DNA from: a virus | Length of the DNA stretch: 61,628 nucleotides | Strand: one strand, 5' to 3' | Virus genome (UHGV): UHGV-1709118 | Part shown: positions 1 to 61,628 of the stretch, one piece after another | Position numbering within the stretch: the stretch's first letter is position 1 | How the letters are laid out: each line of letters begins with the position of its first letter | Position numbers and translations under genes: made by a program | The notes under the pieces: model-generated | The model's input: the letters and a program-made list of their open reading frames with translations, nothing else | What the model was told of the DNA's origin: nothing | Databases searched by the model: none

Positions 1-32
1 ATTACCTCGCGCCCGCTTTCGTTATTGGATAA
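1..32 (+). CDS. 3-prime end of DGR target gene (variable region, partial; gene body upstream of window)
   Basis: 1-15 matches TR 3-prime end attacctcgcgcccg; in the TR-equivalent frame the ORF reads YLAPAFVIG then TAA at 30-32. Confidence 0.55.
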   Translation, partial: YLAPAFVIG

Positions 33-59
33 CTGTAAAGTTACACAGTAAGGTTATAT

Positions 60-87
60 TGGCATTGGCCCTTTTGGGCCAATGCCA
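60..87 (+). promoter_or_regulatory. GC-rich stem-loop just downstream of VR (candidate DGR homing hairpin)
   Basis: perfect inverted repeat tggcattggccc-tttt-gggccaatgcca, 12-bp stem, no U-tract so not a typical terminator. Confidence 0.5.
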
Positions 88-148
88 TAGTATAAAAATG
101 CTTTCACCTTTTCTGGGAAAAATTTTTCTAAAAAAAATTTTTTTTCTT

Positions 149-177
149 TTGACTTTTTAAAAATTTTCTGATATAAT
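149..177 (+). promoter_or_regulatory. sigma70-like promoter upstream of avd-TR-RT operon
   Basis: TTGACT 149-154, 17-bp spacer, extended -10 TGaTATAAT 169-177; RBS aaggagg 197-203 before TTG start at 212. Confidence 0.5.
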
Positions 178-211
178 ATTACTTGTACGTTATTTAAAGG
201 AGGTTTTTAAT

Positions 212-676
212 TTGTCAGTAAGAAAAAAAGATAGGCATCAATCTAAAAATGATTATTTAAATGATGCAAGAAAGTTAGTTCATCAAGTATTGATTTTAGT
301 TCGTCCATATCAAGAATTAGATGATGGTTCTCATATAAAACCAGGCATTCTTGGTAATCCATACTATTATTCAGCCTTTGGCGCAGATATTTTAAAATGT
401 GCTAAAAACGCACATGGATATGCTTTCTCTGCTAGTTTAATCAATCTAAAAAATAAAAAAACTTTAGTTGAAAGAGCGGATTACTTTAATAAATCAATAA
501 GATATTGTGATTCAATTTTAAGGCAATTAGATTTATGTATTTATGAATATGGGTTAAATAATAAAAAGAAAAATAAATCTTTCAAATATGTTGCTAAACT
601 TACTTACAAATTAAAACAAAATCTTCTTGATAGAATAAATAGAGATAATCTAATTTATTCTCAGCGATACAAATAA
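212..676 (+). CDS. DGR accessory protein, Avd-like (accessory variability determinant) candidate
   Basis: 154-aa basic ORF (TTG start with good RBS) located between VR and TR as in avd-TR-RT cassettes; assignment is by position, not sequence identity. Confidence 0.4.
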   Translation: MSVRKKDRHQSKNDYLNDARKLVHQVLILVRPYQELDDGSHIKPGILGNPYYYSAFGADILKCAKNAHGYAFSASLINLKNKKTLVERADYFNKSIRYCDSILRQLDLCIYEYGLNNKKKNKSFKYVAKLTYKLKQNLLDRINRDNLIYSQRYK

Positions 677-699
677 TTTTTTATTCGGTTAAATTCTAA

Positions 700-814
700 A
701 AATATCGCGGGTCTCGCTACTACAACTCGAACAACACGAACAATGTGTGCAATGTCAACTCTGATGGTAATGCGAACAATACCAACTACAACAACAACAA
801 TTACCTCGCGCCCG
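700..814 (+). repeat. DGR template repeat (TR); 5-prime boundary approximate
   Basis: 3-prime end 800-814 identical to window 1-15; adenine-rich with many AAC codons in the VR-equivalent frame and no stop; GC-rich terminal block cctcgcgcccg. Confidence 0.7.
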
Positions 815-1121
815 ATTAGATGAGAACTCTAACTGTCTCTGGTGATGGAGCCGCAGGCGACATCGGCTGAGACGACTAAGTGTTACCCCAGAAAATTATA
901 ACCTATGTTATAACTCATCTATTTTTGGTATTTTCTGGACGCATTGGTTTTAAAACCAAGAAGGAGAGGAAATATTAAATAAAAGACTTAGATTATAATA
1001 GATAGCTTTCATTTAAGGAGAATTTAACCTTTTATCTATACAGATAATTAATTAAGATTGCGGATGTGCGTGTCAGAGCACACAATCTAGCACCGCATGA
1101 TAAAAAAAAGGAGAATTTTTT

Positions 1122-2354
1122 ATAGAAGAAAATCTTTTCCAGCGTTTTTGTAATTTTGACGCTTTTTATGATTCTTCTTATTCTATTTGCCGAAACGTAA
1201 GATGGAAAGATAGTACAGTTAATTTTGAAGAAAATAGATTAAATAACATCTTAACGCTTAAAGAACAATTAGAAAATGACAGTTATGAACAATTAGTTTT
1301 TAACAGTTTTAGTATAATTGAGCGGGGCAAACCTAGAGATATAAGAGCGTGCCATATTTATGACAGATTGGCACAAAATACATTATGTTCGCAAGTTCTT
1401 ATTCCAGAACTAACTCCAAAATTTATTTATGATAATTGTGCTACATTAAAAGGAAAAGGAATTGATTTTGCTTTGCTAGAAGTGCGTAAACATTTACAAG
1501 CAGCGCACAGAACATATGGTTTAGGAAAATCTTTTTATGGTTTAAGAATTGATATTCAAAAATTTTTTGATTCAATAGACCATAATTCTTTAAAGCAAAT
1601 GGCAAAACATTATATTAAAGAAAAACGAGTATTTAAATTAATTGATTATATTATTAATACCTTTTGTTTTTCAGTCACGAAAGATACAGTTCCTATTCCT
1701 GATAAACAATACTATATCATCAAAAAACAAAAATATAAGATAATTTATCCTAAACAATTTTATAAAAATTGTACTTATTATGAATTTAATCATAAAAGTT
1801 TAGGTTTAGGTAGTCAAGCATCTCAATTATTAGCTTTATTGGCATTAAATGGAATTGACCATTATGCAAAAGAGCATTTGCATTTAAAATATTATGGACG
1901 TTATATGGACGATATTTATATTTTGCATAATGACAAAGATTATTTAAAAGAATGTCTTAATAAAATTGAAAATGAATTAAATAAAATACATTTAAAATGT
2001 AACAAAAGAAAAACTAAAATAATTAAAATTAGTCCAATAAAACTAGATAAAAATAATTATCCTCATAAAAGACGTTCAGATAAACATAATCCATTTAAAT
2101 ATTTAAAATGGGATTTTTATTTAACTAATACGAATAAAATTATTCAAACTCCATTTAAAAAGAAAATAAAGCGACAATATAGAAAAATGAGAAAAATGCA
2201 CCAACTTTGGCTACAAGGTAAAATAACTGATATAGAAATTCAAGAATCATATCGAGGTTTTAGAGAACATATAAATAAAGGTACTACTTTTTATATTATA
2301 CAAAATCTTGATAATTATTTCCATTCATTATTTAAAGGAGTTGAAATATTATAA
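1122..2354 (+). CDS. DGR reverse transcriptase
   Basis: ORF track 1368-2354 has YMDD at 1902-1913 and LGSQASQ; open frame continues upstream to stop at 1101-1103 and encodes conserved N-terminal RT region (ERGKPRDIRACHIYDRLAQ); only ATA at 1122 follows RBS aaggaga, no ATG/GTG/TTG before 1368. Confidence 0.85.
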   Translation: MEENLFQRFCNFDAFYDSSYSICRNVRWKDSTVNFEENRLNNILTLKEQLENDSYEQLVFNSFSIIERGKPRDIRACHIYDRLAQNTLCSQVLIPELTPKFIYDNCATLKGKGIDFALLEVRKHLQAAHRTYGLGKSFYGLRIDIQKFFDSIDHNSLKQMAKHYIKEKRVFKLIDYIINTFCFSVTKDTVPIPDKQYYIIKKQKYKIIYPKQFYKNCTYYEFNHKSLGLGSQASQLLALLALNGIDHYAKEHLHLKYYGRYMDDIYILHNDKDYLKECLNKIENELNKIHLKCNKRKTKIIKISPIKLDKNNYPHKRRSDKHNPFKYLKWDFYLTNTNKIIQTPFKKKIKRQYRKMRKMHQLWLQGKITDIEIQESYRGFREHINKGTTFYIIQNLDNYFHSLFKGVEIL

Positions 2355-3013
2355 TGTATTTATTAATCAATAGAGAAAATATAGTAGTCGATATCCTCAC
2401 GGAAATCCGCTACATCAAATTACAATCCAACCCAAGTATTGTCATTGCTTGCTCGGAAGGTGAAGCTACAGGGGTAATAGGCTCAGATTGCAATAGCCAT
2501 TTCATTTTGGCTAATTCAGATATGACAGGTTCTATTGATGCAGTAAGAATTTTATCTTTTGATGGTAATATTCCAGAAGATTATGAACCTAATTTTTATA
2601 AATATGATAATGAAAAAAATGAATTAACATATTACTATTCTTTAGAAGAATACCAAAAAATGAAACAAGAAGAAAATAAAAAAGCTTTCGCTAATTTCCT
2701 TGTTAATCATCCTTTAACTTGGATTGATGGAAAGCAATATGGAGTTACAGAAGAAGACCAGGCAGAAATTAGCCTAAATATGAACCAATATTCTATGGCA
2801 ATTCAAGCTGGAGCCGAGAATCCTAGATTAGAATGGCATGCTCGCCAAGAAGAATGTACATCTTGGACAGTTGAAAATTTGACTGCTTTAACTTTAGCTA
2901 TTTCTGATTTTGTTTATCCTTATTATAGAAAAATGCAACAATATAAAACACAAATTTATACTGCTAAAAATTATAAGGAAATTAAAGCCATAGAATTAAA
3001 ATATGAAAATTAA
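2354..3013 (+). CDS. hypothetical protein, translationally coupled to RT (TAATG overlap)
   Basis: 219-aa ORF; ATG 2354 overlaps RT stop 2352-2354. Confidence 0.5.
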   Translation: MYLLINRENIVVDILTEIRYIKLQSNPSIVIACSEGEATGVIGSDCNSHFILANSDMTGSIDAVRILSFDGNIPEDYEPNFYKYDNEKNELTYYYSLEEYQKMKQEENKKAFANFLVNHPLTWIDGKQYGVTEEDQAEISLNMNQYSMAIQAGAENPRLEWHARQEECTSWTVENLTALTLAISDFVYPYYRKMQQYKTQIYTAKNYKEIKAIELKYEN

Positions 3014-3440
3014 TTCTTTTTTTAAAAATTCTATATTATTTTTGATTGGCGGAAGTATTTACTGGTTAATTGAATTTGTTTACAAAACATATATAAATTC
3101 AGGAAATACTCATTGGTCAATGTTTATCTTAGGCGGTTTATCTTTTTTAATTTTAGGTAGCTTAAATGAAAATATTCCTTGGAATTGGTCTTTATTAGCT
3201 CAAGGATTAATTGGAACCGCAATTATAACAAGTTTAGAATTTTTATTTGGATATATTTTAAACATTCAATTACAACTTAATATTTGGGATTATTCACATT
3301 TACCTTTTAATTATAAAGGACAAATATGTTTATCTTTTAGTTGTCTTTGGTTTATTCTAGGTCTAATAGGAATTATTTTAGATGATTTTCTTAGATGGAA
3401 AATCTTTGATGAAGAAAAACCTTATTATCATATTATATAA
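3003..3440 (+). CDS. small integral membrane protein (about 4 predicted TM helices)
   Basis: 145-aa ORF with four hydrophobic segments; overlaps previous gene by 11 nt. Confidence 0.5.
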   Translation: MKINSFFKNSILFLIGGSIYWLIEFVYKTYINSGNTHWSMFILGGLSFLILGSLNENIPWNWSLLAQGLIGTAIITSLEFLFGYILNIQLQLNIWDYSHLPFNYKGQICLSFSCLWFILGLIGIILDDFLRWKIFDEEKPYYHII

Positions 3441-3451
3441 AACAAAAAAAT

Positions 3452-3476
3452 GGGTAAGAGCATTTAGCTCTTACCC
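3452..3476. terminator. bidirectional rho-independent terminator between convergent DGR operon and tail operon
   Basis: gggtaagagc-attta-gctcttaccc with A-run upstream and T-run downstream. Confidence 0.65.
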
Positions 3477-3488
3477 ATTTTATTTTTA

Positions 3489-4091
3489 TTAACAATTATC
3501 TACGATAATAATGCCTATGCTATCAGTAGGTTTTTCTTTTATCTCAAAAGTAACTCCAAAGCCAGGAGTAGCAGTAGCCTTTTCAATTTTAGAATATTCT
3601 TCTAAATTACTGGTATAAGTAATAATTGGCGGAACCGTACCATCAGCACCACATTTCAAAGTTTCAATTAAATAAGACATTTTATAAACTTCTCCATCTA
3701 ATGTCCAAGCTCCTACGGACAATGTAGCAGGATAAGCCTTAGAAGTGACCTTATCAGTAGCAGTTTTAATATTATCACTTACTTCTGTTTTACTATAAAC
3801 ATCTAAATTGGTTCTTGCTTCAGCCGCAGTTTTACCACCAGTGCCACCATGTTCTATATCAATAATATCAGAATTTAAAACCAATTCTTCTGGATCAATT
3901 TCTATTTCAACTGTTCCAGCCGCATTAAATTTCCGAAGTTTCTCTGCATATCCCGCATTTAGTTTATGTCTAGCATTATTAAAATCGACATACATACAAT
4001 CATTTTCTTCTAGGATATAAGCATAAGACTCTTTGACTGCGACTTGGTTCATTTCAGCTTCTGTTCCATAAAAAACTTTAAATAAAGCCAT
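3489..4091 (-). CDS. tail-fibre-associated protein (last gene of tail operon)
   Basis: 200-aa ORF at distal end of minus-strand structural operon. Confidence 0.4.
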   Translation of the reverse strand: MALFKVFYGTEAEMNQVAVKESYAYILEENDCMYVDFNNARHKLNAGYAEKLRKFNAAGTVEIEIDPEELVLNSDIIDIEHGGTGGKTAAEARTNLDVYSKTEVSDNIKTATDKVTSKAYPATLSVGAWTLDGEVYKMSYLIETLKCGADGTVPPIITYTSNLEEYSKIEKATATPGFGVTFEIKEKPTDSIGIIIVDNC

Positions 4092-4162
4092 AATTTTCCT
4101 CCTTATATAAAAACATAAGGGGAAGAATAAAATCTTCCCCTTAGAAAAGAATATCTTATTCT

Positions 4163-6352
4163 TTAGTTTAATAAATCTGAAATTCTACCCCATGTATTAA
4201 TACTATTAATTTGGGTAATAATTTCTTCTATTTTTGTATCTAAAGTTTTAGCATTATATGTTTCTTTATCTTTATCTACTGGATTGGAATTAATTCTATT
4301 GCCGACAGTAGTAATTAAATTATCTATTACTTTAGCAGTGTAAGTACCTTTTGTTTTATCAGCAGGTTCATCACTGATTAAAGCTGCAACTTCATTTATT
4401 TTTGTTTGTAATGCTTCATTTTTCTCATTAATAGCTTTTGCGGTATAGGTTTTTCGCTCTAAATCCGCAGCTAAAATTTCATTAACAATTAAGTTATTAA
4501 TATAATTAGCCGTATATGTTTTATTAGTGCTATTATCTATATCATACTTATCTTGTAATAAGCTGGCTACACCACCAGTTAATTGCGCTCTTCCCCAAGC
4601 ATTATTTGTATAATAATACCAATATGCAGTATCACCATTTTCAACAGAAGAATAAGTCACTTGTAAAATTTCATCTGAACTTATACCATTAGGATAATAA
4701 GCTTTTAATTTATTTCCAATATTTTCAAGTGTATCAACACCATCTGCTTCAGTAAAAGTATATGAATTTTTAATATTAAGAGCTTTACCAACTGGGCCTT
4801 CTATGTTTTTATCAGTTTTAGTCCAAGCTGTACCATTAAATAAATATATATTACCTCTAAAATCATCTGTCATATCATCAACAGAATAAAGGTAATAGTC
4901 CCCATTTTGAGCGCCTTCAATAATAGTATTTAACTTATTATCATTCACTTCATCGCCGACAAACCAACGTGCGCCGCTAGGTAGTATAAATTTAAAATTA
5001 ATAGTATCAGTACCGACAATACTTTTTTCTACTGTTCCTTCATCTGCGGAACCAACATCTTCATAGGTAGAAGTAATATTTGGAATTGTTGGAAAAATAA
5101 ACTTATGAATAGGGCCAGTTTTTTCAATAGGGTCTTTATAACTAGACTCAATAGTAACGTCTACTCTTTCTCCTGATTCAGTAAATGGATCTTTTATATC
5201 AGTTTGTACTTCAGGAGTTTTACCAGCCAAACAAGCACAATAAACAAAAGTAGTAGAAGTTTCAGTAATCTGACTAATATAATAAATAAAACCAGTATCT
5301 TTATTTATATAATAATCTCCTACCTTCGCGTTAGGAACAATAGTACCTAAAGAATAAGTTATATCTTTTGATTGTCCTAATAAATCTCCATAAAAAAATT
5401 CTGCTGATTCTGGCAAATTAAAAGTAAACTGCGGATTATCGGGATCAGCAGAGATTTCAACTGTTGGTAATTCCGCAGGAGCTAAATGATTAGTAATAAC
5501 ATCAGTGCGGAATTTTTGTGAGCGTGGAATCTTTAAATGAATTGTTACTATGTGGTCATTATCATAGGTCAAAGAACATTCAGGTGTTTGACCTGGTTCT
5601 AAAGTGCTAAAATCAATAGGAGCAAAATCATAACCTTTAGGCAACCACATATTCAATTTTTTTGTTTGTTTATCTTCGTCTAAAGTAATCGTTGCCCTTG
5701 GCTCAGAATCCGCAGAAATATATTCAATATTTCCAATTTCAAATTCCCACATCTCTGGTAAAGTAAAAGTAATAATAGGATGATTAATATCATCTTCATT
5801 ATAATTTAATGTAGGAATAACAGTTTCGCCAGGTTTTTTGGTAATTAAATCTGCCATAACCATTACTTGACTTTGTGGCAAACTGAATAAAACCGAAGGG
5901 AAATCTGTATCGTTATTATCTACATCTACTGTTGGTTCTTGGTCTGCATTAAGAACAGTAGATGGCAAAATAATTTTAATTCTAGGAGTTTCACCAGTTA
6001 AAGAAGTAATTAATTTATAACCAAGACCATAATTTTTGTCTGACAAATATAAAATTTCTATCCCTCTAATTGGTTCTTCTCCTGCATGTTCTTCTTCAGT
6101 AAAAATTTTTTGCCAAAGAGTAGAATTATAAGCTCTTTTATATTTCGCAGTATCCACATCTTTATTAGCATCATAAATTGCTCGTTGCTCAGGAGTTCCA
6201 CCAGGTAGGCCATAAGAAATCATTACAATTTCTCCAACTCCAATAGGAGATTGCCATCTTTTGTCTAAATCGGCTACCATAGCAACTTTATTTTTAAATA
6301 TTTGTTTTATCTCAAAGTTTTTTCCTTGCTGTCCACCATAAAAACTAAACAA
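4163..6352 (-). CDS. tail fibre protein
   Basis: 729-aa ORF; C-terminal repeated motif K-x-Y-T-A-K-x-I-[DN]-x-x-I (4 copies); position in tail module. Confidence 0.55.
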   Translation of the reverse strand: MFSFYGGQQGKNFEIKQIFKNKVAMVADLDKRWQSPIGVGEIVMISYGLPGGTPEQRAIYDANKDVDTAKYKRAYNSTLWQKIFTEEEHAGEEPIRGIEILYLSDKNYGLGYKLITSLTGETPRIKIILPSTVLNADQEPTVDVDNNDTDFPSVLFSLPQSQVMVMADLITKKPGETVIPTLNYNEDDINHPIITFTLPEMWEFEIGNIEYISADSEPRATITLDEDKQTKKLNMWLPKGYDFAPIDFSTLEPGQTPECSLTYDNDHIVTIHLKIPRSQKFRTDVITNHLAPAELPTVEISADPDNPQFTFNLPESAEFFYGDLLGQSKDITYSLGTIVPNAKVGDYYINKDTGFIYYISQITETSTTFVYCACLAGKTPEVQTDIKDPFTESGERVDVTIESSYKDPIEKTGPIHKFIFPTIPNITSTYEDVGSADEGTVEKSIVGTDTINFKFILPSGARWFVGDEVNDNKLNTIIEGAQNGDYYLYSVDDMTDDFRGNIYLFNGTAWTKTDKNIEGPVGKALNIKNSYTFTEADGVDTLENIGNKLKAYYPNGISSDEILQVTYSSVENGDTAYWYYYTNNAWGRAQLTGGVASLLQDKYDIDNSTNKTYTANYINNLIVNEILAADLERKTYTAKAINEKNEALQTKINEVAALISDEPADKTKGTYTAKVIDNLITTVGNRINSNPVDKDKETYNAKTLDTKIEEIITQINSINTWGRISDLLN

Positions 6353-6365
6353 TTATAGCACCTCC

Positions 6366-6974
6366 TTAATAAATAAAATCTATAATTACATTATATAAAT
6401 CTTTATATGGATTTTCTGCATCAAGTTTATATACACCATTAATACCAGTATTATATTGCGCTAACGCCACTCGATAAGCTTCATCATATACAGCCTGAAT
6501 CTGATTATATTCAGCCCAGTAAGCATTATTATGTTCAGGATATTTTTTTTCAAGCTCTGCCATAGAAACTTTTCGAGCTGTTTCCGCAGCTTCTAATTTT
6601 TTCTTACCATCTGAAAGATTTTTTTCTGTTGTTTCAGTATCTAATATGTAATTTTTAGGGCGAAGAAAATATAATCCAGTAATAGCAATATCTTCATCCA
6701 ACTCATAAACTCCCGTGCGGCCTATCATAATATTTTTATTAGTATTCATTACTAATTTAGTACCAGGAGGAGCCTGTATTCCTACTTTAGAAAATTGTTT
6801 ACTTGCATAAATTTCTACTAGATTACGAGTAAAAATATCTATTTTATTAGTTTCATAATCTGGATCAGTAGCAGAAGTAATAGTTTGAGTAGTATTGCCA
6901 TTAGCTGTAGAAATATATCCGCCACTAGAATTATAATCTTCTAAATTATAAATTATCTGACCAACATTTGCCAT
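6366..6974 (-). CDS. tail/baseplate protein, hypothetical
   Basis: 202-aa ORF in tail module. Confidence 0.4.
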   Translation of the reverse strand: MANVGQIIYNLEDYNSSGGYISTANGNTTQTITSATDPDYETNKIDIFTRNLVEIYASKQFSKVGIQAPPGTKLVMNTNKNIMIGRTGVYELDEDIAITGLYFLRPKNYILDTETTEKNLSDGKKKLEAAETARKVSMAELEKKYPEHNNAYWAEYNQIQAVYDEAYRVALAQYNTGINGVYKLDAENPYKDLYNVIIDFIY

Positions 6975-6989
6975 TTAATTTATTCCTCC

Positions 6990-8885
6990 TTATACTCTAG
7001 TTAGCACTTCTGTAGCTGTAATTGACATTGTGCCTGAATAAGTTAAAGGTAAAGTAATTTGAGAAATCGCATAATTTCCTATAATATTACTTTCCATATC
7101 TTCTATATAAATAATATTATTTGGTTCTAAATAATACTTGGGTACTCCTTGTATAGTAACTTGAGTATTATAACTTAAATTTTGATATAATAATTCTCGA
7201 ATTTGATCAAAAGCACTAGAACCAGTAGAACTACTAGCAAAAATAGATTTATAATTATCAGTAATTCTAAAATATTTTTGACCAATAGAATCATAATATT
7301 TTCTTTTTTCTACATTTTCCCATTGTTCTTGGGTCATAAAAATAACATCAGGAACTTCTGTATTATATATACAAGTTACTTCAGAACTATTAATAACTTT
7401 TGTGCGACGTCCAATCATATTGACTGAGTATTTACCAATTGCTGCACCAGTATCTATAAAATCTAGCCAATAATTTAAATTTCTAGGGTCAGAATAAACT
7501 TTTGGATTCCAATTATCTGTTGCTTTCCAATCTGCATTTTCAGGGTCATATAAATTACGCCATTCAGCTAATAGTTCCATATCATAATTACTATTTGTTA
7601 AATTATTTAAGGAAGCAATTAAAGCTTGTCTATATAATTCTTCTCGCCATTCTTTACAAGGACTAGCTATTAATTTACCATTAACAGGAGGATTATTTGT
7701 ATAAGTAAATTCATATCTTAATAAAACTTCATTCTCATAAATACCCCACATATATTGTAAACAATAATTAAGAATTGGTTTAGCATCAATAGCTAAATGA
7801 TAACGAATATCTATTTCTGCACCATCTGTTGTTTTTCTTTTTCCCCATACAATAAAATCATTTTTAATTTCATCATATTTTGGAGCAATAGCAAGAGAAG
7901 TAATATTATCTAAATCAGTTAAACTATAAGCATATTTTGTGTTTGAATAATTCTGCACATAATCTTCAATATTTAAATCTAATAGCGGACTTCCAGTGTT
8001 TAAATAATTTTTCTTTTCTTGAAAAATAAAACGTCCATCTATATCATAAAAAAATTCAAAATTGCCTAAAATATCGCAAATCTTATTTAATAAAGTAACT
8101 ACACTATCGCCAGCTTTTAAAATCAATTCTCCAGGATAAGTAAAATCTGTTTCTTTATATCCAATATCTTGTCCATTTATAAACATATAAGGATAAGTAT
8201 CTCCAGGAGTATAACTTAAACTAGAATAATTATTACTTAGATATATAGGTTGTTCTCCAATATATTTTACTAAAAGTTTTGCGGTTTCCTCTAAATCTGT
8301 AATAAAAATATTGTTTATTGGCTCTTCTCCCCAATGATTAACTGCTTCTTGAATAATTTGGTAAATAGTAGGGTAATTAACTACTGCTTCTGTTTTATCC
8401 TTATTATACACATATGATTCATGGAAAGTAACAGAAGCAGGTAACATTCCACCTACACTACCATCTAGCATTACCATTTTATCTTTACCAGAAATACTAA
8501 TAGTCCAACCACCAGTTGCTCTAGTAATACTAGCAGTAGAAACCAAAAAAACCCCGCAAGGAAACCAAATAATTTCTCCATATTTTTGATATTCTCTTAA
8601 AGGATTATTATATCCAATTAAAATTTTAATTTTTTTATTTAAAGAAATATCATTATCTAAATTTGTTAAATCATTATTATTTAAATTAGCCAACATAGTT
8701 AAGCTAATAGTTCTTCTAATTGCGGAAGAACCATTAATTGATAATGAACCGGCAGTAATATTACCTTGAATTTCTTTAATAGGTTTTTCATCAAAAGAAA
8801 GAAGAATAAGTTTTGCATATTGAACGCGAACTCGCAATTTATCTAACTTGTTTAAAAAATCATAATCTTTAAGATATTCAAACAT
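6990..8885 (-). CDS. baseplate or tail-fibre protein
   Basis: 631-aa ORF in tail module. Confidence 0.45.
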   Translation of the reverse strand: MFEYLKDYDFLNKLDKLRVRVQYAKLILLSFDEKPIKEIQGNITAGSLSINGSSAIRRTISLTMLANLNNNDLTNLDNDISLNKKIKILIGYNNPLREYQKYGEIIWFPCGVFLVSTASITRATGGWTISISGKDKMVMLDGSVGGMLPASVTFHESYVYNKDKTEAVVNYPTIYQIIQEAVNHWGEEPINNIFITDLEETAKLLVKYIGEQPIYLSNNYSSLSYTPGDTYPYMFINGQDIGYKETDFTYPGELILKAGDSVVTLLNKICDILGNFEFFYDIDGRFIFQEKKNYLNTGSPLLDLNIEDYVQNYSNTKYAYSLTDLDNITSLAIAPKYDEIKNDFIVWGKRKTTDGAEIDIRYHLAIDAKPILNYCLQYMWGIYENEVLLRYEFTYTNNPPVNGKLIASPCKEWREELYRQALIASLNNLTNSNYDMELLAEWRNLYDPENADWKATDNWNPKVYSDPRNLNYWLDFIDTGAAIGKYSVNMIGRRTKVINSSEVTCIYNTEVPDVIFMTQEQWENVEKRKYYDSIGQKYFRITDNYKSIFASSSTGSSAFDQIRELLYQNLSYNTQVTIQGVPKYYLEPNNIIYIEDMESNIIGNYAISQITLPLTYSGTMSITATEVLTRV

Positions 8886-8899
8886 ATTCTTCCTCCTCT

Positions 8900-11638
8900 T
8901 TATCCACCAACATTTTTAGTAGTTTGCATTGTAGCACATTTATAATTTATAATTGCATAGGTAGGTTTTTCAAAACGAATACCTTTTATTAAAGTATCAG
9001 AAGGGTTCAAAATATATTTTTCAGTCGCACCGATTGTTATTTGAGTAGTTGAACCATCATTATTGTCAAGTAATAATACACTACCTTGGTCTGCTTCAAT
9101 TTCCATAGATAATATATCAGTAAAATTATAAAAAATAGTTCCATTATCCCAAGTATCAGTATCTTTATCATAATTAGAAAAACCATTTTCTATATCATAA
9201 ATTTCTTCTATTTGAAATCTACTTTTTTCTTTAACAATATCAAAAATATTTTCAGATTTAAATAAATCAAAATTAATATTATCATAGTCCCCATTTATAT
9301 CAGGAATTTGATATTGCTTTATATCATTATATCTAAAGTTATAACTCAATAAAGTTTTATCAGTAGAAGTAAAAATTCCAGCTAATTGACCCCATACTAA
9401 AGAAGTTTCAATAGCTTGAACTGTTTTAGAAATATCTTCCACTTGTGTAACTTTACAAGTATAATTTATAATAATAGGGCCACTGTATTTTAAATAGATA
9501 TTAGATAAATTATCAAAAACATCTTGTAAAACAAAAACTTTATTCTTGCCTAAAGAAAAATCTTTACCATTAATAACTAATGTAATTAAAGGATAAGTTT
9601 GTTCAGTAGTTATAAAATTAATTAACTTATTATATTCAGCGATTTTTTCATCAACTTCTTTTGTTGATAATCCCTGATGTGCTAAATCTGCGCGTTCCGC
9701 ATTTAATTCTCTTAATTCAGCTTCAAAAGTTAATACAGGATATTGTTCTACCCAAATTGAAGTTAAATTATTAAATTTATATCTATAACCACCGCCAACA
9801 TTATATTCAACTTGTTCTTTTATTTTTTCCAAAAGATTTTCTTTAGTATTATTATTTATAATACTTGTAGGTCTATCAGTATTTAAATTATTATTTAAAC
9901 TTAAAGTGCCAATATACATTCCACTTAATTGACCAAATAAATCTACAGTTTCTTCAGCAGAAAATTCTTCAAAATTACCTATATCAATAATATTTAAATT
10001 ATTTAAATTACTTAAATTAAAATCCGCAACTTCATAAGCAGTAGCAGAAAATTTGTAAATCATTCTACTTAATGTTTTTTCAGGACTTAAAGAAATATTC
10101 ATTAAATTTATAATAATATTTCCTTCTGTCGCAGATTTATATAATTTACTACTTCCATCATTTAAAAATTCTTCTACTTTATCTCTAAAAATTTTTTCAA
10201 TAAAAATATTACTATGTGTTAGATTAGTATCTATTTTTCTTTCAATAGTAGTATCTTCAATATTATCAAAAGGAATAATCAACTTATTTTTATAATAATA
10301 CCCATCTCTTCTAAGTTCAAAGAAAGTATTATCATCATCCATGTGAAAAGAAATTAATCCTGAAACAGGAAATTCTGCATAATAAGCATGACCATTGCGG
10401 AAAATGGTAGGATACTTAGAACCCAATGTATCACTCTTTGACTCTAAGACACTATGTTTAAAACTGGATAACTCAAAATTATATTCTAATTTTAATTGAA
10501 CTCCATCTTTATATAAATAACTATGTTCAAAGTTAATTCCTCTAGCAGGTTTATCAATTTCAAATAAAGGAGAAGTCCGCAATCTTGCACTATTTTCTTG
10601 CTGAAAAGCATATTTATATTTAATGCCATTTTCAATAGTGTAATCAGTATAAATTAATTCATTGACAAAAGTATGGTTAGAATATAAGAAATAACTTAAA
10701 TCTTCCCATATTGTATAATTACTTTTTTCAGAAGTTCTAATTAATACATAATTACCACTTAAAGGAGAATCAGAATTTATATATATCTTTAAACAAGCAT
10801 TTTCTATACATGAAATATCTGAATCATCAACATTAAGGGTTACTCCAACTAATTGACTTAAATATGTCTCTCTTGCCTGAAAATTATATCGTGCAGAACT
10901 AATTTCATAACCATTTATTGAAACAATTTGATAAATAACACTATAATCTTGTCCATTTTCTAAAACAGTAGAAAAACGATGTGAATCTGTATTATCTGCG
11001 GAAGCATTATGTTGCAACCAACCACTATCTTCAATTTTATCACCATGCGAATTATATAAAATAAATTTATATTTATCTACTGACTCCCTATTACTTGTAA
11101 CAAAATTGCAAGCTCCTATAATCAGTGGTGTTAAAGAAGTTTCAAGATTTTTTGCTGATTGAACGCTTTCTTTCACAGAAGTAGCATTTTTTATTTCAAT
11201 TACTGGCTCATTAATAGCTTTTATTGCCATAACTGTTGACCATTCAGAAAATGCACTTTTTTCTATTTGCTGTTTTTTCCAATTAGCAAAATCTGATATT
11301 GAATTATAAAGTGTATTTATGCCAAAACGCAATTGTACCTTATATAATTCTCCAGCACTCCATCCAGATTCTAAATCTTGTAAATTTATAGAAATAGTAT
11401 ATTGTGAGCCTTTTTGACCAATTTCATCTTTCGATTTATAAATAATTCCATCTGGATAAATAGAAGTATTTACTATTGTTCTGTTATTAGTTTGTTTTAC
11501 TAATCTAATTTGAATATGTTTTATACTACTTAAAGACATCAAATCAGGTAATGTAAAATAAATAATATAGTCAGAAACATCATAAGTAAAAGCAGGCTGC
11601 GAACTATTTATCAATGGAGGAAAAATACCAGTTGCCAA
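8900..11638 (-). CDS. large tail/baseplate protein
   Basis: 912-aa N/Y/I-rich ORF downstream of tail tip gene. Confidence 0.45.
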   Translation of the reverse strand: MATGIFPPLINSSQPAFTYDVSDYIIYFTLPDLMSLSSIKHIQIRLVKQTNNRTIVNTSIYPDGIIYKSKDEIGQKGSQYTISINLQDLESGWSAGELYKVQLRFGINTLYNSISDFANWKKQQIEKSAFSEWSTVMAIKAINEPVIEIKNATSVKESVQSAKNLETSLTPLIIGACNFVTSNRESVDKYKFILYNSHGDKIEDSGWLQHNASADNTDSHRFSTVLENGQDYSVIYQIVSINGYEISSARYNFQARETYLSQLVGVTLNVDDSDISCIENACLKIYINSDSPLSGNYVLIRTSEKSNYTIWEDLSYFLYSNHTFVNELIYTDYTIENGIKYKYAFQQENSARLRTSPLFEIDKPARGINFEHSYLYKDGVQLKLEYNFELSSFKHSVLESKSDTLGSKYPTIFRNGHAYYAEFPVSGLISFHMDDDNTFFELRRDGYYYKNKLIIPFDNIEDTTIERKIDTNLTHSNIFIEKIFRDKVEEFLNDGSSKLYKSATEGNIIINLMNISLSPEKTLSRMIYKFSATAYEVADFNLSNLNNLNIIDIGNFEEFSAEETVDLFGQLSGMYIGTLSLNNNLNTDRPTSIINNNTKENLLEKIKEQVEYNVGGGYRYKFNNLTSIWVEQYPVLTFEAELRELNAERADLAHQGLSTKEVDEKIAEYNKLINFITTEQTYPLITLVINGKDFSLGKNKVFVLQDVFDNLSNIYLKYSGPIIINYTCKVTQVEDISKTVQAIETSLVWGQLAGIFTSTDKTLLSYNFRYNDIKQYQIPDINGDYDNINFDLFKSENIFDIVKEKSRFQIEEIYDIENGFSNYDKDTDTWDNGTIFYNFTDILSMEIEADQGSVLLLDNNDGSTTQITIGATEKYILNPSDTLIKGIRFEKPTYAIINYKCATMQTTKNVGG

Positions 11639-11715
11639 AAAATCACACTCCTTTATCTCATTTATCTATTTATTTTAATTTTTTAATTTAAAATATGAAC
11701 TATCCTTGTCCAATA

Positions 11716-11747
11716 AAAAGAAAAAGAGGACGATTAATCGTCCTCTT
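11716..11747 (-). terminator. rho-independent terminator overlapping 3-prime end of 11734-12093 gene
   Basis: minus-strand hairpin aagaggacga-ttaa-tcgtcctctt followed by T-rich run; stop codon lies in the loop. Confidence 0.5.
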
Positions 11748-12093
11748 TAATAATTGGCATTAATTTTCTTACAACATCAATAGGTAAATTAATATATGAT
11801 ATATCCTTTAAACTAATTATATATAAATCAAGCTCTTCTTTTATCATTCCTAATTCTCTAAGCTTTTGATTTACTTCATTCATTTTATCAGTTGGTATAA
11901 TATCATTCTCATCTACATAAACTTTAAATAAATTTCTTCTAGCTTCTTCAATAGCCATATACAAAGGTTCTAACTTTTGCATATTTCTAACTAATTGATA
12001 AGCTAAAGTAACTGGTAAAGAAATTTCATTTTTTTCTTTTAGTTCATATAATGCTTCATATAAACCATAAATTTCATCATTTAATAATGTCAT
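11734..12093 (-). CDS. hypothetical small helical protein (tail module)
   Basis: 119-aa ORF. Confidence 0.4.
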   Translation of the reverse strand: MTLLNDEIYGLYEALYELKEKNEISLPVTLAYQLVRNMQKLEPLYMAIEEARRNLFKVYVDENDIIPTDKMNEVNQKLRELGMIKEELDLYIISLKDISYINLPIDVVRKLMPIIKEDD

Positions 12094-12111
12094 CTTATTA
12101 TCTCCTTTTTC

Positions 12112-15100
12112 TCATTTAAATTTAGCATAAACAATAACATCTGGATCTATTTTACTATTTTTATTCAAATGGCCTTCACCACTAAAATAACCTGTAAGTC
12201 TACCATCCATAGTCCCTTTTACTGTTATAGTACCAGTTTCATTGCCCACTGGTTGAATCTTATCAGTTTGTATGGTTGGGGTTGAAATATAACCATTTCC
12301 AGATAAACTTAATTTTTTATTAGCAGAAATTGTTACATCACTTGTAATTGTTGTAGGCTTTTTAATAGTCATTCCGTCATCTTTTAAAACCAACCAAGAA
12401 CTTCTAATATACAACTGGTCAGCATCTGTTTCTGCACCTAATCTAATAGTTCTATTTTCAACAATAAATTTTTTATCTAAATTATCAATATTAGAACTAT
12501 TTCCACAATAAAAACCTTTTCTTGCCATTATATTACCATGCATCCAAATACTACCTGTTGAAACAGACATAGAAATATCACTAGAAGCTACTACTCTTGC
12601 GCCTCCAAAACTATATATACCTACGTTAGATGTTTTTGAAACACCATTATCGCCACCTACTAATCCCATATATCCTATTTGACTACCTTCTCCTCCACTT
12701 GCTCCAGGTAAATTAAAAACTAAAACTTTATTAGTCTTAATTTCTCCACCTTTACACAATTCAGTAAATAATGTACCAGATACCATTTGAACTTCTCCAG
12801 TTACTGAATCTTGAGAAGCATATTCAGAAGTAATTTCCCCTCTTAAATTAGTAGGATTAATTTTCCAACCAGCAATATCTCCACCACTTGCATACAATTT
12901 CTGAGTATAAATTTGTCCACTACTATTTAAAGTAGTACCTGTCCAGGTTGGTACTCCTCCTGCTTCTGATGGTTGATTTACTGAAGCGCCAGGACTTTTT
13001 AAACTTTGCCCAGTAATTTTCCAACCAGCAATTTCTCCATCAGTGTTAGCAACTAAATTTCTACAAGTAATTGAACCTCCTCTTAGTCCAGTTGAATCAA
13101 TAGTAAAATCAGCTATCTTGCCGCTTTTAGTTGCCGTTAAAGTGGTTGCTTCAACATTACCTTTTATTTTAACATTGTTAGCATACATATAGCCATTATA
13201 AGTTACATGAAAAGCAGATTCACCTTTTGAATCATTAATATTAATAGCTTTTGTACTACCAGTCATTCGCATATCAGATAAAGTTAATTTCATACTATTT
13301 GCGCCATTTTCTGTTAAGCCACCATAAATATTTGCTTTTGTTCCATCAATATTAATTCTTCCGCTAGTAGAAGCACCAAAAAATGCAGAACCATCTTGCA
13401 TTAAACCAAAAGTAGTAATACCATTTTGATAACCATATAAACCAATTTTTTTCTGCCCGCTATCTTTACCCATAACAACGCCGGTAAATTGATTTTGTTC
13501 ATTTTTAGTACCTGCGCCAACCTGCGGGGCAAAAACATATTGGCCTTTGTTATCTATATCTAACTGTGTTCCATCCCAGCCATTAATAGCTTCATTACCG
13601 TATGTATCAAGATACATAACAATAGAATGTAATAAATATCTAGTATTATATTGCGGGTCGGGGCATTTTAAAATACCAATACTACTATTATTTTTAGCAG
13701 AATCTCTTTCAAAAATAAAATTAGAAGAAGGTACTAAATATCTATCTATAATTTCAGATTCCTTTTGCTGTTTATCTTCAATTACTAAAATATCTTTATT
13801 CAATGATTCTACTAATTTAGTTTGGTCTATTTCATCAAAAGTGTATTTCAGAGCGTTACTATAAAAAGAAGGATTTAAACCAGAAGAATTATATTTAATA
13901 TAAGAAGGAATTTCATTTATGTCAACTCTATTATATTCAAAACCATTAACTGCAACATCAATAGGATAAATAGAATAAAGATAAACAGTAGAATCTCCTG
14001 CTTTTTCTCTAACAGTTATTTTAATTTTTATATAAAATTCATATTTATCAGAAGTAGAATAAAAATCTATAACTGGATCACTACTGCCGGAAATACTAAT
14101 ATATTCATCATCAGTCTCTGCTTCAGGCAATTTTATATTTGTTCCAGACCATTCATATTTAATAGTATATTTATTACCATTTAAATTATTAATTAATTCT
14201 CCATCTTTATAAACATAAACCCTTAATTTTAAAGTATTCCATCCTCTTTTTCTAACTTCTAAAATTTGTTTTATCTTTTCTTCATTAGAAAGAGTATTAT
14301 CATTTCTAATTCTTTCTTGTTCATCTAAAAGTTCTTTAGTTAAAGGATTAAAAACTAAAGGTTGTAAACCACTTAATTTAATACCATTATCATCACAAGG
14401 ACGAATAGCTGCGATATAAGTAGTACCATTAGTACCTTGATCACCATCTTTAACAAAAAGAATTTCTTTATTAAAAATATATTCCTTTTGGTCTAAAGTG
14501 GTAACTTTAATTTGAATGGTATTATTGTTAAAATTTATTTTATACTTCTGTTTAATAGTATAATGTAAAATATTATATTTGTCAACCCAGAGATTTTCTA
14601 TCATCGAATCAATAGGATTAACTCTTTCACCTGTTGTTAATAAACTTCCATCTGGACTATACCATGTCATATCATAAGAAGTGCCGACTCCATCTTTCCA
14701 GACAAATTGGCACTCAATGGTACGCTCTTTTTCAGAATCCTCAATAGTTATATCACCATTAGAATCATATCTAAAAGAATCTTCTCCAATATACTTTATA
14801 CTTAAATCTTCTTGTGATTCAGTATTAGTAATTGTATATTCTTCAGTGGCAATAATATTTTTTCTATCTTTATCATAAATACTACAATAAAAAGTTACAG
14901 CAGAATATAAAAGATATTGCTTAACTTCTATTTCAGATTTTTGTTTACCATTAGGTACCTCTTGATAACTTCCATCAGGTAAAGATAAATACCAATCACC
15001 AACTAATTCATCTTCATCTCTATTATTTTTAATATGTAAATCAATAGTATCTCCAACAGTTAATTGCTCTAGCCAACAATTATAATCAGTATTATAATTG

Positions 15101-16386
15101 CTGATAACTATCTCTTCAGACATTACAACATTATCAGAATAAACTACCATTAATTTTAATACTTTTTTATATATCACATCTTCATCTTTTAAAACAAGAG
15201 TATCAAAATTTGCGGAAATTGGTCGCCATCCAAAACCAGCATTTTTATCATAGGCTTCATCACCTATCATCACAGAATAATCTCTTTCATACCAATAACA
15301 GGTACTATTCTTTTCTGTTAAAACTGAATTGCCATTATAAATTAATTGTCCTTGTAAAGTAATTTCATCTATTTGGTCTGTAAACATTTGACCGTTAGGT
15401 GTTTTAATTCTTAAATAATATAGATTATCTATTAAATTTTTTACTTCTACATACTGCACTTCAATATTTTTAACAAAAATATTCGGTGATTTATCATTTA
15501 TTTTTTCTATTCTATTCTCTTGATTTACAATTATTTTTTCATTATTATCATTTAAATAATAATATTCATTAGTTTCATTATCATGTATTAATTCTTTGCC
15601 TGTTGCTTTATCTAAATAAATATATTCACCATTAGATAAATATTTATCGTATTGAAATCCTTCTTCAAATAACTTAATACTTTTTAAACCAGTTAAAAAT
15701 TTTGTTTGTATTTTTACTGTAACTGATTGTGTGCTATAAGTATTAAAAGAATAAGGGCTACCATTAAAATTTGAAACATCAAGTCTATAAAAAACATCTT
15801 CTCCATTAGATGAAAATGCCAATTCTAAGCCATAATTTCCCTCAGAATGAATATCACTAAAGAGTGTTAAAAAATCGGCCTGAATTTTAATATATTCATA
15901 TTTATTAGCATATTGTAAAAAAGGAATATCGGAAAAATTACTTGCAGTTTCTCTGTTGAAAATCTCTGTAATAGACAATTTATCATCTTTGGGTGCTCCT
16001 GCAACTACCCCATATTCTTTTATTTTATCATAATTATAAAAAACATCAAAAGTAGGCCCAACAGGAGAAACAGAATTTTCTAGCTCATTTAAATTATTTT
16101 CAGTTAAAGACTTATCAGTAACTTTATTTTCAATTAATTTTTTATTAGAAAAATCTCCTTCTGGAATTTTTATATAAATATTATCTCCAATTCTATAAGT
16201 AGTTTTTAAATCATTACTAAAAGCAGAAAATATATTACCATTATATTTAACTTTATATTCACCAGTATTTAAATTAACTAAAGACTCAACAGTGCCTTGA
16301 ACTGTTATATCATATTTTAATTCGGATAATCTTTTTTGCGCTAAAATATCAGCTGCTTGAAGAATTTGCTCTGATATATTATTCAT
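12112..16386 (-). CDS. tail tip / distal tail protein with C-terminal repeats
   Basis: 1424-aa ORF immediately after tape measure; C-terminal repeats of IAGWKI...L(R/K) type. Confidence 0.5.
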   Translation of the reverse strand: MNNISEQILQAADILAQKRLSELKYDITVQGTVESLVNLNTGEYKVKYNGNIFSAFSNDLKTTYRIGDNIYIKIPEGDFSNKKLIENKVTDKSLTENNLNELENSVSPVGPTFDVFYNYDKIKEYGVVAGAPKDDKLSITEIFNRETASNFSDIPFLQYANKYEYIKIQADFLTLFSDIHSEGNYGLELAFSSNGEDVFYRLDVSNFNGSPYSFNTYSTQSVTVKIQTKFLTGLKSIKLFEEGFQYDKYLSNGEYIYLDKATGKELIHDNETNEYYYLNDNNEKIIVNQENRIEKINDKSPNIFVKNIEVQYVEVKNLIDNLYYLRIKTPNGQMFTDQIDEITLQGQLIYNGNSVLTEKNSTCYWYERDYSVMIGDEAYDKNAGFGWRPISANFDTLVLKDEDVIYKKVLKLMVVYSDNVVMSEEIVISNYNTDYNCWLEQLTVGDTIDLHIKNNRDEDELVGDWYLSLPDGSYQEVPNGKQKSEIEVKQYLLYSAVTFYCSIYDKDRKNIIATEEYTITNTESQEDLSIKYIGEDSFRYDSNGDITIEDSEKERTIECQFVWKDGVGTSYDMTWYSPDGSLLTTGERVNPIDSMIENLWVDKYNILHYTIKQKYKINFNNNTIQIKVTTLDQKEYIFNKEILFVKDGDQGTNGTTYIAAIRPCDDNGIKLSGLQPLVFNPLTKELLDEQERIRNDNTLSNEEKIKQILEVRKRGWNTLKLRVYVYKDGELINNLNGNKYTIKYEWSGTNIKLPEAETDDEYISISGSSDPVIDFYSTSDKYEFYIKIKITVREKAGDSTVYLYSIYPIDVAVNGFEYNRVDINEIPSYIKYNSSGLNPSFYSNALKYTFDEIDQTKLVESLNKDILVIEDKQQKESEIIDRYLVPSSNFIFERDSAKNNSSIGILKCPDPQYNTRYLLHSIVMYLDTYGNEAINGWDGTQLDIDNKGQYVFAPQVGAGTKNEQNQFTGVVMGKDSGQKKIGLYGYQNGITTFGLMQDGSAFFGASTSGRINIDGTKANIYGGLTENGANSMKLTLSDMRMTGSTKAININDSKGESAFHVTYNGYMYANNVKIKGNVEATTLTATKSGKIADFTIDSTGLRGGSITCRNLVANTDGEIAGWKITGQSLKSPGASVNQPSEAGGVPTWTGTTLNSSGQIYTQKLYASGGDIAGWKINPTNLRGEITSEYASQDSVTGEVQMVSGTLFTELCKGGEIKTNKVLVFNLPGASGGEGSQIGYMGLVGGDNGVSKTSNVGIYSFGGARVVASSDISMSVSTGSIWMHGNIMARKGFYCGNSSNIDNLDKKFIVENRTIRLGAETDADQLYIRSSWLVLKDDGMTIKKPTTITSDVTISANKKLSLSGNGYISTPTIQTDKIQPVGNETGTITVKGTMDGRLTGYFSGEGHLNKNSKIDPDVIVYAKFK

Positions 16387-16414
16387 TATAAACTCCTTTC
16401 TCTCAAAAAAATAA

Positions 16415-16435
16415 AGGGGAGAAAAATTCTCCCCT
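16415..16435 (-). terminator. rho-independent terminator after tape measure gene
   Basis: hairpin aggggaga-n-tctcccct then T-run on minus strand. Confidence 0.55.
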
Positions 16436-16440
16436 TTAAA

Positions 16441-19400
16441 TTATTTTCTAATACTAGCATATTGAGCCGCATCATTAACAATATTATTAAGAGCTGCTTC
16501 GATTTCTGCTGCACTGGATACACCAGGGAAATCAGCTTGAATATGCACTATCTGTTCAACTATTTGCCCATCACTAGAAATGGTAGTAGAACTAGCCATA
16601 CGAGCGTTTAATAAATTTTGCCCTGCCATTATATTATTATCCAAAATTCTTTCTATTTGTTTAAACAAATTAGGCCCTAATGTTCTAACTGCGGAAACCG
16701 CAGAAAGAATATTTTCAGTATCCTCTTGATTCAAAACTAATTCTTTCTCATGTAAAAATGCTAATTTGCCATCTTCATTATCAAAAGAACCAGTATATCC
16801 TCCTGTTGCATAACCTATTGTATGACTTTTAACAAAATCCTCATATTTGCCAGTTCCGCCATTATCTTTTAGCCATTTCTGAAACTCTGGATCATTTTGC
16901 TTATTATAATAATCTTCATTAGAATAAATATACTGTTTACCTTGTTCAAAATTTTCTCCAAGAATTTTCAAATATCTTTGATATTCTAAACTCTTAAATA
17001 TTTCATCTCCAACTTGTCCACCTTGGCTTAAATAATCATTCATAACAGAAGAATAGTCAATATTAGAATTATACCCTTTCATATCACCAACAGAAGCGGC
17101 AACTGTTCTAGTAGTTACAAAGTTAGACATTTCATACAAAGTATCTAATGCTTGACGTACACACGCTGCATAATTAGACCATTGCTCTGAAGCTTGGCGA
17201 ACTTCTTCAATTTTCTTCCAAACAGCATCTGCGGCTTGAGTACCCGCAGTAGTTAAATCTTGAGTAGATTTAGTAGTATCATCAATAATTTGTTTTAAAG
17301 CATCTACATTTGAACCAGTAGTCCCAGTGACTTCTTCCATAGTGCTATTATAATTATCAGCCGCATTTTCCATTTCATCAAGAGCAGTTTCAAAATATGC
17401 AGTAAAATCAGAAGTACCCATTTGCATAATTTTCATTACATCATTATAAGTATTTCCATATTCTGTAATTATCTCTCCACCTGCATCTGTCATATCTTCT
17501 AAAGATACTTGATATTCTTGCTGAATATAAAGGATTTTATCATTTGCATTTCTACGAATTTCTGCAATCTTTTCTCCACGTTCTTCCTCAGTTAAACTTT
17601 CATCTTCATAAACATCTTTAATTTGGTCTAAAGTATCTTGTTTTAATTGCAGAATTTCATCCATCATATTTTTAACTTGATCTTTCGCTATATTGTAATA
17701 GTTATTTGCCGCATCTTCATACTTTTGTGTAGCTTCATCAATTTTAGACTGATCAGCTGTAAATTGATAATCCCAGTTGCCGGATTCATTGCGGACTAAC
17801 CGCACTGAATTTTTAGCGTTTTGAGCTTCATCCAAAGCATTTTGAGCAAGAGTCATTTGATATTTTGCTTCTAAAATATCCAAATCATATTTAGATAATT
17901 TATTACCTTCACGTCTTACTTCAATTTCTTTTTGTAATGTTTTTAATCTATTCTTAGAAGCTTCATTAGTTTCTTCATCTATTGCTTTTTGAAGTTGTCT
18001 ATTCCATTTACTTACTTCATATGTTTCATTAACTTTATCTAAATATCTTTCTTCTTTACTAATTAAATTATCATATTTTTGCTGCAATAATTCTAAACCC
18101 ATTCCGCCACTAATAGCTTGCTCAAAATCATAAGCAGCTTTCTCAATAGCATTAGTATAATACTCTCTTGCCGTTTCCATAGCTTCTTTAGCTGCATCTA
18201 ACATAGCTTCTTGAGATTCATTAAATTGTTTTAATAAAGCATCACGATTATTTTTAAGAGTATCATAAGCTGCATCTTCTTCAGTAACTCCAGCCAAAGC
18301 TTTTTCTGCTTCTGCTAATTGTTCCGCAGCTTTTTCCATCCATTGCTTTTGTAATTTGGCAGTAGATGTAGCTGTTTCTAATCTTCCTTGAATAGTTTTC
18401 TGTAAAAGTTCAAAATTCTTACCAGTTTTATAAGTTATTCCTTGTAAATCTAATAATTCTTTTACTGAATCTAATACAGTACCATTATGATCTAATTGAT
18501 CAGTAAATTGTGCAAATCTGTCAGCTGCCGCATCAATAACATCAGTTAAATACTCTCTAAGATTTTCTAACCAATCTTTTAAATCAGAAACAGTATCAGC
18601 AATATTACCATGTAAATCTTCTAAAGAATCTATAACACTTTCAAAATCAGCACTGTCTTCAGACTCAGACATAAGATTAAATATTTGATTCATATGTTCT
18701 TCTAAGTCTTTGGCTTTAGCTAAATTGTCTTGCATACCAAAGAAATCAATTTGTCCAGGTTTTTTACCCCAACTAACAGCATCGCCAAAAGCTTCAACAA
18801 CATTTTTACCTATTTCTCTATTAGTATCTTTAAAATCTTTAATCTTTAATTTAACTTCTATAACAGCATTAATACTGCTTAATTTTTCATCAAATTTCTT
18901 TCTAGCCTCTTCGGCAATATTTTCTAAAAGTTCAACTCTTTGCTTTTGATCATTTTCATATTGTTCTAAGATTTCTTTTCTTAAATCAAGCGTTTTCTTT
19001 GCAGCATCAAGAGTATCTTTAAAAGATTCCTGTGCGGTTTTAGAACCTAAAGCATTATATTTTCTTACTACTTTATTATATTCTTCTATTGCCCATTTTT
19101 CTAAATCTTCATAATTTAATAAAGCTTTACTATCAGAATCTATATTTAATTTAACACCAGAAAAATTCTTTTGTAAATCAGTTAAATCTTCTTTTAAATA
19201 TTCTTCAGTTTTTTCTAATTTTTCTTTATATAATTCTTGCTCTTTGTTAATTGCTTCAATTTTTTCTTTATATTTTTCTAATTTCTTAACACCAAAAGCT
19301 CTATCTTTAGCAGTGTCAATCTTATCTAGTAGCTGACTTTGCTCTTCTAGTCTATTATTAATATCGTGATATCTATCATCAAAAATTTCTTCATCTTCGA

Positions 19401-22400
19401 TTTCAGGAGAATCATCTGAGCCAGAGCCGCCACCTCCGCCTTTTCCTTTTCCTCCCTTTCCTTTACCACCTTTGCCTTTTCCTCCTCCTCCACCAGAAGG
19501 ACGATTATTATCAGTAGAAATACCATGAGGATTAAGAGTTCCACTGCCAGTTCCTCCTCCCGAAGGGGCAAAGGCTTTTAAACCATTGGCTAAAACTTGT
19601 TGTTGACCAAACTTTTGTAATTCTTGACCTAATAACTCTAAATTACCGCCCACACTATTATCTTTATTAGGAATAGTAACTGTAGGTTTAGCACCTTTAA
19701 TACTTTTAGAATGACCAAGACTAGCATCCATACTAAACATAGGGCTTCCGCCAGAACCACTACCCTTTAAATCAATATGTGCAGAAGGCATATCCCATTC
19801 AAAAGGAATTTTTCCTCCGGTGACTAAAGCTCCAATTTTATCCTTTAGTCCCCCGCCTAAGCCAATACCACCAGGATTATCAACAACGCCAGTTGCCTGA
19901 ATTGAATAATTAAAATTATTAATAGCTTTTCCCAAAGACACCAAAAGTTGTCCTGCTATTTGACACAAACTACCAATACTAGCCTGTGATTCAGCGGCTA
20001 GACCATTAACTGCAGAAGAAGCAATACTTGTATTTCCTTGCATGGCACTGGCTAATTGACTTTGAGAAGTAATTAAACTAGAATCAAAACCTGCGTTTTC
20101 TGCTTCCATATGGGCCATGATTGCACTAAAAGCTTCAGCATTTGTATCTTTTAAAGACCAAATATCAGCAGCCATAGTGTTACACATATTTTTGAATTTC
20201 GTTGTTGTTGTATCAAAATTATCAGGAAACTCAAGCCAATTTTCATCATTTATATAATTTTTAAAATAATCATAATAAGAAGTAATATCATCTATTGCCT
20301 TTTTAAATCCTTCGGCTTGATCAACTTGTTTTTCCCAAGTATTTAAATTTTGAACTTTTTTCTGAGCATCTTTATAATCTTGTGTAGCTTTAGTTGCATC
20401 ATCAATATTATCAGTAACAACTTTATAACCATCTGCTGTTTTGGTAATATATTTATTAGATTTAGCAGTAATATTCATTAAAGTTTTAGTGCTTTTGACT
20501 GCACCAGCATAATATTCCTGCATATTAGTGCCGCCAGCTTCAACTTCACTAATTAAATCTCTAAAACCATCTGCCAAAGCAGAAGTAGAAGAAATCATAG
20601 TTTTTGCATAATCAAATTCTTTAAGATTATCTATACCATCACTTAATTTTGCAAAATTATCTCCAGTTTCATTAACTCTTTGATTTATTGCATCAAAATA
20701 TTCACTAGCGCTAATCTTTCCCTCTTGAAACGCTTGAGCCTGTCTTCTAAGTGTTTCAGTATTTTTATCAAAATCTTCTCCACTATCTGCACGCTCTTGG
20801 TCAGACCAATTTTTACTACTTTCAATTAAACTACCATAAAGATCAACATACTGCTGAGCATATTCTCTATCAACTTTACCTTTATTTTGCATAGATTCAA
20901 TAGCTTGATCTAATGCCAATTTCTCAGCTTTTTCCATTTCAGTAAAGTCGGTTAAAGATTGAGTAGTTAAAACATACTCATCTCCAACTTTTTTAATATA
21001 TTGAGCATATTCACTATTAGCTTTAATTAGCTCATAGGTTTGATCCATAGTAAGATAGCCCTGTTCTTTATAAGACATCAAAGCTTTTTCTAACGGCTCT
21101 TCACTGGTATTTAAATTTTCTATTTTAGCTTTTGCTGCATCTAATTCAGAAGTATCTACCTTAACTTTAAGGTCTGTATTTTTAGCATTTTCAATAGCTT
21201 CCATTAATTCTCTAAAAGAACCAATGTTTTCTAAATCTAAAGTAAGAATAATATCCCAATCTTCAGCAGTTAATTTATTTAATTGCTCTTCAGTTCCACC
21301 CATTTCAGATTTAATGGTTTCTCTAGCTTGAGACATTCTTTCTGCAATTTGATTAAATAAATCATCAACAGAAATTCCCGCAGCTTCAATGGCAGAACGC
21401 ATTTCATCTGTTAGAGCTAATCCAGCACCTTTAATATCTCCAGAAGATAAAGCTCTAAAAATCTTATCTCTTACTTCATCAAAAGATTCATCATCTAATA
21501 CTGGACGAATAACCATTTCATAATACTGGTTATCAGTAGGATATATTAATTTTCTTAATTCTGCTAATTTATCCTGCATATCTGCAATCATTGACGGATC
21601 GGCCACAATTGCGCCAGAATCAACAGCACCTAAGTAATTAGCATAGTCTTGTTCTAATTCAGCTAAATCTTCTCCTACTTCAGAAGTCATTTGTGCGGTA
21701 GCTTCTGCTATTTGTTGCGTCCAATTCTGATATTGGTCTAATGCTTTTGCCTGTTGGTCAGAATTTAAACTATTATACCATTTATCTAAATCTTCTTGCG
21801 TTTTGAAGTTAGAGGTATCGGCACCAGTTTTACCTTTTGGTTCTACCTTATAAGTCTTGTCATATTTTTTGTCAAAATTATCCGCAATAGCATAAGCCAT
21901 TTCTGCTTGTTTAGCTTTAACTATACGCTCTCTTAAAGTAGCTTGTCTCTCTAAAGAAGCTTCTTGCTGTTTTAAATTAGCTAGCTCATCTTGTTCAACA
22001 AGAGACAAAGAATCTTTAGACTCTAATTCTTCTATCTTTTGTTTAGTTTGCTCTAAAGAACTATTTAACTCATCTAATTTGCTCTTTTGGTCAGTATAAT
22101 TTTGAGTAGCATCCGTAATAGCTTGGCTAGCTTCTTTTTGGGTTACAACTAAAGCATCAACTATTTTTACAATAGCAACTATTGCAAGCGGAATACCTAC
22201 CAAAACACCTAAACTTGCTAAAACCGCCGCTGCAAAATTTTGTTCTGCTAAGGTCGCAAGTCTAGTAGCTGCTGCATGAGCTAATTTCGCAGCTATATTT
22301 CCTTCTTCCGCGGCAGTTGCTAATTTTGTGACAATAGTTCCAGCTAGAGTGGTTGCATTAGCACCAGCCTGAACTGCTTTTAAATCAGCTAATCCTTTAA

Positions 22401-25014
22401 TTAAACCATTAAAAAGACTACCACCACTCATCGCAATCATACCCAAATTGGTTAAAACTTGAGTAAAAGCTTGACCAACAGTAATATTACCTTCTGTAAC
22501 ATCTTGAAAAACTTTGCCCATATTGCTTGCCGCAGAAAGAGCCATTCCAAAATTCATAAGATGATTAGACATACTTACAACTGCTGTAGCCCAATTTTGA
22601 TTACTACTATAACCAGTTTGCAAAGTTTGTACAAATTGTTTCACTTTTTCTTCTAATAATCGAGTCTTATCTGCTGCATCCATTTCTGATGCAGACAACT
22701 CTTTCATTGAAATAATAAACTGATTAATAGCTTCAGGATTACCTCCTAAATCCATTAAAGCTTGTTTTAAAACTTGTAAACCACGAGTTGCTTCACCAGA
22801 TTGAACACCTAAATTGCCAAGAAATTCCTGTAATTTTGGTGTAGACCAATTTTGCATTTCTTCTTTCCATAAGCCAGTTTTTTGAATTAATTCTTGTAAA
22901 ACATTTGAAGTTTCTTTTTGATCTAAATTTAAATTGGCATAAGCTCTTCTAACAGAATCAATAGAAGCAGCCTGAGAAGCAAGTTTTTGCATATTAGCAG
23001 TAATCTTTTCAACTGTTGTATTTACGTCGGTAAAAGCTTGACCGTTTTTAAATATATAAGGAATATCAATATTTATTTTTGCGCTATTAGATACACTAGA
23101 ATTAAATTGTTGAATCCTTTGTTTGAACTTATCTTCCCATCCTGGTTTTGGTTCTATATCTAATAATATAGTAGTTTTATATTCTTCCATATTACCAAGT
23201 AAAGAAGTCTGCTTTTGAGCAGAAGCTACCACTTGCTGACGTAAAACTTCAATGGTACTTAAATCTTGATTAACCTTAGCCATTTGACTTTGATCATAAT
23301 TTTTAGTATATTTATTAATCATACCTTGCAATTGAACTTTTTCTCGCATTAGAGAAATTTCAGTTTCTAAAGCACGATTACCACCAATTATAATATCAAG
23401 ATTTTCCGCTTCAGCGACAGTTTGTTCTTGTAGGCTTCTTGTTAATTTTCCTTGATAACCTGTCATAATCTGAATATTAGTAGCAAAATTTTGTAAACCA
23501 TTTATCAATTTACCGCTATAAACAGAAGTAAGAACAGAACCAACAACCAAAGCAATACCTTTTAATCCACCTAAAGCATTAACAACTTGTGCTATTCCGC
23601 TTAAAAGTGGAGTTAAAACATCATCAATAGCAACAATGCTCTCAGGATTCAAAATGCTATCATAAATATCTTCAGCCGCAGCTTTAACTCTTTTTCTTGC
23701 AGCTTCCCAAGATTCTGCATAAATATCAGCTTGTTTATTTAATTCACCCTCAGAATTTTGAGCAACTTTTAAATTATCTTCAAAGAAATCCCAGTTATCC
23801 ATTAAAGAAACTAGCTGATTATATTGACGAACACCAGCTACTGTTTGTGCTAATGCTACTTGCTGGTCTTTTGCTAAAGTACCCCATTTTGCGCCTATAT
23901 CATCTAAGATAGAATCCATATTACGCAATTCACCATTAGAATCTTTAATTAAAATGCCAACTTTACTTAAAGCTTCCGAATATTTATTTAAATCAGTACC
24001 ATCTTCAAGAGTTTCCCCTAAATTTAAACCTTGAATACGAGCAAAGATAGTTTTTAAAGCAGTACCAACGACATCTTCACTTTGACGAGTTGTAGCAGTA
24101 ATTGTTGCCAAAGCAGAAGCAGCATAATCAAAGCTCAATCCAATCATGTCTGCGATTGATGCAAACTTCTCTAAACCACCTGCAATCTCATCCGAACTAG
24201 AAGCAGTAGCAGCACCTAATGCCACCATCGCATCAGCATAATGCTCTAATGATTGTGAACCATCATAGAAGTTATTCCAAACCGCAGTTAATTGGTCAGA
24301 AACTACTTGAGCACTTTCATTTGCGGCATTAGCCATTTTAATAGTAATATCAGTTCTATCAAGAACTTCTTTATCATTTAAACCTTGCTGATAATATATC
24401 AATGCTGCGTCCGTATAATCTGTTGTTGTTGTACTTAAATTTTTTGCAGCACTATTAGCTTGAACTGCAAAATCAGCCATTTGTTCAGCTGACTGTCCAG
24501 TAACAATTCTAATAGAATTTAAAGATTTGTCTAAAGCTTTAGAATACCCAACACAAGTATTTAAAGCTCCCATAAATCCATGTAACGCACTTGAAGTTAA
24601 TTGCCAACGAGCAGTATTTTTCATTGTTGTCCACAATTCATCTAATACTTTATTAGTACGTCTCATCGGTAATTCCGCAGAAGTAACTGCTTGCGCAACT
24701 TTCATAAAAGCTTGCTGACCAGTAGGGCCTAATTGAGATAATTGCTTAGCATAATCACTAATGGTCATCTTACTATTAGCTAAATTTCTATTAAAAGTTA
24801 CTAAATCTAATTTTCCTGTTTCTTGATTAGTAGCAGTTTTTAAATTATTAGCTAATTCTAATGCAGATTTAGATGCTTCCCGCATACCCTGAGTCATTTG
24901 AGTAGTTGAAGAAGTACCTAATTTTTGTAAAGCTTTTACAGCATCATTTAAAGACGCTTTTAATTGTGAAGTATCGCCAGTAAAGCCTACTTCATAATTA
25001 AGTCTTTTAGCCAT
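16441..25014 (-). CDS. tail tape measure protein
   Basis: 2857-aa, largely helical/coiled-coil ORF between chaperone-like gene and tail tip genes; internal Gly/Lys low-complexity tract. Confidence 0.8.
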   Translation of the reverse strand: MAKRLNYEVGFTGDTSQLKASLNDAVKALQKLGTSSTTQMTQGMREASKSALELANNLKTATNQETGKLDLVTFNRNLANSKMTISDYAKQLSQLGPTGQQAFMKVAQAVTSAELPMRRTNKVLDELWTTMKNTARWQLTSSALHGFMGALNTCVGYSKALDKSLNSIRIVTGQSAEQMADFAVQANSAAKNLSTTTTDYTDAALIYYQQGLNDKEVLDRTDITIKMANAANESAQVVSDQLTAVWNNFYDGSQSLEHYADAMVALGAATASSSDEIAGGLEKFASIADMIGLSFDYAASALATITATTRQSEDVVGTALKTIFARIQGLNLGETLEDGTDLNKYSEALSKVGILIKDSNGELRNMDSILDDIGAKWGTLAKDQQVALAQTVAGVRQYNQLVSLMDNWDFFEDNLKVAQNSEGELNKQADIYAESWEAARKRVKAAAEDIYDSILNPESIVAIDDVLTPLLSGIAQVVNALGGLKGIALVVGSVLTSVYSGKLINGLQNFATNIQIMTGYQGKLTRSLQEQTVAEAENLDIIIGGNRALETEISLMREKVQLQGMINKYTKNYDQSQMAKVNQDLSTIEVLRQQVVASAQKQTSLLGNMEEYKTTILLDIEPKPGWEDKFKQRIQQFNSSVSNSAKINIDIPYIFKNGQAFTDVNTTVEKITANMQKLASQAASIDSVRRAYANLNLDQKETSNVLQELIQKTGLWKEEMQNWSTPKLQEFLGNLGVQSGEATRGLQVLKQALMDLGGNPEAINQFIISMKELSASEMDAADKTRLLEEKVKQFVQTLQTGYSSNQNWATAVVSMSNHLMNFGMALSAASNMGKVFQDVTEGNITVGQAFTQVLTNLGMIAMSGGSLFNGLIKGLADLKAVQAGANATTLAGTIVTKLATAAEEGNIAAKLAHAAATRLATLAEQNFAAAVLASLGVLVGIPLAIVAIVKIVDALVVTQKEASQAITDATQNYTDQKSKLDELNSSLEQTKQKIEELESKDSLSLVEQDELANLKQQEASLERQATLRERIVKAKQAEMAYAIADNFDKKYDKTYKVEPKGKTGADTSNFKTQEDLDKWYNSLNSDQQAKALDQYQNWTQQIAEATAQMTSEVGEDLAELEQDYANYLGAVDSGAIVADPSMIADMQDKLAELRKLIYPTDNQYYEMVIRPVLDDESFDEVRDKIFRALSSGDIKGAGLALTDEMRSAIEAAGISVDDLFNQIAERMSQARETIKSEMGGTEEQLNKLTAEDWDIILTLDLENIGSFRELMEAIENAKNTDLKVKVDTSELDAAKAKIENLNTSEEPLEKALMSYKEQGYLTMDQTYELIKANSEYAQYIKKVGDEYVLTTQSLTDFTEMEKAEKLALDQAIESMQNKGKVDREYAQQYVDLYGSLIESSKNWSDQERADSGEDFDKNTETLRRQAQAFQEGKISASEYFDAINQRVNETGDNFAKLSDGIDNLKEFDYAKTMISSTSALADGFRDLISEVEAGGTNMQEYYAGAVKSTKTLMNITAKSNKYITKTADGYKVVTDNIDDATKATQDYKDAQKKVQNLNTWEKQVDQAEGFKKAIDDITSYYDYFKNYINDENWLEFPDNFDTTTTKFKNMCNTMAADIWSLKDTNAEAFSAIMAHMEAENAGFDSSLITSQSQLASAMQGNTSIASSAVNGLAAESQASIGSLCQIAGQLLVSLGKAINNFNYSIQATGVVDNPGGIGLGGGLKDKIGALVTGGKIPFEWDMPSAHIDLKGSGSGGSPMFSMDASLGHSKSIKGAKPTVTIPNKDNSVGGNLELLGQELQKFGQQQVLANGLKAFAPSGGGTGSGTLNPHGISTDNNRPSGGGGGKGKGGKGKGGKGKGGGGGSGSDDSPEIEDEEIFDDRYHDINNRLEEQSQLLDKIDTAKDRAFGVKKLEKYKEKIEAINKEQELYKEKLEKTEEYLKEDLTDLQKNFSGVKLNIDSDSKALLNYEDLEKWAIEEYNKVVRKYNALGSKTAQESFKDTLDAAKKTLDLRKEILEQYENDQKQRVELLENIAEEARKKFDEKLSSINAVIEVKLKIKDFKDTNREIGKNVVEAFGDAVSWGKKPGQIDFFGMQDNLAKAKDLEEHMNQIFNLMSESEDSADFESVIDSLEDLHGNIADTVSDLKDWLENLREYLTDVIDAAADRFAQFTDQLDHNGTVLDSVKELLDLQGITYKTGKNFELLQKTIQGRLETATSTAKLQKQWMEKAAEQLAEAEKALAGVTEEDAAYDTLKNNRDALLKQFNESQEAMLDAAKEAMETAREYYTNAIEKAAYDFEQAISGGMGLELLQQKYDNLISKEERYLDKVNETYEVSKWNRQLQKAIDEETNEASKNRLKTLQKEIEVRREGNKLSKYDLDILEAKYQMTLAQNALDEAQNAKNSVRLVRNESGNWDYQFTADQSKIDEATQKYEDAANNYYNIAKDQVKNMMDEILQLKQDTLDQIKDVYEDESLTEEERGEKIAEIRRNANDKILYIQQEYQVSLEDMTDAGGEIITEYGNTYNDVMKIMQMGTSDFTAYFETALDEMENAADNYNSTMEEVTGTTGSNVDALKQIIDDTTKSTQDLTTAGTQAADAVWKKIEEVRQASEQWSNYAACVRQALDTLYEMSNFVTTRTVAASVGDMKGYNSNIDYSSVMNDYLSQGGQVGDEIFKSLEYQRYLKILGENFEQGKQYIYSNEDYYNKQNDPEFQKWLKDNGGTGKYEDFVKSHTIGYATGGYTGSFDNEDGKLAFLHEKELVLNQEDTENILSAVSAVRTLGPNLFKQIERILDNNIMAGQNLLNARMASSTTISSDGQIVEQIVHIQADFPGVSSAAEIEAALNNIVNDAAQYASIRK

Positions 25015-25052
25015 AATTAATCTCCTTTCACTCTTTGTGCATATAAAAAATT

Positions 25053-25080
25053 AAAGCTCTGAGAAATTTCTCAGAGCTTT
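25053..25080 (-). terminator. hairpin terminator/attenuator between chaperone-like gene and tape measure gene
   Basis: 12-bp stem aaagctctgaga-aatt-tctcagagcttt followed by T-run on minus strand. Confidence 0.55.
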
Positions 25081-25132
25081 AAAAAAATTCTCTATAAAAT
25101 TTTAATATTTATTAGAAATATATTATCTTAAT

Positions 25133-25681
25133 TTAGCCAACAATATTCTTAATTTCAGAAAGAGTCTCTAAACCTTCACCATTCTTAATCTTCTCTAAAA
25201 TTTCAGTAAACTGCTCATCCATGCCACCCGCATTATCAGAAATCATATTTAACATTCCGGCAAAAGAATTATTAAATCTTGCAATATCGGCAATAGTTTT
25301 ACTAACAGCATTAGTTAAAAAATTGAACTCAGACTCAGGAATGGCACTCATAATTCTAGTAAAAACTCCATTACTTTCTAACACATCATAAGTTTTAGCT
25401 GCATTTTCAATTTGCTTATCAGTAAAAGTAATTCCTGCGTAATATTTAGCAATAGCAAGAGCAAAATAAGTCTCAATTCTAATTTCACTAAAACAACCAG
25501 TCTTTTCATCAATCGTATTTTCCGCAACAAAAGTAATTAAAGCCGCCTTTTGCTCAATCGGTAAGTATTGACGCACTTCTACTTTAAGTTCCTCATCAAG
25601 TTCTGGATTAAGATAAATAGTTGTATATTCATCTTTCATCTTCATTTTCATATTTAATTTACTAAAAGTAACTTTAGACAT
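25133..25681 (-). CDS. tail assembly chaperone candidate
   Basis: 182-aa acidic helical ORF directly upstream of tape measure. Confidence 0.4.
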   Translation of the reverse strand: MSKVTFSKLNMKMKMKDEYTTIYLNPELDEELKVEVRQYLPIEQKAALITFVAENTIDEKTGCFSEIRIETYFALAIAKYYAGITFTDKQIENAAKTYDVLESNGVFTRIMSAIPESEFNFLTNAVSKTIADIARFNNSFAGMLNMISDNAGGMDEQFTEILEKIKNGEGLETLSEIKNIVG

Positions 25682-25745
25682 TTTTAAATCTCCTTTTTAT
25701 CATTTCTATTTTTATTATACTACTTATTTAACAAAAAAGCAAATT

Positions 25746-27152
25746 TTAAATAGATATTCCATTCGCTGCTGTTAAATATTTTCTTAAATTAGAACTAACA
25801 TATCTACCACTAATATGACCTTGCATTGCAATACTATTAATTTGATTATAAGCTCTTTTTACACGAACAGCTTTATTCGCTTTATTTGTTATATCTTTTT
25901 GACCAACCCAACTATTATCAACAGCACTTTTAGTCAAAGAAATACTAAATAAATCACCACTACTTAAAGAACCATATAAATTTCCTTCTCTAACCGCATT
26001 TTTAGCATCATTAACTATATCAGCTAATATAGCTAATATTGGATATGCTCTAAAATTATATACTAATACTCTTTGTGCTTCAGCAGTATTAAAACCAATT
26101 AAAAAGTTTTCTGCAAATTTAGCAATTAAATCCTGCCGAATAATTCTAAAGTTAGTATCCAATGCTCCTGATTCTTGTCCGGCGCTAAAAGCTAAAGTAT
26201 TATATATTTGATAATCAATTGAGTTTCCACCACCATACAATTGATGTAAAGCTGGAATTAAGAAAGAATTTTTTCCAGAATAACTTGTTAAAGACAAACC
26301 TCCCGCTGTTCTATAAGTCTTTACAGTAGCAAAAGTTTCTACATCAAAAGTATCATAAAGTTCAACACCTTGGCTGCCTTGTGAACCGCCCATATCATAA
26401 GAAAAATATGAATTTCCTAAACTAATATCCGCGGATTTAGATTGAATTTCCTTAAATTCTCCACTAAAACTTACTCTAATATTTTGTGATTGAGTACCAA
26501 GTAATAAGTCTTTTACTTCTGTGTCACTTTTAGCTTCAGCGTATGTCCCTATTAAAGCCGCTAAAGCTTCTGAAGGTTTAGTTAAAATTGAATTTAGAGT
26601 ATTCCGATAATTTTCTCCATTCATAGCAGCTTCAATAACTTTCATAAAAGCTTGAACATTAATTAATTCATTTATAGAAATATCAGAATAAATTTGTTGA
26701 GGATTATCTTTTAACATTTCATATAAAGCAACAGCATCTTTATTTTGATGGAAAACAGCTATTATTTGAGCCAATGATTTTATTGCCCCATCTTTATCTC
26801 CTGATTTTAAAGCTGCAACATATCCATCAACTCCCATATTATATCCACCAATATTTCCTCCTAATTTGCTTGCAGCTTTATTATATTCTTCAACAATTTT
26901 ATTTTCTATTTGTTTTTCCATTTTTTCAAATTTTGCTAATTCCATACCTTCTATAAAAGCTTTCTTTTTAGCATCTGTTTGTTGGCTAGCGAGTTGCGCC
27001 TTCATCATATTTAAATATCTTGTTTTAATAGCTGCCATTTTATTTGTTGTTTGAGCATAAGGAGTTAAAGTTCCTCCTATATAATGTTCAGGTTTACTAT
27101 GAATATTAGGATAGCTAGTTCCATCATATTCAAAAACAAAATCACTACTCAT
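25746..27152 (-). CDS. tail structural protein, role unknown
   Basis: 468-aa ORF between major tail candidate and chaperone. Confidence 0.35.
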   Translation of the reverse strand: MSSDFVFEYDGTSYPNIHSKPEHYIGGTLTPYAQTTNKMAAIKTRYLNMMKAQLASQQTDAKKKAFIEGMELAKFEKMEKQIENKIVEEYNKAASKLGGNIGGYNMGVDGYVAALKSGDKDGAIKSLAQIIAVFHQNKDAVALYEMLKDNPQQIYSDISINELINVQAFMKVIEAAMNGENYRNTLNSILTKPSEALAALIGTYAEAKSDTEVKDLLLGTQSQNIRVSFSGEFKEIQSKSADISLGNSYFSYDMGGSQGSQGVELYDTFDVETFATVKTYRTAGGLSLTSYSGKNSFLIPALHQLYGGGNSIDYQIYNTLAFSAGQESGALDTNFRIIRQDLIAKFAENFLIGFNTAEAQRVLVYNFRAYPILAILADIVNDAKNAVREGNLYGSLSSGDLFSISLTKSAVDNSWVGQKDITNKANKAVRVKRAYNQINSIAMQGHISGRYVSSNLRKYLTAANGISI

Positions 27153-27205
27153 ATTTTCTCCTTAAAGCAAAAAATAGGGAAGAGTAAAACTCTTCCCTAT
27201 TTTTA

Positions 27206-27454
27206 TTAATCAGTTAATTTAGAACCATCAATAATATATTTAGTATCATTAATAGTAACTTCCGCAGTAGAACCAATCTTAATTAATAAAGCATAATCAG
27301 AATCAGTTCCATCATACTCCTTAGTCTTGGTATAAATGCCACCAACTTCAGTGATATTAACATCACCTTTATTATAATAATATTTTAAAGCTTCATTCTT
27401 TTGAATAATAGTAGCACCATTTTTAGGAATAATATTATTTAATCTAACAAGCAC
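27206..27454 (-). CDS. hypothetical small tail-module protein
   Basis: 82-aa ORF. Confidence 0.35.
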   Translation of the reverse strand: MLVRLNNIIPKNGATIIQKNEALKYYYNKGDVNITEVGGIYTKTKEYDGTDSDYALLIKIGSTAEVTINDTKYIIDGSKLTD

Positions 27455-27594
27455 ATACTTATTTAAAGTATCTTCTGTTGCTATATCCCCAAATAGCCCT
27501 TGATATTCTGCGGGAATATCAGTTTTATCTACAGTACCAACTAAAGAATAGGTATTCCCTAGTTGACTAATTTTAACATTACTATTTGGGGTAA

Positions 27595-28536
27595 TTAAAA
27601 AACCGCCTTACAATTCTCGCGGTAAGCGGTATCTTCACCAGTGCTATCTTCAATTACCTGAATAGCAGCAAGAACCTTTTTAGTAGGATCAAACTTAGTG
27701 TATCCAGGGAAAGCATCCATAGTAAAGGTAAAGGTAGAAGGATCGCCAGAACTTGCCATAGAGAAAGTAAAGTTAGACTGAATCTTACCATTAGGAATGA
27801 TGAACTCAGCAGGCATGTCAACACCATCAGACTCTCTACGGAATAAAGTAGAACCTTCTAGGTAATAACTACCAGCAAATTCATCAGGAGTAATTTCAAT
27901 CATCTTAGCATTGCCAGTCTTCTTAACATAATAGTCAACAAGAACAACAGAACCTTCAGCTAATTTCTCAACACCTTCAGCATCAGCGTAACAAACAATA
28001 GTAGTTTTCTTCTTAGTGTCATCATAAGTCATAGAAGCAGGGACACAAGGCTCAACTTTAACTTCACCGGCATCATCAAGAGCCATGCAGAAAACATCTG
28101 CTTCCTTATGGAAATCATAATTTGTTCCTGACTTATCCCCTTCTTGCGCACGTCCGCCATTCCAGCAAATTTTACCATCAACAGCAAATTTGCCTTCAGC
28201 ATCAACCTGCACTTGAGAAGTAGTATGAACATAAATAGGGGCTTCTGCAGAAGCATCCATCAAACCAGCACCGGAAAGAATTGCAAAACTTTCAGGGGAA
28301 AGCAATGCATCTTCCATTGTAAATGTAAGAGTCTTCTCACCTTCCCAGGCAATTAATCTAGAGTTACCACGTCCGCCTTGAGCATAAACTGTGGTAGCTT
28401 GACCTTCTAAGCTAGAAGTCTTTAAAGTATCAAAATAAAGAACAGGCTCATTCTTATAAAAAGTACGAGCACCTAGAGTTTGTCTTGCTTTAGCACGTAA
28501 CACAACATCACAGATCTCGCGTACACCAAATCTCAT
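27595..28536 (-). CDS. major tail protein candidate
   Basis: 313-aa ORF, GC-rich relative to neighbours like the capsid gene, located between connector genes and tape measure. Confidence 0.45.
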   Translation of the reverse strand: MRFGVREICDVVLRAKARQTLGARTFYKNEPVLYFDTLKTSSLEGQATTVYAQGGRGNSRLIAWEGEKTLTFTMEDALLSPESFAILSGAGLMDASAEAPIYVHTTSQVQVDAEGKFAVDGKICWNGGRAQEGDKSGTNYDFHKEADVFCMALDDAGEVKVEPCVPASMTYDDTKKKTTIVCYADAEGVEKLAEGSVVLVDYYVKKTGNAKMIEITPDEFAGSYYLEGSTLFRRESDGVDMPAEFIIPNGKIQSNFTFSMASSGDPSTFTFTMDAFPGYTKFDPTKKVLAAIQVIEDSTGEDTAYRENCKAVF

Positions 28537-28557
28537 GTTTATTTTCCTCCTTATAAA

Positions 28558-29292
28558 TTAATGAATGTTTTTCATCCAATTTTCCGCATCTTGTTTGGGG
28601 TCTCCACCTGCGAGCCTAACCCGCAAATTTAAATCCCATTCAATAAACAGATTATATCTTTCAACCAAATCAAATAGTTGATATATTGTTAAAGCCAGAC
28701 AATTTTCTAAAGACATAGAGGAAATCCCTATTGTTAAAATAGAAACATATCTGCTTAACACGCTTTCTTGATTTTTTCCCTTTAATTCCGCAACTCTTTT
28801 TCTGCCTTTCATTAATTTATCAGCAATTTTTTTTGCAGCTTCATTCGCAGGATTATAAACAACATTATCTCCCTGAAAAATACTACTTATACAAAACATT
28901 TGTTTTAATATTTCTTGTAAAAAAACATAATTATTATCATCTATTAAAATGCTTTGTTTTGTTTGCAAATTATTAAGAATAATGCTCTTTGGAGTAATTA
29001 TTGGTTTAAATCCTGGAAACAAAAGAGAAAGTAAAGTTATTAAAGCTATTTTCTTCTCAGCATCTTCTGATTGTTCAATAACTTTCATCAATACTTGAAA
29101 ATTTGTTAAACTCTGTAAAAGACTTTCGTCCTCTAACAAAGCTTCTTTATTTAAACATAAATAATGAATTGCCATAAAAAAATTTTGTTCACCCATCCTC
29201 GCAATTTCTTTTAATTGCGGTTGATGAATAATTGCTTGTAACTCAGGTATAGGAATATCTACACCTGCCATTAATGCTAATTTAATATCCAT
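28558..29292 (-). CDS. head-tail joining / tail completion protein candidate
   Basis: 244-aa ORF in connector region. Confidence 0.35.
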   Translation of the reverse strand: MDIKLALMAGVDIPIPELQAIIHQPQLKEIARMGEQNFFMAIHYLCLNKEALLEDESLLQSLTNFQVLMKVIEQSEDAEKKIALITLLSLLFPGFKPIITPKSIILNNLQTKQSILIDDNNYVFLQEILKQMFCISSIFQGDNVVYNPANEAAKKIADKLMKGRKRVAELKGKNQESVLSRYVSILTIGISSMSLENCLALTIYQLFDLVERYNLFIEWDLNLRVRLAGGDPKQDAENWMKNIH

Positions 29293-29293
29293 A

Positions 29294-29830
29294 TTAATTC
29301 AAAGGATTAACCTTATCTTCATTACCTCTAACGGCCCAATATCTTAAATTAATTCCTGCAAATTCATTATCTATGAGAATTTGTTCTGCACTAAGAAACT
29401 GTAATTCTCCAATCCCAGTTAAATGTTGTCCATCTAAAATAGAATCTAACTCCCCAGCTATGCGATAAGGTCTTAACTCAAAATCTCCTAAATCCCATGA
29501 ATCATAATGACAAATAATTTTAATATCTATCATATGATTTCTATAATAAGGATTAGTATCATTCGGAACAAAATCATCATAACTAATTCTCAGATAAGTA
29601 GCTTTATCTGGAAAAACAGTAATCTTAGGTATATTAGATATTTGTTTATTTTCAAATAGCTCTTTTATTTGTTGATTATTTAAATCAGGTTTATCTTTCC
29701 AATCCCTAGAAGTATAATAAATTAATTTTAAAATATTTTTATTGGTTAAAATTTTATTTATAATCAAAGCTGTATCTTTGGCCATACCCAAAAAACTAGA
29801 CTTTGGAAATTCATATAAATTTTTTTTCAT
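29294..29830 (-). CDS. head-tail connector protein candidate
   Basis: 178-aa ORF. Confidence 0.35.
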   Translation of the reverse strand: MKKNLYEFPKSSFLGMAKDTALIINKILTNKNILKLIYYTSRDWKDKPDLNNQQIKELFENKQISNIPKITVFPDKATYLRISYDDFVPNDTNPYYRNHMIDIKIICHYDSWDLGDFELRPYRIAGELDSILDGQHLTGIGELQFLSAEQILIDNEFAGINLRYWAVRGNEDKVNPLN

Positions 29831-29849
29831 TCCTTTTTCTCCTTTAGCT

Positions 29850-30815
29850 TTAGAATAATGATTCTACCACTATTGTTTTTGTTTCTACAATATAGTCTTT
29901 ATACCATTCTAAAGTAAATTGTCCACTAACCGATTTTTGCCAAATTACTTTAACCCGCAAATCATCGACAGGAATTAAACAAACTGGATAATTTTCAACA
30001 ACTTTCCATTTTCCTCCCACATCTGGGGCTTCATATATTTCAGCAATATTAGGTTTAATAAAAGTTTCTCCCTTTATAATTGTATCAGGAGATGGATCAA
30101 CAGGCTCTATAACTAAACCATTTTTAATTTCTTCTATTTTATCATCTGTTTCCTTATTAATATAATATTCTTCCGCATTAACTTCAATAATATTCTTCAT
30201 TGAAATTGAATCTGGAGCTTGTACTTGCCAGCATTTTCCAGCAAATAAAAATTCTGAATATCTATCAAAAGCAAATAAAGTTTGTTCATTTTTAGGTAAT
30301 AAAATATTTAAACTTAAATTTGGTTTATCAACTCGGACTTGTCCTTTTTGGATAGATTCAATTTGTGTTTCCACAGGGCCTCTAATCGCCGCCCAAGTAG
30401 AACAAATATTTCCTTTTTCATCCTTAAATTTTATTTTATGGCGACAAAGCCTAATTTCACCTCTAAAATAAGCGTCCTCTGTTAAGGCTCTTAAATAAAT
30501 AATCCAATTAGTATCAGTGCCAACCCACTTAAAAATATCTCCTAAATCATAATTATATTTATAATCAATAGAAAGAACTTTATCATCATAGTCTTGTTTT
30601 AATTTATCAGGATTAATCAAAGCTCTATATTGCGGTTGAATCTCTTCTAATTCAAAACAATCTGTATATTTTTGAACTAATTCTACATTACAACCTTGAT
30701 AAGAATATAATAAACTTTTTAAGAAAGCTCTATACTTATCATTTATCATTCTATCCTCTTGCTTTAATCCACCAAAATATTCAAGACGTTTGTGCATTAA
30801 TTCTAAATTATTCAT
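29850..30815 (-). CDS. structural protein, hypothetical
   Basis: 321-aa ORF. Confidence 0.35.
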   Translation of the reverse strand: MNNLELMHKRLEYFGGLKQEDRMINDKYRAFLKSLLYSYQGCNVELVQKYTDCFELEEIQPQYRALINPDKLKQDYDDKVLSIDYKYNYDLGDIFKWVGTDTNWIIYLRALTEDAYFRGEIRLCRHKIKFKDEKGNICSTWAAIRGPVETQIESIQKGQVRVDKPNLSLNILLPKNEQTLFAFDRYSEFLFAGKCWQVQAPDSISMKNIIEVNAEEYYINKETDDKIEEIKNGLVIEPVDPSPDTIIKGETFIKPNIAEIYEAPDVGGKWKVVENYPVCLIPVDDLRVKVIWQKSVSGQFTLEWYKDYIVETKTIVVESLF

Positions 30816-31113
30816 AAGGCATTAACCTCACTAATAAATCTATACAACGAAAAACTGTTTTTCTATATATCATAAAATCATTACAAACTTCAGATTTTAA
30901 TCCTTCAAGTTTAGATAATAAAACTAAAAAATCAATTTGATTTTGATATATTTCATTTAATCCACTAATTTCTTCTATCATTACTGATAAATGTGTATCC
31001 CAAGGTTCATTATTTTCTCTCATTGGAATTAATTTCCATAATTGATTAACCAATCTATGAGTGTCTGCTTTAATCACTTTTTTATCAAACTCAAAATTAT
31101 ATTTATTAATCAT
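30808..31113 (-). CDS. head-tail adaptor candidate
   Basis: 101-aa ORF, overlapping neighbours. Confidence 0.3.
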   Translation of the reverse strand: MINKYNFEFDKKVIKADTHRLVNQLWKLIPMRENNEPWDTHLSVMIEEISGLNEIYQNQIDFLVLLSKLEGLKSEVCNDFMIYRKTVFRCIDLLVRLMPYE

Positions 31114-31600
31114 TAAAGGTACTTATCTCCGCAAGAGTAGACCAATTAGATTTAATTGACCCCTTAGAATCAATAATTTTTCTACGTTTGTATAAACGTT
31201 GCATGTGGCGATCTTGTCTTTCGCCTTCTTGTTTAAGTTTGATAAGTTTATCTAAATGATTAGCTTGACTGGTCATTTTGAAATCAGAACCTGAAAATTT
31301 TTGCCTAGTATTTTCAATAGAAGCTACTTGTCTTTGAAGCCAAGTATTATACATTAAAATAGCGAGGATATTTATTTCCTCGCTAGTTAAATGACAATTA
31401 TAAGAATCTTCATTGTAATCATATAAAGGAAAACGTGGAAATTCAAAACCAGGAATAGCATCAATTAAAATATTTTTTACATCTTTTTCAGTATCCTCTT
31501 TTGTCCATTCCACATACATATCATCAGTAATTTTGCCAAAAAATCTATCATAAATTTCTTTAAAAGTAGTATTTGGCCCAGTGATAGGATAATCTGACAT
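31106..31600 (-). CDS. head completion protein candidate
   Basis: 164-aa ORF. Confidence 0.3.
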   Translation of the reverse strand: MSDYPITGPNTTFKEIYDRFFGKITDDMYVEWTKEDTEKDVKNILIDAIPGFEFPRFPLYDYNEDSYNCHLTSEEINILAILMYNTWLQRQVASIENTRQKFSGSDFKMTSQANHLDKLIKLKQEGERQDRHMQRLYKRRKIIDSKGSIKSNWSTLAEISTFND

Positions 31601-31620
31601 AATAATGTCCTCCTTTATAT

Positions 31621-32178
31621 TTACTCGTCTTTCTTTACAATCTTTTTATAAGTAGGATTAGAGCGACGCTTAGTTGTCTCTATCTGCTGACCAGGGGCGA
31701 CGGTTTTTCCATCTTCTGTTTCAACAGAAGCATTAATAATCGCTTTATCAACATCAAATTTTAACTGTTCTTTTAAAGCTTCTCTTTTATCTGCGGCATT
31801 AAGAGGAACCTCAACTGCGTACTTTTTAATTAAGCTAATGATTCCTTCGGGAGCAAAATCAAGAGCATCCTTAAACTCATTAAGAGAACAAGAATTAATC
31901 CACTTAGGAATATCGCTTTCCTTTAACCAATATTCGGGTTGTTCTTTAATATTTAAAGCACTTTCTAAAGCTTCTGCATTTTGAACAAATAAATAATTAT
32001 AAATTAATTCTCTACCTCCAGGCTGCTGCGCTAAAGCAAGAAGTTCACCATAAGGAATTTTTTTAGTTTCTTTGCGGTTAAACTCTCTACTTACATGCAT
32101 GTCTGGAACAGAATAAATCACAATACCATTACTACGATTAGTCACCTGTAAAATAGTATCTTTATTAAAATTTTCCAT
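31621..32178 (-). CDS. hypothetical structural protein
   Basis: 185-aa ORF downstream of capsid terminator. Confidence 0.3.
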   Translation of the reverse strand: MENFNKDTILQVTNRSNGIVIYSVPDMHVSREFNRKETKKIPYGELLALAQQPGGRELIYNYLFVQNAEALESALNIKEQPEYWLKESDIPKWINSCSLNEFKDALDFAPEGIISLIKKYAVEVPLNAADKREALKEQLKFDVDKAIINASVETEDGKTVAPGQQIETTKRRSNPTYKKIVKKDE

Positions 32179-32210
32179 TATAAATTCTCCTTTTTCTCAA
32201 AAAAAATAAA

Positions 32211-32238
32211 GGGGAGAAGGGAAAATCCCCTTCTCCCC
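32211..32238 (-). terminator. rho-independent terminator after major capsid gene
   Basis: 11-bp GC stem ggggagaaggg-aaaat-ccccttctcccc followed by T-run on minus strand. Confidence 0.65.
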
Positions 32239-32270
32239 TATTATTATTATATCTTATTTTTCAGAAATAA

Positions 32271-33308
32271 TCAAGATAGATCAACCTTATTATCAAGTTT
32301 ACCAGCAAGAGTGGTATCAACATAGGAGCAAATGTTATTAGTCAACATAACACCCACGCCAACCTTACGGTAAACCTGAATATCACGAGACCAATCTTCA
32401 TTCTCGCGCTCACGGACATGGGTAACACCCTCAAAAGCAATCTTGACAGGACGGCTATCTGCACCTGCGGGAATCACCCAAGCATAACCAGGATCAATGA
32501 CCTTACGGCTATTGGTTTCATCCTCAAAAGACTGAGGAAGAACAATAACTTGACAACCCTTGTAATTACCAAGATAACCCTGGCTCCACATCTCATCACG
32601 CATATTATCAGAAACCCAACCAGTAGCAGGAATCATTTTAACGGCGAACTCATAAGTACAGTAAATAGTAGGCTTACCATAAGCAGAAGCAGTCTGAATC
32701 AAATGATCCATACCAACCTCATTAAAGCCATTAGTCTGAACAGTATTGGCTTGAGGCAACTGAGAAATAGAACCCATTAGAGCTGCGGCAATCTCACGAT
32801 AAATCAGCTCATCCATGCCTTCCATAATAATATTGGTTAGCTCTGCAAAATCAGCACGACCATCCAAAAATTCCTCAAAACCGATCTGAGCAGCTCCGCC
32901 GATAGCGCTTGTCTGAACTTCAAAGCTCTCTTGACCAAGCTTAAAGACTTCATACACGCCAGCCAGACCAACACGAGTAACGAACTGCTTAGCTCTCATA
33001 GTACCCATCTTACGAGTAAAGACAGGACGATCACCCTGGTTAAAAGTCTTAGACTCAGCAAATTGACCATAGCGCTCTAAAACACGAGCAGGAAGAACCT
33101 CATTCATAGTCTCTTCTAATAAAGAGAAAATTAAATTCTTATTTTCACGATATAAAGAATAAGTACCAGCAAGAGCATTTAGCTCATCACGCAAAGTATT
33201 ATTCATTTCTTCATAAGTCATAGAAACTTTTTGAAAACTATAAGTCTTTGAAGGCTCACTCTTAGCAACAGCCTTCATTAAAGCTAAAAGATCATTCTTC
33301 TGTAACAT
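32271..33308 (-). CDS. major capsid protein candidate
   Basis: 345-aa ORF after scaffold-like gene, followed by strong terminator; elevated GC. Confidence 0.6.
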   Translation of the reverse strand: MLQKNDLLALMKAVAKSEPSKTYSFQKVSMTYEEMNNTLRDELNALAGTYSLYRENKNLIFSLLEETMNEVLPARVLERYGQFAESKTFNQGDRPVFTRKMGTMRAKQFVTRVGLAGVYEVFKLGQESFEVQTSAIGGAAQIGFEEFLDGRADFAELTNIIMEGMDELIYREIAAALMGSISQLPQANTVQTNGFNEVGMDHLIQTASAYGKPTIYCTYEFAVKMIPATGWVSDNMRDEMWSQGYLGNYKGCQVIVLPQSFEDETNSRKVIDPGYAWVIPAGADSRPVKIAFEGVTHVRERENEDWSRDIQVYRKVGVGVMLTNNICSYVDTTLAGKLDNKVDLS

Positions 33309-33326
33309 TTACACTTTCTCCTTTCA

Positions 33327-33989
33327 TCAAGCAATACGCTGTAATTTAACTGCGGGCTGATTATCGGCTAAAGTATAAACCTTAACAACAATCCACTTCA
33401 TATCGCCAGCACCGGCGGAAGCAGCAGAAGCCTTATTCAAAAAGCCCTTCTCGTTAGGAGCTAATTCATCGCCCTCTTGTAGGCTAGTTTCATCAACACC
33501 ATTGGTAGTATAAATATCGCCGACATTAGTCTTGATAACACGAGGAACCATAGTAGTGCCATCAGCCATATTCTGAGGATAACTTAACTTAGGAATATCC
33601 CAAGTAAAGCCCTCGCTGGAACCCTCACGGAAAGCAGCCTTACTATAATCCATCACATGTTCTAAATCAGAATTACTCTGACCAACAGGACTATAAACAC
33701 GAGCATTATAATTCTGCTTAATCATAGCAAAATCTTCATAAGTCTCACGGTCTCTATAAGTCTTAACTTCATTAAAGACCATCATCCACTCGCCCTTACC
33801 AGTGAAATTAACTTCTTTATTCACATAGTCATACTTCACAAACTGGCCATTTTCCAAAACTTCAATATCACTCTTAGCGGGAAGCTGTGCGTAAATCTGA
33901 CCAGTGCGCTGAGCAGATAAATGGTTAGGCTCGACCTGGCTATAACCACGCTTAACAAACTGAGCACCGCTTAATCTTTTAATTGCCAT
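33327..33989 (-). CDS. capsid-associated protein (decoration or scaffold) candidate
   Basis: 220-aa GC-rich ORF immediately upstream of capsid gene. Confidence 0.35.
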   Translation of the reverse strand: MAIKRLSGAQFVKRGYSQVEPNHLSAQRTGQIYAQLPAKSDIEVLENGQFVKYDYVNKEVNFTGKGEWMMVFNEVKTYRDRETYEDFAMIKQNYNARVYSPVGQSNSDLEHVMDYSKAAFREGSSEGFTWDIPKLSYPQNMADGTTMVPRVIKTNVGDIYTTNGVDETSLQEGDELAPNEKGFLNKASAASAGAGDMKWIVVKVYTLADNQPAVKLQRIA

Positions 33990-34006
33990 TTGTTATATCC
34001 TCCTTA

Positions 34007-35305
34007 TTACATTCCTTTTACAGCTTTCACCCAATCAGGTAAAGCATTAGTATCTTCCTGCTTAGCAATATTATTTAAATTAAAGCTAGTAGGAGCAGAA
34101 TCATCTTTTTTAGAAGCATTGTCAGGATCTAAATCAAAATTAACTTTCTTACGGAAAGCAATAACAGATAACTTAGATTCAATATCTTCTAAACTATATT
34201 TATCAATATTTTCAGAAACATCTTTCTTATCTTCATCAGAAAGCATAAAGAATTTACTAATAATATCTTCCTTACTCTTTCTATCAGCTTTAAGCTTAAA
34301 ATCTCTTAAAGGCTCAATTTCAGCAGTTAAATCTTCATTTGTTTTCTTTAAAACTGCAAAATCGGTAGCAAGATTATCATATTTAGCTTTTAGCTCAACA
34401 TATTCTGTAATCTCAGATAAGTTATATTCCTTCTTCTTCTTATCCTCATTTTCATCCTTATTTTCTTGCTCAGAATTGCCCTCAGACTTTTGATTTTTCT
34501 TAGAATCATCAGGTTCATTAGTAGTTTTATTCTGATCCTGGTTCTTCTCAGGCTCTTCGTTCTCTTTATTTTTAGCATAAGAGTTATCAGGTTCAACAAT
34601 CTGATTCTCAGGCTCATTATTTAAATTCTTGTTCTCAGCCATTTGATTTGCCAGACCTCCTTTTATATTATCAAGTAATGTATATATATTTTGTCGTAAT
34701 TGCGTAATTTGACCTAAAGCAAACTCTGACATTATTTGAGCGCCTTCAAAACAAGGCTCAAAATTTTCGCCTAAAATACAGAGTTTATCAATTACCGCTT
34801 CATTGATAATAAAGAATCTCTCATTAGAATTGTTACTTCCTGTCCAAGAACCTTGAACTTTTCCTAATTCCATAGATTGATTATTACCTTTCTCTATAAT
34901 TCTTTGACTTTCTGGATAAATACCTGTCCAAATTTGTCCTTCAGTCATTAAATATTCTCTAATTACTCCATCAGCATCTTGAAATTTTTGAAACCAAACC
35001 TTAGCTTGTGAGTCAATATAACCATAAGGCTTAGTCATATCAATTAAAGCAAAAGTACCATTATCATTAATTTGAATATCTCGATTATGCTCTTCAAAAT
35101 CCTGAGAGTCAAAATTATAATATCCAACAATAGGCGAACCAGGTAATTTACTACCCATTTTCCAAGCTACTTCTTTAGATATGTTAGTATGGTTGCGGTT
35201 ATCGCCCACATATAATACTTTTATTTGACAATAAGAAACATTAGGATTATCTTCTCGAATATTAATAAGCTCGACTGAATTTTCTATTGGTATACTTGTA
35301 TACAT
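34007..35305 (-). CDS. head morphogenesis/scaffolding protein candidate
   Basis: 432-aa ORF with highly charged (K/E/D/N-rich) central region, between portal and capsid. Confidence 0.45.
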   Translation of the reverse strand: MYTSIPIENSVELINIREDNPNVSYCQIKVLYVGDNRNHTNISKEVAWKMGSKLPGSPIVGYYNFDSQDFEEHNRDIQINDNGTFALIDMTKPYGYIDSQAKVWFQKFQDADGVIREYLMTEGQIWTGIYPESQRIIEKGNNQSMELGKVQGSWTGSNNSNERFFIINEAVIDKLCILGENFEPCFEGAQIMSEFALGQITQLRQNIYTLLDNIKGGLANQMAENKNLNNEPENQIVEPDNSYAKNKENEEPEKNQDQNKTTNEPDDSKKNQKSEGNSEQENKDENEDKKKKEYNLSEITEYVELKAKYDNLATDFAVLKKTNEDLTAEIEPLRDFKLKADRKSKEDIISKFFMLSDEDKKDVSENIDKYSLEDIESKLSVIAFRKKVNFDLDPDNASKKDDSAPTSFNLNNIAKQEDTNALPDWVKAVKGM

Positions 35306-35320
35306 ATTATTTTTTCCTCC

Positions 35321-36943
35321 TTAATTCATAGCTGCTCTATTGGCTATTGTTTTATCACTTTTCTGTTCATCTGCTTTTTCAGGTCTGCCAGCTCCAGTTT
35401 CTTGCTGTTGTTGTATTTTAGCCTGAGCATTATTATTATCTTTATTATTATTATTAAGGTTTTTACTACTCATAGTAGAACTCATCATAGGAGGAATCAT
35501 AATATCAGAAAGCTTCAATATATCATTCTCAAACTGAATAGAAGCTAAAATACTTGATTGAGAATGTCCTAAAGCAATTTGCGGTAACATTTTTGAATAA
35601 CCAATTTGAGTTTGTTCTTTATACATTTTGGACAAATCTTTATAATTATAAATAGTTGTCTCTAAAATGCAAACTTTAAAATTATAAGAATTTTTATTAA
35701 ACTTTTTAACAATTCTATTTAAAAGATTTTGATATTGATAAATCAAATCTCTCATTACTGCTTCATCATTGGCTATTGATTTTTCCAAAGATAAATTACC
35801 ATCTGTATTAAATAGATTTTGAGACACACCCAAATTATTATAAACAGTACGTTCAACTTTTTCTAAATCATCAGTTTTAGTTGTACTATTAGAATCTTGC
35901 ATATCTGCAACATCAATATCAGCAAAAGTAGTAAGAACATCCACTCCCACTGCCCGACGAAGCATCGCAACCGCATTATTATGTATATCTTTTGCTTCAT
36001 CAACGTCAAAAATTAAATCACCATTTTTATCTAATGGTAATTTTTGAATAACAATTTTTAATAATTGCTGCATAGTTTTTTTTCTATCTAATTCTTGCGC
36101 CTGGTCTAAATCTATAATTGAAGGAATTGCTCCTACCAACATAGGAAAATCATTATCGCCTAAATTAAATTTTACAGTACAATCTGGGTCTAACATTGCC
36201 CAACCCATTGAATCTCCAGGATAATCACCTTTAAGTCTATTTTCTTCATAATCTACATAAGCTTTTTGAATTTCTTTAGGAAACATTTTTAAAACTTTTA
36301 TTCTATACTGCGGATCAGTAAAATAAACATTAAAAAAACTCATATGCAATTCAACAACAGGATCAATACCTCTATTAAATCTACTGCGGCAATACTTTGC
36401 AGGTAACTGTTGTATACTAAATTTATCATTAAATTCTAAAATATAACCATAATAAGAACCACATTTAATTACTTCTAATGCAATATTTCCAAAAAGACGT
36501 TTAATATCAGAATTATCTAAATAATCTAAAGCTTTCATAAAATCATTTAATACTTTTTTTGATTCTTTAGCTCGATTATTATTAACAAAAGAAGTAGTAA
36601 CAAACCAATCATATTTATACAATAGAGCTAAATATTTACACATTCTTTGATAAATACCGCTAGCCTCATAAAAATATTTAGAAACTTCTCTTAAAGTTTC
36701 ATAATCATGTTTATCAATAGCATTAAGAATAAAAGCCTTATCGCCATAATTGCGGTTTACTTTTCTATAAATACCTAAGTTCATTACCGCATCATCTAAA
36801 GTTTTTAAGCCTACTCGAATTTTTGAAAAATCTTCCGGCACACTATCTTTTCCAAATTGAGCTTCATATTCTGATTTAGTAATAGGATTTCCGCGTAGCA
36901 TATTAAAACCTTTATTTTTAATTTCTACTTGTCTATCTCGCAT
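35321..36943 (-). CDS. portal protein candidate
   Basis: 540-aa ORF immediately downstream of terminase/endonuclease. Confidence 0.6.
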   Translation of the reverse strand: MRDRQVEIKNKGFNMLRGNPITKSEYEAQFGKDSVPEDFSKIRVGLKTLDDAVMNLGIYRKVNRNYGDKAFILNAIDKHDYETLREVSKYFYEASGIYQRMCKYLALLYKYDWFVTTSFVNNNRAKESKKVLNDFMKALDYLDNSDIKRLFGNIALEVIKCGSYYGYILEFNDKFSIQQLPAKYCRSRFNRGIDPVVELHMSFFNVYFTDPQYRIKVLKMFPKEIQKAYVDYEENRLKGDYPGDSMGWAMLDPDCTVKFNLGDNDFPMLVGAIPSIIDLDQAQELDRKKTMQQLLKIVIQKLPLDKNGDLIFDVDEAKDIHNNAVAMLRRAVGVDVLTTFADIDVADMQDSNSTTKTDDLEKVERTVYNNLGVSQNLFNTDGNLSLEKSIANDEAVMRDLIYQYQNLLNRIVKKFNKNSYNFKVCILETTIYNYKDLSKMYKEQTQIGYSKMLPQIALGHSQSSILASIQFENDILKLSDIMIPPMMSSTMSSKNLNNNNKDNNNAQAKIQQQQETGAGRPEKADEQKSDKTIANRAAMN

Positions 36944-36962
36944 TTAAATAATTCACCTCCTA

Positions 36963-37331
36963 TTAATATCCAGCTTTTTTCATAATATAATCATAACTGA
37001 TTAAATTTTCTTCGGTATAGGGAATTTCTATCAAATTTATATTTTTTAATGCACAAAATCTACGCTTTTGCTTATCATTATAATTCTGTTGATGTAATCC
37101 TCTACTACCACCAAATTTACTAACTGGCATGTAATGCTGTTTTCCTTGATATTCAATTAAAAAATCTAAATTATCATCATCATCAAAAACAGCAAAATCA
37201 AATCTAAGAGGTCTTCCATTTGAACTTGCTAAACCAGGAAACTCATATTCTTCTTTAAAATTAAGATTATTATTTCTTAAAATTTCTTCAATTTTAATTT
37301 CTGCTCTTGAAGCCCTCATTATTTTCACCAC
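36963..37331 (-). CDS. small endonuclease-like protein (possible homing endonuclease)
   Basis: 122-aa ORF with R-F-D-F ... L-I-E-Y-Q-G-K-Q-H motif reminiscent of PD-(D/E)xK / Vsr-type nucleases, inserted between terminase and portal. Confidence 0.35.
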   Translation of the reverse strand: MVKIMRASRAEIKIEEILRNNNLNFKEEYEFPGLASSNGRPLRFDFAVFDDDDNLDFLIEYQGKQHYMPVSKFGGSRGLHQQNYNDKQKRRFCALKNINLIEIPYTEENLISYDYIMKKAGY

Positions 37332-37340
37332 CTTTTAAAT

Positions 37341-37371
37341 TTATGAACTAAGAGTTTTTACTCTTAGTTCA
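37341..37371 (-). terminator. hairpin between terminase and endonuclease genes
   Basis: atgaactaagagt-tttt-actcttagttcat 13-bp stem. Confidence 0.4.
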
Positions 37372-39109
37372 TAAACATCAAATCTGCTACCTTAAAATGT
37401 TTGCGCTTACGTCTATTATCTTCCTCTTGTTTAATGTAATATAAACCATATTCTAAAGAAGATACTTTATCTTTTTTAATTTTTCTATTTACTTGTTTGA
37501 GAATAATATTAACACCTTCGTTTTCTTCTCGAAGGTTAGTTAGCTCTTCTTTAAGTATGGAAGTTAGACTAAATGGAATAACATATTTTGACCTTTCTCG
37601 TGGAGTCATACCTTGGCCCAATTTAGTTTCCATTAATTTCATCATTGCTTCACGTTCATCAAGTAAAAATTTTACTTTACCAGCATTTAATTGTGTTTGC
37701 AAATTAGCATGAGCTTCAGTATTAATTGTAGCATTTGCTTTAATTAAATACATTGCTTCATCTTCTGTATCATCAGTTCTAAATTTTTTATAATAATTTT
37801 CTTCATCATTATAAACACCAAAAGGTGGATAATATTCACCTGTTTTATCATCTTCTTGGACTTTTATCATATAATCAATAAGTCCAATACCTAAGCCATT
37901 CGCGTCTATTACCAAACGTTTTGCTTTATATTTATAATATAATTTTTTCAACATAATAGCTTGATTTTCAAAATGCTCATCTTCCATAGTTACTATATTA
38001 ACTAAGGATTTAATGGATGGGCCTTGTGGTTGCGGAATGACCTTTAAAATGCAAGCAACTGTATCGCAACCTTTACGTCCAACGTCTACAGAAACTACAT
38101 AATAAGAAGAAGCAGATGATCTTCCAGAATATTCATATTCTGGTTTTTGAATTTTTCTGTTTCTATCAAAAACCTCACTGTTAAAGAAAGCATCTTCAAC
38201 TGTTCCACTCCAGATCGACTCGTACTCTCGACCAAAGGAAGCTTCATTAAAAGTAGGGTCACGCTTTAAATTAATTAAGAAATCAGAATCTAATAATCCG
38301 ACTAACACAGGTATACGCCAAGAACCACCCATAACAATACTTTGCCCTGGATCAACCACCATACGTACTAACAAAGTAATAAGTTTTTCATAGGGAAATG
38401 TATTCTTCCAACCGGCTGTTGTAACGTATATCTGCGACTTATTTAAGGATTCTTCGGGGTGGACAGAACCATCCATACATCTACGTGAAACGTTCATTGT
38501 AGGGATTATCACTTCATTTAGTATAGTTCCATCTACACCAACGCATTCCTCAACTAGTCCGCCATGTCTACGTTTACCACGTGAACTTTCTTTAGCCGCT
38601 ACAATATCAAAATAACTACCACTTTTAAATTTATATATACAATAATCTTTACTAATTTGAGTTTGTCCTCTTCCCCAATCAATTTCTTTTTTAAAAGCTG
38701 GTACAAGTTTACATATTTCTTCTACCTTTTCTTTCACAATTGTAGCTGCCTGCTCTTTACCACCGGAAGTAACAAACAACTTTGCACCAGGGTAAAGTAC
38801 ACAACGACACATTAAAACCAGAATCGAAAGAAAAGATTTACTGTACGCTCGAGGAAAGGTCATGTATACATATTTATAACGCATCGCAGCTCTAAGAAAG
38901 ACCCGCTGATAGTAGTAAAATTCTAGTTGTTTTTTACGAGAACTATCTCCTCCGTCCTGTAAAAAATCCACAAATAAATCTGGATATTCTCGCCAAAAAG
39001 AAATATATTGACGAGCAACAGGTAAAATAGCTCTTATTCTCTCTTCTGAAATACCTATTTTTTTTCTATTATTAGATAATTCTAATAATTGTTGTAATGC
39101 CATTATCAT
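37364..39109 (-). CDS. terminase large subunit
   Basis: 581-aa ORF; Walker-A-like PRAYSKSF, nuclease-like VSVDVGRKG and LVIDANGLG segments; sits before portal. Confidence 0.7.
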   Translation of the reverse strand: MIMALQQLLELSNNRKKIGISEERIRAILPVARQYISFWREYPDLFVDFLQDGGDSSRKKQLEFYYYQRVFLRAAMRYKYVYMTFPRAYSKSFLSILVLMCRCVLYPGAKLFVTSGGKEQAATIVKEKVEEICKLVPAFKKEIDWGRGQTQISKDYCIYKFKSGSYFDIVAAKESSRGKRRHGGLVEECVGVDGTILNEVIIPTMNVSRRCMDGSVHPEESLNKSQIYVTTAGWKNTFPYEKLITLLVRMVVDPGQSIVMGGSWRIPVLVGLLDSDFLINLKRDPTFNEASFGREYESIWSGTVEDAFFNSEVFDRNRKIQKPEYEYSGRSSASSYYVVSVDVGRKGCDTVACILKVIPQPQGPSIKSLVNIVTMEDEHFENQAIMLKKLYYKYKAKRLVIDANGLGIGLIDYMIKVQEDDKTGEYYPPFGVYNDEENYYKKFRTDDTEDEAMYLIKANATINTEAHANLQTQLNAGKVKFLLDEREAMMKLMETKLGQGMTPRERSKYVIPFSLTSILKEELTNLREENEGVNIILKQVNRKIKKDKVSSLEYGLYYIKQEEDNRRKRKHFKVADLMFMN

Positions 39110-40301
39110 TCTCCCCTCTCAAGAGAAGCATAAAAAGCATCATCCTCTTCTTGTTGTTTTTGTTCCATTTTCTTAAATTCTAAATAATCTTCATCTTTAA
39201 TAGGTTCAGCTTCATCTTTGAATAATTGTTTTTCAAAAGTTTCTTCTGAATCTACTTCATCTGTATTTGCTAATGCTTCTCTTTCTTTATCTCTTTGAAT
39301 TTCTTTCATAGAAGCTTCAATCATATTACCCAAATTAGTCTCTTCCAAAACTAAACGTCTTGTATAATTTTGAATATCTTCTAATGTTCTATCAACTTTA
39401 TCTTTTGGTTGATCTACATAATATTTAGGAATAAAACCATCTTTTTCACAAATACTAACTAACTCACCGATTGAATCAATAAATTCTCCATCTGCTTCTT
39501 TATTCTGAGCAGCAGTAAAACGACCACTCTTCATAAGTGAATCATATACTTTAGATATTTTTTGAAATCCTTCAACGTCATTAACATCAATAAGTTGATT
39601 AGCTTTCAAAGATGCTTTACAAATCATAATAAGAGTATCTTTATGACCAGCACTTTGAATATCATAAGAAGCCATCATATCTTCATACAACTGTTCCATT
39701 TTAATCCATTCTTCTGGTCTATAACCCTTACCCCATTTTAATCGCAAATAAGTTTTATCTTCTTCAGTAAGTTTATCAGAAAAGTCATCCTCTTCTTCGG
39801 GAAAATCAGAAGAAGAAATATCAGCGTTTTTAGAATCTAAAATTCGTGTAAGATCCGGTTTATCTGGTCGATGATCTACTTTAAGTTCTTTTTCAATCTC
39901 TTCTCCTGACAAACCAGCAGCTTGCATTATTTTAATTTTTTCTTGCCGATTTTCTTCTTGAAGTCTTTCTGTATCTTCCCAATGGTAACTTTTCCATTGC
40001 TTTAATTTCATTTTAGAAAGATAGCGCCCAAGAATAGTAGTGCCTGTAAGTTTTTTGGGGTCTGCACTATATTTTTCTAATACTTTATTCCACTCATCTT
40101 CTATATATGGTACATCAATTTCTTGTAAAATCCACTTGAAAGTTTCTGGATCCCAATTATCTACATGCATAGTGAGACATTTTTTACATTGTCTCATCAC
40201 ACCGCCATTAGGATATTTTTCAAGATTTTTAGACAAATAAAACTGATTAACTGACATGGTGCGACCACATTTTTCGCAATAAGCTGTTTCTCCCGCCATA
40301 A
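39106..40301 (-). CDS. Zn-ribbon protein, possible terminase small subunit
   Basis: N-terminal CxxC...CxxC, acidic C-terminus; start placed at MAGETAY with RBS (track ORF extends to 40410). Confidence 0.35.
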
Positions 40302-40303
40302 CT

Positions 40304-41350
40304 TTAACCTCTTTTCTTATTTCTACAACATTTACATATACTGTACCAACCATCTTTACTTGTTTTATTTTTTGAAAAGAAATCATTATGGGCTGGTTTA
40401 AGTTGACCACATTTTGAACATTTTTTTAAAGGTTTATTTAAAAGTTTATATTGCCAAAAAATAAAATCTTCTTTAGCAGCTTGCGCTATTAACTTAGGAA
40501 TTTTATTCCGCCATAAACTAGAAATATATTCCAAACTATGTTTAATACCAAATTCTGTTTGTAATAATTGCTGAATTTCAATATTCTGCTTTCCATCAAT
40601 TTTATATTCAACTAATCTTTCATATAAGGGAAAATTAGCTAAAGCTAACTCACTAATTTCGTCAAAAGACTGAATTAAGTACCAAGTATCTCCTTCAAAA
40701 TTATCATAACTATCTTGTTTTAATCGTGAATAGTTACATAAAATCGCAGAACATATTTCAGGGTTCATTAATGAAACTCCACTAATATGTACTTCTCCAT
40801 CTTCATCAATAGTAGAATTATCTTCCAATTTAATAAAACCACTTAATGAACGAGTTAATTTATTAAAAATAATTGGACGTTGATATGCTTGTTTTATTAT
40901 ATATTGGTCTTTCCGCATATCTATTAAAGCCTTTTTCATAATATACGCATCTCTACCTGAAGTGCGTTTAAGGACGGCATCCCAATCATTAATTGTATTT
41001 CTTAATTGTTGCAAATAAGGTATATTTTCTAAATCTTTTTTAGTAATTGAAATTTTAGGTTGAAAAATTGTATTTTTATTTTCAGAAATTAAATTATAAA
41101 TGCCGTCTTCGCCATTTTCTAACTGGCTGACAAGACCCTCAAAAGAAGTTTCACGTTTATTAACTGTAGTTAAACGATTTTCTGTTAAAATTTTCTTTTC
41201 TTTTTTCTCTTGCTTTTCCATACAAAGAATTAAATAATCCGCAAGCACTTCTAAATAAGAAGAATTTAGATCAGGGTTTTCTGCGATTATTTTTTCAACT
41301 AATTCTTTACGCTCTTCAGGAGATTCTAATGTATAATCTAATTTAATCAT
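40304..41350 (-). CDS. hypothetical protein with C-terminal Zn-ribbon (first gene of late operon)
   Basis: 348-aa ORF ending CSKCG...CKCC. Confidence 0.35.
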   Translation of the reverse strand: MIKLDYTLESPEERKELVEKIIAENPDLNSSYLEVLADYLILCMEKQEKKEKKILTENRLTTVNKRETSFEGLVSQLENGEDGIYNLISENKNTIFQPKISITKKDLENIPYLQQLRNTINDWDAVLKRTSGRDAYIMKKALIDMRKDQYIIKQAYQRPIIFNKLTRSLSGFIKLEDNSTIDEDGEVHISGVSLMNPEICSAILCNYSRLKQDSYDNFEGDTWYLIQSFDEISELALANFPLYERLVEYKIDGKQNIEIQQLLQTEFGIKHSLEYISSLWRNKIPKLIAQAAKEDFIFWQYKLLNKPLKKCSKCGQLKPAHNDFFSKNKTSKDGWYSICKCCRNKKRG

Positions 41351-41384
41351 ATTACAATAATCATCTCCTTTATCTTATACTATT

Positions 41385-41414
41385 ATTATACTACATCGCA
41401 ACTACAAAAGTCAA
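41385..41414 (-). promoter_or_regulatory. sigma70-like promoter for minus-strand morphogenesis operon
   Basis: on minus strand TTGACT, 18-bp spacer, TATAAT. Confidence 0.4.
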
Positions 41415-41454
41415 AAAATTTTTAGATATATTAATTAAAAATAAAAAAAAATTT

Positions 41455-41485
41455 TAATAAAACTCGCCTTTGGCGAGTTTTATTA
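41455..41485. promoter_or_regulatory. 14-bp-arm palindrome between divergent promoters
   Basis: taataaaactcgcc-ttt-ggcgagttttatta. Confidence 0.45.
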
Positions 41486-41498
41486 AAAGTAATTATTT

Positions 41499-41527
41499 TT
41501 GACAAAACAGAAAAATAATGTTATAAT
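41499..41527 (+). promoter_or_regulatory. sigma70-like promoter for plus-strand early genes
   Basis: TTGACA 41499-41504, 17-bp spacer, TGtTATAAT. Confidence 0.5.
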
Positions 41528-41575
41528 AATTTTAAAGATTAAAGAAAATAACTTTTTAACAAAGGAGAATTAACA

Positions 41576-41923
41576 ATGACTTATCAGGGTTTTGTCAAAG
41601 AAGATTTTCCGCGAGGAACGCAATTTTACTATGGAATTGATATAGTAGAAATTATTTATAGAAAAACAAAAGATCAAAGAAATAAAGTAATTGACTATTG
41701 GGATTTATCTAAAATTACTTCATTTGAGCCTTTTGCTGTTCATATGCGGCAGGCGGATGATTCAGAATTCCGCAAACCTAATAAATTAATTAATGTAATA
41801 GGAAAACCTTTAATGGTTTTAGTTATTTATCCAGATAATTCTATAAATTATTTTTATCCAGAAGAAATTGAAAGTTCTTCTTTTGAAGAAGAGAATGAGG
41901 AGGATTTTGAAGATTATGAGTAA
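41576..41923 (+). CDS. hypothetical early protein
   Basis: 115-aa ORF with RBS aaggaga. Confidence 0.45.
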   Translation: MTYQGFVKEDFPRGTQFYYGIDIVEIIYRKTKDQRNKVIDYWDLSKITSFEPFAVHMRQADDSEFRKPNKLINVIGKPLMVLVIYPDNSINYFYPEEIESSSFEEENEEDFEDYE

Positions 41924-42467
41924 ACCTATTCCAACTTACCGCAATATTTTTTTAAGTGAAGATATTAAAGCAGAATCAGTTAAAAATATTATTGAGACAA
42001 TTATGAAAATTAATTATGATGATGACTGTAAAGAAGAAGATTATAAAGACTGGAAGAGAGAACCTATTAAACTCTTTATCAACTGTTTTGGCGGTAGTGT
42101 TTATGATGGACTTAGCTTAGTAGATGTTATTAAGCAGAGTAAAACCCCAGTCCATACTATTTCTATTGGTTCTAGTATGAGTATGGGTTTTTGGATTTAT
42201 CTTGCAGGCCATAAGAGATATGTAGGTGAACATTCAACTTTAATGTTCCATGATATTGCTTCGTGGATTTGGGATAAAACTGCGGGTATTAAGCAAGAGT
42301 TAGATGAAACACTAAGATTACAAAAAATTATTTGTAAAGAAATTACTTCTACTTCTGCTATTGAGCAAGAGACATTAGATGATTATATTAATAGAAAAGC
42401 TGAATGGTATATTCATGCAGATAAAGCCATTGAATTAGGCTTGGCTAACGGTTATTATAAAAATTAA
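41916..42467 (+). CDS. ClpP-like serine protease
   Basis: segment TISIGSSMSMGFWIYLAG...HDIASW read as ClpP/S14-like by eye (no HMM run); ATG 41916 overlaps previous stop. Confidence 0.5.
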   Translation: MSKPIPTYRNIFLSEDIKAESVKNIIETIMKINYDDDCKEEDYKDWKREPIKLFINCFGGSVYDGLSLVDVIKQSKTPVHTISIGSSMSMGFWIYLAGHKRYVGEHSTLMFHDIASWIWDKTAGIKQELDETLRLQKIICKEITSTSAIEQETLDDYINRKAEWYIHADKAIELGLANGYYKN

Positions 42468-42480
42468 AGGAGAGAAATAA

Positions 42481-43053
42481 ATGAAAAGAAAGTTTCGACG
42501 ATGCGGCCTCATTGCCGCAAGTATTTTTTGTATTTTGACTATGTGCAGTTTCACTACTGCTGAAAAAGCAGCGCAATTAGATAAGGCGCATAATATCGCA
42601 GAAACCGCACGTTCTATGGGATTGCCGGAAAGCGACCCTATTATAACAAGAGCTAAAGAAATTTGGTGGGAAGTGTATAACACTAAAACTTATTCCGATG
42701 AAGATTTGCGAATTCTTGCTACTGTTATTCATTATGAAGCTGGTAATTGCCCGGATCGCCATCAGCAATTAGTGGCGCAAGTAGTTTTGAATAGAGTTGC
42801 AGATTCCAGATTCCCAAGTACTGTTAAGGCTGTTGTTATGCAGCCTCGGCAATATGCCGCATGGTATGTAACTGCAAGACCGCAAATTTCGCAAAGATGT
42901 TATGATAATGCTAGATTGGCGCTTGAAGGTAGGGTTAATTGCCCCAAAAACGTAATTTATCAAGCACAATTTCGCCAAGGAAAAGGAACTTATGAGGTGA
43001 GCAAAGTTGACACAGGTTGGTGGAAGTCTACCACGTACTTTTGTTATGGATGA
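42481..43053 (+). CDS. cell-wall hydrolase, SleB/Hydrolase_2 family, with N-terminal signal/anchor
   Basis: IHYEAGNCP...QVVLNRV...QYAAW...GWWKS motifs typical of SleB-like hydrolases; hydrophobic N-terminus. Confidence 0.65.
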   Translation: MKRKFRRCGLIAASIFCILTMCSFTTAEKAAQLDKAHNIAETARSMGLPESDPIITRAKEIWWEVYNTKTYSDEDLRILATVIHYEAGNCPDRHQQLVAQVVLNRVADSRFPSTVKAVVMQPRQYAAWYVTARPQISQRCYDNARLALEGRVNCPKNVIYQAQFRQGKGTYEVSKVDTGWWKSTTYFCYG

Positions 43054-43288
43054 AACAAAGAAAGCTAGTCAATTACATTTATTAATGACTTGGAATACTA
43101 TGAAGCTGTATTGTGGTGGAAAAATTAAAAGTTTTAAAGAATGGGAAGAAATTGTTAAGGAAAATAGTGCTAAAATAAGTATGCAATATGATAGAAATAT
43201 TCAGCAAGAAAAATTAAGATTGATTAATGAAAGAATTAAGAAACACAATAAATCTATTTATGATTCTAAGGGAAGATTATTAATATGA
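43046..43288 (+). CDS. hypothetical protein
   Basis: ORF track 43007-43288; start moved to first ATG after upstream stop. Confidence 0.35.
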   Translation: MDETKKASQLHLLMTWNTMKLYCGGKIKSFKEWEEIVKENSAKISMQYDRNIQQEKLRLINERIKKHNKSIYDSKGRLLI

Positions 43289-43659
43289 CGATTAATGATA
43301 TACTAAATTTTGCAAATAAATATAATTTGTCTGATGAAGCTAGAGATGAATTAATTACTATGTTTATCTTAAATGATAAAACTAAATTTAATACCACTCC
43401 TTATAATCCTAAATTAGGGCCAAGTGATAGTATTCTGCAAGAAAGTTTGATTTTATCATCGCAAGGAAAAGTATCTTCGGCACCTAAAAAGGTTGTAGTA
43501 TCTTCGCATAAATATAGTAATAACGATAGATTGGCAGGAATTCTTTGCTTGAAGGATAGAAATATTATTGATGAAAAAATTGATTTAATGAGAAAAGGTT
43601 ATTATAGTAATAAAACAAAAAGTAAAACAGGATTAACACCTGTTGTATGGAGGGATTAA
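43285..43659 (+). CDS. hypothetical protein
   Basis: 124-aa ORF. Confidence 0.4.
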   Translation: MTINDILNFANKYNLSDEARDELITMFILNDKTKFNTTPYNPKLGPSDSILQESLILSSQGKVSSAPKKVVVSSHKYSNNDRLAGILCLKDRNIIDEKIDLMRKGYYSNKTKSKTGLTPVVWRD

Positions 43660-43661
43660 AA

Positions 43662-44360
43662 ATGGTAATATGTGGTTTTCCAGGAATAGGAAAAACTTTT
43701 ACAGTTCAAAATTGGATTTATTCAAATATAAAAATTTATGATTCAGATAGTTCAAATTTTTCATGGATTGATAAAAATGACCACTCCAAAGGTCGCAGCC
43801 CAGATTTTCCCGCAAACTATATCGAGTATATTAAATCAATAGATAATGAAAATAGTGTTGTTTTAACAAGTTCGCATAAAGAAGTGCGGGATGCCCTTAA
43901 AGCCGCAGGAATTGACTACTATGTTGTGTACCCCAATTTGGAAAGTTTTGGCAAAGATTTTTATTTAGATAGAATCCGCAGGAGGGAAAACGGCATTAAT
44001 TCTGATTCTTTTGTTTCTTTGATTGCGGAAAATTGTGAAGATTGGATTAGAGATATTGAAGAAACAACAAATAAAGAAAATATTATTGCTATTAATAAAA
44101 ATGCAAAATTAGAGGAAGTTATTTTAAATATTGTTCAGAAAGGAAAAGATATTTTTGTAGTTGAAACTATTTTATATGATGGTAATAATATTTTAGAAAT
44201 AGAAAAATTTTTAGGAAAAAATTACACGATTGCAATAGAAAAAAGGCCCAATGGATATTGTCATATTTATCCTGGAGACATTCGTTTTAAAGTAAATGAT
44301 TGTTTTTGCAAAAGAGACAATGTAATTTGGATAGAAAAGGGAAGTTTTGATGAGGGATAA
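43662..44360 (+). CDS. P-loop NTPase / nucleotide kinase-like protein
   Basis: Walker A GFPGIGKT at N-terminus; ATG 43662 preceded by ggaggg. Confidence 0.5.
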   Translation: MVICGFPGIGKTFTVQNWIYSNIKIYDSDSSNFSWIDKNDHSKGRSPDFPANYIEYIKSIDNENSVVLTSSHKEVRDALKAAGIDYYVVYPNLESFGKDFYLDRIRRRENGINSDSFVSLIAENCEDWIRDIEETTNKENIIAINKNAKLEEVILNIVQKGKDIFVVETILYDGNNILEIEKFLGKNYTIAIEKRPNGYCHIYPGDIRFKVNDCFCKRDNVIWIEKGSFDEG

Positions 44361-44694
44361 CAAATATTTTAAAAATCTTAAAGAAATTCCTTTTCCCTAT
44401 GCGGAAAAAACTTATGCGAAATTAGACCAAAGAGATTGTTTTAATTTGGATACTTCTTTATTTGCTTGGCTTTATGAGCACTTACAGGCTTATTATGATG
44501 AGGCTAGTGTTAGTATTGATTTAATGGAATATAAATATAACATTAATGGAGAAGAACTGAATGAAAAAGAATGTATCTTTAGAATGATTGAAGATTGTAA
44601 AATTATTCTTGACACTTCTGAATATGAAAATTTTGCTGAAAGAAATGATTTATTTGATGTTTTGAAGGAATGTATTTGGAGTTTATGGTATTGA
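44347..44694 (+). CDS. hypothetical protein
   Basis: 115-aa ORF. Confidence 0.4.
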   Translation: MMRDNKYFKNLKEIPFPYAEKTYAKLDQRDCFNLDTSLFAWLYEHLQAYYDEASVSIDLMEYKYNINGEELNEKECIFRMIEDCKIILDTSEYENFAERNDLFDVLKECIWSLWY

Positions 44695-45077
44695 TTTTAA
44701 ATTTCTGCGAAATTTAAAATCAGAAGGAGAGAAAATATTTTAGAAATTCGTTTTTTGAATTTAAAATTGATTTGTATCCTTTTTCAAATTTAAAAATAGT
44801 TTAGAGAGGGAAATGTCCAGGCCAAATGGTTTTTAATAACAAATATAATTTTTTTCCCGAAAACTACCCCGGAGTACGCCAAACCATTAAACTATCTTTC
44901 ATTGGTAAATATCCATTGACCCCACAAAGGCCCCATCAAACAGTATCTTCTGTAAACAACCATTCATTAATCAAAAGAGAAATGATCTTGTCAATAGGCA
45001 AATTAAACAAAATTATTCTTCAGCAAAACGCATAAAGAAGAACTCTTAATTTCTTTTTCTTTTGTTCAATGTGTCAA

Positions 45078-45106
45078 TAGACAAAAGGCTATCTCGATGG
45101 TATAAT
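45078..45106 (+). promoter_or_regulatory. early promoter
   Basis: TAGACA, 17-bp spacer, TGgTATAAT, then conserved leader acagaaattaagg. Confidence 0.45.
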
Positions 45107-45140
45107 AAATACAGAAATTAAGGAAAGGGGTCAATGACCT

Positions 45141-45488
45141 ATGAAAAAGTTCTTCTCTATCATCGCTATTCTAGCAATCACTATCTCTGCTCTCACTACT
45201 TCTGCTTGCGCTCTTAGCACTCCTGCTGAAAATGCCAGATACTGTGCAACAAACAGCATCCACTATGGTATGAATACTGTTCGTCTGGTTCGCGCTACTG
45301 TTACTGCAACTCATGATGATGGATGTGTGACATTGAAAGACATGCGTGATGGCAACCTGTACGCCATTGATGATGATGGCCTTGTGAAAGGTGAGGACGT
45401 TCTCATTGCCATTGACGACAATGCTACACCAGGTTTTGTCTATGATGACATGATTCTTGGCTTCTGGAATGGTTCTGCTCTTAAATGA
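45141..45488 (+). CDS. secreted/lipoprotein-like small protein
   Basis: signal-peptide-like N-terminus MKKFFSIIAILAITISALTTSACA; GC-rich. Confidence 0.5.
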   Translation: MKKFFSIIAILAITISALTTSACALSTPAENARYCATNSIHYGMNTVRLVRATVTATHDDGCVTLKDMRDGNLYAIDDDGLVKGEDVLIAIDDNATPGFVYDDMILGFWNGSALK

Positions 45489-45496
45489 GCAGAACC
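45471..45496 (+). terminator. rho-independent terminator
   Basis: ggttctgctc-ttaaat-gagcagaacc then T-run; stop codon in loop. Confidence 0.55.
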
Positions 45497-45538
45497 ATTT
45501 TTCTTTTTTATTTTATAAATAAATAAATGAAAAAGGTA

Positions 45539-45567
45539 TTGACATTCTGGTTAAGATATGGTATACT
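45539..45567 (+). promoter_or_regulatory. early promoter
   Basis: TTGACA 45539-45544, 17-bp spacer, TGgTATACT. Confidence 0.55.
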
Positions 45568-45594
45568 ATAGATAGTAAAAGGAGGAAAGATCAA

Positions 45595-45798
45595 ATGAAA
45601 AAGACTTTTGAGTTCTATGCTTGCTCACCTGTTAAGACATGGCGAAACAACTACCAGGGAGAAAGTTGGCAGTGGGCTAAAGTTCAATGGTTTCGCTTTC
45701 CTTCTGGTTTGCGCAAGTGCTTAGTCTTTCCTGATGGTCAGGCAATCAAGATTGAACTTTGTAAGGTTAAAAATAAAAGAGAGGTTGGAGAAGTATGA
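45595..45798 (+). CDS. hypothetical early protein
   Basis: 67-aa ORF with RBS aaaggagg. Confidence 0.45.
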   Translation: MKKTFEFYACSPVKTWRNNYQGESWQWAKVQWFRFPSGLRKCLVFPDGQAIKIELCKVKNKREVGEV

Positions 45799-46010
45799 AG
45801 AAATACTGGATAGACAATGAATGTATGATAGATTTTATTGAAATGTATTGTGAGGGTAAAAGCTTTCTATGGAGATGCTTCTTTGGTTGGAGAAAGACTT
45901 CTTTCAAACCTAATGGAGACTTGCACTGGAGAGCTTACATTATACCAAAGAGAATATATCAGAAAGCATTAGTCTTGGCTAAGAAGTATGATGAGTATGA
46001 AGTAGTATGA
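45795..46010 (+). CDS. hypothetical early protein
   Basis: 71-aa ORF overlapping previous stop. Confidence 0.45.
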   Translation: MKKYWIDNECMIDFIEMYCEGKSFLWRCFFGWRKTSFKPNGDLHWRAYIIPKRIYQKALVLAKKYDEYEVV

Positions 46011-46252
46011 TGGGAGAAGAGGTAAGCTTAGCTTATCTCTTTTCTTTTGTTTAATATACTTGTTATAAACGAATGTCTTCGTTTTACAAGGCAACTTTCC
46101 GAATCAGTATACCACAAAGTCTGCTCAAAATCAATAGTCAAAATAGCTAAATTTAGAGAGAGAATTGGGATCCCGAATTGTGCAGTATACCTATTGACCT
46201 ATTGCGGCAAGTATGCTATTATATAATTACAAAAGGGAAGGAGATAAAACAA

Positions 46253-46438
46253 ATGAAGAACATCAAGAAGATCATTGGTGTTAAGATGGACAAAGCTAAC
46301 AAGGCGATCCTTGACAAGTGGAAGGAATGAATCAAAGAAGAGGGCCGCGACAAAGAAAGCAAGAATAACTTCGCTAACTACTACGCTAACTCTTATGAAG
46401 AGTATCAGCAGATTTGGGAAGTGGTTGAATGTTTGTAA
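46253..46438 (+). CDS. small ORF interrupted by a single in-frame TGA (46328-46330); possible readthrough or two short ORFs
   Basis: promoter and RBS upstream; 25 codons, TGA, then 36 further sense codons in frame. Confidence 0.25.
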
Positions 46439-46507
46439 AAAAAAGTCTTGACAAGAAGCTCAGTCTGTGGTATTATATAATCAAGATAAAGAAAGGGGAA
46501 ACAAAAG

Positions 46508-46840
46508 ATGACTAACAAGGAATTATTCGACAGTCGGTACACCGCAACCTACTATGAAAGCGCTTATGTGCTTCACAATGGAGACTTGACTCTCTACTAT
46601 CCCAACTGCGGTTATGACCCTGAGAAAATCATGGTCTGGAAGATCACTGCTGAGGACTACCGCTTTTATGGCAAAGGCGCTCTGAAAGAACTGCTGGAAG
46701 TTCTTTACAAGGAAGCTGCTCCTGAGCTGGTGGCTCTGGTTGATAGTAAACTCCGGTTGGCAACCGATGATGAGGAATGTGCTACGCTTGTTAAACACAA
46801 GTATCCCAACGACAAACAGCACTACATTGATATGTGGTAA
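46508..46840 (+). CDS. hypothetical early protein
   Basis: 110-aa ORF after promoter TTGACA-17-TGgTATTAT. Confidence 0.5.
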   Translation: MTNKELFDSRYTATYYESAYVLHNGDLTLYYPNCGYDPEKIMVWKITAEDYRFYGKGALKELLEVLYKEAAPELVALVDSKLRLATDDEECATLVKHKYPNDKQHYIDMW

Positions 46841-46861
46841 AAAGTAAAGGAGCTGATTAGA

Positions 46862-47083
46862 ATGATAACAATCCTTCACAAAGCAGGTATTGCTTTCAGG
46901 GGAGAATATCTCCGGGAAGCTTGCAGGAAGAACTACGATTGGCTTACTTTAATGTATGCCGTTGAAGATTATAACCGCGCTGTGAAGCGTTACTACAAGT
47001 ATGTTTCTCGCCACCACGCAGTTATCCTTAACAAATATCCTTCTGGCGATGTTATCGCTCTTGAAGAAGGGGTAATTCTATAA
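46862..47083 (+). CDS. hypothetical early protein
   Basis: 73-aa ORF followed by terminator 47084-47104. Confidence 0.45.
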   Translation: MITILHKAGIAFRGEYLREACRKNYDWLTLMYAVEDYNRAVKRYYKYVSRHHAVILNKYPSGDVIALEEGVIL

Positions 47084-47199
47084 GGGCCGCAAGGCCCTTT
47101 TTCTTTTTGTTATATGCTTATATGGTGAAACTTCTAGGCTTCTAGCAGTAAAAAAAAAAAAAAATAAATAAATAAAAATTTTTTTTGTTCAATTTACCT

Positions 47200-47228
47200 A
47201 TTGACAGCAAAGCAAAAGTATGGTATAA
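47200..47228 (+). promoter_or_regulatory. early promoter followed directly by GC-rich hairpin (no ORF)
   Basis: TTGACA 47200-47205, 17-bp spacer, TGgTATAAT 47220-47228; hairpin 47238-47272. Confidence 0.5.
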
Positions 47229-47462
47229 TAATTGCGGCGGCGCGCACACGACCATGGCCTCCCAGTGTGCGCCGAAATTCTGTCAATACGCAAATTGCAC
47301 AAAAATTTAGAGGAAAGTTTGGTGATTTTGCCCAGAAGTATTCATCCCGAAATGGTGTTTGTTTATAAAAAGTATAGCGGCAAAATATCATCAAAATTGA
47401 TTATTGAATTTCTTAAAAATTTTTGTTATAATAATTACAGAAAACAAAAGGAGGTCAAAAGT

Positions 47463-47624
47463 ATGACTGAATACCGTGACTGGTTGGTAGTTTTCCCCAA
47501 TGGTGGACAGATACACTTTGATAACAAGGGTATCGCAATGCGGAACGCGACTCGCAAGAAAGGCTCTGTTTATGAGTGTCATCTGGAAGAGAATGGGAAT
47601 GAAACTCTCATTCATATCTTTTGA
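47463..47624 (+). CDS. hypothetical small protein
   Basis: 53-aa ORF from ATG 47463 with RBS aaggagg; track ORF 47232-47624 N-terminal extension spans promoter/hairpin and is rejected. Confidence 0.4.
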   Translation: MTEYRDWLVVFPNGGQIHFDNKGIAMRNATRKKGSVYECHLEENGNETLIHIF

Positions 47625-47639
47625 TAGGAGGTATTATGT

Positions 47640-47819
47640 ATGAAGCAAACTTATTCTATCTATCATGCTGGCGATGAAGAAATTATCGGGCCTTTTGATT
47701 CCTTTTCATTGGCAGAGGATTTCTTTCATAGGTTAGCTCAGTATGCTACTACAATGTATTACTTGGTAGATGATTCTACTGGTGAAATTCTTCTTGATAT
47801 TGAAGAAATTAAGGCTTGA
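47640..47819 (+). CDS. hypothetical small protein (59 aa, not in ORF track)
   Basis: ATG 47640 preceded by ataggagg; open to TGA 47817-47819. Confidence 0.35.
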   Translation: MKQTYSIYHAGDEEIIGPFDSFSLAEDFFHRLAQYATTMYYLVDDSTGEILLDIEEIKA

Positions 47820-47877
47820 CATTTGGGCCTTACCGTGGTATAATTACCATAGAAACAAAGGAAAGAGGTTGATACTT

Positions 47878-48333
47878 ATGACTGACAAGATGTTGGCTTT
47901 TGATATGGACGGCACTATTGCTGACCTGTATGGAGTTAATGGTTGGCTGTCTAAACTGCGGAAGGAAGATGCAAGCCCTTACCTGGAAGCTAAACCCATG
48001 TGGGATGTGGATAAGCTCAACGAGCTTATCAATAAACTAAAGCAGGCTGGTTGGGAGATTGCAATCATCACTTGGCTTTCTAAAGAAAGCAGTCCTGAGT
48101 ATGCAAAGGCTGTGCGAGAAGCTAAAAAGGCTTGGCTCTTGAAATGGGGTTTCCCCTATGATCATTTTCATGGTCTAAAGTATGGAGCTACTAAAGCGAA
48201 TGCTGTTCGTAGAAAAGCATCTAAGGCAATTCTTATTGATGATAATAAGAAGGTTCGTGATAGTTGGCATTTGGGAGAAACTGTCAATCCTGAAACTTGT
48301 GACATCATTGATTTTTTGGCTTCCCTGCTTTAA
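47878..48333 (+). CDS. HAD-superfamily phosphatase, 5-prime(3-prime)-deoxyribonucleotidase-like
   Basis: N-terminal FDMDGTIADL motif (DxDGT); start at ATG 47878 after promoter and RBS. Confidence 0.55.
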   Translation: MTDKMLAFDMDGTIADLYGVNGWLSKLRKEDASPYLEAKPMWDVDKLNELINKLKQAGWEIAIITWLSKESSPEYAKAVREAKKAWLLKWGFPYDHFHGLKYGATKANAVRRKASKAILIDDNKKVRDSWHLGETVNPETCDIIDFLASLL

Positions 48334-48353
48334 GCAGGGAGTCAAAAAAGTTC

Positions 48354-48382
48354 TTGACAAATGAGAAAAAATCTGGTATAAT
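48354..48382 (+). promoter_or_regulatory. early promoter
   Basis: TTGACA 48354-48359, 17-bp spacer, TGgTATAAT; leader acagaaattaagaaagaggt. Confidence 0.55.
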
Positions 48383-48415
48383 GAGTACAGAAATTAAGAA
48401 AGAGGTAGATGCAAC

Positions 48416-49123
48416 ATGAGCATTGATAGGCGCAGACATTATGTTCTGCTTCTGGACACTGAGACAGCAAACACCATCACTGACCAAAAAGGCCGATTAG
48501 ACATGACCTCAGTTCTTGTCTATGATTGCGGGTGGTGTGTTATGGACACAAGAGGAAATATCTACAAGGAACAATCCTTTGTTAATCGAGATATTTTCTT
48601 TGATGAAAGTGAGCTTATGAAATCCGCCTACTATGCGGAAAAGATTCCCCAGTATCTGGAAGATATTCGACAGGGTATCCGGCAAGTAGCTAACACTTAC
48701 CAGATTCGACAGGCTATGCTTGCAGACATGGCAGAATATGGTATTACAGAGGTAGTTGCCCACAATGCAAGATTCGACCTGAACGCATTGAATTTACTTC
48801 AACGCTGGACTACCAAAAGTAAATATCGCTATTGGTTCCCCTATGGTACCGATATTTGGGATACTCTCAAAATGGCAAGAGACGTTATTCTAAAGATGCC
48901 TACCTATAAAAGGTTCTGTGAACAACACGGTTTCTTAACCAAAACTGGTAAACTCTCAGCGACAGCAGAAAATTTGTATAGATTCATCTCCAAAGACCCT
49001 ACTTTTCAGGAAGAACATAAAGGTCTTGACGATGTGCGAATTGAGCGAGAGATTATGGTCTACTGCTATCGGCAAAAGAAGAAAATGCGGAAAAAACTTT
49101 TTGAAAATCAAAAAACCGCTTGA
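48416..49123 (+). CDS. DnaQ-like 3-prime-5-prime exonuclease (DEDDh)
   Basis: Exo motifs LLLDTETAN, VAHNARFDL, EHKGLDDV. Confidence 0.6.
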   Translation: MSIDRRRHYVLLLDTETANTITDQKGRLDMTSVLVYDCGWCVMDTRGNIYKEQSFVNRDIFFDESELMKSAYYAEKIPQYLEDIRQGIRQVANTYQIRQAMLADMAEYGITEVVAHNARFDLNALNLLQRWTTKSKYRYWFPYGTDIWDTLKMARDVILKMPTYKRFCEQHGFLTKTGKLSATAENLYRFISKDPTFQEEHKGLDDVRIEREIMVYCYRQKKKMRKKLFENQKTA

Positions 49124-49232
49124 CAAAACAAAAGGAAAATGATATAATATAAGAGAAGTGAGGGAGATAAAACCCTCCCCACTTCCTTAACAATTAGGGT
49201 AGCGACCTACCGCACAGAAAGGAATTGATATT

Positions 49233-49589
49233 ATGACTAACGAGAAGAAGATTACTAACAAGGGCGCCCTTCAGTATGTTCTGGACAACTGCGAGATTCC
49301 TGCCGACGTTCGTGCCAAGATTGAGATTCTGCTCCATCAGCAGGAGAACAAGAGCCGCGGTAGTGGTAAGCCTACTGCAACTCAGACTGAGAACGCACGT
49401 CTGATTGAGGTGATTGCCGACACTCTGCCCAAGGGCGAAGCTTTCACCATCTCCGACATTACCAAGACCATTCCTGAGCTGAACGGCTTTACCCCTCAGA
49501 AGGTTGGCCCCATGCTCAAGAAGCTGGTTGAAACTGGTCGAGCCACCCGTGACACCAACAAGGGCAAGGCATACTACACTATGGTGTAA
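49233..49589 (+). CDS. hypothetical protein, paralog of 55318-55734 (possible winged-helix)
   Basis: shared motifs with 55318 ORF (QTEN...LI...KTIPEL...TPQ...PM.K.LV..G.A..DT.KG.A); about 50 percent GC. Confidence 0.5.
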   Translation: MTNEKKITNKGALQYVLDNCEIPADVRAKIEILLHQQENKSRGSGKPTATQTENARLIEVIADTLPKGEAFTISDITKTIPELNGFTPQKVGPMLKKLVETGRATRDTNKGKAYYTMV

Positions 49590-49648
49590 TAATTAAATAA
49601 AGAGGGGCATTAAGCCCCTCTTTATTTTCTCAAAAAGGATGGTGTTTA

Positions 49649-50011
49649 ATGATAGATGAGACTAGGGTTAAACATCTTCAAAAGGTGTTAGACCTTGATA
49701 GAGAACAAGCTTTAGCAGTTATTGCCGATGATGAAGCAATAGATAAAGGTGCAGATCTTTTCCCACTTACTGATGAACAAAAGAAAGTAGAAAAGAAAAT
49801 GCGGTTATCCGGCAAAGAGAAAGGCAAGTATACTATGAATGCTCCCCGACAGCGCAAGGTTGACAATGACAAACATCGCTTGATTGAGATTATTGCGGAA
49901 TCTCTTGAACAACTTGAAATTGAAACTACCATCAATAACCCAGAACGAGAAATTGAGATAGTTTTTAATGAAAGACGTTTCAAAATTACATTAAGCGCTC
50001 CTAGAAAATAA
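49649..50011 (+). CDS. hypothetical protein, paralog of 55759-56148
   Basis: shared DKG...LT-EQ-KV-KK ... LI ... NPER-I ... F ... TL motifs. Confidence 0.5.
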   Translation: MIDETRVKHLQKVLDLDREQALAVIADDEAIDKGADLFPLTDEQKKVEKKMRLSGKEKGKYTMNAPRQRKVDNDKHRLIEIIAESLEQLEIETTINNPEREIEIVFNERRFKITLSAPRK

Positions 50012-50263
50012 TAATAAAACCGGCTTATTTTTTATAGGCCGGTTTTCTTTTTTGCCCAATACTTTTTAATGGCAAATGTTTGACGGCCCGCGCATGGTCA
50101 AGCGCTGCCGCATTTCAATTATACCAGGTAATCCGACTTTTGTCAATGGGCAAACCGCACAATTATTTGACTTTTTGTTTTCCCAAAATTGGTGATTCTG
50201 CCTATTGATTTTTTTATTAAAATTTTATATAATATAATTGTTCCAAGGGAAAGGAGAAACAAA

Positions 50264-50458
50264 ATGAAGATTAATTATAAATCTTTCAGCGTGGAAGTTT
50301 TTGGTGAAAATATTTGGGGCCAAACCTATCTGAACAGAGTAGGCTTTGATTCTGAGGAAGAAGCCGATAAGTTCATTGAATCTCTGGAAAAGGAAGAAGG
50401 AATTTATTCGGCAATTAAAATTGTAAATACAAGTTACAATTTCAGAAAAAACCCTTGA
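50264..50458 (+). CDS. hypothetical small protein
   Basis: ATG 50264 with RBS aaaggaga. Confidence 0.4.
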   Translation: MKINYKSFSVEVFGENIWGQTYLNRVGFDSEEEADKFIESLEKEEGIYSAIKIVNTSYNFRKNP

Positions 50459-50515
50459 CAAACAAACCAAGACGTGTTATAATAAACACAGAAATTAAGA
50501 AAGAGGTTGATAATT

Positions 50516-50737
50516 ATGAAAGCAAGCACTAACACAAAAATCAATATCGACATCACCGGCATCTGCATGTGGTTCCTCTCTTCCCTCTTCATTTGGCTGG
50601 GCTGGAAAGTTCTGGTGGCTCACTTCGGCTTGCCTTACTTTACCTATCTGGAAATCTTCGCCATGCGTATGGGGCTGGATGGTCTTGCAAGCATCTTCCG
50701 CAAGAAAAAAGAAGTGGAAGGCGAAAATAAGGCTTGA
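50516..50737 (+). CDS. small membrane protein
   Basis: 73-aa ORF with hydrophobic core; promoter TTGACA 50455-50460. Confidence 0.45.
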   Translation: MKASTNTKINIDITGICMWFLSSLFIWLGWKVLVAHFGLPYFTYLEIFAMRMGLDGLASIFRKKKEVEGENKA

Positions 50738-50762
50738 CAAACGTCAAGCCGAATGGTATAAT
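50734..50762 (+). promoter_or_regulatory. early promoter with palindromic -35 region
   Basis: TTGACA 50734-50739 inside palindrome ggcttgac-aaac-gtcaagcc (50731-50750); TGgTATAAT 50754-50762. Confidence 0.5.
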
Positions 50763-50786
50763 AATAACAGAAAGAGGTTGATGTAA

Positions 50787-50930
50787 ATGATTTCTACTAT
50801 TGCTCTGGCTTCCCTGGCTGCTATTATGATGGTGAAGGTGTTCGTTGCGGTTGAGCGTGAGGATTACCGCAAAATGTTCGCTAGCGGATTTGAGTTCGCT
50901 CTTCTGCTTCTGACTTTGGCTAATATTTAA
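50787..50930 (+). CDS. small hydrophobic peptide (47 aa, not in ORF track)
   Basis: ATG 50787 after agaggttgatg; open to TAA 50928-50930. Confidence 0.3.
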   Translation: MISTIALASLAAIMMVKVFVAVEREDYRKMFASGFEFALLLLTLANI

Positions 50931-50943
50931 GGAGGTAAATATA

Positions 50944-51192
50944 ATGAGAATTTATTCTATTAAACATCTGTTCGACAAAGAAGTTGCTGGTTTTTATCGA
51001 GAAATGAAAGAAAGCGTTGAAACAAAAGAAGAAGTAGAAAATGCCGTTTATCTGGTAATGGGTATGCAGGTTATGGCAAGTATTATCGCCGAAGGAAGTG
51101 ATGAAGAGGTTCTTGCCATTGAACATGAAACTTGGGATTATTGGATTCCAAAGTTTAAGAAACTTCTGGAAAATCTTCCTGAAAAGACTTGA
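50944..51192 (+). CDS. hypothetical early protein
   Basis: 82-aa ORF with RBS aaggaggt. Confidence 0.45.
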   Translation: MRIYSIKHLFDKEVAGFYREMKESVETKEEVENAVYLVMGMQVMASIIAEGSDEEVLAIEHETWDYWIPKFKKLLENLPEKT

Positions 51193-51217
51193 CATACGTC
51201 AAGTTCTATGATATAAT
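51189..51217 (+). promoter_or_regulatory. early promoter with palindromic -35 region
   Basis: TTGACA 51189-51194 inside palindrome acttgac-atac-gtcaagt (51187-51204); TGaTATAAT. Confidence 0.5.
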
Positions 51218-51248
51218 AAAGCCATAATAAAGAAAGGAAGTCGATATC

Positions 51249-51446
51249 ATGACTAAAGAAGAACTTTTAAACACTTTGCAGGAGGTCGGCTATGAATGGA
51301 GCAGAACGCTCAATGAGCACAAGTATGACTACTCGGATTTCGAGTGGAAGATGCTCGGCTGGGTAGCTGGTGAATTGATTGACCATTTCGATCAGGCAAT
51401 TGATTCAATTCGTGATGAACTTCAGGAGGAGGAAGAAGAAGAATGA
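51249..51446 (+). CDS. hypothetical acidic small protein
   Basis: 65-aa ORF. Confidence 0.45.
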   Translation: MTKEELLNTLQEVGYEWSRTLNEHKYDYSDFEWKMLGWVAGELIDHFDQAIDSIRDELQEEEEEE

Positions 51447-51691
51447 GAATGACAGAAAGAATCGAGAGATTTTTCAATCTTGATGAAGAGGAGAAGGAAA
51501 TTCTCAAAAAGGCTAGTTATATTCTCTGCGACATGGCAGAAAATGTTGATGGTTTAGGAAAAATTTCCTTAACTTATGAGAATTTTACTGAACCATTCGC
51601 AAAAACTCGGAGTTATGATGAAGGGAATCTTTATGATTTCTCATACCTATTAGCTGTTCTTTCTAAGGCAGAAACAATTGAAATTGAATAA
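51443..51691 (+). CDS. hypothetical early protein
   Basis: 82-aa ORF overlapping previous stop; terminator 51695-51719 follows. Confidence 0.45.
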   Translation: MRMTERIERFFNLDEEEKEILKKASYILCDMAENVDGLGKISLTYENFTEPFAKTRSYDEGNLYDFSYLLAVLSKAETIEIE

Positions 51692-51776
51692 AAATAAGGG
51701 CCTTTGGCCCTTATTTTTTACTTGACAGATTTTTCTTTCTATGTTATAATAACAATAGAAAAGGAGATGAAGCAAA

Positions 51777-51980
51777 ATGACAGATTTTGCAAGAACTGAA
51801 ATTCTTCTTAAAGCTTTACAGGAAGCAGGAAGATACATGCGGAAATATTTACCCGCAGAAATGCCATTAGGCGAAGATGCTGATATTACAAGATACTGTT
51901 TAATAAATGGTAATCAAGACCCGGAAGGCTCTAAGTTTGTAGAATACTTCATTCTTAAAGCATTTGATAATTATAAGTAA
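51777..51980 (+). CDS. hypothetical early protein
   Basis: 67-aa ORF after promoter TTGACA 51722-51727 and RBS aaggaga. Confidence 0.45.
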   Translation: MTDFARTEILLKALQEAGRYMRKYLPAEMPLGEDADITRYCLINGNQDPEGSKFVEYFILKAFDNYK

Positions 51981-52226
51981 GGGCTAAAAGCCCTTACTTT
52001 TTTATTTCTATATTTATTATAAACAAAAGTCAAGTGATAGTAAAGTTTGGCGGCGCGTTGATGGCTGACATGCGCCGCAATTTAATTATACCTCAAGCCA
52101 CGCCTTTTGTCAAGAGCAAAAGTGCATAAAAACAAGGCAGACAAAAATCCCGAATTTGTGCATTTCGCCAATAGACAAATAAGACCTGCCGTGTTATACT
52201 ATAATCACAGTAAGGGAGGAGATAAC

Positions 52227-52871
52227 ATGACAGAGATGGAACAGACTGTTCTTCAGTGGCTTGAAGATTTGGCGATTGACCCTTCAATGACCGATTGGGA
52301 CATTCAGAACCGGATGAAAGAGATTAAGCTTGGAAGCGAAGCTGCTATGGATTGCGGTTCTAGCAAGATTTGTCTCATCCCTCACAACGCCAACTTTGTT
52401 ATTAAGTGGACGTATAGCGACCCTGACGAGCTTACCAATGATGAAGCTCTGAAAGAGGTTGACATGTATAACAAAGCTGTCGAAGCAGGTTTAGGCATGT
52501 TCTTCCCCAAGACCGAGCTTTTCTGCACAATGAACGGAATCAATTTCATCAAGCAGGAGAAGATTGATTTTGCGGTTTGTGGCTGTTCCTATCAGACCTT
52601 TAAGCGGTATAAAACCAAGACCAAAACCGCAAGTGACCAGAAAGCGCAACTCATGAACAAGTGCTTCAAGAAAGCGGCTCCTAATGGGCGCTATGCAAGA
52701 AACTTAGACCCTCTTTGGGCTAAGATGGCTCTTGTTATCTATGGCAAAAGACTTTGCAAAACTCTTTGCGAGTTTGTCATTGAGAACAGAATCAATGACC
52801 TGCACGAATCCAACATTGGTTACAAAAATGACCGCCCAATCATCTTAGATTTTAGCGGTTTTGATAGATAA
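52227..52871 (+). CDS. hypothetical protein
   Basis: start at ATG 52227 after RBS aagggaggag; track ORF 52107 start lies in promoter/hairpin region. Confidence 0.45.
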   Translation: MTEMEQTVLQWLEDLAIDPSMTDWDIQNRMKEIKLGSEAAMDCGSSKICLIPHNANFVIKWTYSDPDELTNDEALKEVDMYNKAVEAGLGMFFPKTELFCTMNGINFIKQEKIDFAVCGCSYQTFKRYKTKTKTASDQKAQLMNKCFKKAAPNGRYARNLDPLWAKMALVIYGKRLCKTLCEFVIENRINDLHESNIGYKNDRPIILDFSGFDR

Positions 52872-52876
52872 AAGGC

Positions 52877-52905
52877 TTGACAAAGACCGGACTGTATGGT
52901 ATAAT
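52877..52905 (+). promoter_or_regulatory. early promoter
   Basis: TTGACA 52877-52882, 17-bp spacer, TGgTATAAT. Confidence 0.55.
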
Positions 52906-52937
52906 ACAGGTACAATAAAAGAAAGGAAGTAAAAAAC

Positions 52938-53336
52938 ATGAAAGCTACTGGTATCATTCGCCGCATCGATGACCTGGGTCGGGTGGTCATCCCCAAGGAA
53001 ATCCGCCACAATATGCACATCTGGGAAGGAGACCCTTTGGAGATTTATACTGCTTCGGATGAAATTGTTCTCCGCAAGTATGTTCCATCCGCAGAAAACA
53101 AGGCTTCTATTGCTCAGAAGTGGTTAGAGGACAATGCTCATATGTTATATGGCACTTCTGCAAAGTTCAGTATTGAGGGCAGAACTACTGTTTGCGAAGT
53201 TATCAGCAATAATCATCGCCTGACTGGAAAAGCAACAGCCACAACAAATGACACTTTCATTCCCGCGGTTGGTATGGTTATTGCTTATTGCCGAGCCGTT
53301 GGTTGGACTATTCCCAAAGAACTTATTGAGGATTAA
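52938..53336 (+). CDS. AbrB/SpoVT-family transcriptional regulator-like protein
   Basis: N-terminus GIIRRIDDLGRVVIPKEIRHNMHIWEGDPLEIY...IVLRKY matches AbrB swapped-hairpin domain signature. Confidence 0.6.
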   Translation: MKATGIIRRIDDLGRVVIPKEIRHNMHIWEGDPLEIYTASDEIVLRKYVPSAENKASIAQKWLEDNAHMLYGTSAKFSIEGRTTVCEVISNNHRLTGKATATTNDTFIPAVGMVIAYCRAVGWTIPKELIED

Positions 53337-53658
53337 AAAATTGCAAAAAGGCTTGACAAAGCTCTTCTTCTGTGATATAATACAAGTACAGTCAAGGGAG
53401 GTGATAAAGTGCTTTAGTGGTAAACAAATGAATAAAAAGGAGTAAAGCGAATGATAGATATTACTAGACACCCGCCGCCATGCTAACCCAATTATTACAG
53501 AATTTTGTTTGCACTGTTGTTTTACATGAACGAAATAAAACCATATAGTGCTGCGGAGATTTTCTTAGCTTTTTCTATTGCTCCAAAGTAATAAACAACA
53601 AGAAAGCTATCAGAGTAGGCGCCGCTCTGATAAAATAAAACAAAAGGAAGTTTTACAA

Positions 53659-53946
53659 ATGACAAAACAGGTATTATTTCTTGACCTTGAAGGAACTGTC
53701 CATGCCGGTTTGCTTTTGGATGATGGTAACATTATCTGCGGATGTTGTGGTTCTTTGATAGAACTTGGTGATTATTTACTACTCCATGTTTACAAAGAGT
53801 GGGTAGATATTGAGGAAGAAATCTGTGGGGATGATTTACTCCTTAAAGATTTCCAGAGAAAAGTAGACAGCTTATCTGTTAAAGAGATAGAAAAAATTCT
53901 TACTGAAACAGATGCAAGTAATTTGATAAAATCTCTTGACAAGTAA
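53659..53946 (+). CDS. hypothetical Cys-containing small protein
   Basis: ATG 53659 after RBS aaaggaag; preceded by about 250-nt ORF-free leader. Confidence 0.4.
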   Translation: MTKQVLFLDLEGTVHAGLLLDDGNIICGCCGSLIELGDYLLLHVYKEWVDIEEEICGDDLLLKDFQRKVDSLSVKEIEKILTETDASNLIKSLDK

Positions 53947-53990
53947 GTAAAAGCATGATATAATAACAATAGAAAACAGGAAAGGAATTG

Positions 53991-54524
53991 ATGATTATGT
54001 TCTCTATCAAAAATTGTAATAGCGTTCTGGAAGGTGCTGCTCAGGTCGTTAAACTGTTCGGGGATGAACCCTTCACTTCTGATAGATATGATGCGGCTCG
54101 TGGTAAGGGACGCTCTAAGGCGGAAACTCTCTTCAACCACAACATCATCAAAGTGGTGGGTAAAGCGCCGGTCTATGATACAAATTGGCCTAGATGCAGA
54201 GAAACTGCTCCTTATGTAACAAACCGTGCCGGCGAACTTCTTATGAAGTATAAGGAATACAGAGAGCTGCCGGTAGCGGCAAAGGAAGCTCTAATTGCAG
54301 CCAATGGTGGGGAAGAGTTGGGCATCCACTATGATAGAAGTGATATTACTATCTGCTATCGAGATACTTTTGCCTTTAATGCAAGCGGGTATCAAGAATA
54401 TCTCCAGGAAGTTTATACGAATCTTCTTTTTCAGATAGAAAGTAAGAAACAGGAAGTTCTTAAAATGGAGGATTGTTTTGGTAAGGTAGTTAAAGCATTT
54501 CAAGCAAATGCAATGAAGTTATAA
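53991..54524 (+). CDS. hypothetical protein
   Basis: ORF track 53988-54524; promoter TTGACA-TGaTATAAT overlaps previous gene end. Confidence 0.45.
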   Translation: MIMFSIKNCNSVLEGAAQVVKLFGDEPFTSDRYDAARGKGRSKAETLFNHNIIKVVGKAPVYDTNWPRCRETAPYVTNRAGELLMKYKEYRELPVAAKEALIAANGGEELGIHYDRSDITICYRDTFAFNASGYQEYLQEVYTNLLFQIESKKQEVLKMEDCFGKVVKAFQANAMKL

Positions 54525-54613
54525 AAATCTTTCACTTTGTGCAATTTATCTATTGACAAAACAAAGCAAAGATGCTATAATGAATACAGAAATTAAGAAA
54601 GGAACTGATAGCT

Positions 54614-54835
54614 ATGCTGTGTATGAAGAACGTGTTCAATGTCATGAAAGGTATCACTCGCGTAAGAGATAAGTTCAGAGGAAAAGGGTTCACTTTTTCT
54701 GAGTATAGCACCGATGACTATCAGAATTACTTACGTTATTTACAGACTGCGTTTGAATTAAAAACTATGGACAAAGAGCAGGAACTTGACAAATTGAAAG
54801 CTAATCTTGACAAAGTGGAAAAGGAAATGAGATAA
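54614..54835 (+). CDS. hypothetical small protein
   Basis: 73-aa ORF; bidirectional-type terminator 54841-54867 follows. Confidence 0.45.
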   Translation: MLCMKNVFNVMKGITRVRDKFRGKGFTFSEYSTDDYQNYLRYLQTAFELKTMDKEQELDKLKANLDKVEKEMR

Positions 54836-54881
54836 AAAAATGAGGGATTTTTCCCTCATTTTTTTTTGTACATTTTGCCTA

Positions 54882-54910
54882 TTGACAAAACCGCAGCTTT
54901 ATGGTACAAT
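54882..54910 (+). promoter_or_regulatory. promoter driving ORF-free GC-rich hairpin transcript
   Basis: TTGACA 54882-54887, 17-bp spacer, TGgTACAAT 54902-54910. Confidence 0.5.
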
Positions 54911-55020
54911 GGCGCGGCGCCCACGGCTGTGGAGCGCCGAAATTTCAATTATACCACGCGGCACAAAATTTGTCAAGAGTTAAACTGCACAAAATCTATT
55001 TGGGAAAAATCCCACTTTTT
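54911..55020 (+). ncRNA. candidate small RNA (5-prime GC hairpin, weak terminator)
   Basis: promoter immediately upstream; hairpin 54911-54939; gggaaaaatccca + T-run at 55001-55020; no RBS-ATG ORF. Confidence 0.3.
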
Positions 55021-55317
55021 GTGCAATTTGCCTATTGCAATTTGGGTGAAATCTGATATAATAAATAATGTCAGGAGGGAGTAGCCCAAGAAATCCTAGG
55101 GCGGCCGACTTAGAGAAAGTATAGGAAGTAAACGGAATACATCAAGTGGTAAGTCTTATATCATGTGGTAATTGTTATTGCCCAACATGCTCTGGAAGCC
55201 GTAAATCTTGTGAAAAGTTTGCGAAACCTCTTGACAAACCCCAAGAAACATGCTATAATAAGCATGTAATCAAGAGAAGGACAAACTCTTAAAAACCAGA
55301 AAGCGAGATAGGTGTTT

Positions 55318-55734
55318 ATGGAAAATACTAACAAGAGAATTACTAAGCGTGAGCGTTTCCAGTCTTTGATTGAGCTGGTGGAACTGTGCGAAGGCCGTGA
55401 GGATGAAGGCTTTGACTTTGAGGGTCTGACCGATTTCCTTTCCAATGAGATTCGCCTGCTGGACGCTAAGAAGGGTTCCAATTCCCGCAAGCAGACTGCC
55501 CGCCAGACTGAGAATGAGCATTTTAAGGCTCTGATTGCCGAGCGGTTGACCGAAGAGGGCATGACTATTGCAATGCTCCGCAAGACCATTCCTGAACTGG
55601 AGGATTTGACTCCCCAGCGTATTGCCCCTATGTGCAAGGCTCTTGTCTCTGAGGGTATTGCTTACAAGGATACCTGCAAGGGTATCGCCCACTTTTACAA
55701 GGCGCAGGCCGTAGTAGAAGAGGAAGAGGGCTAA
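55318..55734 (+). CDS. hypothetical protein, paralog of 49233-49589
   Basis: see paralog; ATG 55318. Confidence 0.5.
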   Translation: MENTNKRITKRERFQSLIELVELCEGREDEGFDFEGLTDFLSNEIRLLDAKKGSNSRKQTARQTENEHFKALIAERLTEEGMTIAMLRKTIPELEDLTPQRIAPMCKALVSEGIAYKDTCKGIAHFYKAQAVVEEEEG

Positions 55735-55758
55735 GGCCCTCTTCCCTAGAAGGGAGGT

Positions 55759-56148
55759 ATGTTTTTGGATAAAGCAAAAGAAGCAATCGCAAGAATCCAA
55801 GCCGGCATCAAATGCAGCTATGAAAAAGCAGTAGAAATCTATAAGACAGATTGCGAGGTTGACAAAGGCATCCCGCATGAATGGGATTTGACCGAGGAAC
55901 AGCAAAAGGTAGCAAAGAAATATACTATTACCGGGCAACATACTAAGAAGCATGACCGCAAGGCTCCGGTCAAAAGAGAAAGAAAAGAGAACCCCACTAA
56001 AGCAAATTTGATTGCGGAACTTGCAGGTTTTCTTGAATCTTTGGGGATTTGTGACGTAAAAATTGCAAATCCTGAGCGACAGATTGCTTTTTCTGTGGAT
56101 AATAACGCCTTTGAGCTGACTTTAGTTCAAAAAAGGGCCAAAAAGTAA
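55759..56148 (+). CDS. hypothetical protein, paralog of 49649-50011
   Basis: see paralog; RBS gggagg. Confidence 0.5.
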   Translation: MFLDKAKEAIARIQAGIKCSYEKAVEIYKTDCEVDKGIPHEWDLTEEQQKVAKKYTITGQHTKKHDRKAPVKRERKENPTKANLIAELAGFLESLGICDVKIANPERQIAFSVDNNAFELTLVQKRAKK

Positions 56149-56205
56149 AGTTTTTGGCCCTTTTCACTTAAAAAAGAGCTAATTTTGACGAAAAAGGTGA
56201 TGTAA

Positions 56206-56550
56206 ATGCAACAAAAGAAAGAGTATTTGTATGTAGGTCACTATTTTGACATAGAAGGCAACTACATTCTCAAAATAGGCACTACTAACGATTTAGCCCG
56301 GAGACAGCAAGAGCATACCAGAAATTATAAGCGTTCACCTAAGTTTACTATGCCGAAATCCGCTAAGTTTGTCTATGATTGGCATCTGCCTTTATCTAAG
56401 TATTCAACTTTGCGGTATGAGGATAAGAATCGTGCAGCATGGCAGGAATCTTCTATCGGCGAATTTGTCCGCAATGACAGATTTTGCTGTAAGCAAAAGC
56501 CCAAGAAAGTAAAGGTTACTATCCGCAAAACTTATGAGATCGAGTTATAA
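56206..56550 (+). CDS. GIY-YIG-like nuclease domain protein
   Basis: YLYVGHY...ILKIGTTNDLARRQQEH resembles GIY-YIG motif (GIY ... YIG-T-N-L-R ... E/H). Confidence 0.4.
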   Translation: MQQKKEYLYVGHYFDIEGNYILKIGTTNDLARRQQEHTRNYKRSPKFTMPKSAKFVYDWHLPLSKYSTLRYEDKNRAAWQESSIGEFVRNDRFCCKQKPKKVKVTIRKTYEIEL

Positions 56551-56563
56551 GGAGGAAGAAAAC

Positions 56564-56782
56564 ATGGTTGTTATTAAAAAGCAGTGCGAAGTTCACTTAT
56601 CCCAGGAGGAAATTGACTGTCTTGAAAAAGCAGCTGACATTCTCAATGAAATTTGGTCAGTAATGCCTGCTGAAAGTTATATTGGTGATAAGAAAGTAAT
56701 GTATGCTGAGGATGTCGGAGAAATGTCAGATAATCTGCAAGACTTGGCAACTATCGGAGAAAATATTGTGGTTGAAGATTAA
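56564..56782 (+). CDS. hypothetical small acidic protein
   Basis: ATG 56564 after RBS aaggagga. Confidence 0.4.
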   Translation: MVVIKKQCEVHLSQEEIDCLEKAADILNEIWSVMPAESYIGDKKVMYAEDVGEMSDNLQDLATIGENIVVED

Positions 56783-57101
56783 CGGTTACCAAAGGATAGT
56801 GGTTAATAGCCACTATCCTTTTTTATCCCTATACTTGTTATAAGCAAAAGTAAAGTAATAACAAAACTCAGCGGGCCGCACTTGGTGGATGCGGCCCGAA
56901 TTCGCGTCAATACACATTTTCCACAATTTTTCTGCTTTTGATTTGTACAATTTTACTTATTGACATTTTCCTAAAATTATGTTATTATATAATCACAAAA
57001 GGAAAGGGGATTTAAAAATTTCAAAAAAATAAAAAAGGTCTTGACAAACCAGGGCAAAGATGCTATAATGAATACAGAAATTAAGGAAAGAGGTTGATAG
57101 T

Positions 57102-57377
57102 ATGAATGAACGCAGAGACTTCATTGCAAAGAACTGGGGTGAGGATGTTCTTGAAGCTATTGATAGCTGTGAGCCGTTAAACATTACCTTTGGCCAGTTT
57201 TTGGACAAGTGCGTTGCTTGCGGTGGCAACTGGGGCGGTATGCTTCTAACTGGCCTGAAGAAGTTGCGGCCTGAGATTTGGGAAGCCATTCCCCAAAATA
57301 TGGGTCTTTATGCTTGGCAGTGCATCTGCAATACTTTAATCCTTGCTGGTGTGGTTATGGAAGAAGAAGAGGGCTAA
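57102..57377 (+). CDS. hypothetical early protein
   Basis: 91-aa ORF after promoter TTGACA-TGcTATAAT and conserved leader. Confidence 0.45.
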   Translation: MNERRDFIAKNWGEDVLEAIDSCEPLNITFGQFLDKCVACGGNWGGMLLTGLKKLRPEIWEAIPQNMGLYAWQCICNTLILAGVVMEEEEG

Positions 57378-57410
57378 AAAGCCCTTTTCCATAAAGAAAG
57401 GAAGGTAGAA

Positions 57411-57692
57411 ATGGAAATTAGAAAACCTACGAATTGGTTGGATGCTAAAGGGATGCTTGACAAAACACTACAAGCAAGATCTACAGTAATCACTGAAGCC
57501 CTTGGGCAAATTATGTTTAATCTTCTAAGTGCCGCAGAAGATGGAAAATTTGCTACTACTATTAATCTTCTAGAAGATACAAAAATTATTACTCAAATAC
57601 TTGAGGAAGCAGACTATAAGGTTCAATTTCTTAAACCAAATGGTGAATACTCACAATATATTGTTTGCTGGGAAAAGGAGGACGAAGAATAA
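57411..57692 (+). CDS. hypothetical early protein
   Basis: 93-aa ORF. Confidence 0.45.
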   Translation: MEIRKPTNWLDAKGMLDKTLQARSTVITEALGQIMFNLLSAAEDGKFATTINLLEDTKIITQILEEADYKVQFLKPNGEYSQYIVCWEKEDEE

Positions 57693-57883
57693 TGATTATC
57701 AAAATTACTGACCGCTACAACGGCGATTTCGCGAAGTTTGATTCTTTGCAGAAAGCCTATGACTACTTCATGGACTATGACAAAGAATGTGAGGGAGATT
57801 GGTGGCCATTGATTACTATTGATGGGGCTTGGGTTCCTCTGGAAGAGTTTTTCGTGATGTATAAAGAAAAGGGGTGCAAATGA
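57692..57883 (+). CDS. hypothetical small protein, tandem paralog A
   Basis: MIIKITDRYNGDFAKFDSLQKAYDYF... similar to next ORF. Confidence 0.4.
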   Translation: MIIKITDRYNGDFAKFDSLQKAYDYFMDYDKECEGDWWPLITIDGAWVPLEEFFVMYKEKGCK

Positions 57884-58074
57884 TAATGACTATCAAAATT
57901 ACTGAGTTATACGATGATGATGTGGCAGAGTTTAAGTCTCTGCCAGAAGCATGGGCTTATTATTGTTATTGGGAAAAAGAATCTAAAGGGAAATGGTTGC
58001 CACTGATATTTATCAATAGAAAGATGGTATCACATGAAACGTTCTATAAGATGTGTAGAAAGGTGGGTGTTTAA
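57880..58074 (+). CDS. hypothetical small protein, tandem paralog B
   Basis: MTIKITELYDDDVAEFKSLPEAWAYY... similar to previous ORF. Confidence 0.4.
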   Translation: MIMTIKITELYDDDVAEFKSLPEAWAYYCYWEKESKGKWLPLIFINRKMVSHETFYKMCRKVGV

Positions 58075-58542
58075 TTGTCTTTACTCTTGTTATTCATTGG
58101 TCTTTCTATCGCCAATGTGGTTTTTTCGACAATCAAAAGCATTGTAACTATTAACGGCACACCATTTTCCGCAAGCATGATTTCCGCTTTATACTATGGT
58201 TATTATAACATAGTTCTTATTTACACAGTCGCGGATTTCCCTCTGTGGCAGAAGGTATTAGTTACCTTTGGCTGTAATCTGGTTGGCGTGTATGCGGTTA
58301 AGTGGGCGGAAGCAAAAGGAAGAAAAGAAAAGTTGTGGCGAATTGAGGTTACTGTCCCTAGTGAATTTACAAAACAACTTCACGAAAGATTAAACCCAAT
58401 CCCGCACAACTATATTGAAAATGTAGGTAAATATTCAATTTTTAATATTTACTGTGCTACACAAATGGAGAGTAGCCAAGTCAAGAAAATTCTGGTGGAT
58501 TACAATGCCAAATACTTTGTGACAGAAACTAAAGAACTCTGA
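58075..58542 (+). CDS. membrane-associated hypothetical protein
   Basis: 155-aa ORF (TTG start) with hydrophobic N-terminal half; terminator 58532-58570. Confidence 0.4.
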   Translation: MSLLLLFIGLSIANVVFSTIKSIVTINGTPFSASMISALYYGYYNIVLIYTVADFPLWQKVLVTFGCNLVGVYAVKWAEAKGRKEKLWRIEVTVPSEFTKQLHERLNPIPHNYIENVGKYSIFNIYCATQMESSQVKKILVDYNAKYFVTETKEL

Positions 58543-58623
58543 GAATACTCAGAGTTCTTTTTTTGTTTTTTCTAAAAAATTATGTTATAATATATATAGA
58601 AATTAAGGAAAGGAGCTTTTCTA

Positions 58624-58740
58624 ATGACCTGTGAATTATTAAAGGCACTTGCGGTGATTATTGAATACTGCTTAAAGCAGGATAATTGCAAAGTTTGTGT
58701 TATGCGTGATTTCTGTTCTAAGATGCCTTGTGAGTGGTAA
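58624..58740 (+). CDS. Cys-rich mini-protein (38 aa, not in ORF track)
   Basis: ATG 58624 after aaggaaaggag; CxxxxC...CxxC pattern. Confidence 0.3.
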   Translation: MTCELLKALAVIIEYCLKQDNCKVCVMRDFCSKMPCEW

Positions 58741-58827
58741 ATTACTTTAAAGATTTTAGAGATAGAAAGGCCCGTTTTAGGGTCGAAATTTCGCACGTCT
58801 AGGTCATCAGAAAAAAAATATCTGGAT

Positions 58828-59028
58828 ATGTTGAAAACTGAATTTGCCAGAAAGCTGGACTCGACTGGTCGATTAGTTATCCCTTCTAAGTTAAGAGATT
58901 ATCTAGGAATGGAAACCGGCCAGTTATTTACTTTTTATATTCAAAAAGAAGAAAATGGAGATGTGTATTTGTGTGTGAAGTGTCCTAGTAATAAAATAAA
59001 ATTTACTTTTGGTGAAAATGCCGATTGA
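58828..59028 (+). CDS. AbrB/MazE-like small DNA-binding protein
   Basis: RKLDSTGRLVIPSKLRDYLGMETGQLFTFY matches AbrB/SpoVT swapped-hairpin signature. Confidence 0.5.
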   Translation: MLKTEFARKLDSTGRLVIPSKLRDYLGMETGQLFTFYIQKEENGDVYLCVKCPSNKIKFTFGENAD

Positions 59029-59053
59029 CATAAGGCTGGTTTTATGGTATACT
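59025..59053 (+). promoter_or_regulatory. promoter for ORF-free transcript
   Basis: TTGACA 59025-59030, 17-bp spacer, TGgTATACT 59045-59053. Confidence 0.55.
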
Positions 59054-59059
59054 ATATAT

Positions 59060-59205
59060 AAGGAGTGGCGGGCTGTGGACAGTGGTCACAGCCCGAAATC
59101 CCCTTTCCACTAGCATATGGCGATTTTTCTAGACTTCTAGCGACCCTTCATATGGCCGGGGTTTTTCCCGAAAGTGGCTCACCCGCTCGGGAAAAATTTT
59201 TTTTA
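59060..59205 (+). ncRNA. candidate small RNA (about 145 nt)
   Basis: consensus promoter upstream; 9-bp GC hairpin 59069-59095; terminator-like hairpin plus T-run 59156-59204; no plausible ORF. Confidence 0.35.
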
Positions 59206-59408
59206 ATTTGTCAAGTCAAAGCCCGCATTTGACTTTTTAAAAATTTAAGGCATAAAAAAAAATCAACTTGACTTTTCAAAAAATAAAAGAAAAAATAAAG
59301 TCAAGTTGATTAATAATTAAAAATATTATATAATATTTATATAAACAAAAGGAAAAAGAAAAAGAGATTGCATATGCCCGCTCGGTTTGTTGAAAGTGAG
59401 GTTAGAGC

Positions 59409-60116
59409 TTAAAATGCGGATTCATACAAGTCATGATCGGTTGATCTAACTAACATTTTTCCAGTCTCATCTCTAAATTTGAATATTACATCCTGAAATG
59501 TACCTTCAAAAGCAAGGCGATCCGCGTGATTTAAATATTCTTCTTTAGTCATGTCAGTTTTTCTAAATTCTTTTTCTAGTAATACCATACGTTGAATAAT
59601 TTCTGGCTTATCACCAAAAATAGCGGTAGTATATTCATCAAAGATTCTTTGCTCCTCTGGAGTTAAATCTCGATAGGGTTTGCCGTTTACTGCTTTATCA
59701 AGCTTAATACCCCACTGATATTTGCGGGTTCCATAGATACCCTTGCTGATTTCATCAGCGGTAACTCCAAATCCTATCACTCCAGCTTTGGTCATACGGC
59801 GTCTTCTTTGACTATCAGTTAATTTAGCATATTGTGGCAAAGAACTAATTTCTTCTGCTATATTAGAAATAGAATTAAGAGGATATTTACGCACTTGGTC
59901 TAAATAAACTTGAACATCTTGTGATAAATCACCTTGATATTCATCAATATAAATTTCTTTTACAATAATACCTCCATATACTTCTTCATAATCACAGTAA
60001 TCTTTTAAGAAAGGCATTACTTGTGATTTCTTTTTGCTTTTAAAAAAGTTATAAGTATAACCAAACCAATCGGCTAACTCTCTTGACGTAATTTTACCTA
60101 ATTGTAATTGTTTCAT
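59409..60116 (-). CDS. helix-turn-helix regulator-like protein, divergent from early genes
   Basis: 235-aa ORF; N-terminal LGKITSRELADWFG resembles an HTH. Confidence 0.45.
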   Translation of the reverse strand: MKQLQLGKITSRELADWFGYTYNFFKSKKKSQVMPFLKDYCDYEEVYGGIIVKEIYIDEYQGDLSQDVQVYLDQVRKYPLNSISNIAEEISSLPQYAKLTDSQRRRRMTKAGVIGFGVTADEISKGIYGTRKYQWGIKLDKAVNGKPYRDLTPEEQRIFDEYTTAIFGDKPEIIQRMVLLEKEFRKTDMTKEEYLNHADRLAFEGTFQDVIFKFRDETGKMLVRSTDHDLYESAF

Positions 60117-60283
60117 TTTATTTTGTCTCCTTTTAAAAAAATTTTTTATATTTGGGCAAAACCTAATAGTGGATACTATTTATGCACTCTCTTATATTTC
60201 TCTAACGGTGTGCATGTTTGATATCTACTATCTTAATTAAATAAAATTGCTACTTTTACTTCACTACTCTACTTATAATAACG

Positions 60284-60355
60284 TAAATAAGTCATCCTTT
60301 GGATGACTTATTTACTAAGGAATAATAAATCGACCTTTGGTCGATTTATTATTCC
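60284..60355. repeat. two tandem perfect AT-rich palindromes (14- and 17-bp arms, each with ttt centre)
   Basis: taaataagtcatcc-ttt-ggatgacttattta and ggaataataaatcgacc-ttt-ggtcgatttattattcc. Confidence 0.6.
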
Positions 60356-60528
60356 ATTAACTTTTCTCTCTCACTTTCAATTTTCCCTTCAGAAATTGTG
60401 AGTTCCATTCCCCAATTTTTTCCAAATGAAAATTCAAAATAACTACTCCCCTATATCCACAATTGAAAATATTAAAAAATTATTATATAATATATATAGA
60501 AAAACAAAAGGAAAGGAATTAAAAATTT

Positions 60529-61083
60529 ATGTCTACTTATAAGGTTAATGATTGCTGTAACGCCTCTACTGCCGAGCTTAACTCTTCTTGCAACTGCAAG
60601 ACTACTATGAAGTTTGAGGACTATATTGTGGACGAGCTGCGCAAGGGCAAGTCTATGGATGAAATTATGAAGTATATCTCTGAGCGAGCTAATGCCGCGG
60701 AGTCTACTTTTAAAGCAGAGCAAAATAAAAAGAAGAGTTTTTGGTTGGTGAAGACTCCTGTTGAGGGTGATAGAGATTTCATTTTTGGTAATCTGCATGT
60801 AAAGATTAATGATGCTCTTGTTCATTTGAGTAATGGTAAGATTACTACTGAAGATTTCATTATTCTTTTGATTGAGGGTCTTTATCAGATTGCTCCTGCT
60901 ATGCGCCCTATGCTTGATGAGATTAGTCTTGATGATGATAGTATTAATCTTCTGGCTGAGAGCATGAATAAGGAATTGAGCAAGATGGATAAGCTTTTCT
61001 CTGTTGCTAAGGCTTTTAGTAATGAGACTGATGATGACGCAGAAAGAATTAATAAGTTTTTGGACTCTCTCACTCTACTGTAA
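60529..61083 (+). CDS. hypothetical protein
   Basis: 184-aa ORF; terminator hairpin 61082-61101. Confidence 0.45.
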   Translation: MSTYKVNDCCNASTAELNSSCNCKTTMKFEDYIVDELRKGKSMDEIMKYISERANAAESTFKAEQNKKKSFWLVKTPVEGDRDFIFGNLHVKINDALVHLSNGKITTEDFIILLIEGLYQIAPAMRPMLDEISLDDDSINLLAESMNKELSKMDKLFSVAKAFSNETDDDAERINKFLDSLTLL

Positions 61084-61162
61084 AAGGGGATAACCCCTTT
61101 TACAGGGGTAGGTGCGGTTGACAAGAATTGAAAATGAGTAATAGGTAGGTGAGTGCTGCGCA

Positions 61163-61275
61163 AAGCACCTCTCCATTTTAGAATATTTTAAGAGATTTTA
61201 TTATAAGCACCTCTCCATTTTAGAATATTTTAAGAGATTTTATTATAAGCACCTCTCCATTTTAGAATATATTTT
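61163..61275. repeat. 42-bp direct tandem repeat, about 2.7 copies (iteron-like)
   Basis: unit aagcacctctccattttagaatattttaagagattttattat at 61163, 61205 and partial at 61247. Confidence 0.7.
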
Positions 61276-61628
61276 AATAAAAACACTTCTCTAATTCGTA
61301 AACCCTTTCTTTTAATCTTCTTTATTTCCATTGAAAAAATAACTTTCAAGGTGATTTTCCCCACTACTTCTTTAAAAACCATTGCAAAAAATCTCTCCTC
61401 TAGTGTCTTTTGATGAGAAAAAACGCTATATCACAATTCGCCAATTAGAAAAAAAATCAACTCAAACTTTTAAACTGGCATCCTCACGAACCTATCTCCT
61501 TTCCGAAGATAATTCCTCTTTGAAAATAGAACGAATCCACGTCTTTAAAAACCGAGAGAATAAACATTTTCTCTCCTTCAAATACACTAATCCCATTGAT
61601 TTCCAAATCTGGGTAAAAGAGTATACTA

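Follow-up and report, generated by a model that had tools for sequence, protein, structure and literature searches.

What must be explained about the 61,628-nucleotide stretch of viral DNA analyzed here (UHGV virus genome UHGV-1709118, hereafter the window) is why it shows no recognizable genes for replication, integration, or a holin. A preliminary description, made from the sequence and its open reading frames (ORFs), noted this absence and offered two explanations: the window covers only part of a larger genome whose replication module and DGR target lie beyond its ends, or the phage relies heavily on host replication. It proposed examining the flanking sequence and scanning all ORFs with profile HMMs, and we did both. 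Our analysis indicates that the window is almost certainly an internal 61.6-kb slice (~45%) of a ~137-kb dsDNA siphovirus genome from human-gut metagenomes, and that the position of the cut explains the missing modules. The observation is an ordinary window-boundary effect, and its main value is quality control: a module missing from a fixed-size window is not biology until the flanks have been checked.

The profile scans covered essentially every ORF of at least 45 aa, together with alternative plus-strand ORFs. The early-type block and the DGR end were scanned with Pfam and PHROGs, with NCBIfam added for the 20 largest unannotated ORFs; the tail block was scanned with Pfam and PHROGs, and the head/packaging block with PHROGs and Pfam. 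At cutoffs of E ≤ 0.01 for Pfam and NCBIfam and E ≤ 0.001 for PHROGs, no ORF in the window matched a family of integrases or recombinases, DNA-dependent DNA polymerases, primases, helicases, or holins, as the preliminary description had suspected. One relaxed Pfam run (E ≤ 1) on ten unannotated ORFs returned only noise, apart from weak Toprim matches on the primase of the flank. The nucleic-acid enzymes within the window are a DGR reverse transcriptase (RT), a predicted DEDDh-fold exonuclease, and a homing-endonuclease-like gene.

The sequence continues past both ends of the window. Both ends cut genes, leaving only the last 32 nt of the first, with its stop codon, and an open ORF at the other end, and the two ends share no match at k = 20 to 100 that would indicate a terminal direct repeat or circular overlap. 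Upstream, Logan contig ERR1136622_298 (L084) is 100% identical to window positions 1-12354 and reaches 8.6 kb further. Downstream, the 137,652-bp contig k119_16178 (ENA ERZ27261223; loci L081 and L087) matches positions 60129-61628 at 99.4-100% and extends 19 kb further. Positions 115647-136354 of the same contig are 100% identical to window positions 38416-59123 over 20,708 nt, and its last 11 kb correspond to 49409-60253. ERR1136622_2350, which covers positions 25321-54595 at 99.9-100%, and further Logan contigs reproduce the junctions, and L122 matches positions 25321-46958 at 99.93%; this cross-assembly identity covers window positions 1-12354 and 25321-61628. Proteins of both flanks are present on the 137,652-bp contig, and cluster members lie on 133-140 kb contigs in other samples. 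The relatives of the terminase large subunit (TerL) belong to 120-170 kb phages, with IMG/VR contigs of up to 100-190 kb. The final 125 nt of k119_16178 repeat its first 125 nt at 93-97%, an imperfect wrap that suggests a circular genome of about this size.

We stitched a 76-kb map of the flanking sequence from k119_16178, ERZ28663801 scaffold_70, a Logan SRR25317205 contig, and ERR1136622_298. The checked overlaps (L087/L098, L095/L100, and L084/L095) are 99.6-100% identical; none exists between L098 and L100. Read away from the window start in the upstream direction, the map begins with the DGR target, a 594-aa fiber-like gene, a small serine invertase, a holin, and several unknown genes. 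Further upstream lie dUTPase, NrdG, NrdD, guanylate kinase, Pol III alpha (YorL-like), a UvrD/RecD-like helicase, a RecJ-like protein, primase, and DnaB, followed by YorH, a Sak4-like ATPase, YorF, ThyX, an ATP-dependent DNA ligase, GyrA, GyrB, and RNase H. These annotations are mostly precomputed Pfam matches, which on loci L089, L095, and L100 include DnaB with DnaB_C, DHH with RecJ_OB, AAA_19/UvrD_C_2, DNA_gyraseB, DNA_topoisoIV, DNA_ligase_A_M, RNase_H, Thy1, NRDD, dUTPase, YorF, and YorH. The primase matches phrog_47 (2.7e-38) and the Sak4-like protein phrog_124 (8e-53), and Pol III alpha shares 38.8% identity with YorL of SPbeta (SPBc2) over 99% of its length.

The replication module begins ~15 kb upstream of the window start. 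The full set of packaging, structure, lysis, and replication modules is not in the window, the replication genes and the PHROG holin being found only in the flanking 76 kb. Since Pol III alpha, DnaB, primase, a second helicase, a RecJ-like protein, gyrase A and B, ligase, RNase H, and nucleotide-supply enzymes are all encoded, the gene content indicates that the phage replicates with its own replisome and does not depend on that of the host. The heavy reliance on host replication that had been proposed is therefore not borne out. Replication, integration, and holin genes are absent from the window because of where the modular genome was cut, and the negative result requires no chance explanation.

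Integration genes were sought across the same map. Across the ~135 of 137.4 kb mapped, nothing was flagged as an integrase or as a SprA-type integration system with a large serine recombinase; the map lacks ~2.65 kb, flanked by a PhoH-like gene and RNase H. The sole recombinase flagged in ~135 kb is a serine Resolvase/invertase-type protein of 205-208 aa, consistent with a non-integrating lifestyle. A search of GTDB species genomes for a prophage or host placed relatives on phage-sized contigs alone; the MAG bins that hold these contigs disagree in taxonomy and indicate neither a host nor an integration site. A Gin/Cin-like invertible fiber segment beside the invertase was considered and rejected, as only weak AT-rich inverted repeats are present there.

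Table 1. Features of the window and its upstream flank (window coordinates unless stated otherwise)
Feature	Position	Strand	Evidence or remark
Pol III alpha, 1279 aa	15-19 kb upstream of window start		PHP, DNA_pol3_alpha, finger, HHH_6
dUTPase, NrdG, NrdD, guanylate kinase	9.5-15 kb upstream of window start
PHROG holin	5.1-5.5 kb upstream of window; L084 3166-3570		phrog_13712 2.9e-32
Serine invertase	4.4-5.0 kb upstream of window start		phrog_125 7.5e-51
DGR target gene end, last 32 nt including stop codon	1-32	+	L084, 100% identity to window
154-aa ORF in DGR accessory (Avd) position, between target and TR/RT	212-676	+
DGR template repeat (TR), 108 nt	710-817	+
DGR reverse transcriptase, 328 aa	1368-2354	+	PF00078 7e-14; phrog_1423 'Reverse transcriptase' 1.5e-56
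DUF4376-like protein, weak	2354-3013	+	4.6e-4, 21.1 bits, under 25-bit cutoff
145-aa multi-pass membrane protein, PF06541	3003-3440	+	1.3e-13
Seven distal-tail/fiber/baseplate-type genes (200, 729, 202, 631, 912, 119, 1424 aa)	3489-16386	-
Tail tape measure protein, 2857 aa	16441-25014	-	PF10145 1.6e-26; phrog_4211 6.4e-70
Tail, connector, and head genes, SPbeta Yom/Yon type	25133-35305	-	PHROG matches
Tail tube-like gene	27595-28536	-
YonB-type, capsid-position gene	32271-33308	-
Portal protein, 540 aa	35321-36943	-	phrog_2739 1.7e-82
Homing-endonuclease-like gene, 122 aa, between portal and terminase	36963-37331	-	phrog_9084 5.2e-29; phrog_559 6.2e-27
Terminase large subunit (SPbeta YonF type), 581 aa	37364-39109	-	tblastn vs annotated TerL
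YonG-like protein	39106-40410	-	phrog_3314 2.5e-58; PF27269 YonG_N on identical loci L102, L122
Sigma-factor-like protein with C-terminal Zn-ribbon/HNH-like motif	40304-41350	-	phrog_5767 'sigma factor' 1e-40
18 perfect TTGACA-N17-TATAAT sites	41499-57069	15/18 on +
Early-type block, 42 small ORFs	41576-61083	+
ClpP-family protease	41868-42467	+
SleB-type cell-wall hydrolase, N-terminal hydrophobic/TM segment	42481-43053	+	PF07486 4.5e-12
P-loop protein	43647-44360	+
HAD-like phosphatase	47770-48333	+
DEDDh (DnaQ-like) 3'-5' exonuclease-fold protein, 235 aa	48416-49123	+	predicted fold
AbrB/MazE-fold proteins	52938-53336 and 58828-59028	+
5' part of 142-aa ORF	61382-61628	+	runs off 3' end; full ORF L081 1136-1564

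We weighed these results against other explanations. If the 61.6 kb were a complete or near-complete genome that lacks replication genes and uses the host replisome, the failure of three profile libraries to find a replication family in it would follow. Such a genome would not be expected to cut genes at both ends without a terminal repeat or circular overlap, however, and identical sequence lies on both sides in independent assemblies, including the 137,652-bp contig, with a full replisome on the continuation. The flanking sequence thus refutes this explanation, to which we assign practically no probability. A chimeric assembly of the structural module with an unrelated higher-GC early module is also highly improbable. 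It would account for the rise in GC from ~0.30 to 0.39 across positions 46000-59200 and for the breaks of ERZ28663801 scaffold_70, from the same phage, on both sides of that region, but the junctions recur at 99.9-100% in independent assemblies (k119_16178 over 38416-60253 and ERR1136622_2350 over 25321-54595), and members of a promoter/5'-UTR repeat family lie to either side of the GC step.

The remaining alternative, which we consider unlikely, is that the window does contain replication-related genes, which have diverged too far for profile HMMs to recognize them, whether as small initiator or SSB-like proteins hidden among the ~30 early ORFs without any family (Pfam, PHROGs, and NCBIfam) or as the DEDDh exonuclease acting as proofreader for the YorL-type Pol III alpha. 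No other gene in the window is a candidate for a replication-associated role. Pfam and PDB sequence searches with this exonuclease returned no match, yet its predicted fold is DEDDh. The one early ORF for which structure was modeled, it gave an AlphaFold model with a pLDDT of 79, which Foldseek matched to exonuclease I (TMq 0.54), oligoribonuclease, TREX1, Pol III epsilon, and herpesvirus polymerase exonuclease domains. It also matches phrog_20187 (4e-44) and, weakly, phrog_192, and NCBIfam scans of 20 early ORFs returned only a sub-threshold match to TIGR01406 dnaQ (E 0.0046), on this protein. However, its fold matches to exonuclease I, oligoribonuclease, and TREX1 are equal to or better than those to replicative domains, and the core replisome is clearly encoded elsewhere. 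As a by-product, the protein reveals a widespread unannotated exonuclease family of predicted DEDDh fold, with more than 4000 clusters (the best 120 listed are at least 70% identical) and no Pfam family.

The window as a slice of a larger genome also accounts for the DGR, which is complete but straddles the window edge. As had been predicted, its target lies mostly beyond the window, upstream, and ends at position 32. The target is a Big_3-domain protein of 587/594 aa (ORF L084 6881/6902-8665), and the VR occupies L084 8544-8651, equivalent to window positions -89 to 18. The VR has a GC-rich IMH-like end that lies 14 nt before the target stop codon, and window positions 1-18 are the VR 3' end. 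The TR and VR are identical at 89 of 108 positions, and each of the 19 mismatches is at an adenine of the TR, which has 38 A in all. With the RT and the TR/VR pair both in place, the sequence identifies this cassette as a DGR. It shares with BPP-1-type DGRs (Bordetella phage) the order of target-VR, accessory ORF, TR, and RT, as well as the adenine-specific mismatches and the GC-rich conserved VR/TR end. It differs from them in its Big_3-domain target and in its accessory ORF, which has no match in Pfam, PHROGs, or NCBIfam, including no Avd profile.

The minus strand of the window would hold the whole late packaging, head, and tail operon. Pfam finds no match in the seven distal-tail genes, most of which lack a family; the gene at 6990-8885 matches phrog_1887 'tail protein' (1.3e-10) and phrog_32343, and that at 8900-11638 matches phrog_30026. 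The exact 2857-aa tape measure product was looked up and is not on record. Precomputed Pfam matches on L122 (99.93% identical) comprise YomO, YomU_Tube, YomV_2nd, YomW, YonB, and YonD_N. The tblastn matches of TerL are to annotated TerL genes of 120-170 kb phages, and it also matches phrog_15503, phrog_24618, and, weakly, the TerL family phrog_5909.

These similarities point to a distant relationship with Bacillus phage SPbeta and with the gut phAss-1/Enterococcus H1 group. With SPbeta (SPBc2, 134,416 bp), phi3T, SPR, and Goe13, the phage shares its genome size class and a giant tape measure gene. It further shares with SPbeta-like phages the structural families YonG_N, YonD_N, YonB, YomW, YomV, YomU_Tube, and YomO (on loci 99.9-100% identical to the window), a YonF-type TerL, and, outside the window, a replication module with YorL-type Pol III alpha, YorF, and YorH. 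Unlike SPbeta, it has no flagged SprA-type large serine integrase, it carries a DGR cassette, its GC content is ~30%, and it comes from the human gut; protein identity between the two is only ~30-39%. The phAss-1/proposed Phassvirus group comprises human-gut siphoviruses of 133-138 kb (PMC10607447). TerL of this group and of Enterococcus phages H1, VRE9_4, and EF1 and Geobacillus virus E3 is 44-48% identical to that of our phage. Shared with the phAss-1 group are a genome length of ~135-141 kb, a tape measure of ~3000 aa, blocks of terminase, structural, nucleic-acid metabolism, and lysis genes, and homing endonucleases in or near TerL. In phAss-1 and its closest relatives, TAG is recoded to Gln and suppressor tRNAs are present (PMC10607447), whereas the window reads cleanly in the standard code, with all core genes intact in code 11 and free of in-frame TAG, and a search of the window for tRNA or suppressor tRNA genes found none. 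An INPHARED nucleotide search with window segments 25-45 kb and 46-59.2 kb gave no match, and GenBank already lists proteins of the phage under 'MAG TPA: Caudoviricetes sp.' Our analysis additionally provides a gene map of this uncultured ~137-kb SPbeta-like gut phage.

The plus-strand block downstream of the late genes consists almost entirely of small proteins, as had been described: its 42 ORFs have a median length of 112 aa and a maximum of 254 aa, and 33 of them are shorter than 150 aa. The ORF at 52107-52871 appeared kinase-like by eye, which we do not claim, as no profile supports it. A further by-product is a very regular array of putative early promoters. The perfect promoter sites, 17 of 18 with a TG extended -10, precede small ORFs and are interspersed with terminator-like hairpins, and the region contains repeat families D1-D4. 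Promoter-like sites number 101 (59.8 ± 7.2 in shuffles) and terminator-like sites 37 (13.6 ± 3.6 in shuffles). This arrangement suggests that ~20 kb of early-type small ORFs would be driven by host sigma-70-type promoters, and that the block would be expressed before the minus-strand genes. A wider reading, which we think rather improbable, is that this is an SPbeta-like phage without any integration system and that its higher-GC early block (46.0-59.2 kb, 39% versus 30% GC) is a horizontally exchanged takeover module. The 18 perfect sigma-70 promoters may then drive this block, with the DEDDh exonuclease as its flagship; the latter could be the proofreading subunit that the YorL-type polymerase lacks, or a nuclease that attacks nucleic acids of the host or signaling nucleotides.

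The SleB-type hydrolase is a lysis enzyme present in the window, and none of the several small membrane proteins encoded there matches a holin family in Pfam or PHROGs. The ORF pair at 2354-3440 contains a match to phrog_20274 (unknown function, 2.6e-35), and its PF06541 protein is a holin-like candidate by topology only.

Essentially all window ORFs of at least 45 aa were scanned against Pfam, PHROGs and NCBIfam, with small ORFs joined by linkers; the set included + strand alternatives to longer, overlapping minus-strand ORFs that are spurious. None matched an integrase, DNA-dependent DNA polymerase, primase, helicase or holin family, in agreement with the preliminary description. The early block, the + strand small-ORF region, likewise consists almost wholly of small proteins (42 ORFs; median, 112 aa; maximum, 254 aa). 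Three nucleic-acid enzymes qualify the absence: a reverse transcriptase (RT), a homing endonuclease and a DEDDh-fold protein (48416-49123).

Features of the window and its flanks (window coordinates and orientation unless a locus is named; upstream distances computed from locus coordinates; L084 and L098, loci from other assemblies of the same phage; DGR, diversity-generating retroelement; TR and VR, template and variable repeats)
Feature	Position	Strand	Evidence
Short ORF block	212-3440	+	
38-kb operon, ~98% coding	3489-41350	minus	
Small-ORF block	41576 to window end	+	
DGR target, 587/594-aa Big_3-domain protein, with VR	L084 6881-8665, directly upstream; last 32 nt inside window, stop codon at 30-32	+	
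Putative accessory ORF	212-676	+	DGR element
TR	710-817	+	pairs with VR
DGR-type RT	1368-2354	+	profile match; DGR element
DUF4376-like protein (sub-threshold) and PF06541 membrane protein	2354-3440	+	profile match
Tail proteins and 2857-aa tape measure	tape measure 16441-25014	minus	profile match
Virion proteins	minus-strand operon	minus	profile match
Portal	35321-36943	minus	profile match
Homing-endonuclease-like gene	36963-37331	minus	profile match
TerL	37364-39109	minus	profile match
YonG-like and sigma-factor-like proteins	39106-41350	minus	profile match
ClpP-family protease	early block	+	profile match
SleB-type cell-wall hydrolase with N-terminal hydrophobic segment	early block	+	profile match
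P-loop protein; HAD-like protein	early block	+	profile match
AbrB/MazE-fold proteins (two)	early block	+	profile match
594-aa fibre-like gene	upstream of DGR target		
Serine recombinase, 205-208 aa	4.4-5.0 kb upstream (L084 3628-4254)		PF00239; phrog_125 'DNA invertase' 7.5e-51
Holin	5.1-5.5 kb upstream		phrog_13712 2.9e-32
Several genes without known function	upstream, between holin and dUTPase		
dUTPase, NrdG, NrdD, guanylate kinase	9.5-15.2 kb upstream		
Pol III alpha, 1279 aa	15.2-19.1 kb upstream		PHP, DNA_pol3_alpha, finger, HHH_6
UvrD/RecD-like helicase; RecJ-like DHH protein	upstream beyond Pol III alpha		
Primase	upstream, between RecJ-like protein and DnaB		phrog_47 2.7e-38
DnaB	23.7-25.2 kb upstream		
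YorH, Sak4-like ATPase, YorF	upstream beyond DnaB		Sak4-like: phrog_124 8e-53
ThyX, ATP-dependent ligase, GyrA, GyrB, RNase H	upstream, out to ~35 kb		
Metallophos phosphoesterases	downstream 38 kb		
GIY-YIG and PDDEXK nucleases	downstream 38 kb		
Radical-SAM enzyme and Cxxx-repeat protein	downstream 38 kb (L098 6214-8215)		
DUF2828/vWA-like protein	downstream 38 kb		
S8 peptidase with SLH domain	downstream 38 kb		
RNA ligase; PhoH/PIN protein	downstream 38 kb		

The absence had been attributed either to a window that is only part of a larger genome or to heavy reliance on host replication. The cultured or deposited phages that carry a related TerL (Enterococcus phages H1, VRE9_4 and EF1, Geobacillus E3, phAss-1, Brevibacillus Sundance, where the protein is annotated 'YonF', and large Bacillus siphoviruses) all have genomes of 120-170 kb, and IMG/VR contigs with relatives are up to 100-190 kb long. 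Exact-protein look-ups located the same phage in other assemblies. Logan contig ERR1136622_298 (L084) shows 100% identity to window 1-12354 before running 8.6 kb further upstream, and another locus (L122) matches window 25321-46958 at 99.93%. The 137,652-bp ENA contig k119_16178 (ERZ27261223) begins with 1.4 kb equivalent to window 60129-61628, matches window 38416-59123 at 100% over 20.7 kb (contig 115647-136354) and ends with 11 kb equivalent to window 49409-60253; its final 125 nt repeat its first 125 nt at 93-97%. Alignment coordinates place window position 1 at ~77.2 kb on this contig, so that the window would represent ~45% of a genome of probably ~137.4 kb that assembles as a circle. 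This size is supported by the flank proteins, which are present on the 137,652-bp contig and have cluster members on 133-140 kb contigs in many other samples. Because near-identical assemblies run past both ends, the first explanation holds. We rejected the window as a whole genome, given the size of its TerL relatives and the continuation of the same sequence elsewhere, and also as a chimera, because separate assemblies reproduce its junctions at 99.9-100% identity.

We walked the flanks from cluster members of flank proteins to the contigs encoding them; checkable overlaps between walking loci are 99.6-100% identical. Reliance on host replication is rejected because the upstream flank encodes the phage's own replisome, including a Pol III alpha with 38.8% identity to YorL of Bacillus phage SPbeta over 99% of its length. 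The ~38 kb downstream of the window holds mostly small ORFs. The lack of replication, integration and holin genes is thus an effect of window boundaries in a modular genome, an ordinary explanation for an observation confirmed as fact, with its main interpretation supported. Divergent replication accessory genes may still hide among the ~30 familyless early ORFs, and the sole concrete candidate is the DEDDh-fold protein. This 235-aa product has no match in Pfam or in a PDB sequence search. Its AlphaFold model (pLDDT 79) matches DEDDh 3'-5' exonucleases, among them exonuclease I (TMq 0.54), oligoribonuclease, TREX1, Pol III epsilon and exonuclease domains of herpesvirus polymerases; a sub-threshold dnaQ profile match agrees. 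Its family spans >4000 metagenome clusters, the best 120 listed all at least 70% identical to it; early phage genes are seldom so strongly conserved.

The preliminary description also placed the DGR target beyond the window, exactly where it lies. The DGR, apparently complete, extends across the start of the window, which falls inside the VR, a 108-nt repeat ending 14 nt before the end of the target gene (L084 8544-8651, window -89 to 18). All 19 TR/VR mismatches fall at TR adenines, affecting 19 of 38.

On sequence grounds, the phage is a distant relative of SPbeta-like siphoviruses and works like them, because its structural genes carry the SPbeta-derived Pfam families YonG_N, YonD_N, YonB, YomW, YomV_2nd, YomU_Tube and YomO, and its replication module has YorF, YorH and a YorL-type polymerase. 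It differs from its known relatives in carrying a DGR and from SPbeta in lacking a SprA-type integrase: no tyrosine or large serine integrase was flagged in the genome as mapped (all but ~2.65 kb). Among species genomes, its relatives occur only on contigs of phage size, in MAG bins whose taxonomy is inconsistent, and GenBank already lists its proteins under 'MAG TPA: Caudoviricetes sp.' A further relative is the gut phAss-1 group, with 133-138 kb genomes and tape measures of ~3150 aa (PMC10607447); phAss-1 itself has TAG recoded to Gln and encodes suppressor tRNAs. In contrast, neither TAG recoding nor suppressor tRNAs occur here within the window, which has no tRNA genes at all and no in-frame TAG codons in its genes. 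TAG stops are nearly absent (0/26 late genes, 1/46 + strand genes), which could simply be AT-rich codon preference.

The window has no terminal repeat or circular overlap. It is AT-rich, with a GC content of 0.27-0.32 except at 46000-59200 (0.39), a stretch that is not chimeric, since identical copies occur in independent assemblies. A scaffold from this phage breaks off on either side of the stretch, which may be a module that varies between strains or is exchanged horizontally. The 42-bp tandem repeat at 61163-61288 (two perfect copies and one degenerate) is exactly where the 137,652-bp contig is 106 nt shorter, so its copy number is strain-variable.

The early block resembles a large set of very short transcription units under strong promoters. 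Eighteen perfect TTGACA-N17-TATAAT promoters lie within 41499-57069, 15 of them on the + strand, and 17 have a TG extended -10. A conserved leader (ACAGAAATTAAGRAAGAGGT) and a small ORF come after many of them, and terminator-like hairpins are enriched (37 versus 13.6 expected). The block also has paralogous gene pairs. A two-gene unit is duplicated (49233-50011 and 55312-56148; DNA repeat D16, with phrog_6324 matches in both), and adjacent ~70-aa ORFs (57665-57883 and 57874-58074) share 71% DNA identity (repeat D10). Small proteins with hydrophobic segments are encoded at 3003-3440, 50507-50737 (with a charged C-terminus), 50787-50930 and 58075-58542; these four have no holin family match and could be holin-like or other membrane effectors.

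The homing-endonuclease-like gene lies between the portal and TerL genes. TerL of another strain (Logan ERR11473693_6843, L123 6595-9580) is called in three pieces (75, 300 and 482 aa), and an HNH homing endonuclease splits the TerL match in Enterococcus phages EF1 and EF5, which suggests that TerL is a site of mobile insertions within this phage group. The flanking invertase-type recombinase adjoins the DGR target and the fibre-like gene, whose product is 627 aa in another strain (L090); a search for a Gin/Cin-like invertible segment beside it found weak AT-rich inverted repeats only. The downstream radical-SAM enzyme adjoins a Cxxx-repeat 'tSAM target' protein, and the two look like a RiPP-like pair. 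Also encoded outside the window are a 279-aa protein whose tail is Cys-rich (L084 1454-2293) and a protein of 557 aa with several CxxC motifs (L087 9128-10801).

Follow-up and report, generated by a model that had tools for sequence, protein, structure and literature searches.

The question raised by this locus is what a perfect GC-rich hairpin is doing immediately behind the variable region (VR) of a phage DGR. To our knowledge, essentially a single system, BPP-1, has been used to dissect how a DGR recognises its target. There, a GC-rich hairpin with a GRNA tetraloop near the VR is needed for efficient homing (PMC3240598), and the uncultured phage family considered here, known mostly from human gut metagenomes, offers a natural comparison for this rule. 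We analyzed a stretch of 61,628 nucleotides from the virus genome UHGV-1709118 (the whole of which is called the window below) together with its relatives. An earlier note, made from the letters alone, had proposed that a hairpin at 60-87 and the GC-rich block before it define the 3' boundary of homing. On the basis of the present results, we give a probability of about one half to the reading that this hairpin is a lineage-specific variant of the hairpin/cruciform that flanks DGR VRs, which would enhance homing without being required for it. The element is thus placed as a variant of the known DGR hairpin in an uncharacterised phage DGR, and is not a new kind of system. The features of the locus are as follows.

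1-15, + strand: 3' end of the VR, identical to TR positions 801-815
5-15, + strand: IMH-like GC block (CCTCGCGCCCG), identical to TR positions 805-815
16-32, + strand: VR-specific 3' flank (CTTTCGTTATTGGATAA), coding for the target C-terminus, with no homology to the TR flank
22-51, + strand: weak AT-rich hairpin with the stop codon inside (fold TTATTG..TAACT-GTAA-AGTTA..CAGTAA)
43-59, + strand: putative motif remnant (ACACAGTAAGGTTATAT), resembling GGRCAGTAnnGATTAAA
54-95, + strand: extended form of the hairpin, a fold of 18 bp with a 2-nt bulge
60-87, no strand assigned: perfect palindrome hairpin (TGGCATTGGCCC / TTTT / GGGCCAATGCCA) with a 12-bp stem
149-177, + strand: sigma-70-type promoter for avd-TR-RT (TTGACT-17-TATAAT, 11/12 matches, extended TG)
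212-676, + strand: Avd-like accessory gene, 154 aa, with a predicted helical-bundle fold
about 710-815, + strand: adenine-rich template repeat (TR), ending in the GC block of the VR
816-925, + strand: structured TR-flank domain, in which ATTAGATGAG pairs with CTCATCTA about 90 nt downstream
1122-2354, + strand: DGR reverse transcriptase (RT), matching RVT_1 and phrog_1423

The cassette is arranged in the order VR end, hairpin, sigma-70 promoter, Avd-like gene, TR and RT, and is a genuine and active DGR, so that the context assumed by the earlier note was borne out. Among 12 related sequences (separate metagenome contigs that are 1-4% divergent over 3 kb, with two pairs identical there), 227 of 248 TR/VR mismatches were located at TR adenines. 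Almost every related sequence had its own VR, and one VR was common only to the identical pair L001/L136. The target ORF ends in ...YLAPAFVIG* with the stop TAA at 30-32, and its frame was confirmed on the whole 594-aa gene in the near-identical IMG/VR contig L001 (3130-4914). The IMG/VR contigs L004, L005, L014 and L018 start inside the VR, probably due to population-level VR heterogeneity that breaks assemblies. Sequence-family searches with the ORF at 212-676 found no match. The AlphaFold model of its product (pLDDT 91.8) gave the 23S-IVS/S23 four-helix-bundle proteins 2RLD and 2GSC as best structural matches (target TM-score up to 0.84), and we are confident in predicting from this model an Avd-like four-helix bundle.

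The RT frame is open from 1104 and in-frame ATG, GTG or TTG codons are absent from the window before 1368 (codon 83); therefore, the RT probably starts at ATA 1122, 8 nt past a Shine-Dalgarno sequence (GGAG). The A-run 5' of this Shine-Dalgarno (window 1091-1125) is A8 here, and A5, A7, A8 or A9 were observed among near-identical phages when the same site was compared in L001, L062 and L136-L145. The conserved upstream ATG falls in the RT frame only with the A7 run, and the RT lengths given by gene callers are 328, 371, 418 or 436 aa according to A-run length. Such differences could stem from noise in the sequencing or from neutral variation, or slippage at the run could control RT expression.

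Among named phages, megablast of window positions 1-2400 gave no match, and tblastn of the RT found only relatives of at most 34% identity, too distant for comparing flanks. A metagenome scan with the 17-mer CTTTCGTTATTGGATAA returned 109 stretches, almost all of them chance matches, L062 being the sole relevant one. The RT search of genome contigs gave one 2.9-kb contig (from an Eubacteriales MAG bin) that lacks the VR, and no host was inferred from it. Stop-codon recoding was also considered for the window and rejected, as 87% of it is covered by ORFs with the standard code, and no signs of recoding were present in its own lineage. The avd and RT genes of L002-L025 (for example, L007: 5055-5560 and 6001-7190; about 60% RT identity) carry many in-frame TAG codons; since these align with Gln of the window proteins, these lineages appear from sequence to read TAG as glutamine.

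Where does variation end? Window position 1 is the last adenine site that varies in the 12 related sequences, and positions 2-15 are invariant. The GC-rich block at the VR end is the same in the TR, limits adenine mutagenesis on the 3' side and is followed by VR-specific or TR-specific sequence. Because an invariant shared block is combined with distinct VR and TR flanks, positions 5-15 behave as an IMH-like GC block, a reading that is well supported by the alignments and had already been offered in the earlier note. The other half of that proposal fared differently: the GC block marks the 3' limit, and the hairpin does not define it. Both the GC block and the TR flank ATTAGATGRR are kept in most lineages examined and are found as recognisable variants in the most distant ones, and the VR flank CTTTCGTYATYGG is kept in most related lineages, with variants in L149, L157, L159, L161, L163 and L164. 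In L062 (ERZ1023658 NODE-134), a G-to-A change in the GC block (at the equivalent of window position 11) is present both in the TR and in the VR. This sequence pattern suggests a natural co-conversion marker, by which transfer from TR to VR would reach at least as far as that base on the 3' side.

Two further elements lie between the GC block and the palindrome. The weak AT-rich hairpin at 22-51 is not conserved in other lineages and is one pair longer in L001. The sequence directly 5' of the palindrome (43-59) looks like a degenerate remnant of GGRCAGTAnnGATTAAA. A non-coding motif GGRCAGTAnnGATTAAA(A/T)T is conserved between VR and avd, 30-45 nt past the target stop, in L002-L025, L004, L147, L151 and L154; in L007, the motif and a weak promoter match (TTCAAA-17-TAAAAT) overlap.

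The perfect 12-bp stem with its tttt loop and without a U-tract was recovered from the sequence, the folds and the terminator scan just as first described. Eight of the 12 pairs are G-C, there is no mismatch, the loop has 4 nt, and the GC content of the stem is 67%, compared with 32% for the genome. By itself, the hairpin has a DNA folding energy of -15.5 kcal/mol; within a 71-nt context the fold gave z = -5.0 (DNA) and -5.2 (RNA), and none of 200 shuffles was as stable, so the folding check turned out in its favor. The outer 6 bp of the extended stem at 54-95 are A/T-rich and include one G.T pair. The hairpin does lie past the target stop, at a distance of 27 nt (33-59) instead of the 28 nt given before. 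It starts 44 nt after the GC block and is separated by 61 nt from the avd promoter; the 44 nt are counted from the end of TR/VR homology and become 23 nt if a BPP-1-like 21-bp IMH tail is allowed. A T-run beside the hairpin was absent on both strands (tails TAGTATAAAAAT and ATATAACCTTAC), the hairpin was not flagged by the terminator scan of the window, and an Rfam search of positions 1-1200 gave no family at E <= 0.1.

We also measured how such a structure compares with the rest of the window. Perfect stems of at least 12 bp are expected 0.1 times per window in Markov simulations, which excludes a chance origin of the hairpin; 17 are present. Perfect stems of at least 9 bp number 31 against 4.3 expected, and thus a strong hairpin as such is ordinary for this genome. 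Nearly all of these stems have A-run/T-run arms and are terminator-like; they adjoin the next promoter directly and look like bidirectional terminators. About 15 canonical T-run terminators are located within the same window. What is unusual in this genome is a GC-rich palindrome that has no T-rich 3' side and lies 61 nt from a promoter. Elsewhere in the window, positions 41490-59060 contain near-consensus promoter families (TTGACAAA...TATAAT), with the common leader ACAGAAATTAAGGAAAGAGGT behind them, in at least nine repeats, and many of these promoters come directly after a perfect A-run/T-run hairpin, forming an early-region array of terminator-promoter modules. Positions 61163-61288 hold a tandem 42-nt unit (AAGCACCTCTCCATTTTAGAATATTTTAAGAGATTTTATTAT) in two exact copies and one degenerate copy, behind a hairpin at 61078-61105.

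These features bear on an explanation at the RNA level, in which the hairpin acts within the 3' UTR as an atypical or weak terminator, as a site of pausing or of RNase III-type processing, or as a stem-loop that protects the 3' end; it would insulate late transcription of the target gene from the avd-TR-RT unit and have no role in homing. We consider this explanation, the main rival, rather unlikely, at odds of about one against three. The position fits, with the stop codon 27 nt before the hairpin and a strong promoter 61 nt behind it, the RNA fold around the hairpin is very stable (-30 kcal/mol, z = -5.2), and perfect hairpins serve as terminators throughout the genome. However, the U-tract is missing both here and in the sister lineage L164, the scan passed over the hairpin in a window that has its canonical terminators, and the usual terminator-promoter modules of the phage are contiguous instead of being 42-61 nt apart.

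Three sister lineages share the layout of stop codon, hairpin, homologous promoter (TTGACT-17-TATAAT in each of them) and avd, with hairpins that differ in sequence:

Window (Avd -): CATTGGCCC tttt GGGCCAATG (core); 27 nt past the stop, 44 nt past the GC block, 61 nt to the promoter
L146 (Avd 66%): ..GGGCGGCCC gca GGGACGCCC..; 28 nt past the stop, 45 nt past the GC block, 54 nt to the promoter
L163 (Avd 57%): GGGGCGCCC gaa GGGCGCTCC; 45 nt past the stop, 62 nt past the GC block, 42 nt to the promoter
L164 (Avd 54%): GGGGCATCC gga GGATGCCCC; 67 nt past the stop, 84 nt past the GC block, 44 nt to the promoter

When the four hairpins were anchored at the loop, 97.8% of cells could pair and seven of nine pairs had changed on both sides, and shuffle and slide controls of the same alignment gave far lower pairing. 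It should be noted that the alignment was anchored by hand and that every row was already a hairpin; the result therefore shows maintenance of a stem at a homologous position and is not a blind discovery of structure. The stem is kept by selection at this place in the four-lineage sub-clade. The two C-G pairs next to the loop are conserved in all four lineages, and the sister loops (GCA in L146, GGA in L164 and GAA in L163) consist of 3 nt and read C(GNA)G on the sense strand.

The same comparison adds to both sides of the RNA-level explanation. The hairpin is present in all four lineages that have the TTGACT-17-TATAAT avd promoter, TTTT stands directly behind the L146 hairpin, and one of the four hairpins (L163, marginally) passes the terminator scan. 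In addition, the L163 stem contains one G.T pair, which is tolerated on the sense strand only. Termination, however, would leave the sense-strand C(GNA)G loops of the sisters unexplained.

Within the species-level lineage itself, all 24 stem positions were identical in 13 near-identical sequences (the window included), although the background divergence behind this invariance is only 1-4%. Invariance of this kind would also suit a DNA-level element apart from homing, such as a dimeric-regulator site, a supercoil-sensing cruciform or a self-maintaining palindrome. The perfect 28-bp dyad with an A/T centre agrees with such an element, and template switching can create or maintain perfect stems and invert their loops (PMC8794818). 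We nevertheless regard it as improbable. The dyad is centred about 110 nt ahead of the likely start of transcription, too far for an ordinary operator or activator site, and the half-site occurs seven times in the 61.6-kb window at up to two mismatches, against 4.6 expected, with the two arms themselves as the only exact matches. A repeated-operator reading was rejected, as the half-site is not repeated elsewhere in the 61.6-kb window beyond chance. Moreover, the sisters keep pairing and not sequence, which argues against both a sequence-specific protein site and pure neutrality.

Beyond the sub-clade, the picture was different. The GC-rich hairpin after the VR was absent in L002-L025 (L004-6 included), L147/148, L151-155 and L158, in which the VRs are clearly diversified. 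Conservation in related DGRs, which the earlier note had suggested examining, thus holds for L146, L163 and L164 and fails for these lineages, and one of the findings that the note had named as speaking against its reading, a missing hairpin beside active VRs of relatives, was partly made. At best, they have weak A/T-rich stems after the VR (DNA z from +0.95 to -2.7), and their VR-to-avd spacers are short (64-119 nt). At least five lineages show A-specific VR diversification and have no GC-rich hairpin; the hairpin is therefore dispensable for homing in this DGR family. The short-intergenic lineages without a hairpin also lack a comparable promoter on the + strand (L007 has only a 9/12 site), a co-occurrence that the RNA-level explanation would account for; on the other hand, L007-type lineages may have a weak promoter and are still without a hairpin.

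Different long GC-rich stems (TGCGGCC...GGCCGCA), near avd rather than the VR, were found in L149, L157, L159 and L161. They are located 40-90 nt upstream of avd (L149: 2296-2352; L157: about 2345-2414; L159: about 850-880; L161: about 870-917), and, because of two G.T pairs, the L161 stem would be functional only on the sense strand. An additional small hairpin (GGCCGAG-cta-CTCGGCT) is present in L157, 3 nt past the stop, and upstream of avd an A-rich fragment resembling the TR (..CAACAACTACAACAAC..) is carried by L157 and L161. Homology of the window hairpin with the TGCGGCC...GGCCGCA stems of these four lineages was considered and found unconvincing.

The loop proved to be the variable part of the hairpin. 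Among the 13 near-identical sequences the sole difference in the hairpin was a reverse-complemented loop, which was AAAA in nine and TTTT in four (the window, L140, L143 and L145). TTTT occurs on three local flank haplotypes and at three places of the neighbour-joining tree built from the 3 kb downstream. Its presence on three haplotypes implies that the loop was inverted repeatedly, or that recombination took place within about 60 nt, and recurrent flipping or very local recombination is the simplest reading of this distribution. All four TTTT sequences carry the A8 run about 1 kb downstream; a single TTTT origin spread by linkage was rejected, as L138 combines AAAA with A8 and TTTT is found on more than one flank haplotype. 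An assembly artefact is unlikely and was rejected as well, considering that the 12-nt arms are shorter than the usual assembly k-mer and that both states were seen in independent samples and assemblers.

Hairpin-loop inversions are known in plastid non-coding DNA. Inversion of a loop between perfect arms is a signature of replication template switching (PMC8794818). It follows from the inversion that pairing of the arms on a single strand evidently occurs in vivo, and that the loop is without strand-specific constraint, in contrast to BPP-1; indifference to loop orientation would equally be expected of a terminator or stability stem acting in RNA. For comparison, a control palindrome 1.9 kb upstream (L001: 2999-3032; 15-16 bp, perfect, with a TTTT loop and then a T-run, within the divergent region that precedes the target gene) had no flips in 10 sequences versus four TTTT in 13 here, a sample too small for significance. 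TR/VR mismatches numbered 18-20 with TTTT and 13-23 with AAAA, and VRs were uniquely diversified in both; no difference in DGR activity between loop states was visible in the TR/VR mismatches of this small sample of 12 sequences.

Two further readings of the flips seem very improbable to us. The first is a non-neutral flip, a reversible heritable toggle that would tune the efficiency with which the receptor-binding protein is diversified, which is conceivable because the BPP-1 loop acts in a strand- and sequence-dependent manner. In the second, the flips would be scars of DGR-associated nicking and repair synthesis beside the extruded hairpin, which would explain why they occur here and in none of the 10 sequences at the longer palindrome 1.9 kb away. 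If either the toggle or the scar were true, the dynamics of a DGR target hairpin in vivo could be read from a natural polymorphism for the first time.

The TR flank was predicted to be free of an equivalent hairpin. A perfect palindrome comparable to 60-87 was indeed absent after the TR, and the fold of the TR flank gave z = -2.85 versus -5.0 at the VR. The flank is not bare, however, as a conserved and covarying stem-loop domain is present. Between the paired segments ATTAGATGRR and YYCATCTAAT (about 90 nt apart) lies a stem-loop that is capped by a C(GNA)G triloop, located 20-45 nt past the GC block of the TR. Compensatory change was detected in nine of 22 pairs across 10 lineages (the window, L002, L004, L007, L146, L147, L149, L151, L154 and L161). 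This domain would belong to the DGR template RNA, probably as its priming or spacer domain. A related possibility, which we again regard as very improbable, is that the RT-Avd complex recognises a single type of G-N-A-capped hairpin on the TR flank as RNA and on the VR flank as DNA.

Taken together, we favor the VR-flank hairpin as the reading of 60-87 because it comes after an active VR, has a selected stem, has sisters with G..A loops and is built unlike the terminators of the phage. When the phage DNA is negatively supercoiled or transiently single-stranded, the palindrome would extrude into a hairpin or cruciform, a step for which the recurrent loop inversion gives indirect support. Together with the GC block (5-15) and the VR flank (16-28), it may mark the VR, and not the TR, to receive the adenine-mutagenised cDNA. 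As in BPP-1, it would make homing more efficient, and the integration point would be set in the GC block instead. Its A/T loop may have been inverted repeatedly by template switching across the perfect arms and would carry no strand-specific information. The hairpin would be an enhancer-type accessory of one sub-clade and not something that this DGR family universally requires. Against the VR-flank hairpin stand the non-consensus invertible loop, the distances of 44-84 nt, the absence in active relatives and the co-occurrence with the promoter. The homing hairpin and the RNA-level explanation are not mutually exclusive. A role of the hairpin in homing, as claimed in the earlier note, is plausible. 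Its loop is TTTT or AAAA, and GRNA on the sense strand, on which BPP-1 critically depends, is missing.

The family is informative in three respects. First, a hairpin has been kept by selection in one sub-clade, three lineages of which have G-N-A loops on the sense strand. Second, one species-level lineage has exchanged the G-N-A loop for a freely flipping A/T loop. Finally, several sister clades diversify their VRs without any such hairpin. This suggests that the hairpin serves as an efficiency module that is optional, and that dependence on loop sequence is not universal, which should be useful for re-targeting DGRs as mutagenesis tools and for predicting VR boundaries. The interest of the locus is modest, and lies in the natural loop-flip polymorphism and in the evidence that members of a single DGR family can do without the hairpin.

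How closely does the element resemble known systems? DGR target hairpins described previously have a GC-rich stem of 7-10 bp and a 4-nt GRNA loop on the sense strand and are located 4-34 bp from the VR end; their structure is conserved with free sequence, and in BPP-1-type DGRs no equivalent inverted repeat follows the TR (PMC3240598). The BPP-1 hairpin, which is 25 nt from the GC block, extrudes in supercoiled DNA and is needed for efficient homing; changing its loop from GAAA to CTTT nearly abolishes homing, and stem extensions are tolerated with a progressive fall in activity (PMC3240598). Like the BPP-1 and other phage hairpins, the present one combines a GC-rich inverted repeat and a 4-nt loop, comes after the VR and its GC-rich IMH, has no equivalent palindrome on the TR side, where a covarying stem-loop domain lies, and belongs to a sub-clade whose members keep the pairing and vary the sequence. 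Unlike them, it has a stem of 12 bp instead of 7-10 bp, and its loop is TTTT or AAAA and naturally invertible instead of sense-strand GRNA; the GRNA consensus is missed by the window loop, with the G..A polarity kept in the sister loops. It also differs from BPP-1 in being 44 nt past the GC block (45, 62 and 84 nt in the sisters) instead of 25 nt, in having the stop codon outside the stem and in being absent from many close relatives with active VRs, and its function is a predicted one. In contrast with the IMH of BPP-1, the flanks of VR and TR that follow the GC block are unrelated here.

GRA triloops have been reported in the target hairpins of nanoarchaeal (DUSEL4) DGRs, which are located inside the target gene (Paul et al. 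2015, PMC4372165). The sense-strand triloops GAA (L163), GGA (L164) and GCA (L146) at the homologous position are similar to these, whereas the archaeal hairpins are intragenic and the window loop is a 4-nt A/T loop. Guo et al. (2011) likened DGR targets to terminator-like stem-loops such as those targeted by group IIC introns (PMC3240598). With Rho-independent terminators and group IIC intron targets, the hairpin shares a stable GC-rich stem-loop soon after a stop codon; it differs from the terminators in having no U-tract and in its build, which is not that of the genome's own terminators. Finally, as in the template-switch loop inversions described by Monttinen and Loytynoja (2022, PMC8794818), the loop is reverse-complemented and the stem is unchanged; what differs here is that the inversion is a standing polymorphism of one DGR-flanking palindrome, carried on three haplotypes in a phage population.

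Follow-up and report, generated by a model that had tools for sequence, protein, structure and literature searches.

Among natural protein diversifiers, diversity-generating retroelements (DGRs) are the most powerful, and gut phages are rich in them; to our knowledge, little has been established on how the mutagenic DGR reverse transcriptase (RT) is held at a level both safe and effective. Initiation at AUU is known from infC and pcnB of Escherichia coli, and hairpins in polymerase genes are known as operators, examples being the coat-protein-bound hairpin of the MS2/Qbeta replicase operator and the autogenous operator of phage T4 gp43. In the DGR of Bordetella phage BPP-1, the native brt gene has no clear RBS, and addition of an RBS gave a 100-fold gain in activity (PMC12875486). 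The bRT-binding stem-loop Sp96-140 of BPP-1 spans about -50 to -5 of brt, and the N-terminal extension of bRT contacts Avd (bioRxiv 10.1101/2023.10.23.563531). In S. aureus, AUA starts (infC, ccpN and citZ) and an AUU start (cvfC1) behind extended Shine-Dalgarno (SD) sequences yield about 10-30% of AUG (PMC13009471), and in Listeria the order is ATG > ATA > ATT, with all three still translated (bioRxiv 10.1101/2025.08.26.672274). Attenuation by AUA starts is already known in Bacillota, and here it would act on a DGR RT. Here we describe a DGR in a stretch of phage DNA of 61,628 nt (the window, taken at its full length), whose host, going by the MAG titles of relatives, is probably a Bacillota gut bacterium.

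Organization and activity of the DGR

The features of the element, all on the plus strand, are as follows.

1-15, +: 3' end of the variable repeat (VR), identical to window positions 800-814 in the template repeat (TR); its GC-rich end resembles an initiation-of-mutagenic-homing (IMH) site
149-177, +: SigA-type (sigma-70) promoter-like site, TTGACT-17 nt-TATAAT with a TG extension, 11/12 matches, the best in 1-2500
212-676, +: 154-aa ORF at the Avd position, with a TTG start and AAAGGAGG as SD
709-814, +: TR, 106 nt with 37 adenines; TR/VR mismatches lie at TR adenines
815-1121, +: TR-RT spacer, conserved, structured and non-coding, the positional counterpart of the Bordetella phage DGR RNA Sp
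1122-2354, +: DGR RT coding sequence, 410 codons and a stop, with YMDD and the DGR-type LGxxxSQ motif

As in the BPP-1 DGR, the order is VR, avd-position ORF, TR, structured spacer and RT. The window begins inside VR, the stop codon of the target gene lies at 30-32, and no other VR was found inside the window. The site at 149-177 is probably the promoter of an avd-TR-spacer-RT transcript. The avd-position ORF is kept at the same place in 17 lineages with 44-52% identity. By inspection its product is rich in Lys and Arg, and its single-sequence AlphaFold model is all-helical with five helices, at low confidence (mean pLDDT 46). No Pfam, NCBIfam or PDB sequence match was obtained for it, profile search included, and unlike in BPP-1 the protein at this position has no detectable sequence similarity to Avd. 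The spacer also differs in length, being about 307 nt here and 140 nt (Sp) in BPP-1. Positions 1-3000 of the window gave no match to INPHARED phages by megablast.

The full VRs of three relatives show that TR and VR differ at adenines. L118, a 100% match to the window, has 18 mismatches at TR adenines and none elsewhere in the core; in L026 the numbers are 19 and none, and the VR tracks its own diverged TR; in L001, 20 mismatches lie at adenines, with one non-A mismatch inside the repeat. The target gene is not contained in the window; L001 has it as an ORF of at least 594 aa that ends in ...YRYLAPAFVIG and carries VR at its C-terminus, and its counterpart in L118 carries a Big_3 domain. Judged by these repeats, the DGR is active, with fresh diversification of VR that is adenine-specific, as in BPP-1.

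The RT frame and its start signals

1108-1114, +: SD AAGGAGA, which reads AAAGGAG (extended SD) with the preceding A's; conserved in all related lineages
1122-1124, +: ATA, the proposed RT start codon, 7 nt after the SD; the position is ATG, GTG, TTG or ATT in relatives
1368-1370, +: TTG, the first in-frame canonical start and the choice of the gene caller (ORF 1368..2354, 328 aa); without an SD

The RT frame opens after the TAA at 1101-1103 (TGA TAA at 1098-1103), begins with AAA AAA GGA GAA TTT TTT ATA GAA GAA AAT and runs without a stop to the TAA at 2352-2354, which gives 416 codons counted from 1104. No in-frame ATG, GTG or TTG lies 5' of the TTG at 1368. The initial annotation had described this open frame, its lack of a canonical start and its N-terminal peptide, and all of these were confirmed; it had also placed an in-frame ATA 8 nt behind AAGGAGA, for which the positions are right and the gap is 7 nt (1115-1121). 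Counted over the whole window, AAGGAGA is over-represented, with 25 copies found and 11.4 +/- 3.5 expected. In addition, AAGGAG(G) stands 6-10 nt 5' of the start in nearly every long ORF of this phage, and the RT is the only long ORF in the window with a non-canonical codon linked to the SD; the SD-to-ATA arrangement is therefore more than chance.

The RT translation carries YMDD and LGSQASQ, the motifs of the DGR clade, and matches Pfam RVT_1 (E 5.9e-15) and its homologue, Bordetella bRT (8ub7; E 3.8e-13), in which residue 8 aligns with residue 5 counted from ATA. Residues 1-82 correspond in the alignment to residues 8 to about 84 of bRT and are conserved across the lineages, with many positions invariant. 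By this alignment and conservation, the N-terminus upstream of residue 83 is needed. The database gene model, in which the RT is a truncated 328-aa protein from TTG 1368, has in its favor that this is the first canonical start in the frame, but no SD precedes 1368, and such a start would delete the ~82 conserved N-terminal residues. Furthermore, three pairwise strain comparisons found only one change in codons 1-82, which is synonymous. The initial annotation had taken a beginning near residue 83 in homologous RTs as evidence against its observation, and these RTs, bRT included, do not begin there. TTG 1368 is thus not plausible as the RT start on the sequence evidence, and we hold a truncated RT to be scarcely conceivable. 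At ATA, a near-cognate codon stands at SD spacing with no canonical alternative upstream of the conserved protein.

An alternative genetic code was also considered for the window and rejected: standard-code ORFs already cover 98% of it, and TAG read-through adds little. A tRNA scan of the window found no suppressor tRNA. Many relatives of the phage are TAG-to-Gln recoded.

Conservation of ATA and selection on the RT

ATA occupies the 1122 position in six DNA sequences (the window, L001, L026, L127, L118 and L119) that come from different samples and represent four distinct strains, and it is present in every lineage-A sequence seen. Likewise, four distinct 418-aa alleles of a 90%-identity cluster have Ile, and none has Met, at this position. 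The initial annotation had allowed for an ATG at 1122 in related genomes; in lineage A, ATA was found throughout. No support was found for a sequencing or assembly error at base 1124 or in the run of eight A's (A8) upstream of it. In addition to the six sequences with ATA, A8 and ATA recur together, over 5.35 kb of 100% identity, in L118 and L119 from two independent runs (ERR1136622 and ERR1137710), which refutes such an error at the level of assemblies and reduces it to a negligible chance.

In ~17 related lineages, the start lies 4-8 nt 3' of the same SD, and the SD-linked codon is ATG in 5, GTG in 1, TTG in 7 and ATT or ATA in 4, counts that are non-independent because the lineages are phylogenetically related. 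Among 17 representative lineages, avd starts with ATG in 13 and the RT in 4. Gene calls of 387 aa were tried as a proxy for a non-canonical start and rejected, as many of them have a TTG start in the DNA that the caller ignored.

The RT has a pN/pS of 0.03-0.15 among three ATA strains, and divergence among the three to four ATA strains amounts to a pS of about 0.06, with no stop or indel in the 410 codons; by this pattern of substitution the RT is under strong purifying selection. The ATT/ATA lineages L004, L120 and L122 differ from one another by a dS of 0.9-1.65 with a dN/dS of 0.07-0.10 (the RT sequences of lineage B, L004-L006, are identical, and L120 and L122 were added for dN/dS). Near-cognate starts persist under purifying selection both in the four ATA strains and in these three lineages.

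In L069, ATG GAA AAT TTA aligns with ATA GAA GAA AAT CTT of the window, so descent of the ATA from an ATG is plausible. The initial annotation had offered, beside initiation at ATA with low RT levels, the reading of a decaying retroelement, in which the RT is a recent pseudogene with its start killed by a change of ATG to ATA. A transition from ATG is probable and ATA is a poor start, as this reading requires, but it is at odds with the low pN/pS and the uninterrupted frame at the above pS, with TR and VR matching at non-A sites (without exception in L026 and L118, and at all but one in L001) while VRs differ between strains, and with the retention of SD, spacing and spacer structure. Moreover, an independent ATT/ATA clade persists over a dS of about 1 with a dN/dS of about 0.07-0.10. 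We consider a pseudogene highly improbable. Of the two initial readings, decay fails against strong purifying selection and fresh adenine-specific VR diversification, seen also in the contig identical to the window, and initiation at ATA is the one that we favor, given the conserved ATA, its SD-linked position and the documented AUA/AUU precedents in Bacillota.

Conserved RNA structures in the spacer and the initiation region

1060-1097, +: conserved stem UGCGG 1060-1064/CCGCA 1093-1097, closing a stem-loop directly 5' of UGAUAA
1110-1140, +: initiation-region hairpin, GGAGAA 1110-1115/UUUUCC 1135-1140 and UUUUU 1117-1121/GAAAA 1128-1132, with AUA in the loop

The spacer has a fold z-score of -2.68 and, in an alignment of 17 lineages, an invariant block CUUUC-AUUU-AAGGAG at 1003-1021. 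A search of 1-2500 against Rfam (E up to 1) gave no family match, returning a chance Xist match alone. The stem at 1060-1097 is 100% paired in 17 lineages, with three of its five pairs changed on both sides, whereas slid controls were 6-61% paired.

The hairpin at 1110-1140 is weak in the window (-6.1 kcal/mol, z -0.88 when taken alone), and its register is shifted relative to that of relatives. In the family-wide hairpin, RT codons about 5-8 form the strand opposite the SD 3' end, spacer and start codon; in the window, the partners of the SD, spacer and start region are RT codons about 4-6. Its 8 bp are 96.7% paired in 15 lineages, compared with 27-57% in slid controls, and 23 cells changed on both sides give a covariation score of 0.504, compared with at most 0.156 in controls. 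The same initiation-region helix was found by RNAalifold on an unfitted alignment of 20 lineages. In TAG-recoded relatives, two to three TAG codons lie in the hairpin loop directly after the start. An outer stem suggested by single-sequence folds (RCURCA with coding UGUAGU) was rejected: its 3' arm covaries with an upstream UGYRG instead, and the window has no coding-side complement.

The upstream ATG and the poly-A run

1097-1099, +: upstream ATG, offset by +1 from the RT frame; start of an 18-codon ORF whose stop is TAA 1151-1153
1102-1109, +: A8 homopolymer in the 5' leader, between ATG 1097 and the SD; A7 in L001, L026 and L127, A8 in the window, L118 and L119

This ATG and the A8 run had gone unmentioned in the initial annotation. 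With A7, as in L001, L026 and L127, the ATG is in the RT frame, and the A7 state looks ancestral in this comparison, since the more distant L026 has it. In the lineage-A cluster, the gene call is 418 aa (ATG in frame) on 18 contigs and 371 or 328 aa on 29, the A-run length of the latter being taken from gene-call length alone; the ratio is close to the 1/3 expected, which fits a frame without constraint. Identical RT alleles occur in all three gene-call forms (418, 371 and 328 aa).

A start at ATG 1097 would yield a 418-aa product (MIKKGEFFIEENLF...), and the A8 run would then be a +1 frameshift, which would make the window an RT-null strain or one state of a slipped-strand ON/OFF phase-variation switch. 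The in-frame ATG of the A7 strains and the apparent ancestry of A7 agree with this, as does a run length that is polymorphic among near-identical RT alleles, as in a contingency tract. However, no SD lies upstream of ATG 1097, though almost every gene of this phage has AAGGAG(G) at 6-10 nt, and the A of the ATG forms the last, closing base pair of the covarying stem at 1060-1097. Lineages E, L058 and L124 have ACG at the ATG position, and the ATG is out of frame in B and its relatives L120 and L122, and in F, L059 and L069, all with intact RTs; in B, L120, L122, F and L059 the conserved YGAUAAGGAG motif stands in other frames. The poly-A run is confined to lineage A, and other lineages have AUGAUAAGGAG. 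In ~62% of the contigs of the cluster the ATG is out of frame, and the RT ORFs of these are intact and under purifying selection. Furthermore, the A8 contig identical to the window has an adenine-diversified VR unlike that of the A7 strains: 20 VR sites differ between L118 (A8) and L001 (A7), 19 being TR adenines, compared with 11/300 in the flank. This VR, the one available from L118, and the assembly breaks at VR are indirect signs of DGR activity in the A8 background specifically. ATG 1097 is probably not the RT start, and a phase switch or null allele built on it appears unlikely.

As in contingency loci, a tract between an ATG and an ORF varies in length (A7/A8) among near-identical strains. 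Unlike in these loci, the ATG has no SD and lies inside a conserved stem, and the tract does not lie in a translated region after a functional start; leader sequence is its best reading.

Slippage on homopolymers is a known means of recoding, and the A8 run lies between the ATG and the RT frame, so translation could in principle begin in the ATG frame and enter the RT frame by transcriptional slippage or by +1/-2 ribosomal frameshifting on A8. Such a route depends on initiation at an ATG that lacks an SD and is embedded in a stem, and it requires a shift of +1 or -2, compared with the usual -1 on A_AAA_AAA. Moreover, the A7 relatives would end up out of frame, the run is absent from other lineages, and the SD-ATA arrangement makes the shift unnecessary. 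We give this route very little credence.

Probable initiation at AUA and proposed control of RT synthesis

We consider it likely that the RT is an intact and active DGR gene, initiated at the SD-directed near-cognate AUA at 1122, and that weak translation throttles the RT. The extended SD (AAAGGAGA, ending at 1114) would recruit ribosomes, and fMet-tRNA would initiate at the AUA 7 nt downstream; since AUA is a poor start, RT synthesis would be throttled. The initiation-region hairpin, which compensatory changes maintain in related lineages, would lower initiation further. The A7/A8 run and ATG 1097 lie where the structured spacer RNA ends (3'), within the 5' leader, and would not be translated into RT. 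Going beyond the observations themselves (the sequence facts, the conservation of ATA, purifying selection, the active DGR, the start-codon census and the covarying helices), we infer that AUA is the codon used, that RT output is low and that the low level is a selected trait. It counts against initiation at AUA that this codon is among the weakest starts, and also that the A7 strains could use the 418-aa ATG model, in which case the window would be frameshifted.

Like the AUA/AUU genes of Bacillota, the RT has its near-cognate codon at SD-set spacing behind an extended SD, conserved among orthologues, as the AUA of S. aureus ccpN is conserved in B. subtilis. By analogy, its output may be about 10-30% of that from AUG (PMC13009471). 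Unlike these genes, it encodes the polymerase of a phage retroelement and is known from sequence alone, its start alternates among ATG, GTG, TTG, ATT and ATA between lineages, and a start-sequestering hairpin is added. In rsbW of Listeria monocytogenes, a natural change of ATG to ATA or ATT likewise lowers but does not abolish translation, and it has been tolerated or favored by selection (bioRxiv 10.1101/2025.08.26.672274). The Listeria changes arose recently within one species, whereas the phage ATA persists through strain divergence under purifying selection. In BPP-1, too, weak RT translation signals lie at the 3' end of a structured spacer. However, brt has an ATG without an SD, while a strong extended SD precedes a non-AUG start here, and the conserved hairpin here takes in the 3' end of the SD, the start codon and RT codons.

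The MS2/Qbeta and T4 gp43 operators resemble the initiation-region hairpin in that a hairpin of a polymerase gene contains the SD and/or the start codon, and they would be the model for autoregulation; in contrast to them, the RT RNA here is also part of the template-carrying DGR RNA, and the hairpin is a putative operator. More speculatively, the hairpin and the upstream stem could form a 3' 'RT-grapple' of the spacer RNA, the counterpart of Bordetella Sp96-140. RT-Avd, on binding its own template RNA, would then close the RBS of the RT in an autogenous, cis-acting feedback and, with the weak starts (AUA/AUU/UUG), hold the RT near one molecule per DGR RNA, and the TAG loop codons of the recoded relatives could be a second, suppressor-tRNA gate. 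We put this forward as a tentative possibility, more doubtful than not.

This phage family points to translation initiation as a main control point of the RT, because weak or non-canonical starts recur in the RT and not in avd, always follow a strong SD and, where the template-carrying spacer RNA ends, lie inside a hairpin preserved by compensatory mutations. The 100-fold gain upon RBS addition in Bordetella suggests that variants of the start codon and the hairpin could offer a natural dial for tuning in engineering. Standard gene callers shorten such RTs (328-, 371- and 387-aa models) or lengthen them from a spurious ATG (418 aa), and DGR surveys would therefore misjudge these elements as broken. 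The N-terminal peptides that bear on the choice of start are (M)EENLFQR and MIKKGEFFIEENLFQR.

The RT frame carries a Shine-Dalgarno sequence linked to ATA

The window opens inside the variable repeat (VR) of the diversity-generating retroelement (DGR), and the features flanking the reverse transcriptase (RT) frame are as follows.

1-15, 3' end of the VR (last 15 nt)
149-177, SigA-type promoter-like site, 5' of the Avd-position ORF
212-676, Avd-position ORF, 154 aa, TTG start
709-814, template repeat (TR)
Between the TR and the RT frame, spacer of 307 nt
2354-3013, DUF4376-like protein, its ATG overlapping the RT stop codon
3003-3440, small membrane protein (Pfam PF06541 on the database record)

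Synteny downstream of the RT (2354-3440) was kept in all relatives inspected. No sequence similarity between the Avd-position protein and known Avd families was detectable. A hairpin lies 3' of the target gene (62-86, GGCATTGGCCC-TTTT-GGGCCAATGCC); its loop is AAAA in the related contig L001 (1944-1968), the stem being otherwise identical.

The RT frame is closed on its 5' side by TGA TAA (1098-1103), begins AAA AAA GGA GAA TTT TTT ATA GAA GAA AAT and stays open to 2354. ORF listing and translation bore out the initial annotation that no in-frame ATG, GTG or TTG precedes the TTG at 1368. The ribosome-binding site that it placed ahead of an ATA was also found (AAGGAGA, 1108-1114; ATA, 1122-1124), but the gap is 7 nt, not 8, and its description lacked an ATG at 1097, which lies in the +1 frame and is followed by a run of eight A (A8). 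Nearly all of the phage's long genes had a Shine-Dalgarno (SD) sequence, AAGGAG(G), 6-10 nt ahead of them, and the RT alone among the long ORFs of the window had a non-canonical SD-linked codon. A protein start near residue 83 was not seen in homologs: the Bordetella phage BPP-1 RT (bRT; PDB 8ub7) aligned from its residue 8, which matched the fifth residue counting from ATA, and RT residues 1-82 were strongly conserved across lineages. Initiation at TTG 1368 would remove the part aligned with the N-terminal region of bRT and is highly improbable. The N-terminal extension of bRT touches Avd (bioRxiv 10.1101/2023.10.23.563531).

ATA is conserved in an intact DGR

Close relatives were collected by a related-loci search and exact-protein look-ups. 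An ATG at 1122 in relatives had been proposed as the sign of a sequencing error; L001 (98.3% identical to the window), L026 (96-98%) and L127 all carried ATA. Furthermore, contigs L118 and L119, from different sequencing runs, matched the window at 100% identity over 5.35 kb, A8 and ATA included, and in the 90%-identity protein cluster all four 418-aa alleles listed had Ile at the ATA position. At the level of assemblies, these relatives and identical contigs rule out, with hardly any residual doubt, a sequencing or assembly error as the source of ATA.

Decay of the retroelement, the other reading offered initially, was contradicted by purifying selection on the RT and by adenine-specific VR changes, and a pseudogene is scarcely credible. 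Among ATA strains, RT pN/pS was 0.03-0.15, with no stops or indels. TR and VR differed at 18-20 positions in each of L001, L026 and L118, all at TR adenines save one non-A mismatch (L001); the TR of L026 has diverged, and its VR matches its own TR. Between L118 and L001, 20 of 106 VR sites differed, 19 of them at TR-A positions, versus 11/300 in the VR flank. In addition, many contigs of the family begin exactly at the VR 3' end, as checked for the window, L119 and L127. This suggests that assemblers break at the VR, consistent with within-sample VR heterogeneity or TR/VR repeat collapse. Independent contigs starting ~1.1 kb upstream of the RT were the window, L004, L005, L014, L018, L045, L049, L058, L064, L076, L119 and L127.

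Weak start codons recur across lineages

The codon 4-8 nt past the conserved SD was scored in ~17 lineages with RT identities of 57-66%.

RT start codons by lineage
ATG, 5: L059, L064 group, L060, L061, L069
GTG, 1: L071
TTG, 7: C, D and E groups, L058/L124, L121, L123, L125
ATT/ATA, 4: window lineage (ATA), L004 (ATT), L120 (ATT ATA), L122 (ATT ATT)

The three L004-related ATT/ATA lineages had mutual dS of 0.9-1.65 and dN/dS of 0.07-0.10. The TR/VR pattern in L006 was adenine-only. As an internal control, avd began with ATG in 13/17 representative lineages (weak TTG in the window lineage and lineages C and D) versus 4/17 for the RT in the same set. As the lineages are related, this contrast is an indication, not a formal test. 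ATA, ATC, ATT and CTG starts make up <0.4% of Listeria core genes (bioRxiv 10.1101/2025.08.26.672274).

A covarying hairpin covers the initiation region

In folds of single sequences, 12/12 lineages formed a helix with the final G of GGAG, the spacer and some or all of the start codon on its 5' side and RT codons ~5-8, up to the C of a conserved TTC, on its 3' side. The helix measures 6-12 bp, and its distal part changes between lineages in compensatory fashion (GAGAGUGUUAUU/AAUAAUACUUUC; GAGAGAAGUU/AACUUCUUUC; GAAAGAUGA/UCAUCUUUC; GAAACUUA/UAAGUUUC). The start codon itself was paired in L060 (ATG/CAT) and in L004 and L122 (ATT/AAT). In an alignment of 15 lineages anchored on the SD and TTC codon only, with loops trimmed (an 11-lineage version was also made), the eight pairs were 96.7% paired versus 27-57% with slid partners, both sides had changed in 23 cells, and the covariation score was 0.504 versus ≤0.156. 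When 20 lineages, the window among them, were simply aligned with MAFFT, RNAalifold recovered the same helix. The window's equivalent (GGAGAA/UUUUCC plus UUUUU/GAAAA, AUA in the loop) is weak (-6.1 kcal/mol) and, alone, not significant. In BPP-1, the spacer 3' stem-loop Sp96-140 is the bRT-binding element and lies ~5-50 nt before brt (bioRxiv 10.1101/2023.10.23.563531); by analogy, we hypothesize that the RT may autoregulate through the hairpin.

TAG is recoded in many related phages (L002, L007, L019, L020, L061, L071, L122; e.g. L007:2986-2994), and most in-frame TAGs in the RTs of relatives correspond to Gln in the window, which uses the standard code (TAG stops 1/41 long ORFs). Several lineages carry 1-3 TAGs right after the RT start codon (TTG AGT TAG TAG TAG; GTG TAG), inside the hairpin loop; RT translation there would need a suppressor tRNA.

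AUA 1122 as the most likely start of the RT

The main rival, which we consider unlikely, takes ATG 1097 as the start in strains with seven A (A7) and the window as a frameshift or phase variant. In A7 strains this ATG is in frame and gene callers give a 418-aa model; in the window (A8) it is out of frame. Several findings speak against it as the start. It has no SD, and its A closes a stem (1060-1064/1093-1097) paired in 17/17 lineages, with compensatory changes at 3/5 pairs. ACG replaces it in lineage E, L058 and L124. Moreover, the conserved YGAUAAGGAG motif varies in frame relative to the RT between lineages; in L004, L120, L122, L059 and the L064 group, the RT frame runs through it as TGA TAA. 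Among the lineage-A cluster members listed, whose A-run lengths we infer, 418-aa calls fell on 18 contigs and 371- or 328-aa calls on 29; all three lengths occur with identical RT alleles (P0126, P0127, P0130), and about one-third in frame is expected of an unconstrained leader homopolymer. A slippage reading of the RT is more doubtful still, with a negligible chance of being correct. Taken together, we consider it most likely that the SD directs initiation of the RT at AUA 1122 and that its translation is deliberately kept poor.

Initiation at a non-canonical codon downstream of an extended SD is itself a known mechanism. In S. aureus, AUA (infC, ccpN, citZ) and AUU (cvfC1) starts were mapped by ribosome profiling, all behind extended SDs, with reporter output ~10-30% of AUG, and the AUA of ccpN is conserved in B. 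subtilis (PMC13009471). Translation of Listeria rsbW continues at a lower rate when ATG is changed to ATA or ATT (bioRxiv 10.1101/2025.08.26.672274). Weak RT translation has precedent in the prototype DGR, since native Bordetella brt has no clear RBS and retrohoming in E. coli rose 100-fold once a consensus RBS was supplied (PMC12875486). Full-text literature searches returned nothing on non-canonical starts that recur in a DGR RT family and are combined with a covarying start-sequestering hairpin; to our knowledge, this has not been described.

Other sequence features

The 5-bp helix with compensatory changes across 17 lineages closes a stem-loop (1060-1097) just upstream of UGAUAA-SD, a candidate counterpart, by analogy, of the RT-binding stem-loop in the Bordetella spacer. 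The spacer and initiation region contain three copies of AAGGAGA (961-967, 1015-1021, 1108-1114); the second belongs to a block (1003-1021, CUUUC-AUUU-AAGGAG) invariant in 17/17 lineages, with no start codon after it. Judged from sequence, alternative pairings could arise between two SD-like and two anti-SD-like (CUUUC) elements, a possible switch. The window's right-hand third (41490-58616) holds at least seven copies of a promoter close to consensus (TTGACA-17 nt-TATAAT) followed by a conserved leader, ACAGAAATTAAGGAAAGAGGT, which looks like a repeated cassette of early-gene promoter and leader. Three 42-nt tandem repeats (AAGCACCTCTCCATTTTAGAATATTTTAAGAGATTTTATTAT) lie at 61163-61288, two identical and the third 69% identical.

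Follow-up and report, generated by a model that had tools for sequence, protein, structure and literature searches.

Analysis of positions 815–1121 of the window, by which we mean the whole 61,628-nt stretch of the virus genome UHGV-1709118, indicated that this region is very probably the cis-acting spacer (Sp) of the DGR RNA in a gut-phage DGR, with an architecture like that of the Bordetella phage BPP-1. The first-pass annotation had proposed that this spacer is the element that primes cDNA synthesis, and the conserved, covarying structure and the BPP-1-like order of elements described below support that proposal. Judged from its sequence, the element appears to be of a known kind, a BPP-1-type DGR spacer RNA, clearly expanded and carrying a competing helix. 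The coordinates of all features are given in Table 1.

Table 1. Features of the DGR locus and of its spacer RNA (window positions; Sp1 is position 815)
Feature	Start	End	Strand	Remarks
VR, last 15 nt	1	15	+	Exact copy of TR 800–814; remainder beyond the window edge
Promoter-like site TTGACT-17-TATAAT with TG extension	149	177	+	11/12 consensus positions; best in 1–2500
Avd-like accessory gene, 154 aa	212	676	+	Avd position; predicted fold
Stop duplex, upstream strand GGTTAAATTCT (RNA GGUUAAAUUCU)	687	697	+	10 nt past the avd stop codon, 11 nt before TR
Template repeat (TR)	709	814	+	VR/TR alignment in L001; sharp 3′ junction after ...CC(C/G)G in all relatives
Sp1–11	815	825	+	A815 unpaired, candidate first template base; 816–825 UUAGAUGAGA, template strand
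P2 stem-loop	835	873	+	GUCUC/GAGAC, GAUG/CAUC, apical GCC-GCA-GGC; covariation
P3 helix	888	938	+	CCAGAAAAU (888–896) with AUUUUCUGG (930–938); 9 bp in the window; encloses site A
Site A CUCAUCUAUU	914	923	+	Alternative 'decoy' partner of 815–824; pairing is helix P1
P4 hairpin	944	959	+	UUGGUU-UUAA-AACCAA; peripheral, in inserted domain
Purine-rich variable linker	960	1005	+	Ends in site C (UAGAUAG, 999–1005); length and sequence vary by clade
Primer strand UUUCAUUUAA (1007–1016), then invariant GG (1017–1018)	1007	1018	+	UAAGGA invariant in 20/20 representatives
Stop strand AGAAUUUAACC	1019	1029	+	Perfect 11-bp complement of 687–697; putative cPRT Stop counterpart
P5 short hairpin	1032	1047	+	UUAUCU-AUAC-AGAUAA; adenosines at/after 3′ side
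Single-stranded linker UUAAUUAAGAU, 11 nt	1048	1058	+	Unpaired in all models
P6 terminal stem-loop	1059	1097	+	Abuts the RT start region
RT start region	1097	1124	+	ATG 1097–1099, A8 1102–1109, AAGGAG 1108–1113, ATA 1122–1124
DGR reverse transcriptase (RT)	1122	2354	+	RVT_1 6e-15; phrog_1423 1e-74

Genetic organisation of the DGR locus

The locus was organised in the order VR gene, avd-like gene, TR, spacer and RT. The 15-mer ATTACCTCGCGCCCG occurred in two places only, at the 3′-end of the TR and at the left edge of the window, and the window was found to contain no second VR when the TR adenines were treated as wildcards. A sister contig, L001, which is of the same phage lineage as the window and not identical to it in sequence, contained a whole VR between 1793 and 1900, at the C-terminus of a 594-aa ORF. 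Alignment of the full VR and TR of L001 ended at the same base as TR 814, and the mismatches were almost all at TR adenines. In more than 80 related loci the VR ended at one fixed base (after ...CC(C/G)G and before CUUUCG), and phages with identical TRs carried VRs that differed at TR-adenine positions. A TR/VR pair differing almost only at TR adenines was therefore present in L001 and in these relatives, the window itself holding the last 15 nt of its VR, and the DGR family to which the window belongs is active.

The promoter-like site at 149–177 probably drives a unit composed of avd, TR, spacer and RT. No terminator-like site was found in 1–2500, and no internal promoter for the RT was found on the + strand within 815–1121. 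A blastn search of 1–2400 against GenBank phages gave no match, and an Rfam scan of 1–3000 (E ≤ 10) returned chance matches only, the spacer being covered by no family. The 801–900 section formed a GC island of 50% GC in surroundings of roughly 25% GC.

The accessory protein had no sequence match in Pfam, NCBIfam or PDB by hmmsearch, and its comparison with BPP-1 Avd by hhalign was negative. The top Foldseek matches of an AF2 model of the 154-aa protein (pLDDT 91.9) included two four-helix bundles of the S23 family, 2rld and 2gsc (TM by target 0.74–0.84), and BPP-1 Avd (4dwl_D), with a TM by target of 0.79 and an rmsd of 2.7 Å; the Foldseek E-values for the model were weak (0.015–0.8). The model therefore suggests an Avd-type, S23-like four-helix bundle at the level of the fold only.

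The translation of the RT gene encoded both motifs of the DGR-clade RTs, ([ILV]GxxxSQ and YxDD), as LGSQASQ and YMDD. Its best PDB sequence match was 8ub7_A, a 328-aa reverse transcriptase (3.7e-13), which we take, judging by this length, to be the bRT of BPP-1. The RT frame was open from 1104 and contained no ATG, GTG or TTG before 1368. In the close relatives L001 and L026 the A8 run of the window was an A7 run, which places the ATG at 1097 in frame with the RT there, and the ATA at 1122 aligned with the TTG start of L027. The 3′ limit of the spacer is soft.

Conserved RNA structure of the spacer

Scans of viral, metagenome and genome collections revealed about 100 loci that share the spacer, with many compensatory changes, and whose RTs were 57–66% identical to that of the window, and approximately 40 further DGRs whose RTs were 25–35% identical. 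The close relatives were mostly found on contigs of ~140–148 kb from human gut samples, and some of them were binned with Oscillospiraceae, Eubacterium or Clostridia MAGs. Twenty representatives of the close family were aligned from upstream of the TR to the RT start (alignment A5). On this alignment the active model of the RNA was 93.3% paired, a figure that is somewhat favoured, as are the other paired-cell percentages, because the helices were first defined on one family member; 33 of the 56 pairs had changed on both sides. None of 500 shuffles of A5 reached the observed value for four of five measures, and one of 500 did so for the fifth, while slid controls, in which the partner was moved by 1–3 columns, were 36–50% paired. 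RNAalifold, run on the spacer alignment alone with the helices not supplied, arrived independently at the template:primer duplex, P5, P6 and a P2 made up of three parts. It also gave two C:G pairs between the 3′-end of the TR and the invariant GG, which were not relied on. As a single sequence, the spacer had an MFE of −74.9 kcal/mol compared to −57.9 ± 4.9 for its shuffles (z = −3.47; 0/100 shuffles as good). The helices are conserved, covarying pairings, and their order and spacing match those of BPP-1. The first-pass annotation had named covariation across homologous DGRs as a check on its proposal, and an absence of conserved structure there as what would count against it; the homologous DGRs did carry a conserved structure, seen both in the covariation and by RNAalifold.

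The template strand immediately 3′ of the TR (816–825) paired with the primer strand (1007–1016) over 10 bp, and alternatively with 914–923 over 8 bp, in which case it forms the 5′ strand of helix P1. Among the 20 representatives 99.5% of the cells of the template:primer helix were paired, with two compensatory pairs, and the primer strand was complementary to Sp2–11 in every clade. In shuffles of the single sequence an 8-bp partner for 815–826 (Sp1–12) arose by chance in 46%; such partners are common in one AT-rich sequence, and the template:primer and P1 helices therefore rest on conservation and covariation. The primer strand ended in a purine, A1016 (Sp202), which was followed directly by the invariant GG, a layout that matches ...UCA56/G57C58/stop strand in BPP-1; A1016 is the predicted priming nucleotide.

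The Stop duplex links the spacer to sequence upstream of the TR. Seven of its 11 pairs were compensatory and 95.9% of its cells were paired among the 20 representatives, and 0 of 20,000 shuffles reached the pairing of the 11-bp duplex of the window, which is of the cPRT Stop type. Its variants included GGUUAAAUUCU/AGAAUUUAACC, GUCAAGUUCU/AGAACUUGAC, GGUAAAAGCCU/AGGCUUUU(U)ACC and GGGUAAACCUU/AAGGUUUAUCC.

The stem-loop that follows the TR, P2, had four of five pairs changed on both sides in its outer helix and the same in its apical helix, and a third sub-helix was added by RNAalifold. P2 is the putative counterpart of the Avd-binding stem-loop. At the other end of the spacer, the elements from P5 to the RT start reproduced a hairpin with adenosines, a single strand and an interrupted stem-loop. 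All clades had a hairpin at the position of P5, with differing stems (5 pairs, up to 6 sequences with changes on both sides), and A-rich sequence came after it, as in BPP-1 Sp71–81. In the linker 1048–1058, which by position would correspond to the Thumb Ring, the two As and the G of UAAGAU were invariant; a corresponding role is predicted from BPP-1 Sp82–94. P6 had UGCGG/CCGCA as its outer and UGUGC/GCACA as its inner helix, along with an asymmetric internal loop and a loop of 8 nt. Its outer helix was 99% paired with four of five pairs changed on both sides, its inner helices covaried too, and GAUG and CUA were invariant in the internal loop. P6 is the putative counterpart of the RT-binding stem-loop.

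Two inverted repeats had been noted in the first-pass annotation. The first, TTGGTTTT/AAAACCAA, is real and lies at 944–959, about 7 nt from the 951–966 given for it; the second, TGCGG/CCGCA, was found at 1059–1063/1093–1097 where it had been placed. Neither is the predicted priming site, the first being P4 and the second P6.

The family core, expressed as covariance model CM R1, scored 1005–1102 at 73 bits. It detected nothing in BPP-1 (L080) at E ≤ 1, that is, no sequence or profile similarity, and gave no significant detection in the spacers of the distant DGRs, where the best match (L126, E = 0.25) was at the right place. As this model does not reach the distant spacers or BPP-1, the wider relationship rests on a pairing rule and not on the profile. 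Approximately 20 distinct DGRs with RTs 25–35% identical obeyed the same rule: the TR ended in ...CC(C/G)G and was followed by A-U-U-G..., the complementary strand ended in ...CAA/GG/A (slashes marking the boundaries), and the next 12 nt paired with AGGGU...CU, ~135–150 nt upstream and just before the TR. These distant spacers were mostly ~145–240 nt long, with one clade at ~300 nt, and the GG was mostly at Sp57–63 (A56/G57 in BPP-1) and at Sp82–109 in L118, L126, L129 and L155. In two distant DGRs the terminal pair was C:G instead of U:A. Because the rule extends to these DGRs, the invariant UAAGGAGAA (1013–1022) is best read as a priming-site consensus. A reading of the same sequence as the RBS of an ORF in the spacer was rejected, as the sequence is followed by neither a start codon nor a conserved frame and a TAA lies eight codons on.

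Proposed mechanism

The RNA most likely folds around an RT/Avd complex as in BPP-1. In this model P2 would dock Avd and P6 would dock the RT, while pairing of 1019–1029 with 687–697 would close the TR into a loop and set the end point of the cDNA, a predicted role in termination. Pairing of 1007–1016 with 816–825 would place the 2′-OH of A1016 to prime cDNA synthesis, giving a predicted 2′–5′ linkage, with cDNA starting at A815 or G814 and continuing through the TR. The protein contacts, priming nucleotide, linkage and termination role in this scheme are modelled on BPP-1.

An inserted domain and a competing helix

Compared to BPP-1 and the compact relatives, ~145 nt was inserted (roughly 875–1005) between P2 and the primer strand, so that the AA/GG junction was at Sp186–250 in the family of the window. 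The insert of the window, like that of about half of the clades, comprised P3, P4 and the purine-rich variable linker. Where P3 was present, it was 82.5% paired and three of its pairs had changed on both sides; it was absent from the L004, L047, L072, L106 and L108 clades. Relatives had a hairpin at the same offset past P3 as P4, with unrelated stem sequences. Site C, a second copy of UAGAUG, was present in most clades and can pair locally with the primer strand; this hairpin was 90.9% paired where present and was absent from the L047, L072, L106 and L108 clades, and site C was also absent from the compact distant DGRs.

Site A was kept in every clade of the family and was absent from the compact spacers of the distant DGRs. 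Its pairing with the template strand, P1, was 94.2% paired with three pairs changed on both sides. A change of Sp9 from G-C to A-U was compensatory with site A only, and changes at Sp11–12 were compensatory with the primer strand only. The P1 and template:primer helices are mutually exclusive, and in constrained folding the two states differed by no more than 1.5 kcal/mol in half of the 20 representatives (−0.3 kcal/mol in the window). Some clades clearly favoured one state; in the L027 clade the P1 state was 7–13 kcal/mol more stable.

We tentatively suggest that the spacer could be a bistable RNA gate on hypermutation, in which the template strand toggles between the decoy site A and the primer strand. 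P1 would mark the closed fold, in which site C would, in most clades, also sequester the primer strand, and the open fold would contain the template:primer and Stop duplexes. Reverse transcription would then be permitted only upon a shift in the balance between the folds, which might be brought about, for example, by RT/Avd binding, by the order of co-transcriptional folding or by ribosome traffic at the AAGGAG-like priming site. The searchable literature yielded no description of a comparable gate for DGR RNAs. If functional, such a gate would give control over when the phage mutates its receptor-binding protein.

A fair rival to this possible gate is that the ~145-nt insert (about 875–1005) is a tolerated, largely neutral expansion or a partial duplication of the primer region, with site A a relic copy of the primer strand that lacks any regulatory role and the BPP-1-like core alone of importance. 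We regard it as rather doubtful. The insert does vary in length and content among clades: the spacer of the L106 clade is only ~215 nt and has no P3, P4 or site C, the L004, L047, L072 and L108 clades carry other modules, and the compact distant DGRs do without the whole insert. Site A also resembles the primer strand in sequence. Against this, site A is kept in every clade, the shortest included, and changes along with Sp8 and Sp9, one compensatory change being unshared with the primer strand; P3 and P4, moreover, covary where present.

The strength of P1 (94.2% paired, three pairs changed on both sides, and the favoured state of the L027 clade by 7–13 kcal/mol) could also be taken to mean that P1 (815–824/914–923) is the sole real pairing, forming the basal stem of an Avd-binding domain, with the complementarity of 1007–1016 a by-product and the primer elsewhere. 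This is improbable. The primer complement always ends exactly at the invariant AA/GG and is then followed by the Stop strand, the compensatory changes at Sp11–12 are beyond the reach of P1, and the distant compact DGRs have the primer pairing alone, without site A. Nor does another spacer segment complement the 3′-end of the TR: inspection by eye found none pairing with this GC-rich end, apart from the two C:G pairs given by RNAalifold.

Translational leader and coding potential

The hairpins near the Shine-Dalgarno sequence and start codon of the RT raise the alternative that the spacer is a mere 5′ leader controlling RT translation, with no part in priming. The end of P6 falls at or on the possible ATG at 1097, P6 adjoins AAGGAG (1108–1113), and the predicted priming site (1015–1025) shares the 11-mer AAGGAGAAUUU with the RBS (1108–1118). 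A leader alone would nevertheless account neither for the long-range, covarying duplex that involves sequence upstream of the TR nor for the duplex with the first bases after the TR or the element-by-element match to BPP-1, and we consider it very unlikely. Leader and priming roles are compatible with each other.

The first-pass annotation had stated that no ORF lies between the end of the TR and the RBS of the RT, and this held in substance. Between 815 and AAGGAG (1108–1113) there were only two small ORFs, a GTG ORF of 32 codons (880–978, + strand) and one of 20 codons (950–1012, − strand), and a comparison with 19 related spacers showed neither to be conserved, whether in position, frame, strand or sequence. 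A conserved small protein, which would have told against the priming reading, was thus not found among these spacers, and the small-ORF hypothesis was rejected. A small protein encoded in the spacer, such as the product of the GTG ORF at 880–978 of the window, is scarcely credible, for although TAG-recoded relatives open a frame of 92–96 codons if TAG is read as sense, the frame of the window closes after 16 codons where theirs stays open, the ORFs differ among clades in position, strand, frame and sequence, the substitutions in the helices are compensatory and there is no Pfam match.

Significance

DGRs are very common in gut phages but, to our knowledge, the RNA requirements for DGR reverse transcription have been established only in a single Bordetella phage. 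The covariation reported here supports the BPP-1 architecture for a large gut-phage family with genomes of roughly 140 kb, in which the template:primer and Stop duplexes, together with putative counterparts of the Avd- and RT-binding stem-loops of BPP-1, are conserved, and the same architecture extends to DGRs with an RT only ~30% identical. The sequence rule TR...G/AUU..., followed by ...AA/GG/A and a stop strand, predicts the priming site directly. Additionally, DGR spacers can far exceed the 100 nt that the published survey covered.

Comparison with known systems

The spacer of BPP-1 begins with an Avd-binding stem-loop (Sp3–33), which is followed by the primer (Sp47–56, ending in A56), G57 and C58, and a Stop strand (Sp59–70) that pairs with the 3′-end of avd; then come a short UUCG hairpin, G79, A80 and A81, a 13-nt single strand (Sp82–94) and a long interrupted stem-loop ending 5 nt upstream of the brt ATG (Handa et al. 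2018, PMC6182149; Handa et al. preprint, 10.1101/2023.10.23.563531). The numbering of this description, which comes from a cryo-EM paper on BPP-1, was confirmed on the sequence AY029185. In the window, as in BPP-1, the spacer separates the TR from the RT gene and is on the same strand, and the order of elements is the same: a primer ending in A, 2 nt, a stop strand, a short hairpin, As, ~12 nt of single strand, a long stem-loop and the RT start. The accessory protein is predicted to have an Avd fold, and the nearest solved relative of the RT is the presumed bRT, 8ub7_A.

The two spacers also differ. As the first-pass annotation had supposed, that of the window is longer than the Bordetella phage prototype, by a factor of approximately two (307 nt compared to 144 nt), and it departs from a type of ~140 nt with priming near Sp56, the predicted priming A being at Sp202 here and at Sp56 in BPP-1. 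In the window the TR/VR homology stops just short of the template strand (Sp2–11), whereas in BPP-1 the template strand is part of the TR (TR118–129). P2 begins at Sp21, whereas the BPP-1 stem-loop begins at Sp3, and the window carries the inserted domain (P3, P4 and variable linker) and the competing site A. Neither the primary sequence nor the CM revealed any similarity between the two spacers, and their correspondence is architectural only. A rescue experiment combining TR U118C with Sp A56G has been reported for BPP-1, and the C:G terminal pair of two distant DGRs is the natural equivalent of that rescue.

A survey of 278 DGRs, which folded 40 nt upstream and 100 nt downstream of the TR, predicted putative Avd-binding stem-loops and cPRT Stop duplexes in 207 of them (10.1101/2023.10.23.563531). 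Both elements were present here too, together with the adjacent hairpin and adenosines. The survey used single-sequence folding, whereas the elements described here rest on covariation. The Stop strand of the window starts 205 nt downstream of the TR, beyond the 100-nt reach of the survey, which would consequently miss the family of the window.

Retron msr/msd RNAs are structured, lie beside their RT and prime in cis from the 2′-OH of an internal nucleotide, a conserved G flanked by the inverted repeats a1/a2; retrons have no TR/VR pair, Avd or adenine mutagenesis. A retron RT model scored the RT of the window at 28.9 bits against a cut-off of 235 bits. The likeness of the present element to retrons lies in a structured RNA that adjoins an RT and in priming in cis from an internal 2′-OH, which is predicted here.

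Variable repeats and TAG codons in related phages

Phages with an identical TR and near-identical flanks (L007-L025, L043-L073 and other related DGR loci) were found to carry different VRs, and the differences among these VRs were located at TR-adenine positions. The variable domain is C-terminal and of the ...YxxYxxxxYLAPAFVIG type. These phages therefore provide a population-level view of ongoing variable-domain diversification.

The RT genes of relatives (L002, L003, L007-L025 and others) contained 8-10 in-frame TAG codons and their avd genes up to 5. As these codons aligned with Gln in the proteins of the window, TAG appears, from the alignments, to be read as Gln in these relatives. The start codon of the relatives' RT was followed directly by two or three consecutive TAGs (TTG AAT TAG TAG or TTG AGT TAG TAG TAG). 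Such an arrangement could hold back production of the RT until the TAGs can be suppressed. No in-frame TAG was present in the RT or avd of the window. Taking TAG as a sense codon hardly lengthened the ORFs of the window, but only one of 41 long ORFs was terminated by TAG.

RT start codon

In the RT frame of the window, ATG, GTG and TTG were absent from the in-frame TAA (1101-1103) up to 1368. The A run at 1102-1109 is A8 in the window whereas it is A7 in the two closest relatives, the sister contig L001 and L026. With A7, the ATG at 1097 would be in the RT frame, giving an RT of 418 amino acids. A homopolymer assembly error is the likely source of the A8, as the T runs at 147 and 922 of the window also showed +1 differences. 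Otherwise, either the RT would start at ATA 1122, which aligned with the TTG start of the related locus L027, or slippage would be needed.

Sequence elements of the window

The consensus of the predicted priming site is a perfect Shine-Dalgarno sequence, and the 11-mer that includes this site occurred twice in the window (see table). UAAGGAGAA was likewise present at both the priming site and the RT ribosome-binding site in relatives. Because of this match, competition by the ribosome or 16S rRNA, or binding of RT/Avd to the RT's own ribosome-binding site, is conceivable.

Positions of sequence features in the window
Feature	Position	Remark
Perfect 11-bp hairpin GGCATTGGCCC-TTTT-GGGCCAATGCC	61-86	~45 nt past VR end, just 3′ of target gene
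Purine-rich AAGGAGAGG	961-969	third such sequence
AAGGAGAAUUU, copy 1	1015-1025	predicted priming site and start of Stop strand
ATG	1097	inside 3′ strand of terminal stem-loop P6; candidate RT start if A7
AAGGAGAAUUU, copy 2	1108-1118	RT ribosome-binding site
Perfect tandem repeat, 42-nt unit (AAGCACCTCTCCATTTTAGAATATTTTAAGAGATTTTATTAT), 2.6 copies	61163-61270	non-coding, near window end

The window has a GC content of 32% and is a 61.6-kb stretch of a ~138-kb phage contig. ARAGORN found no tRNA genes in these 61.6 kb, and blastn of window positions 1-2400 revealed no similar GenBank phage records.

The hairpin downstream of VR is not followed by a T-run in the window. It may act as a terminator; alternatively, it may correspond to the DNA hairpin/cruciform located 3′ of VR in the Bordetella phage BPP-1, which is reportedly needed there for target recognition.
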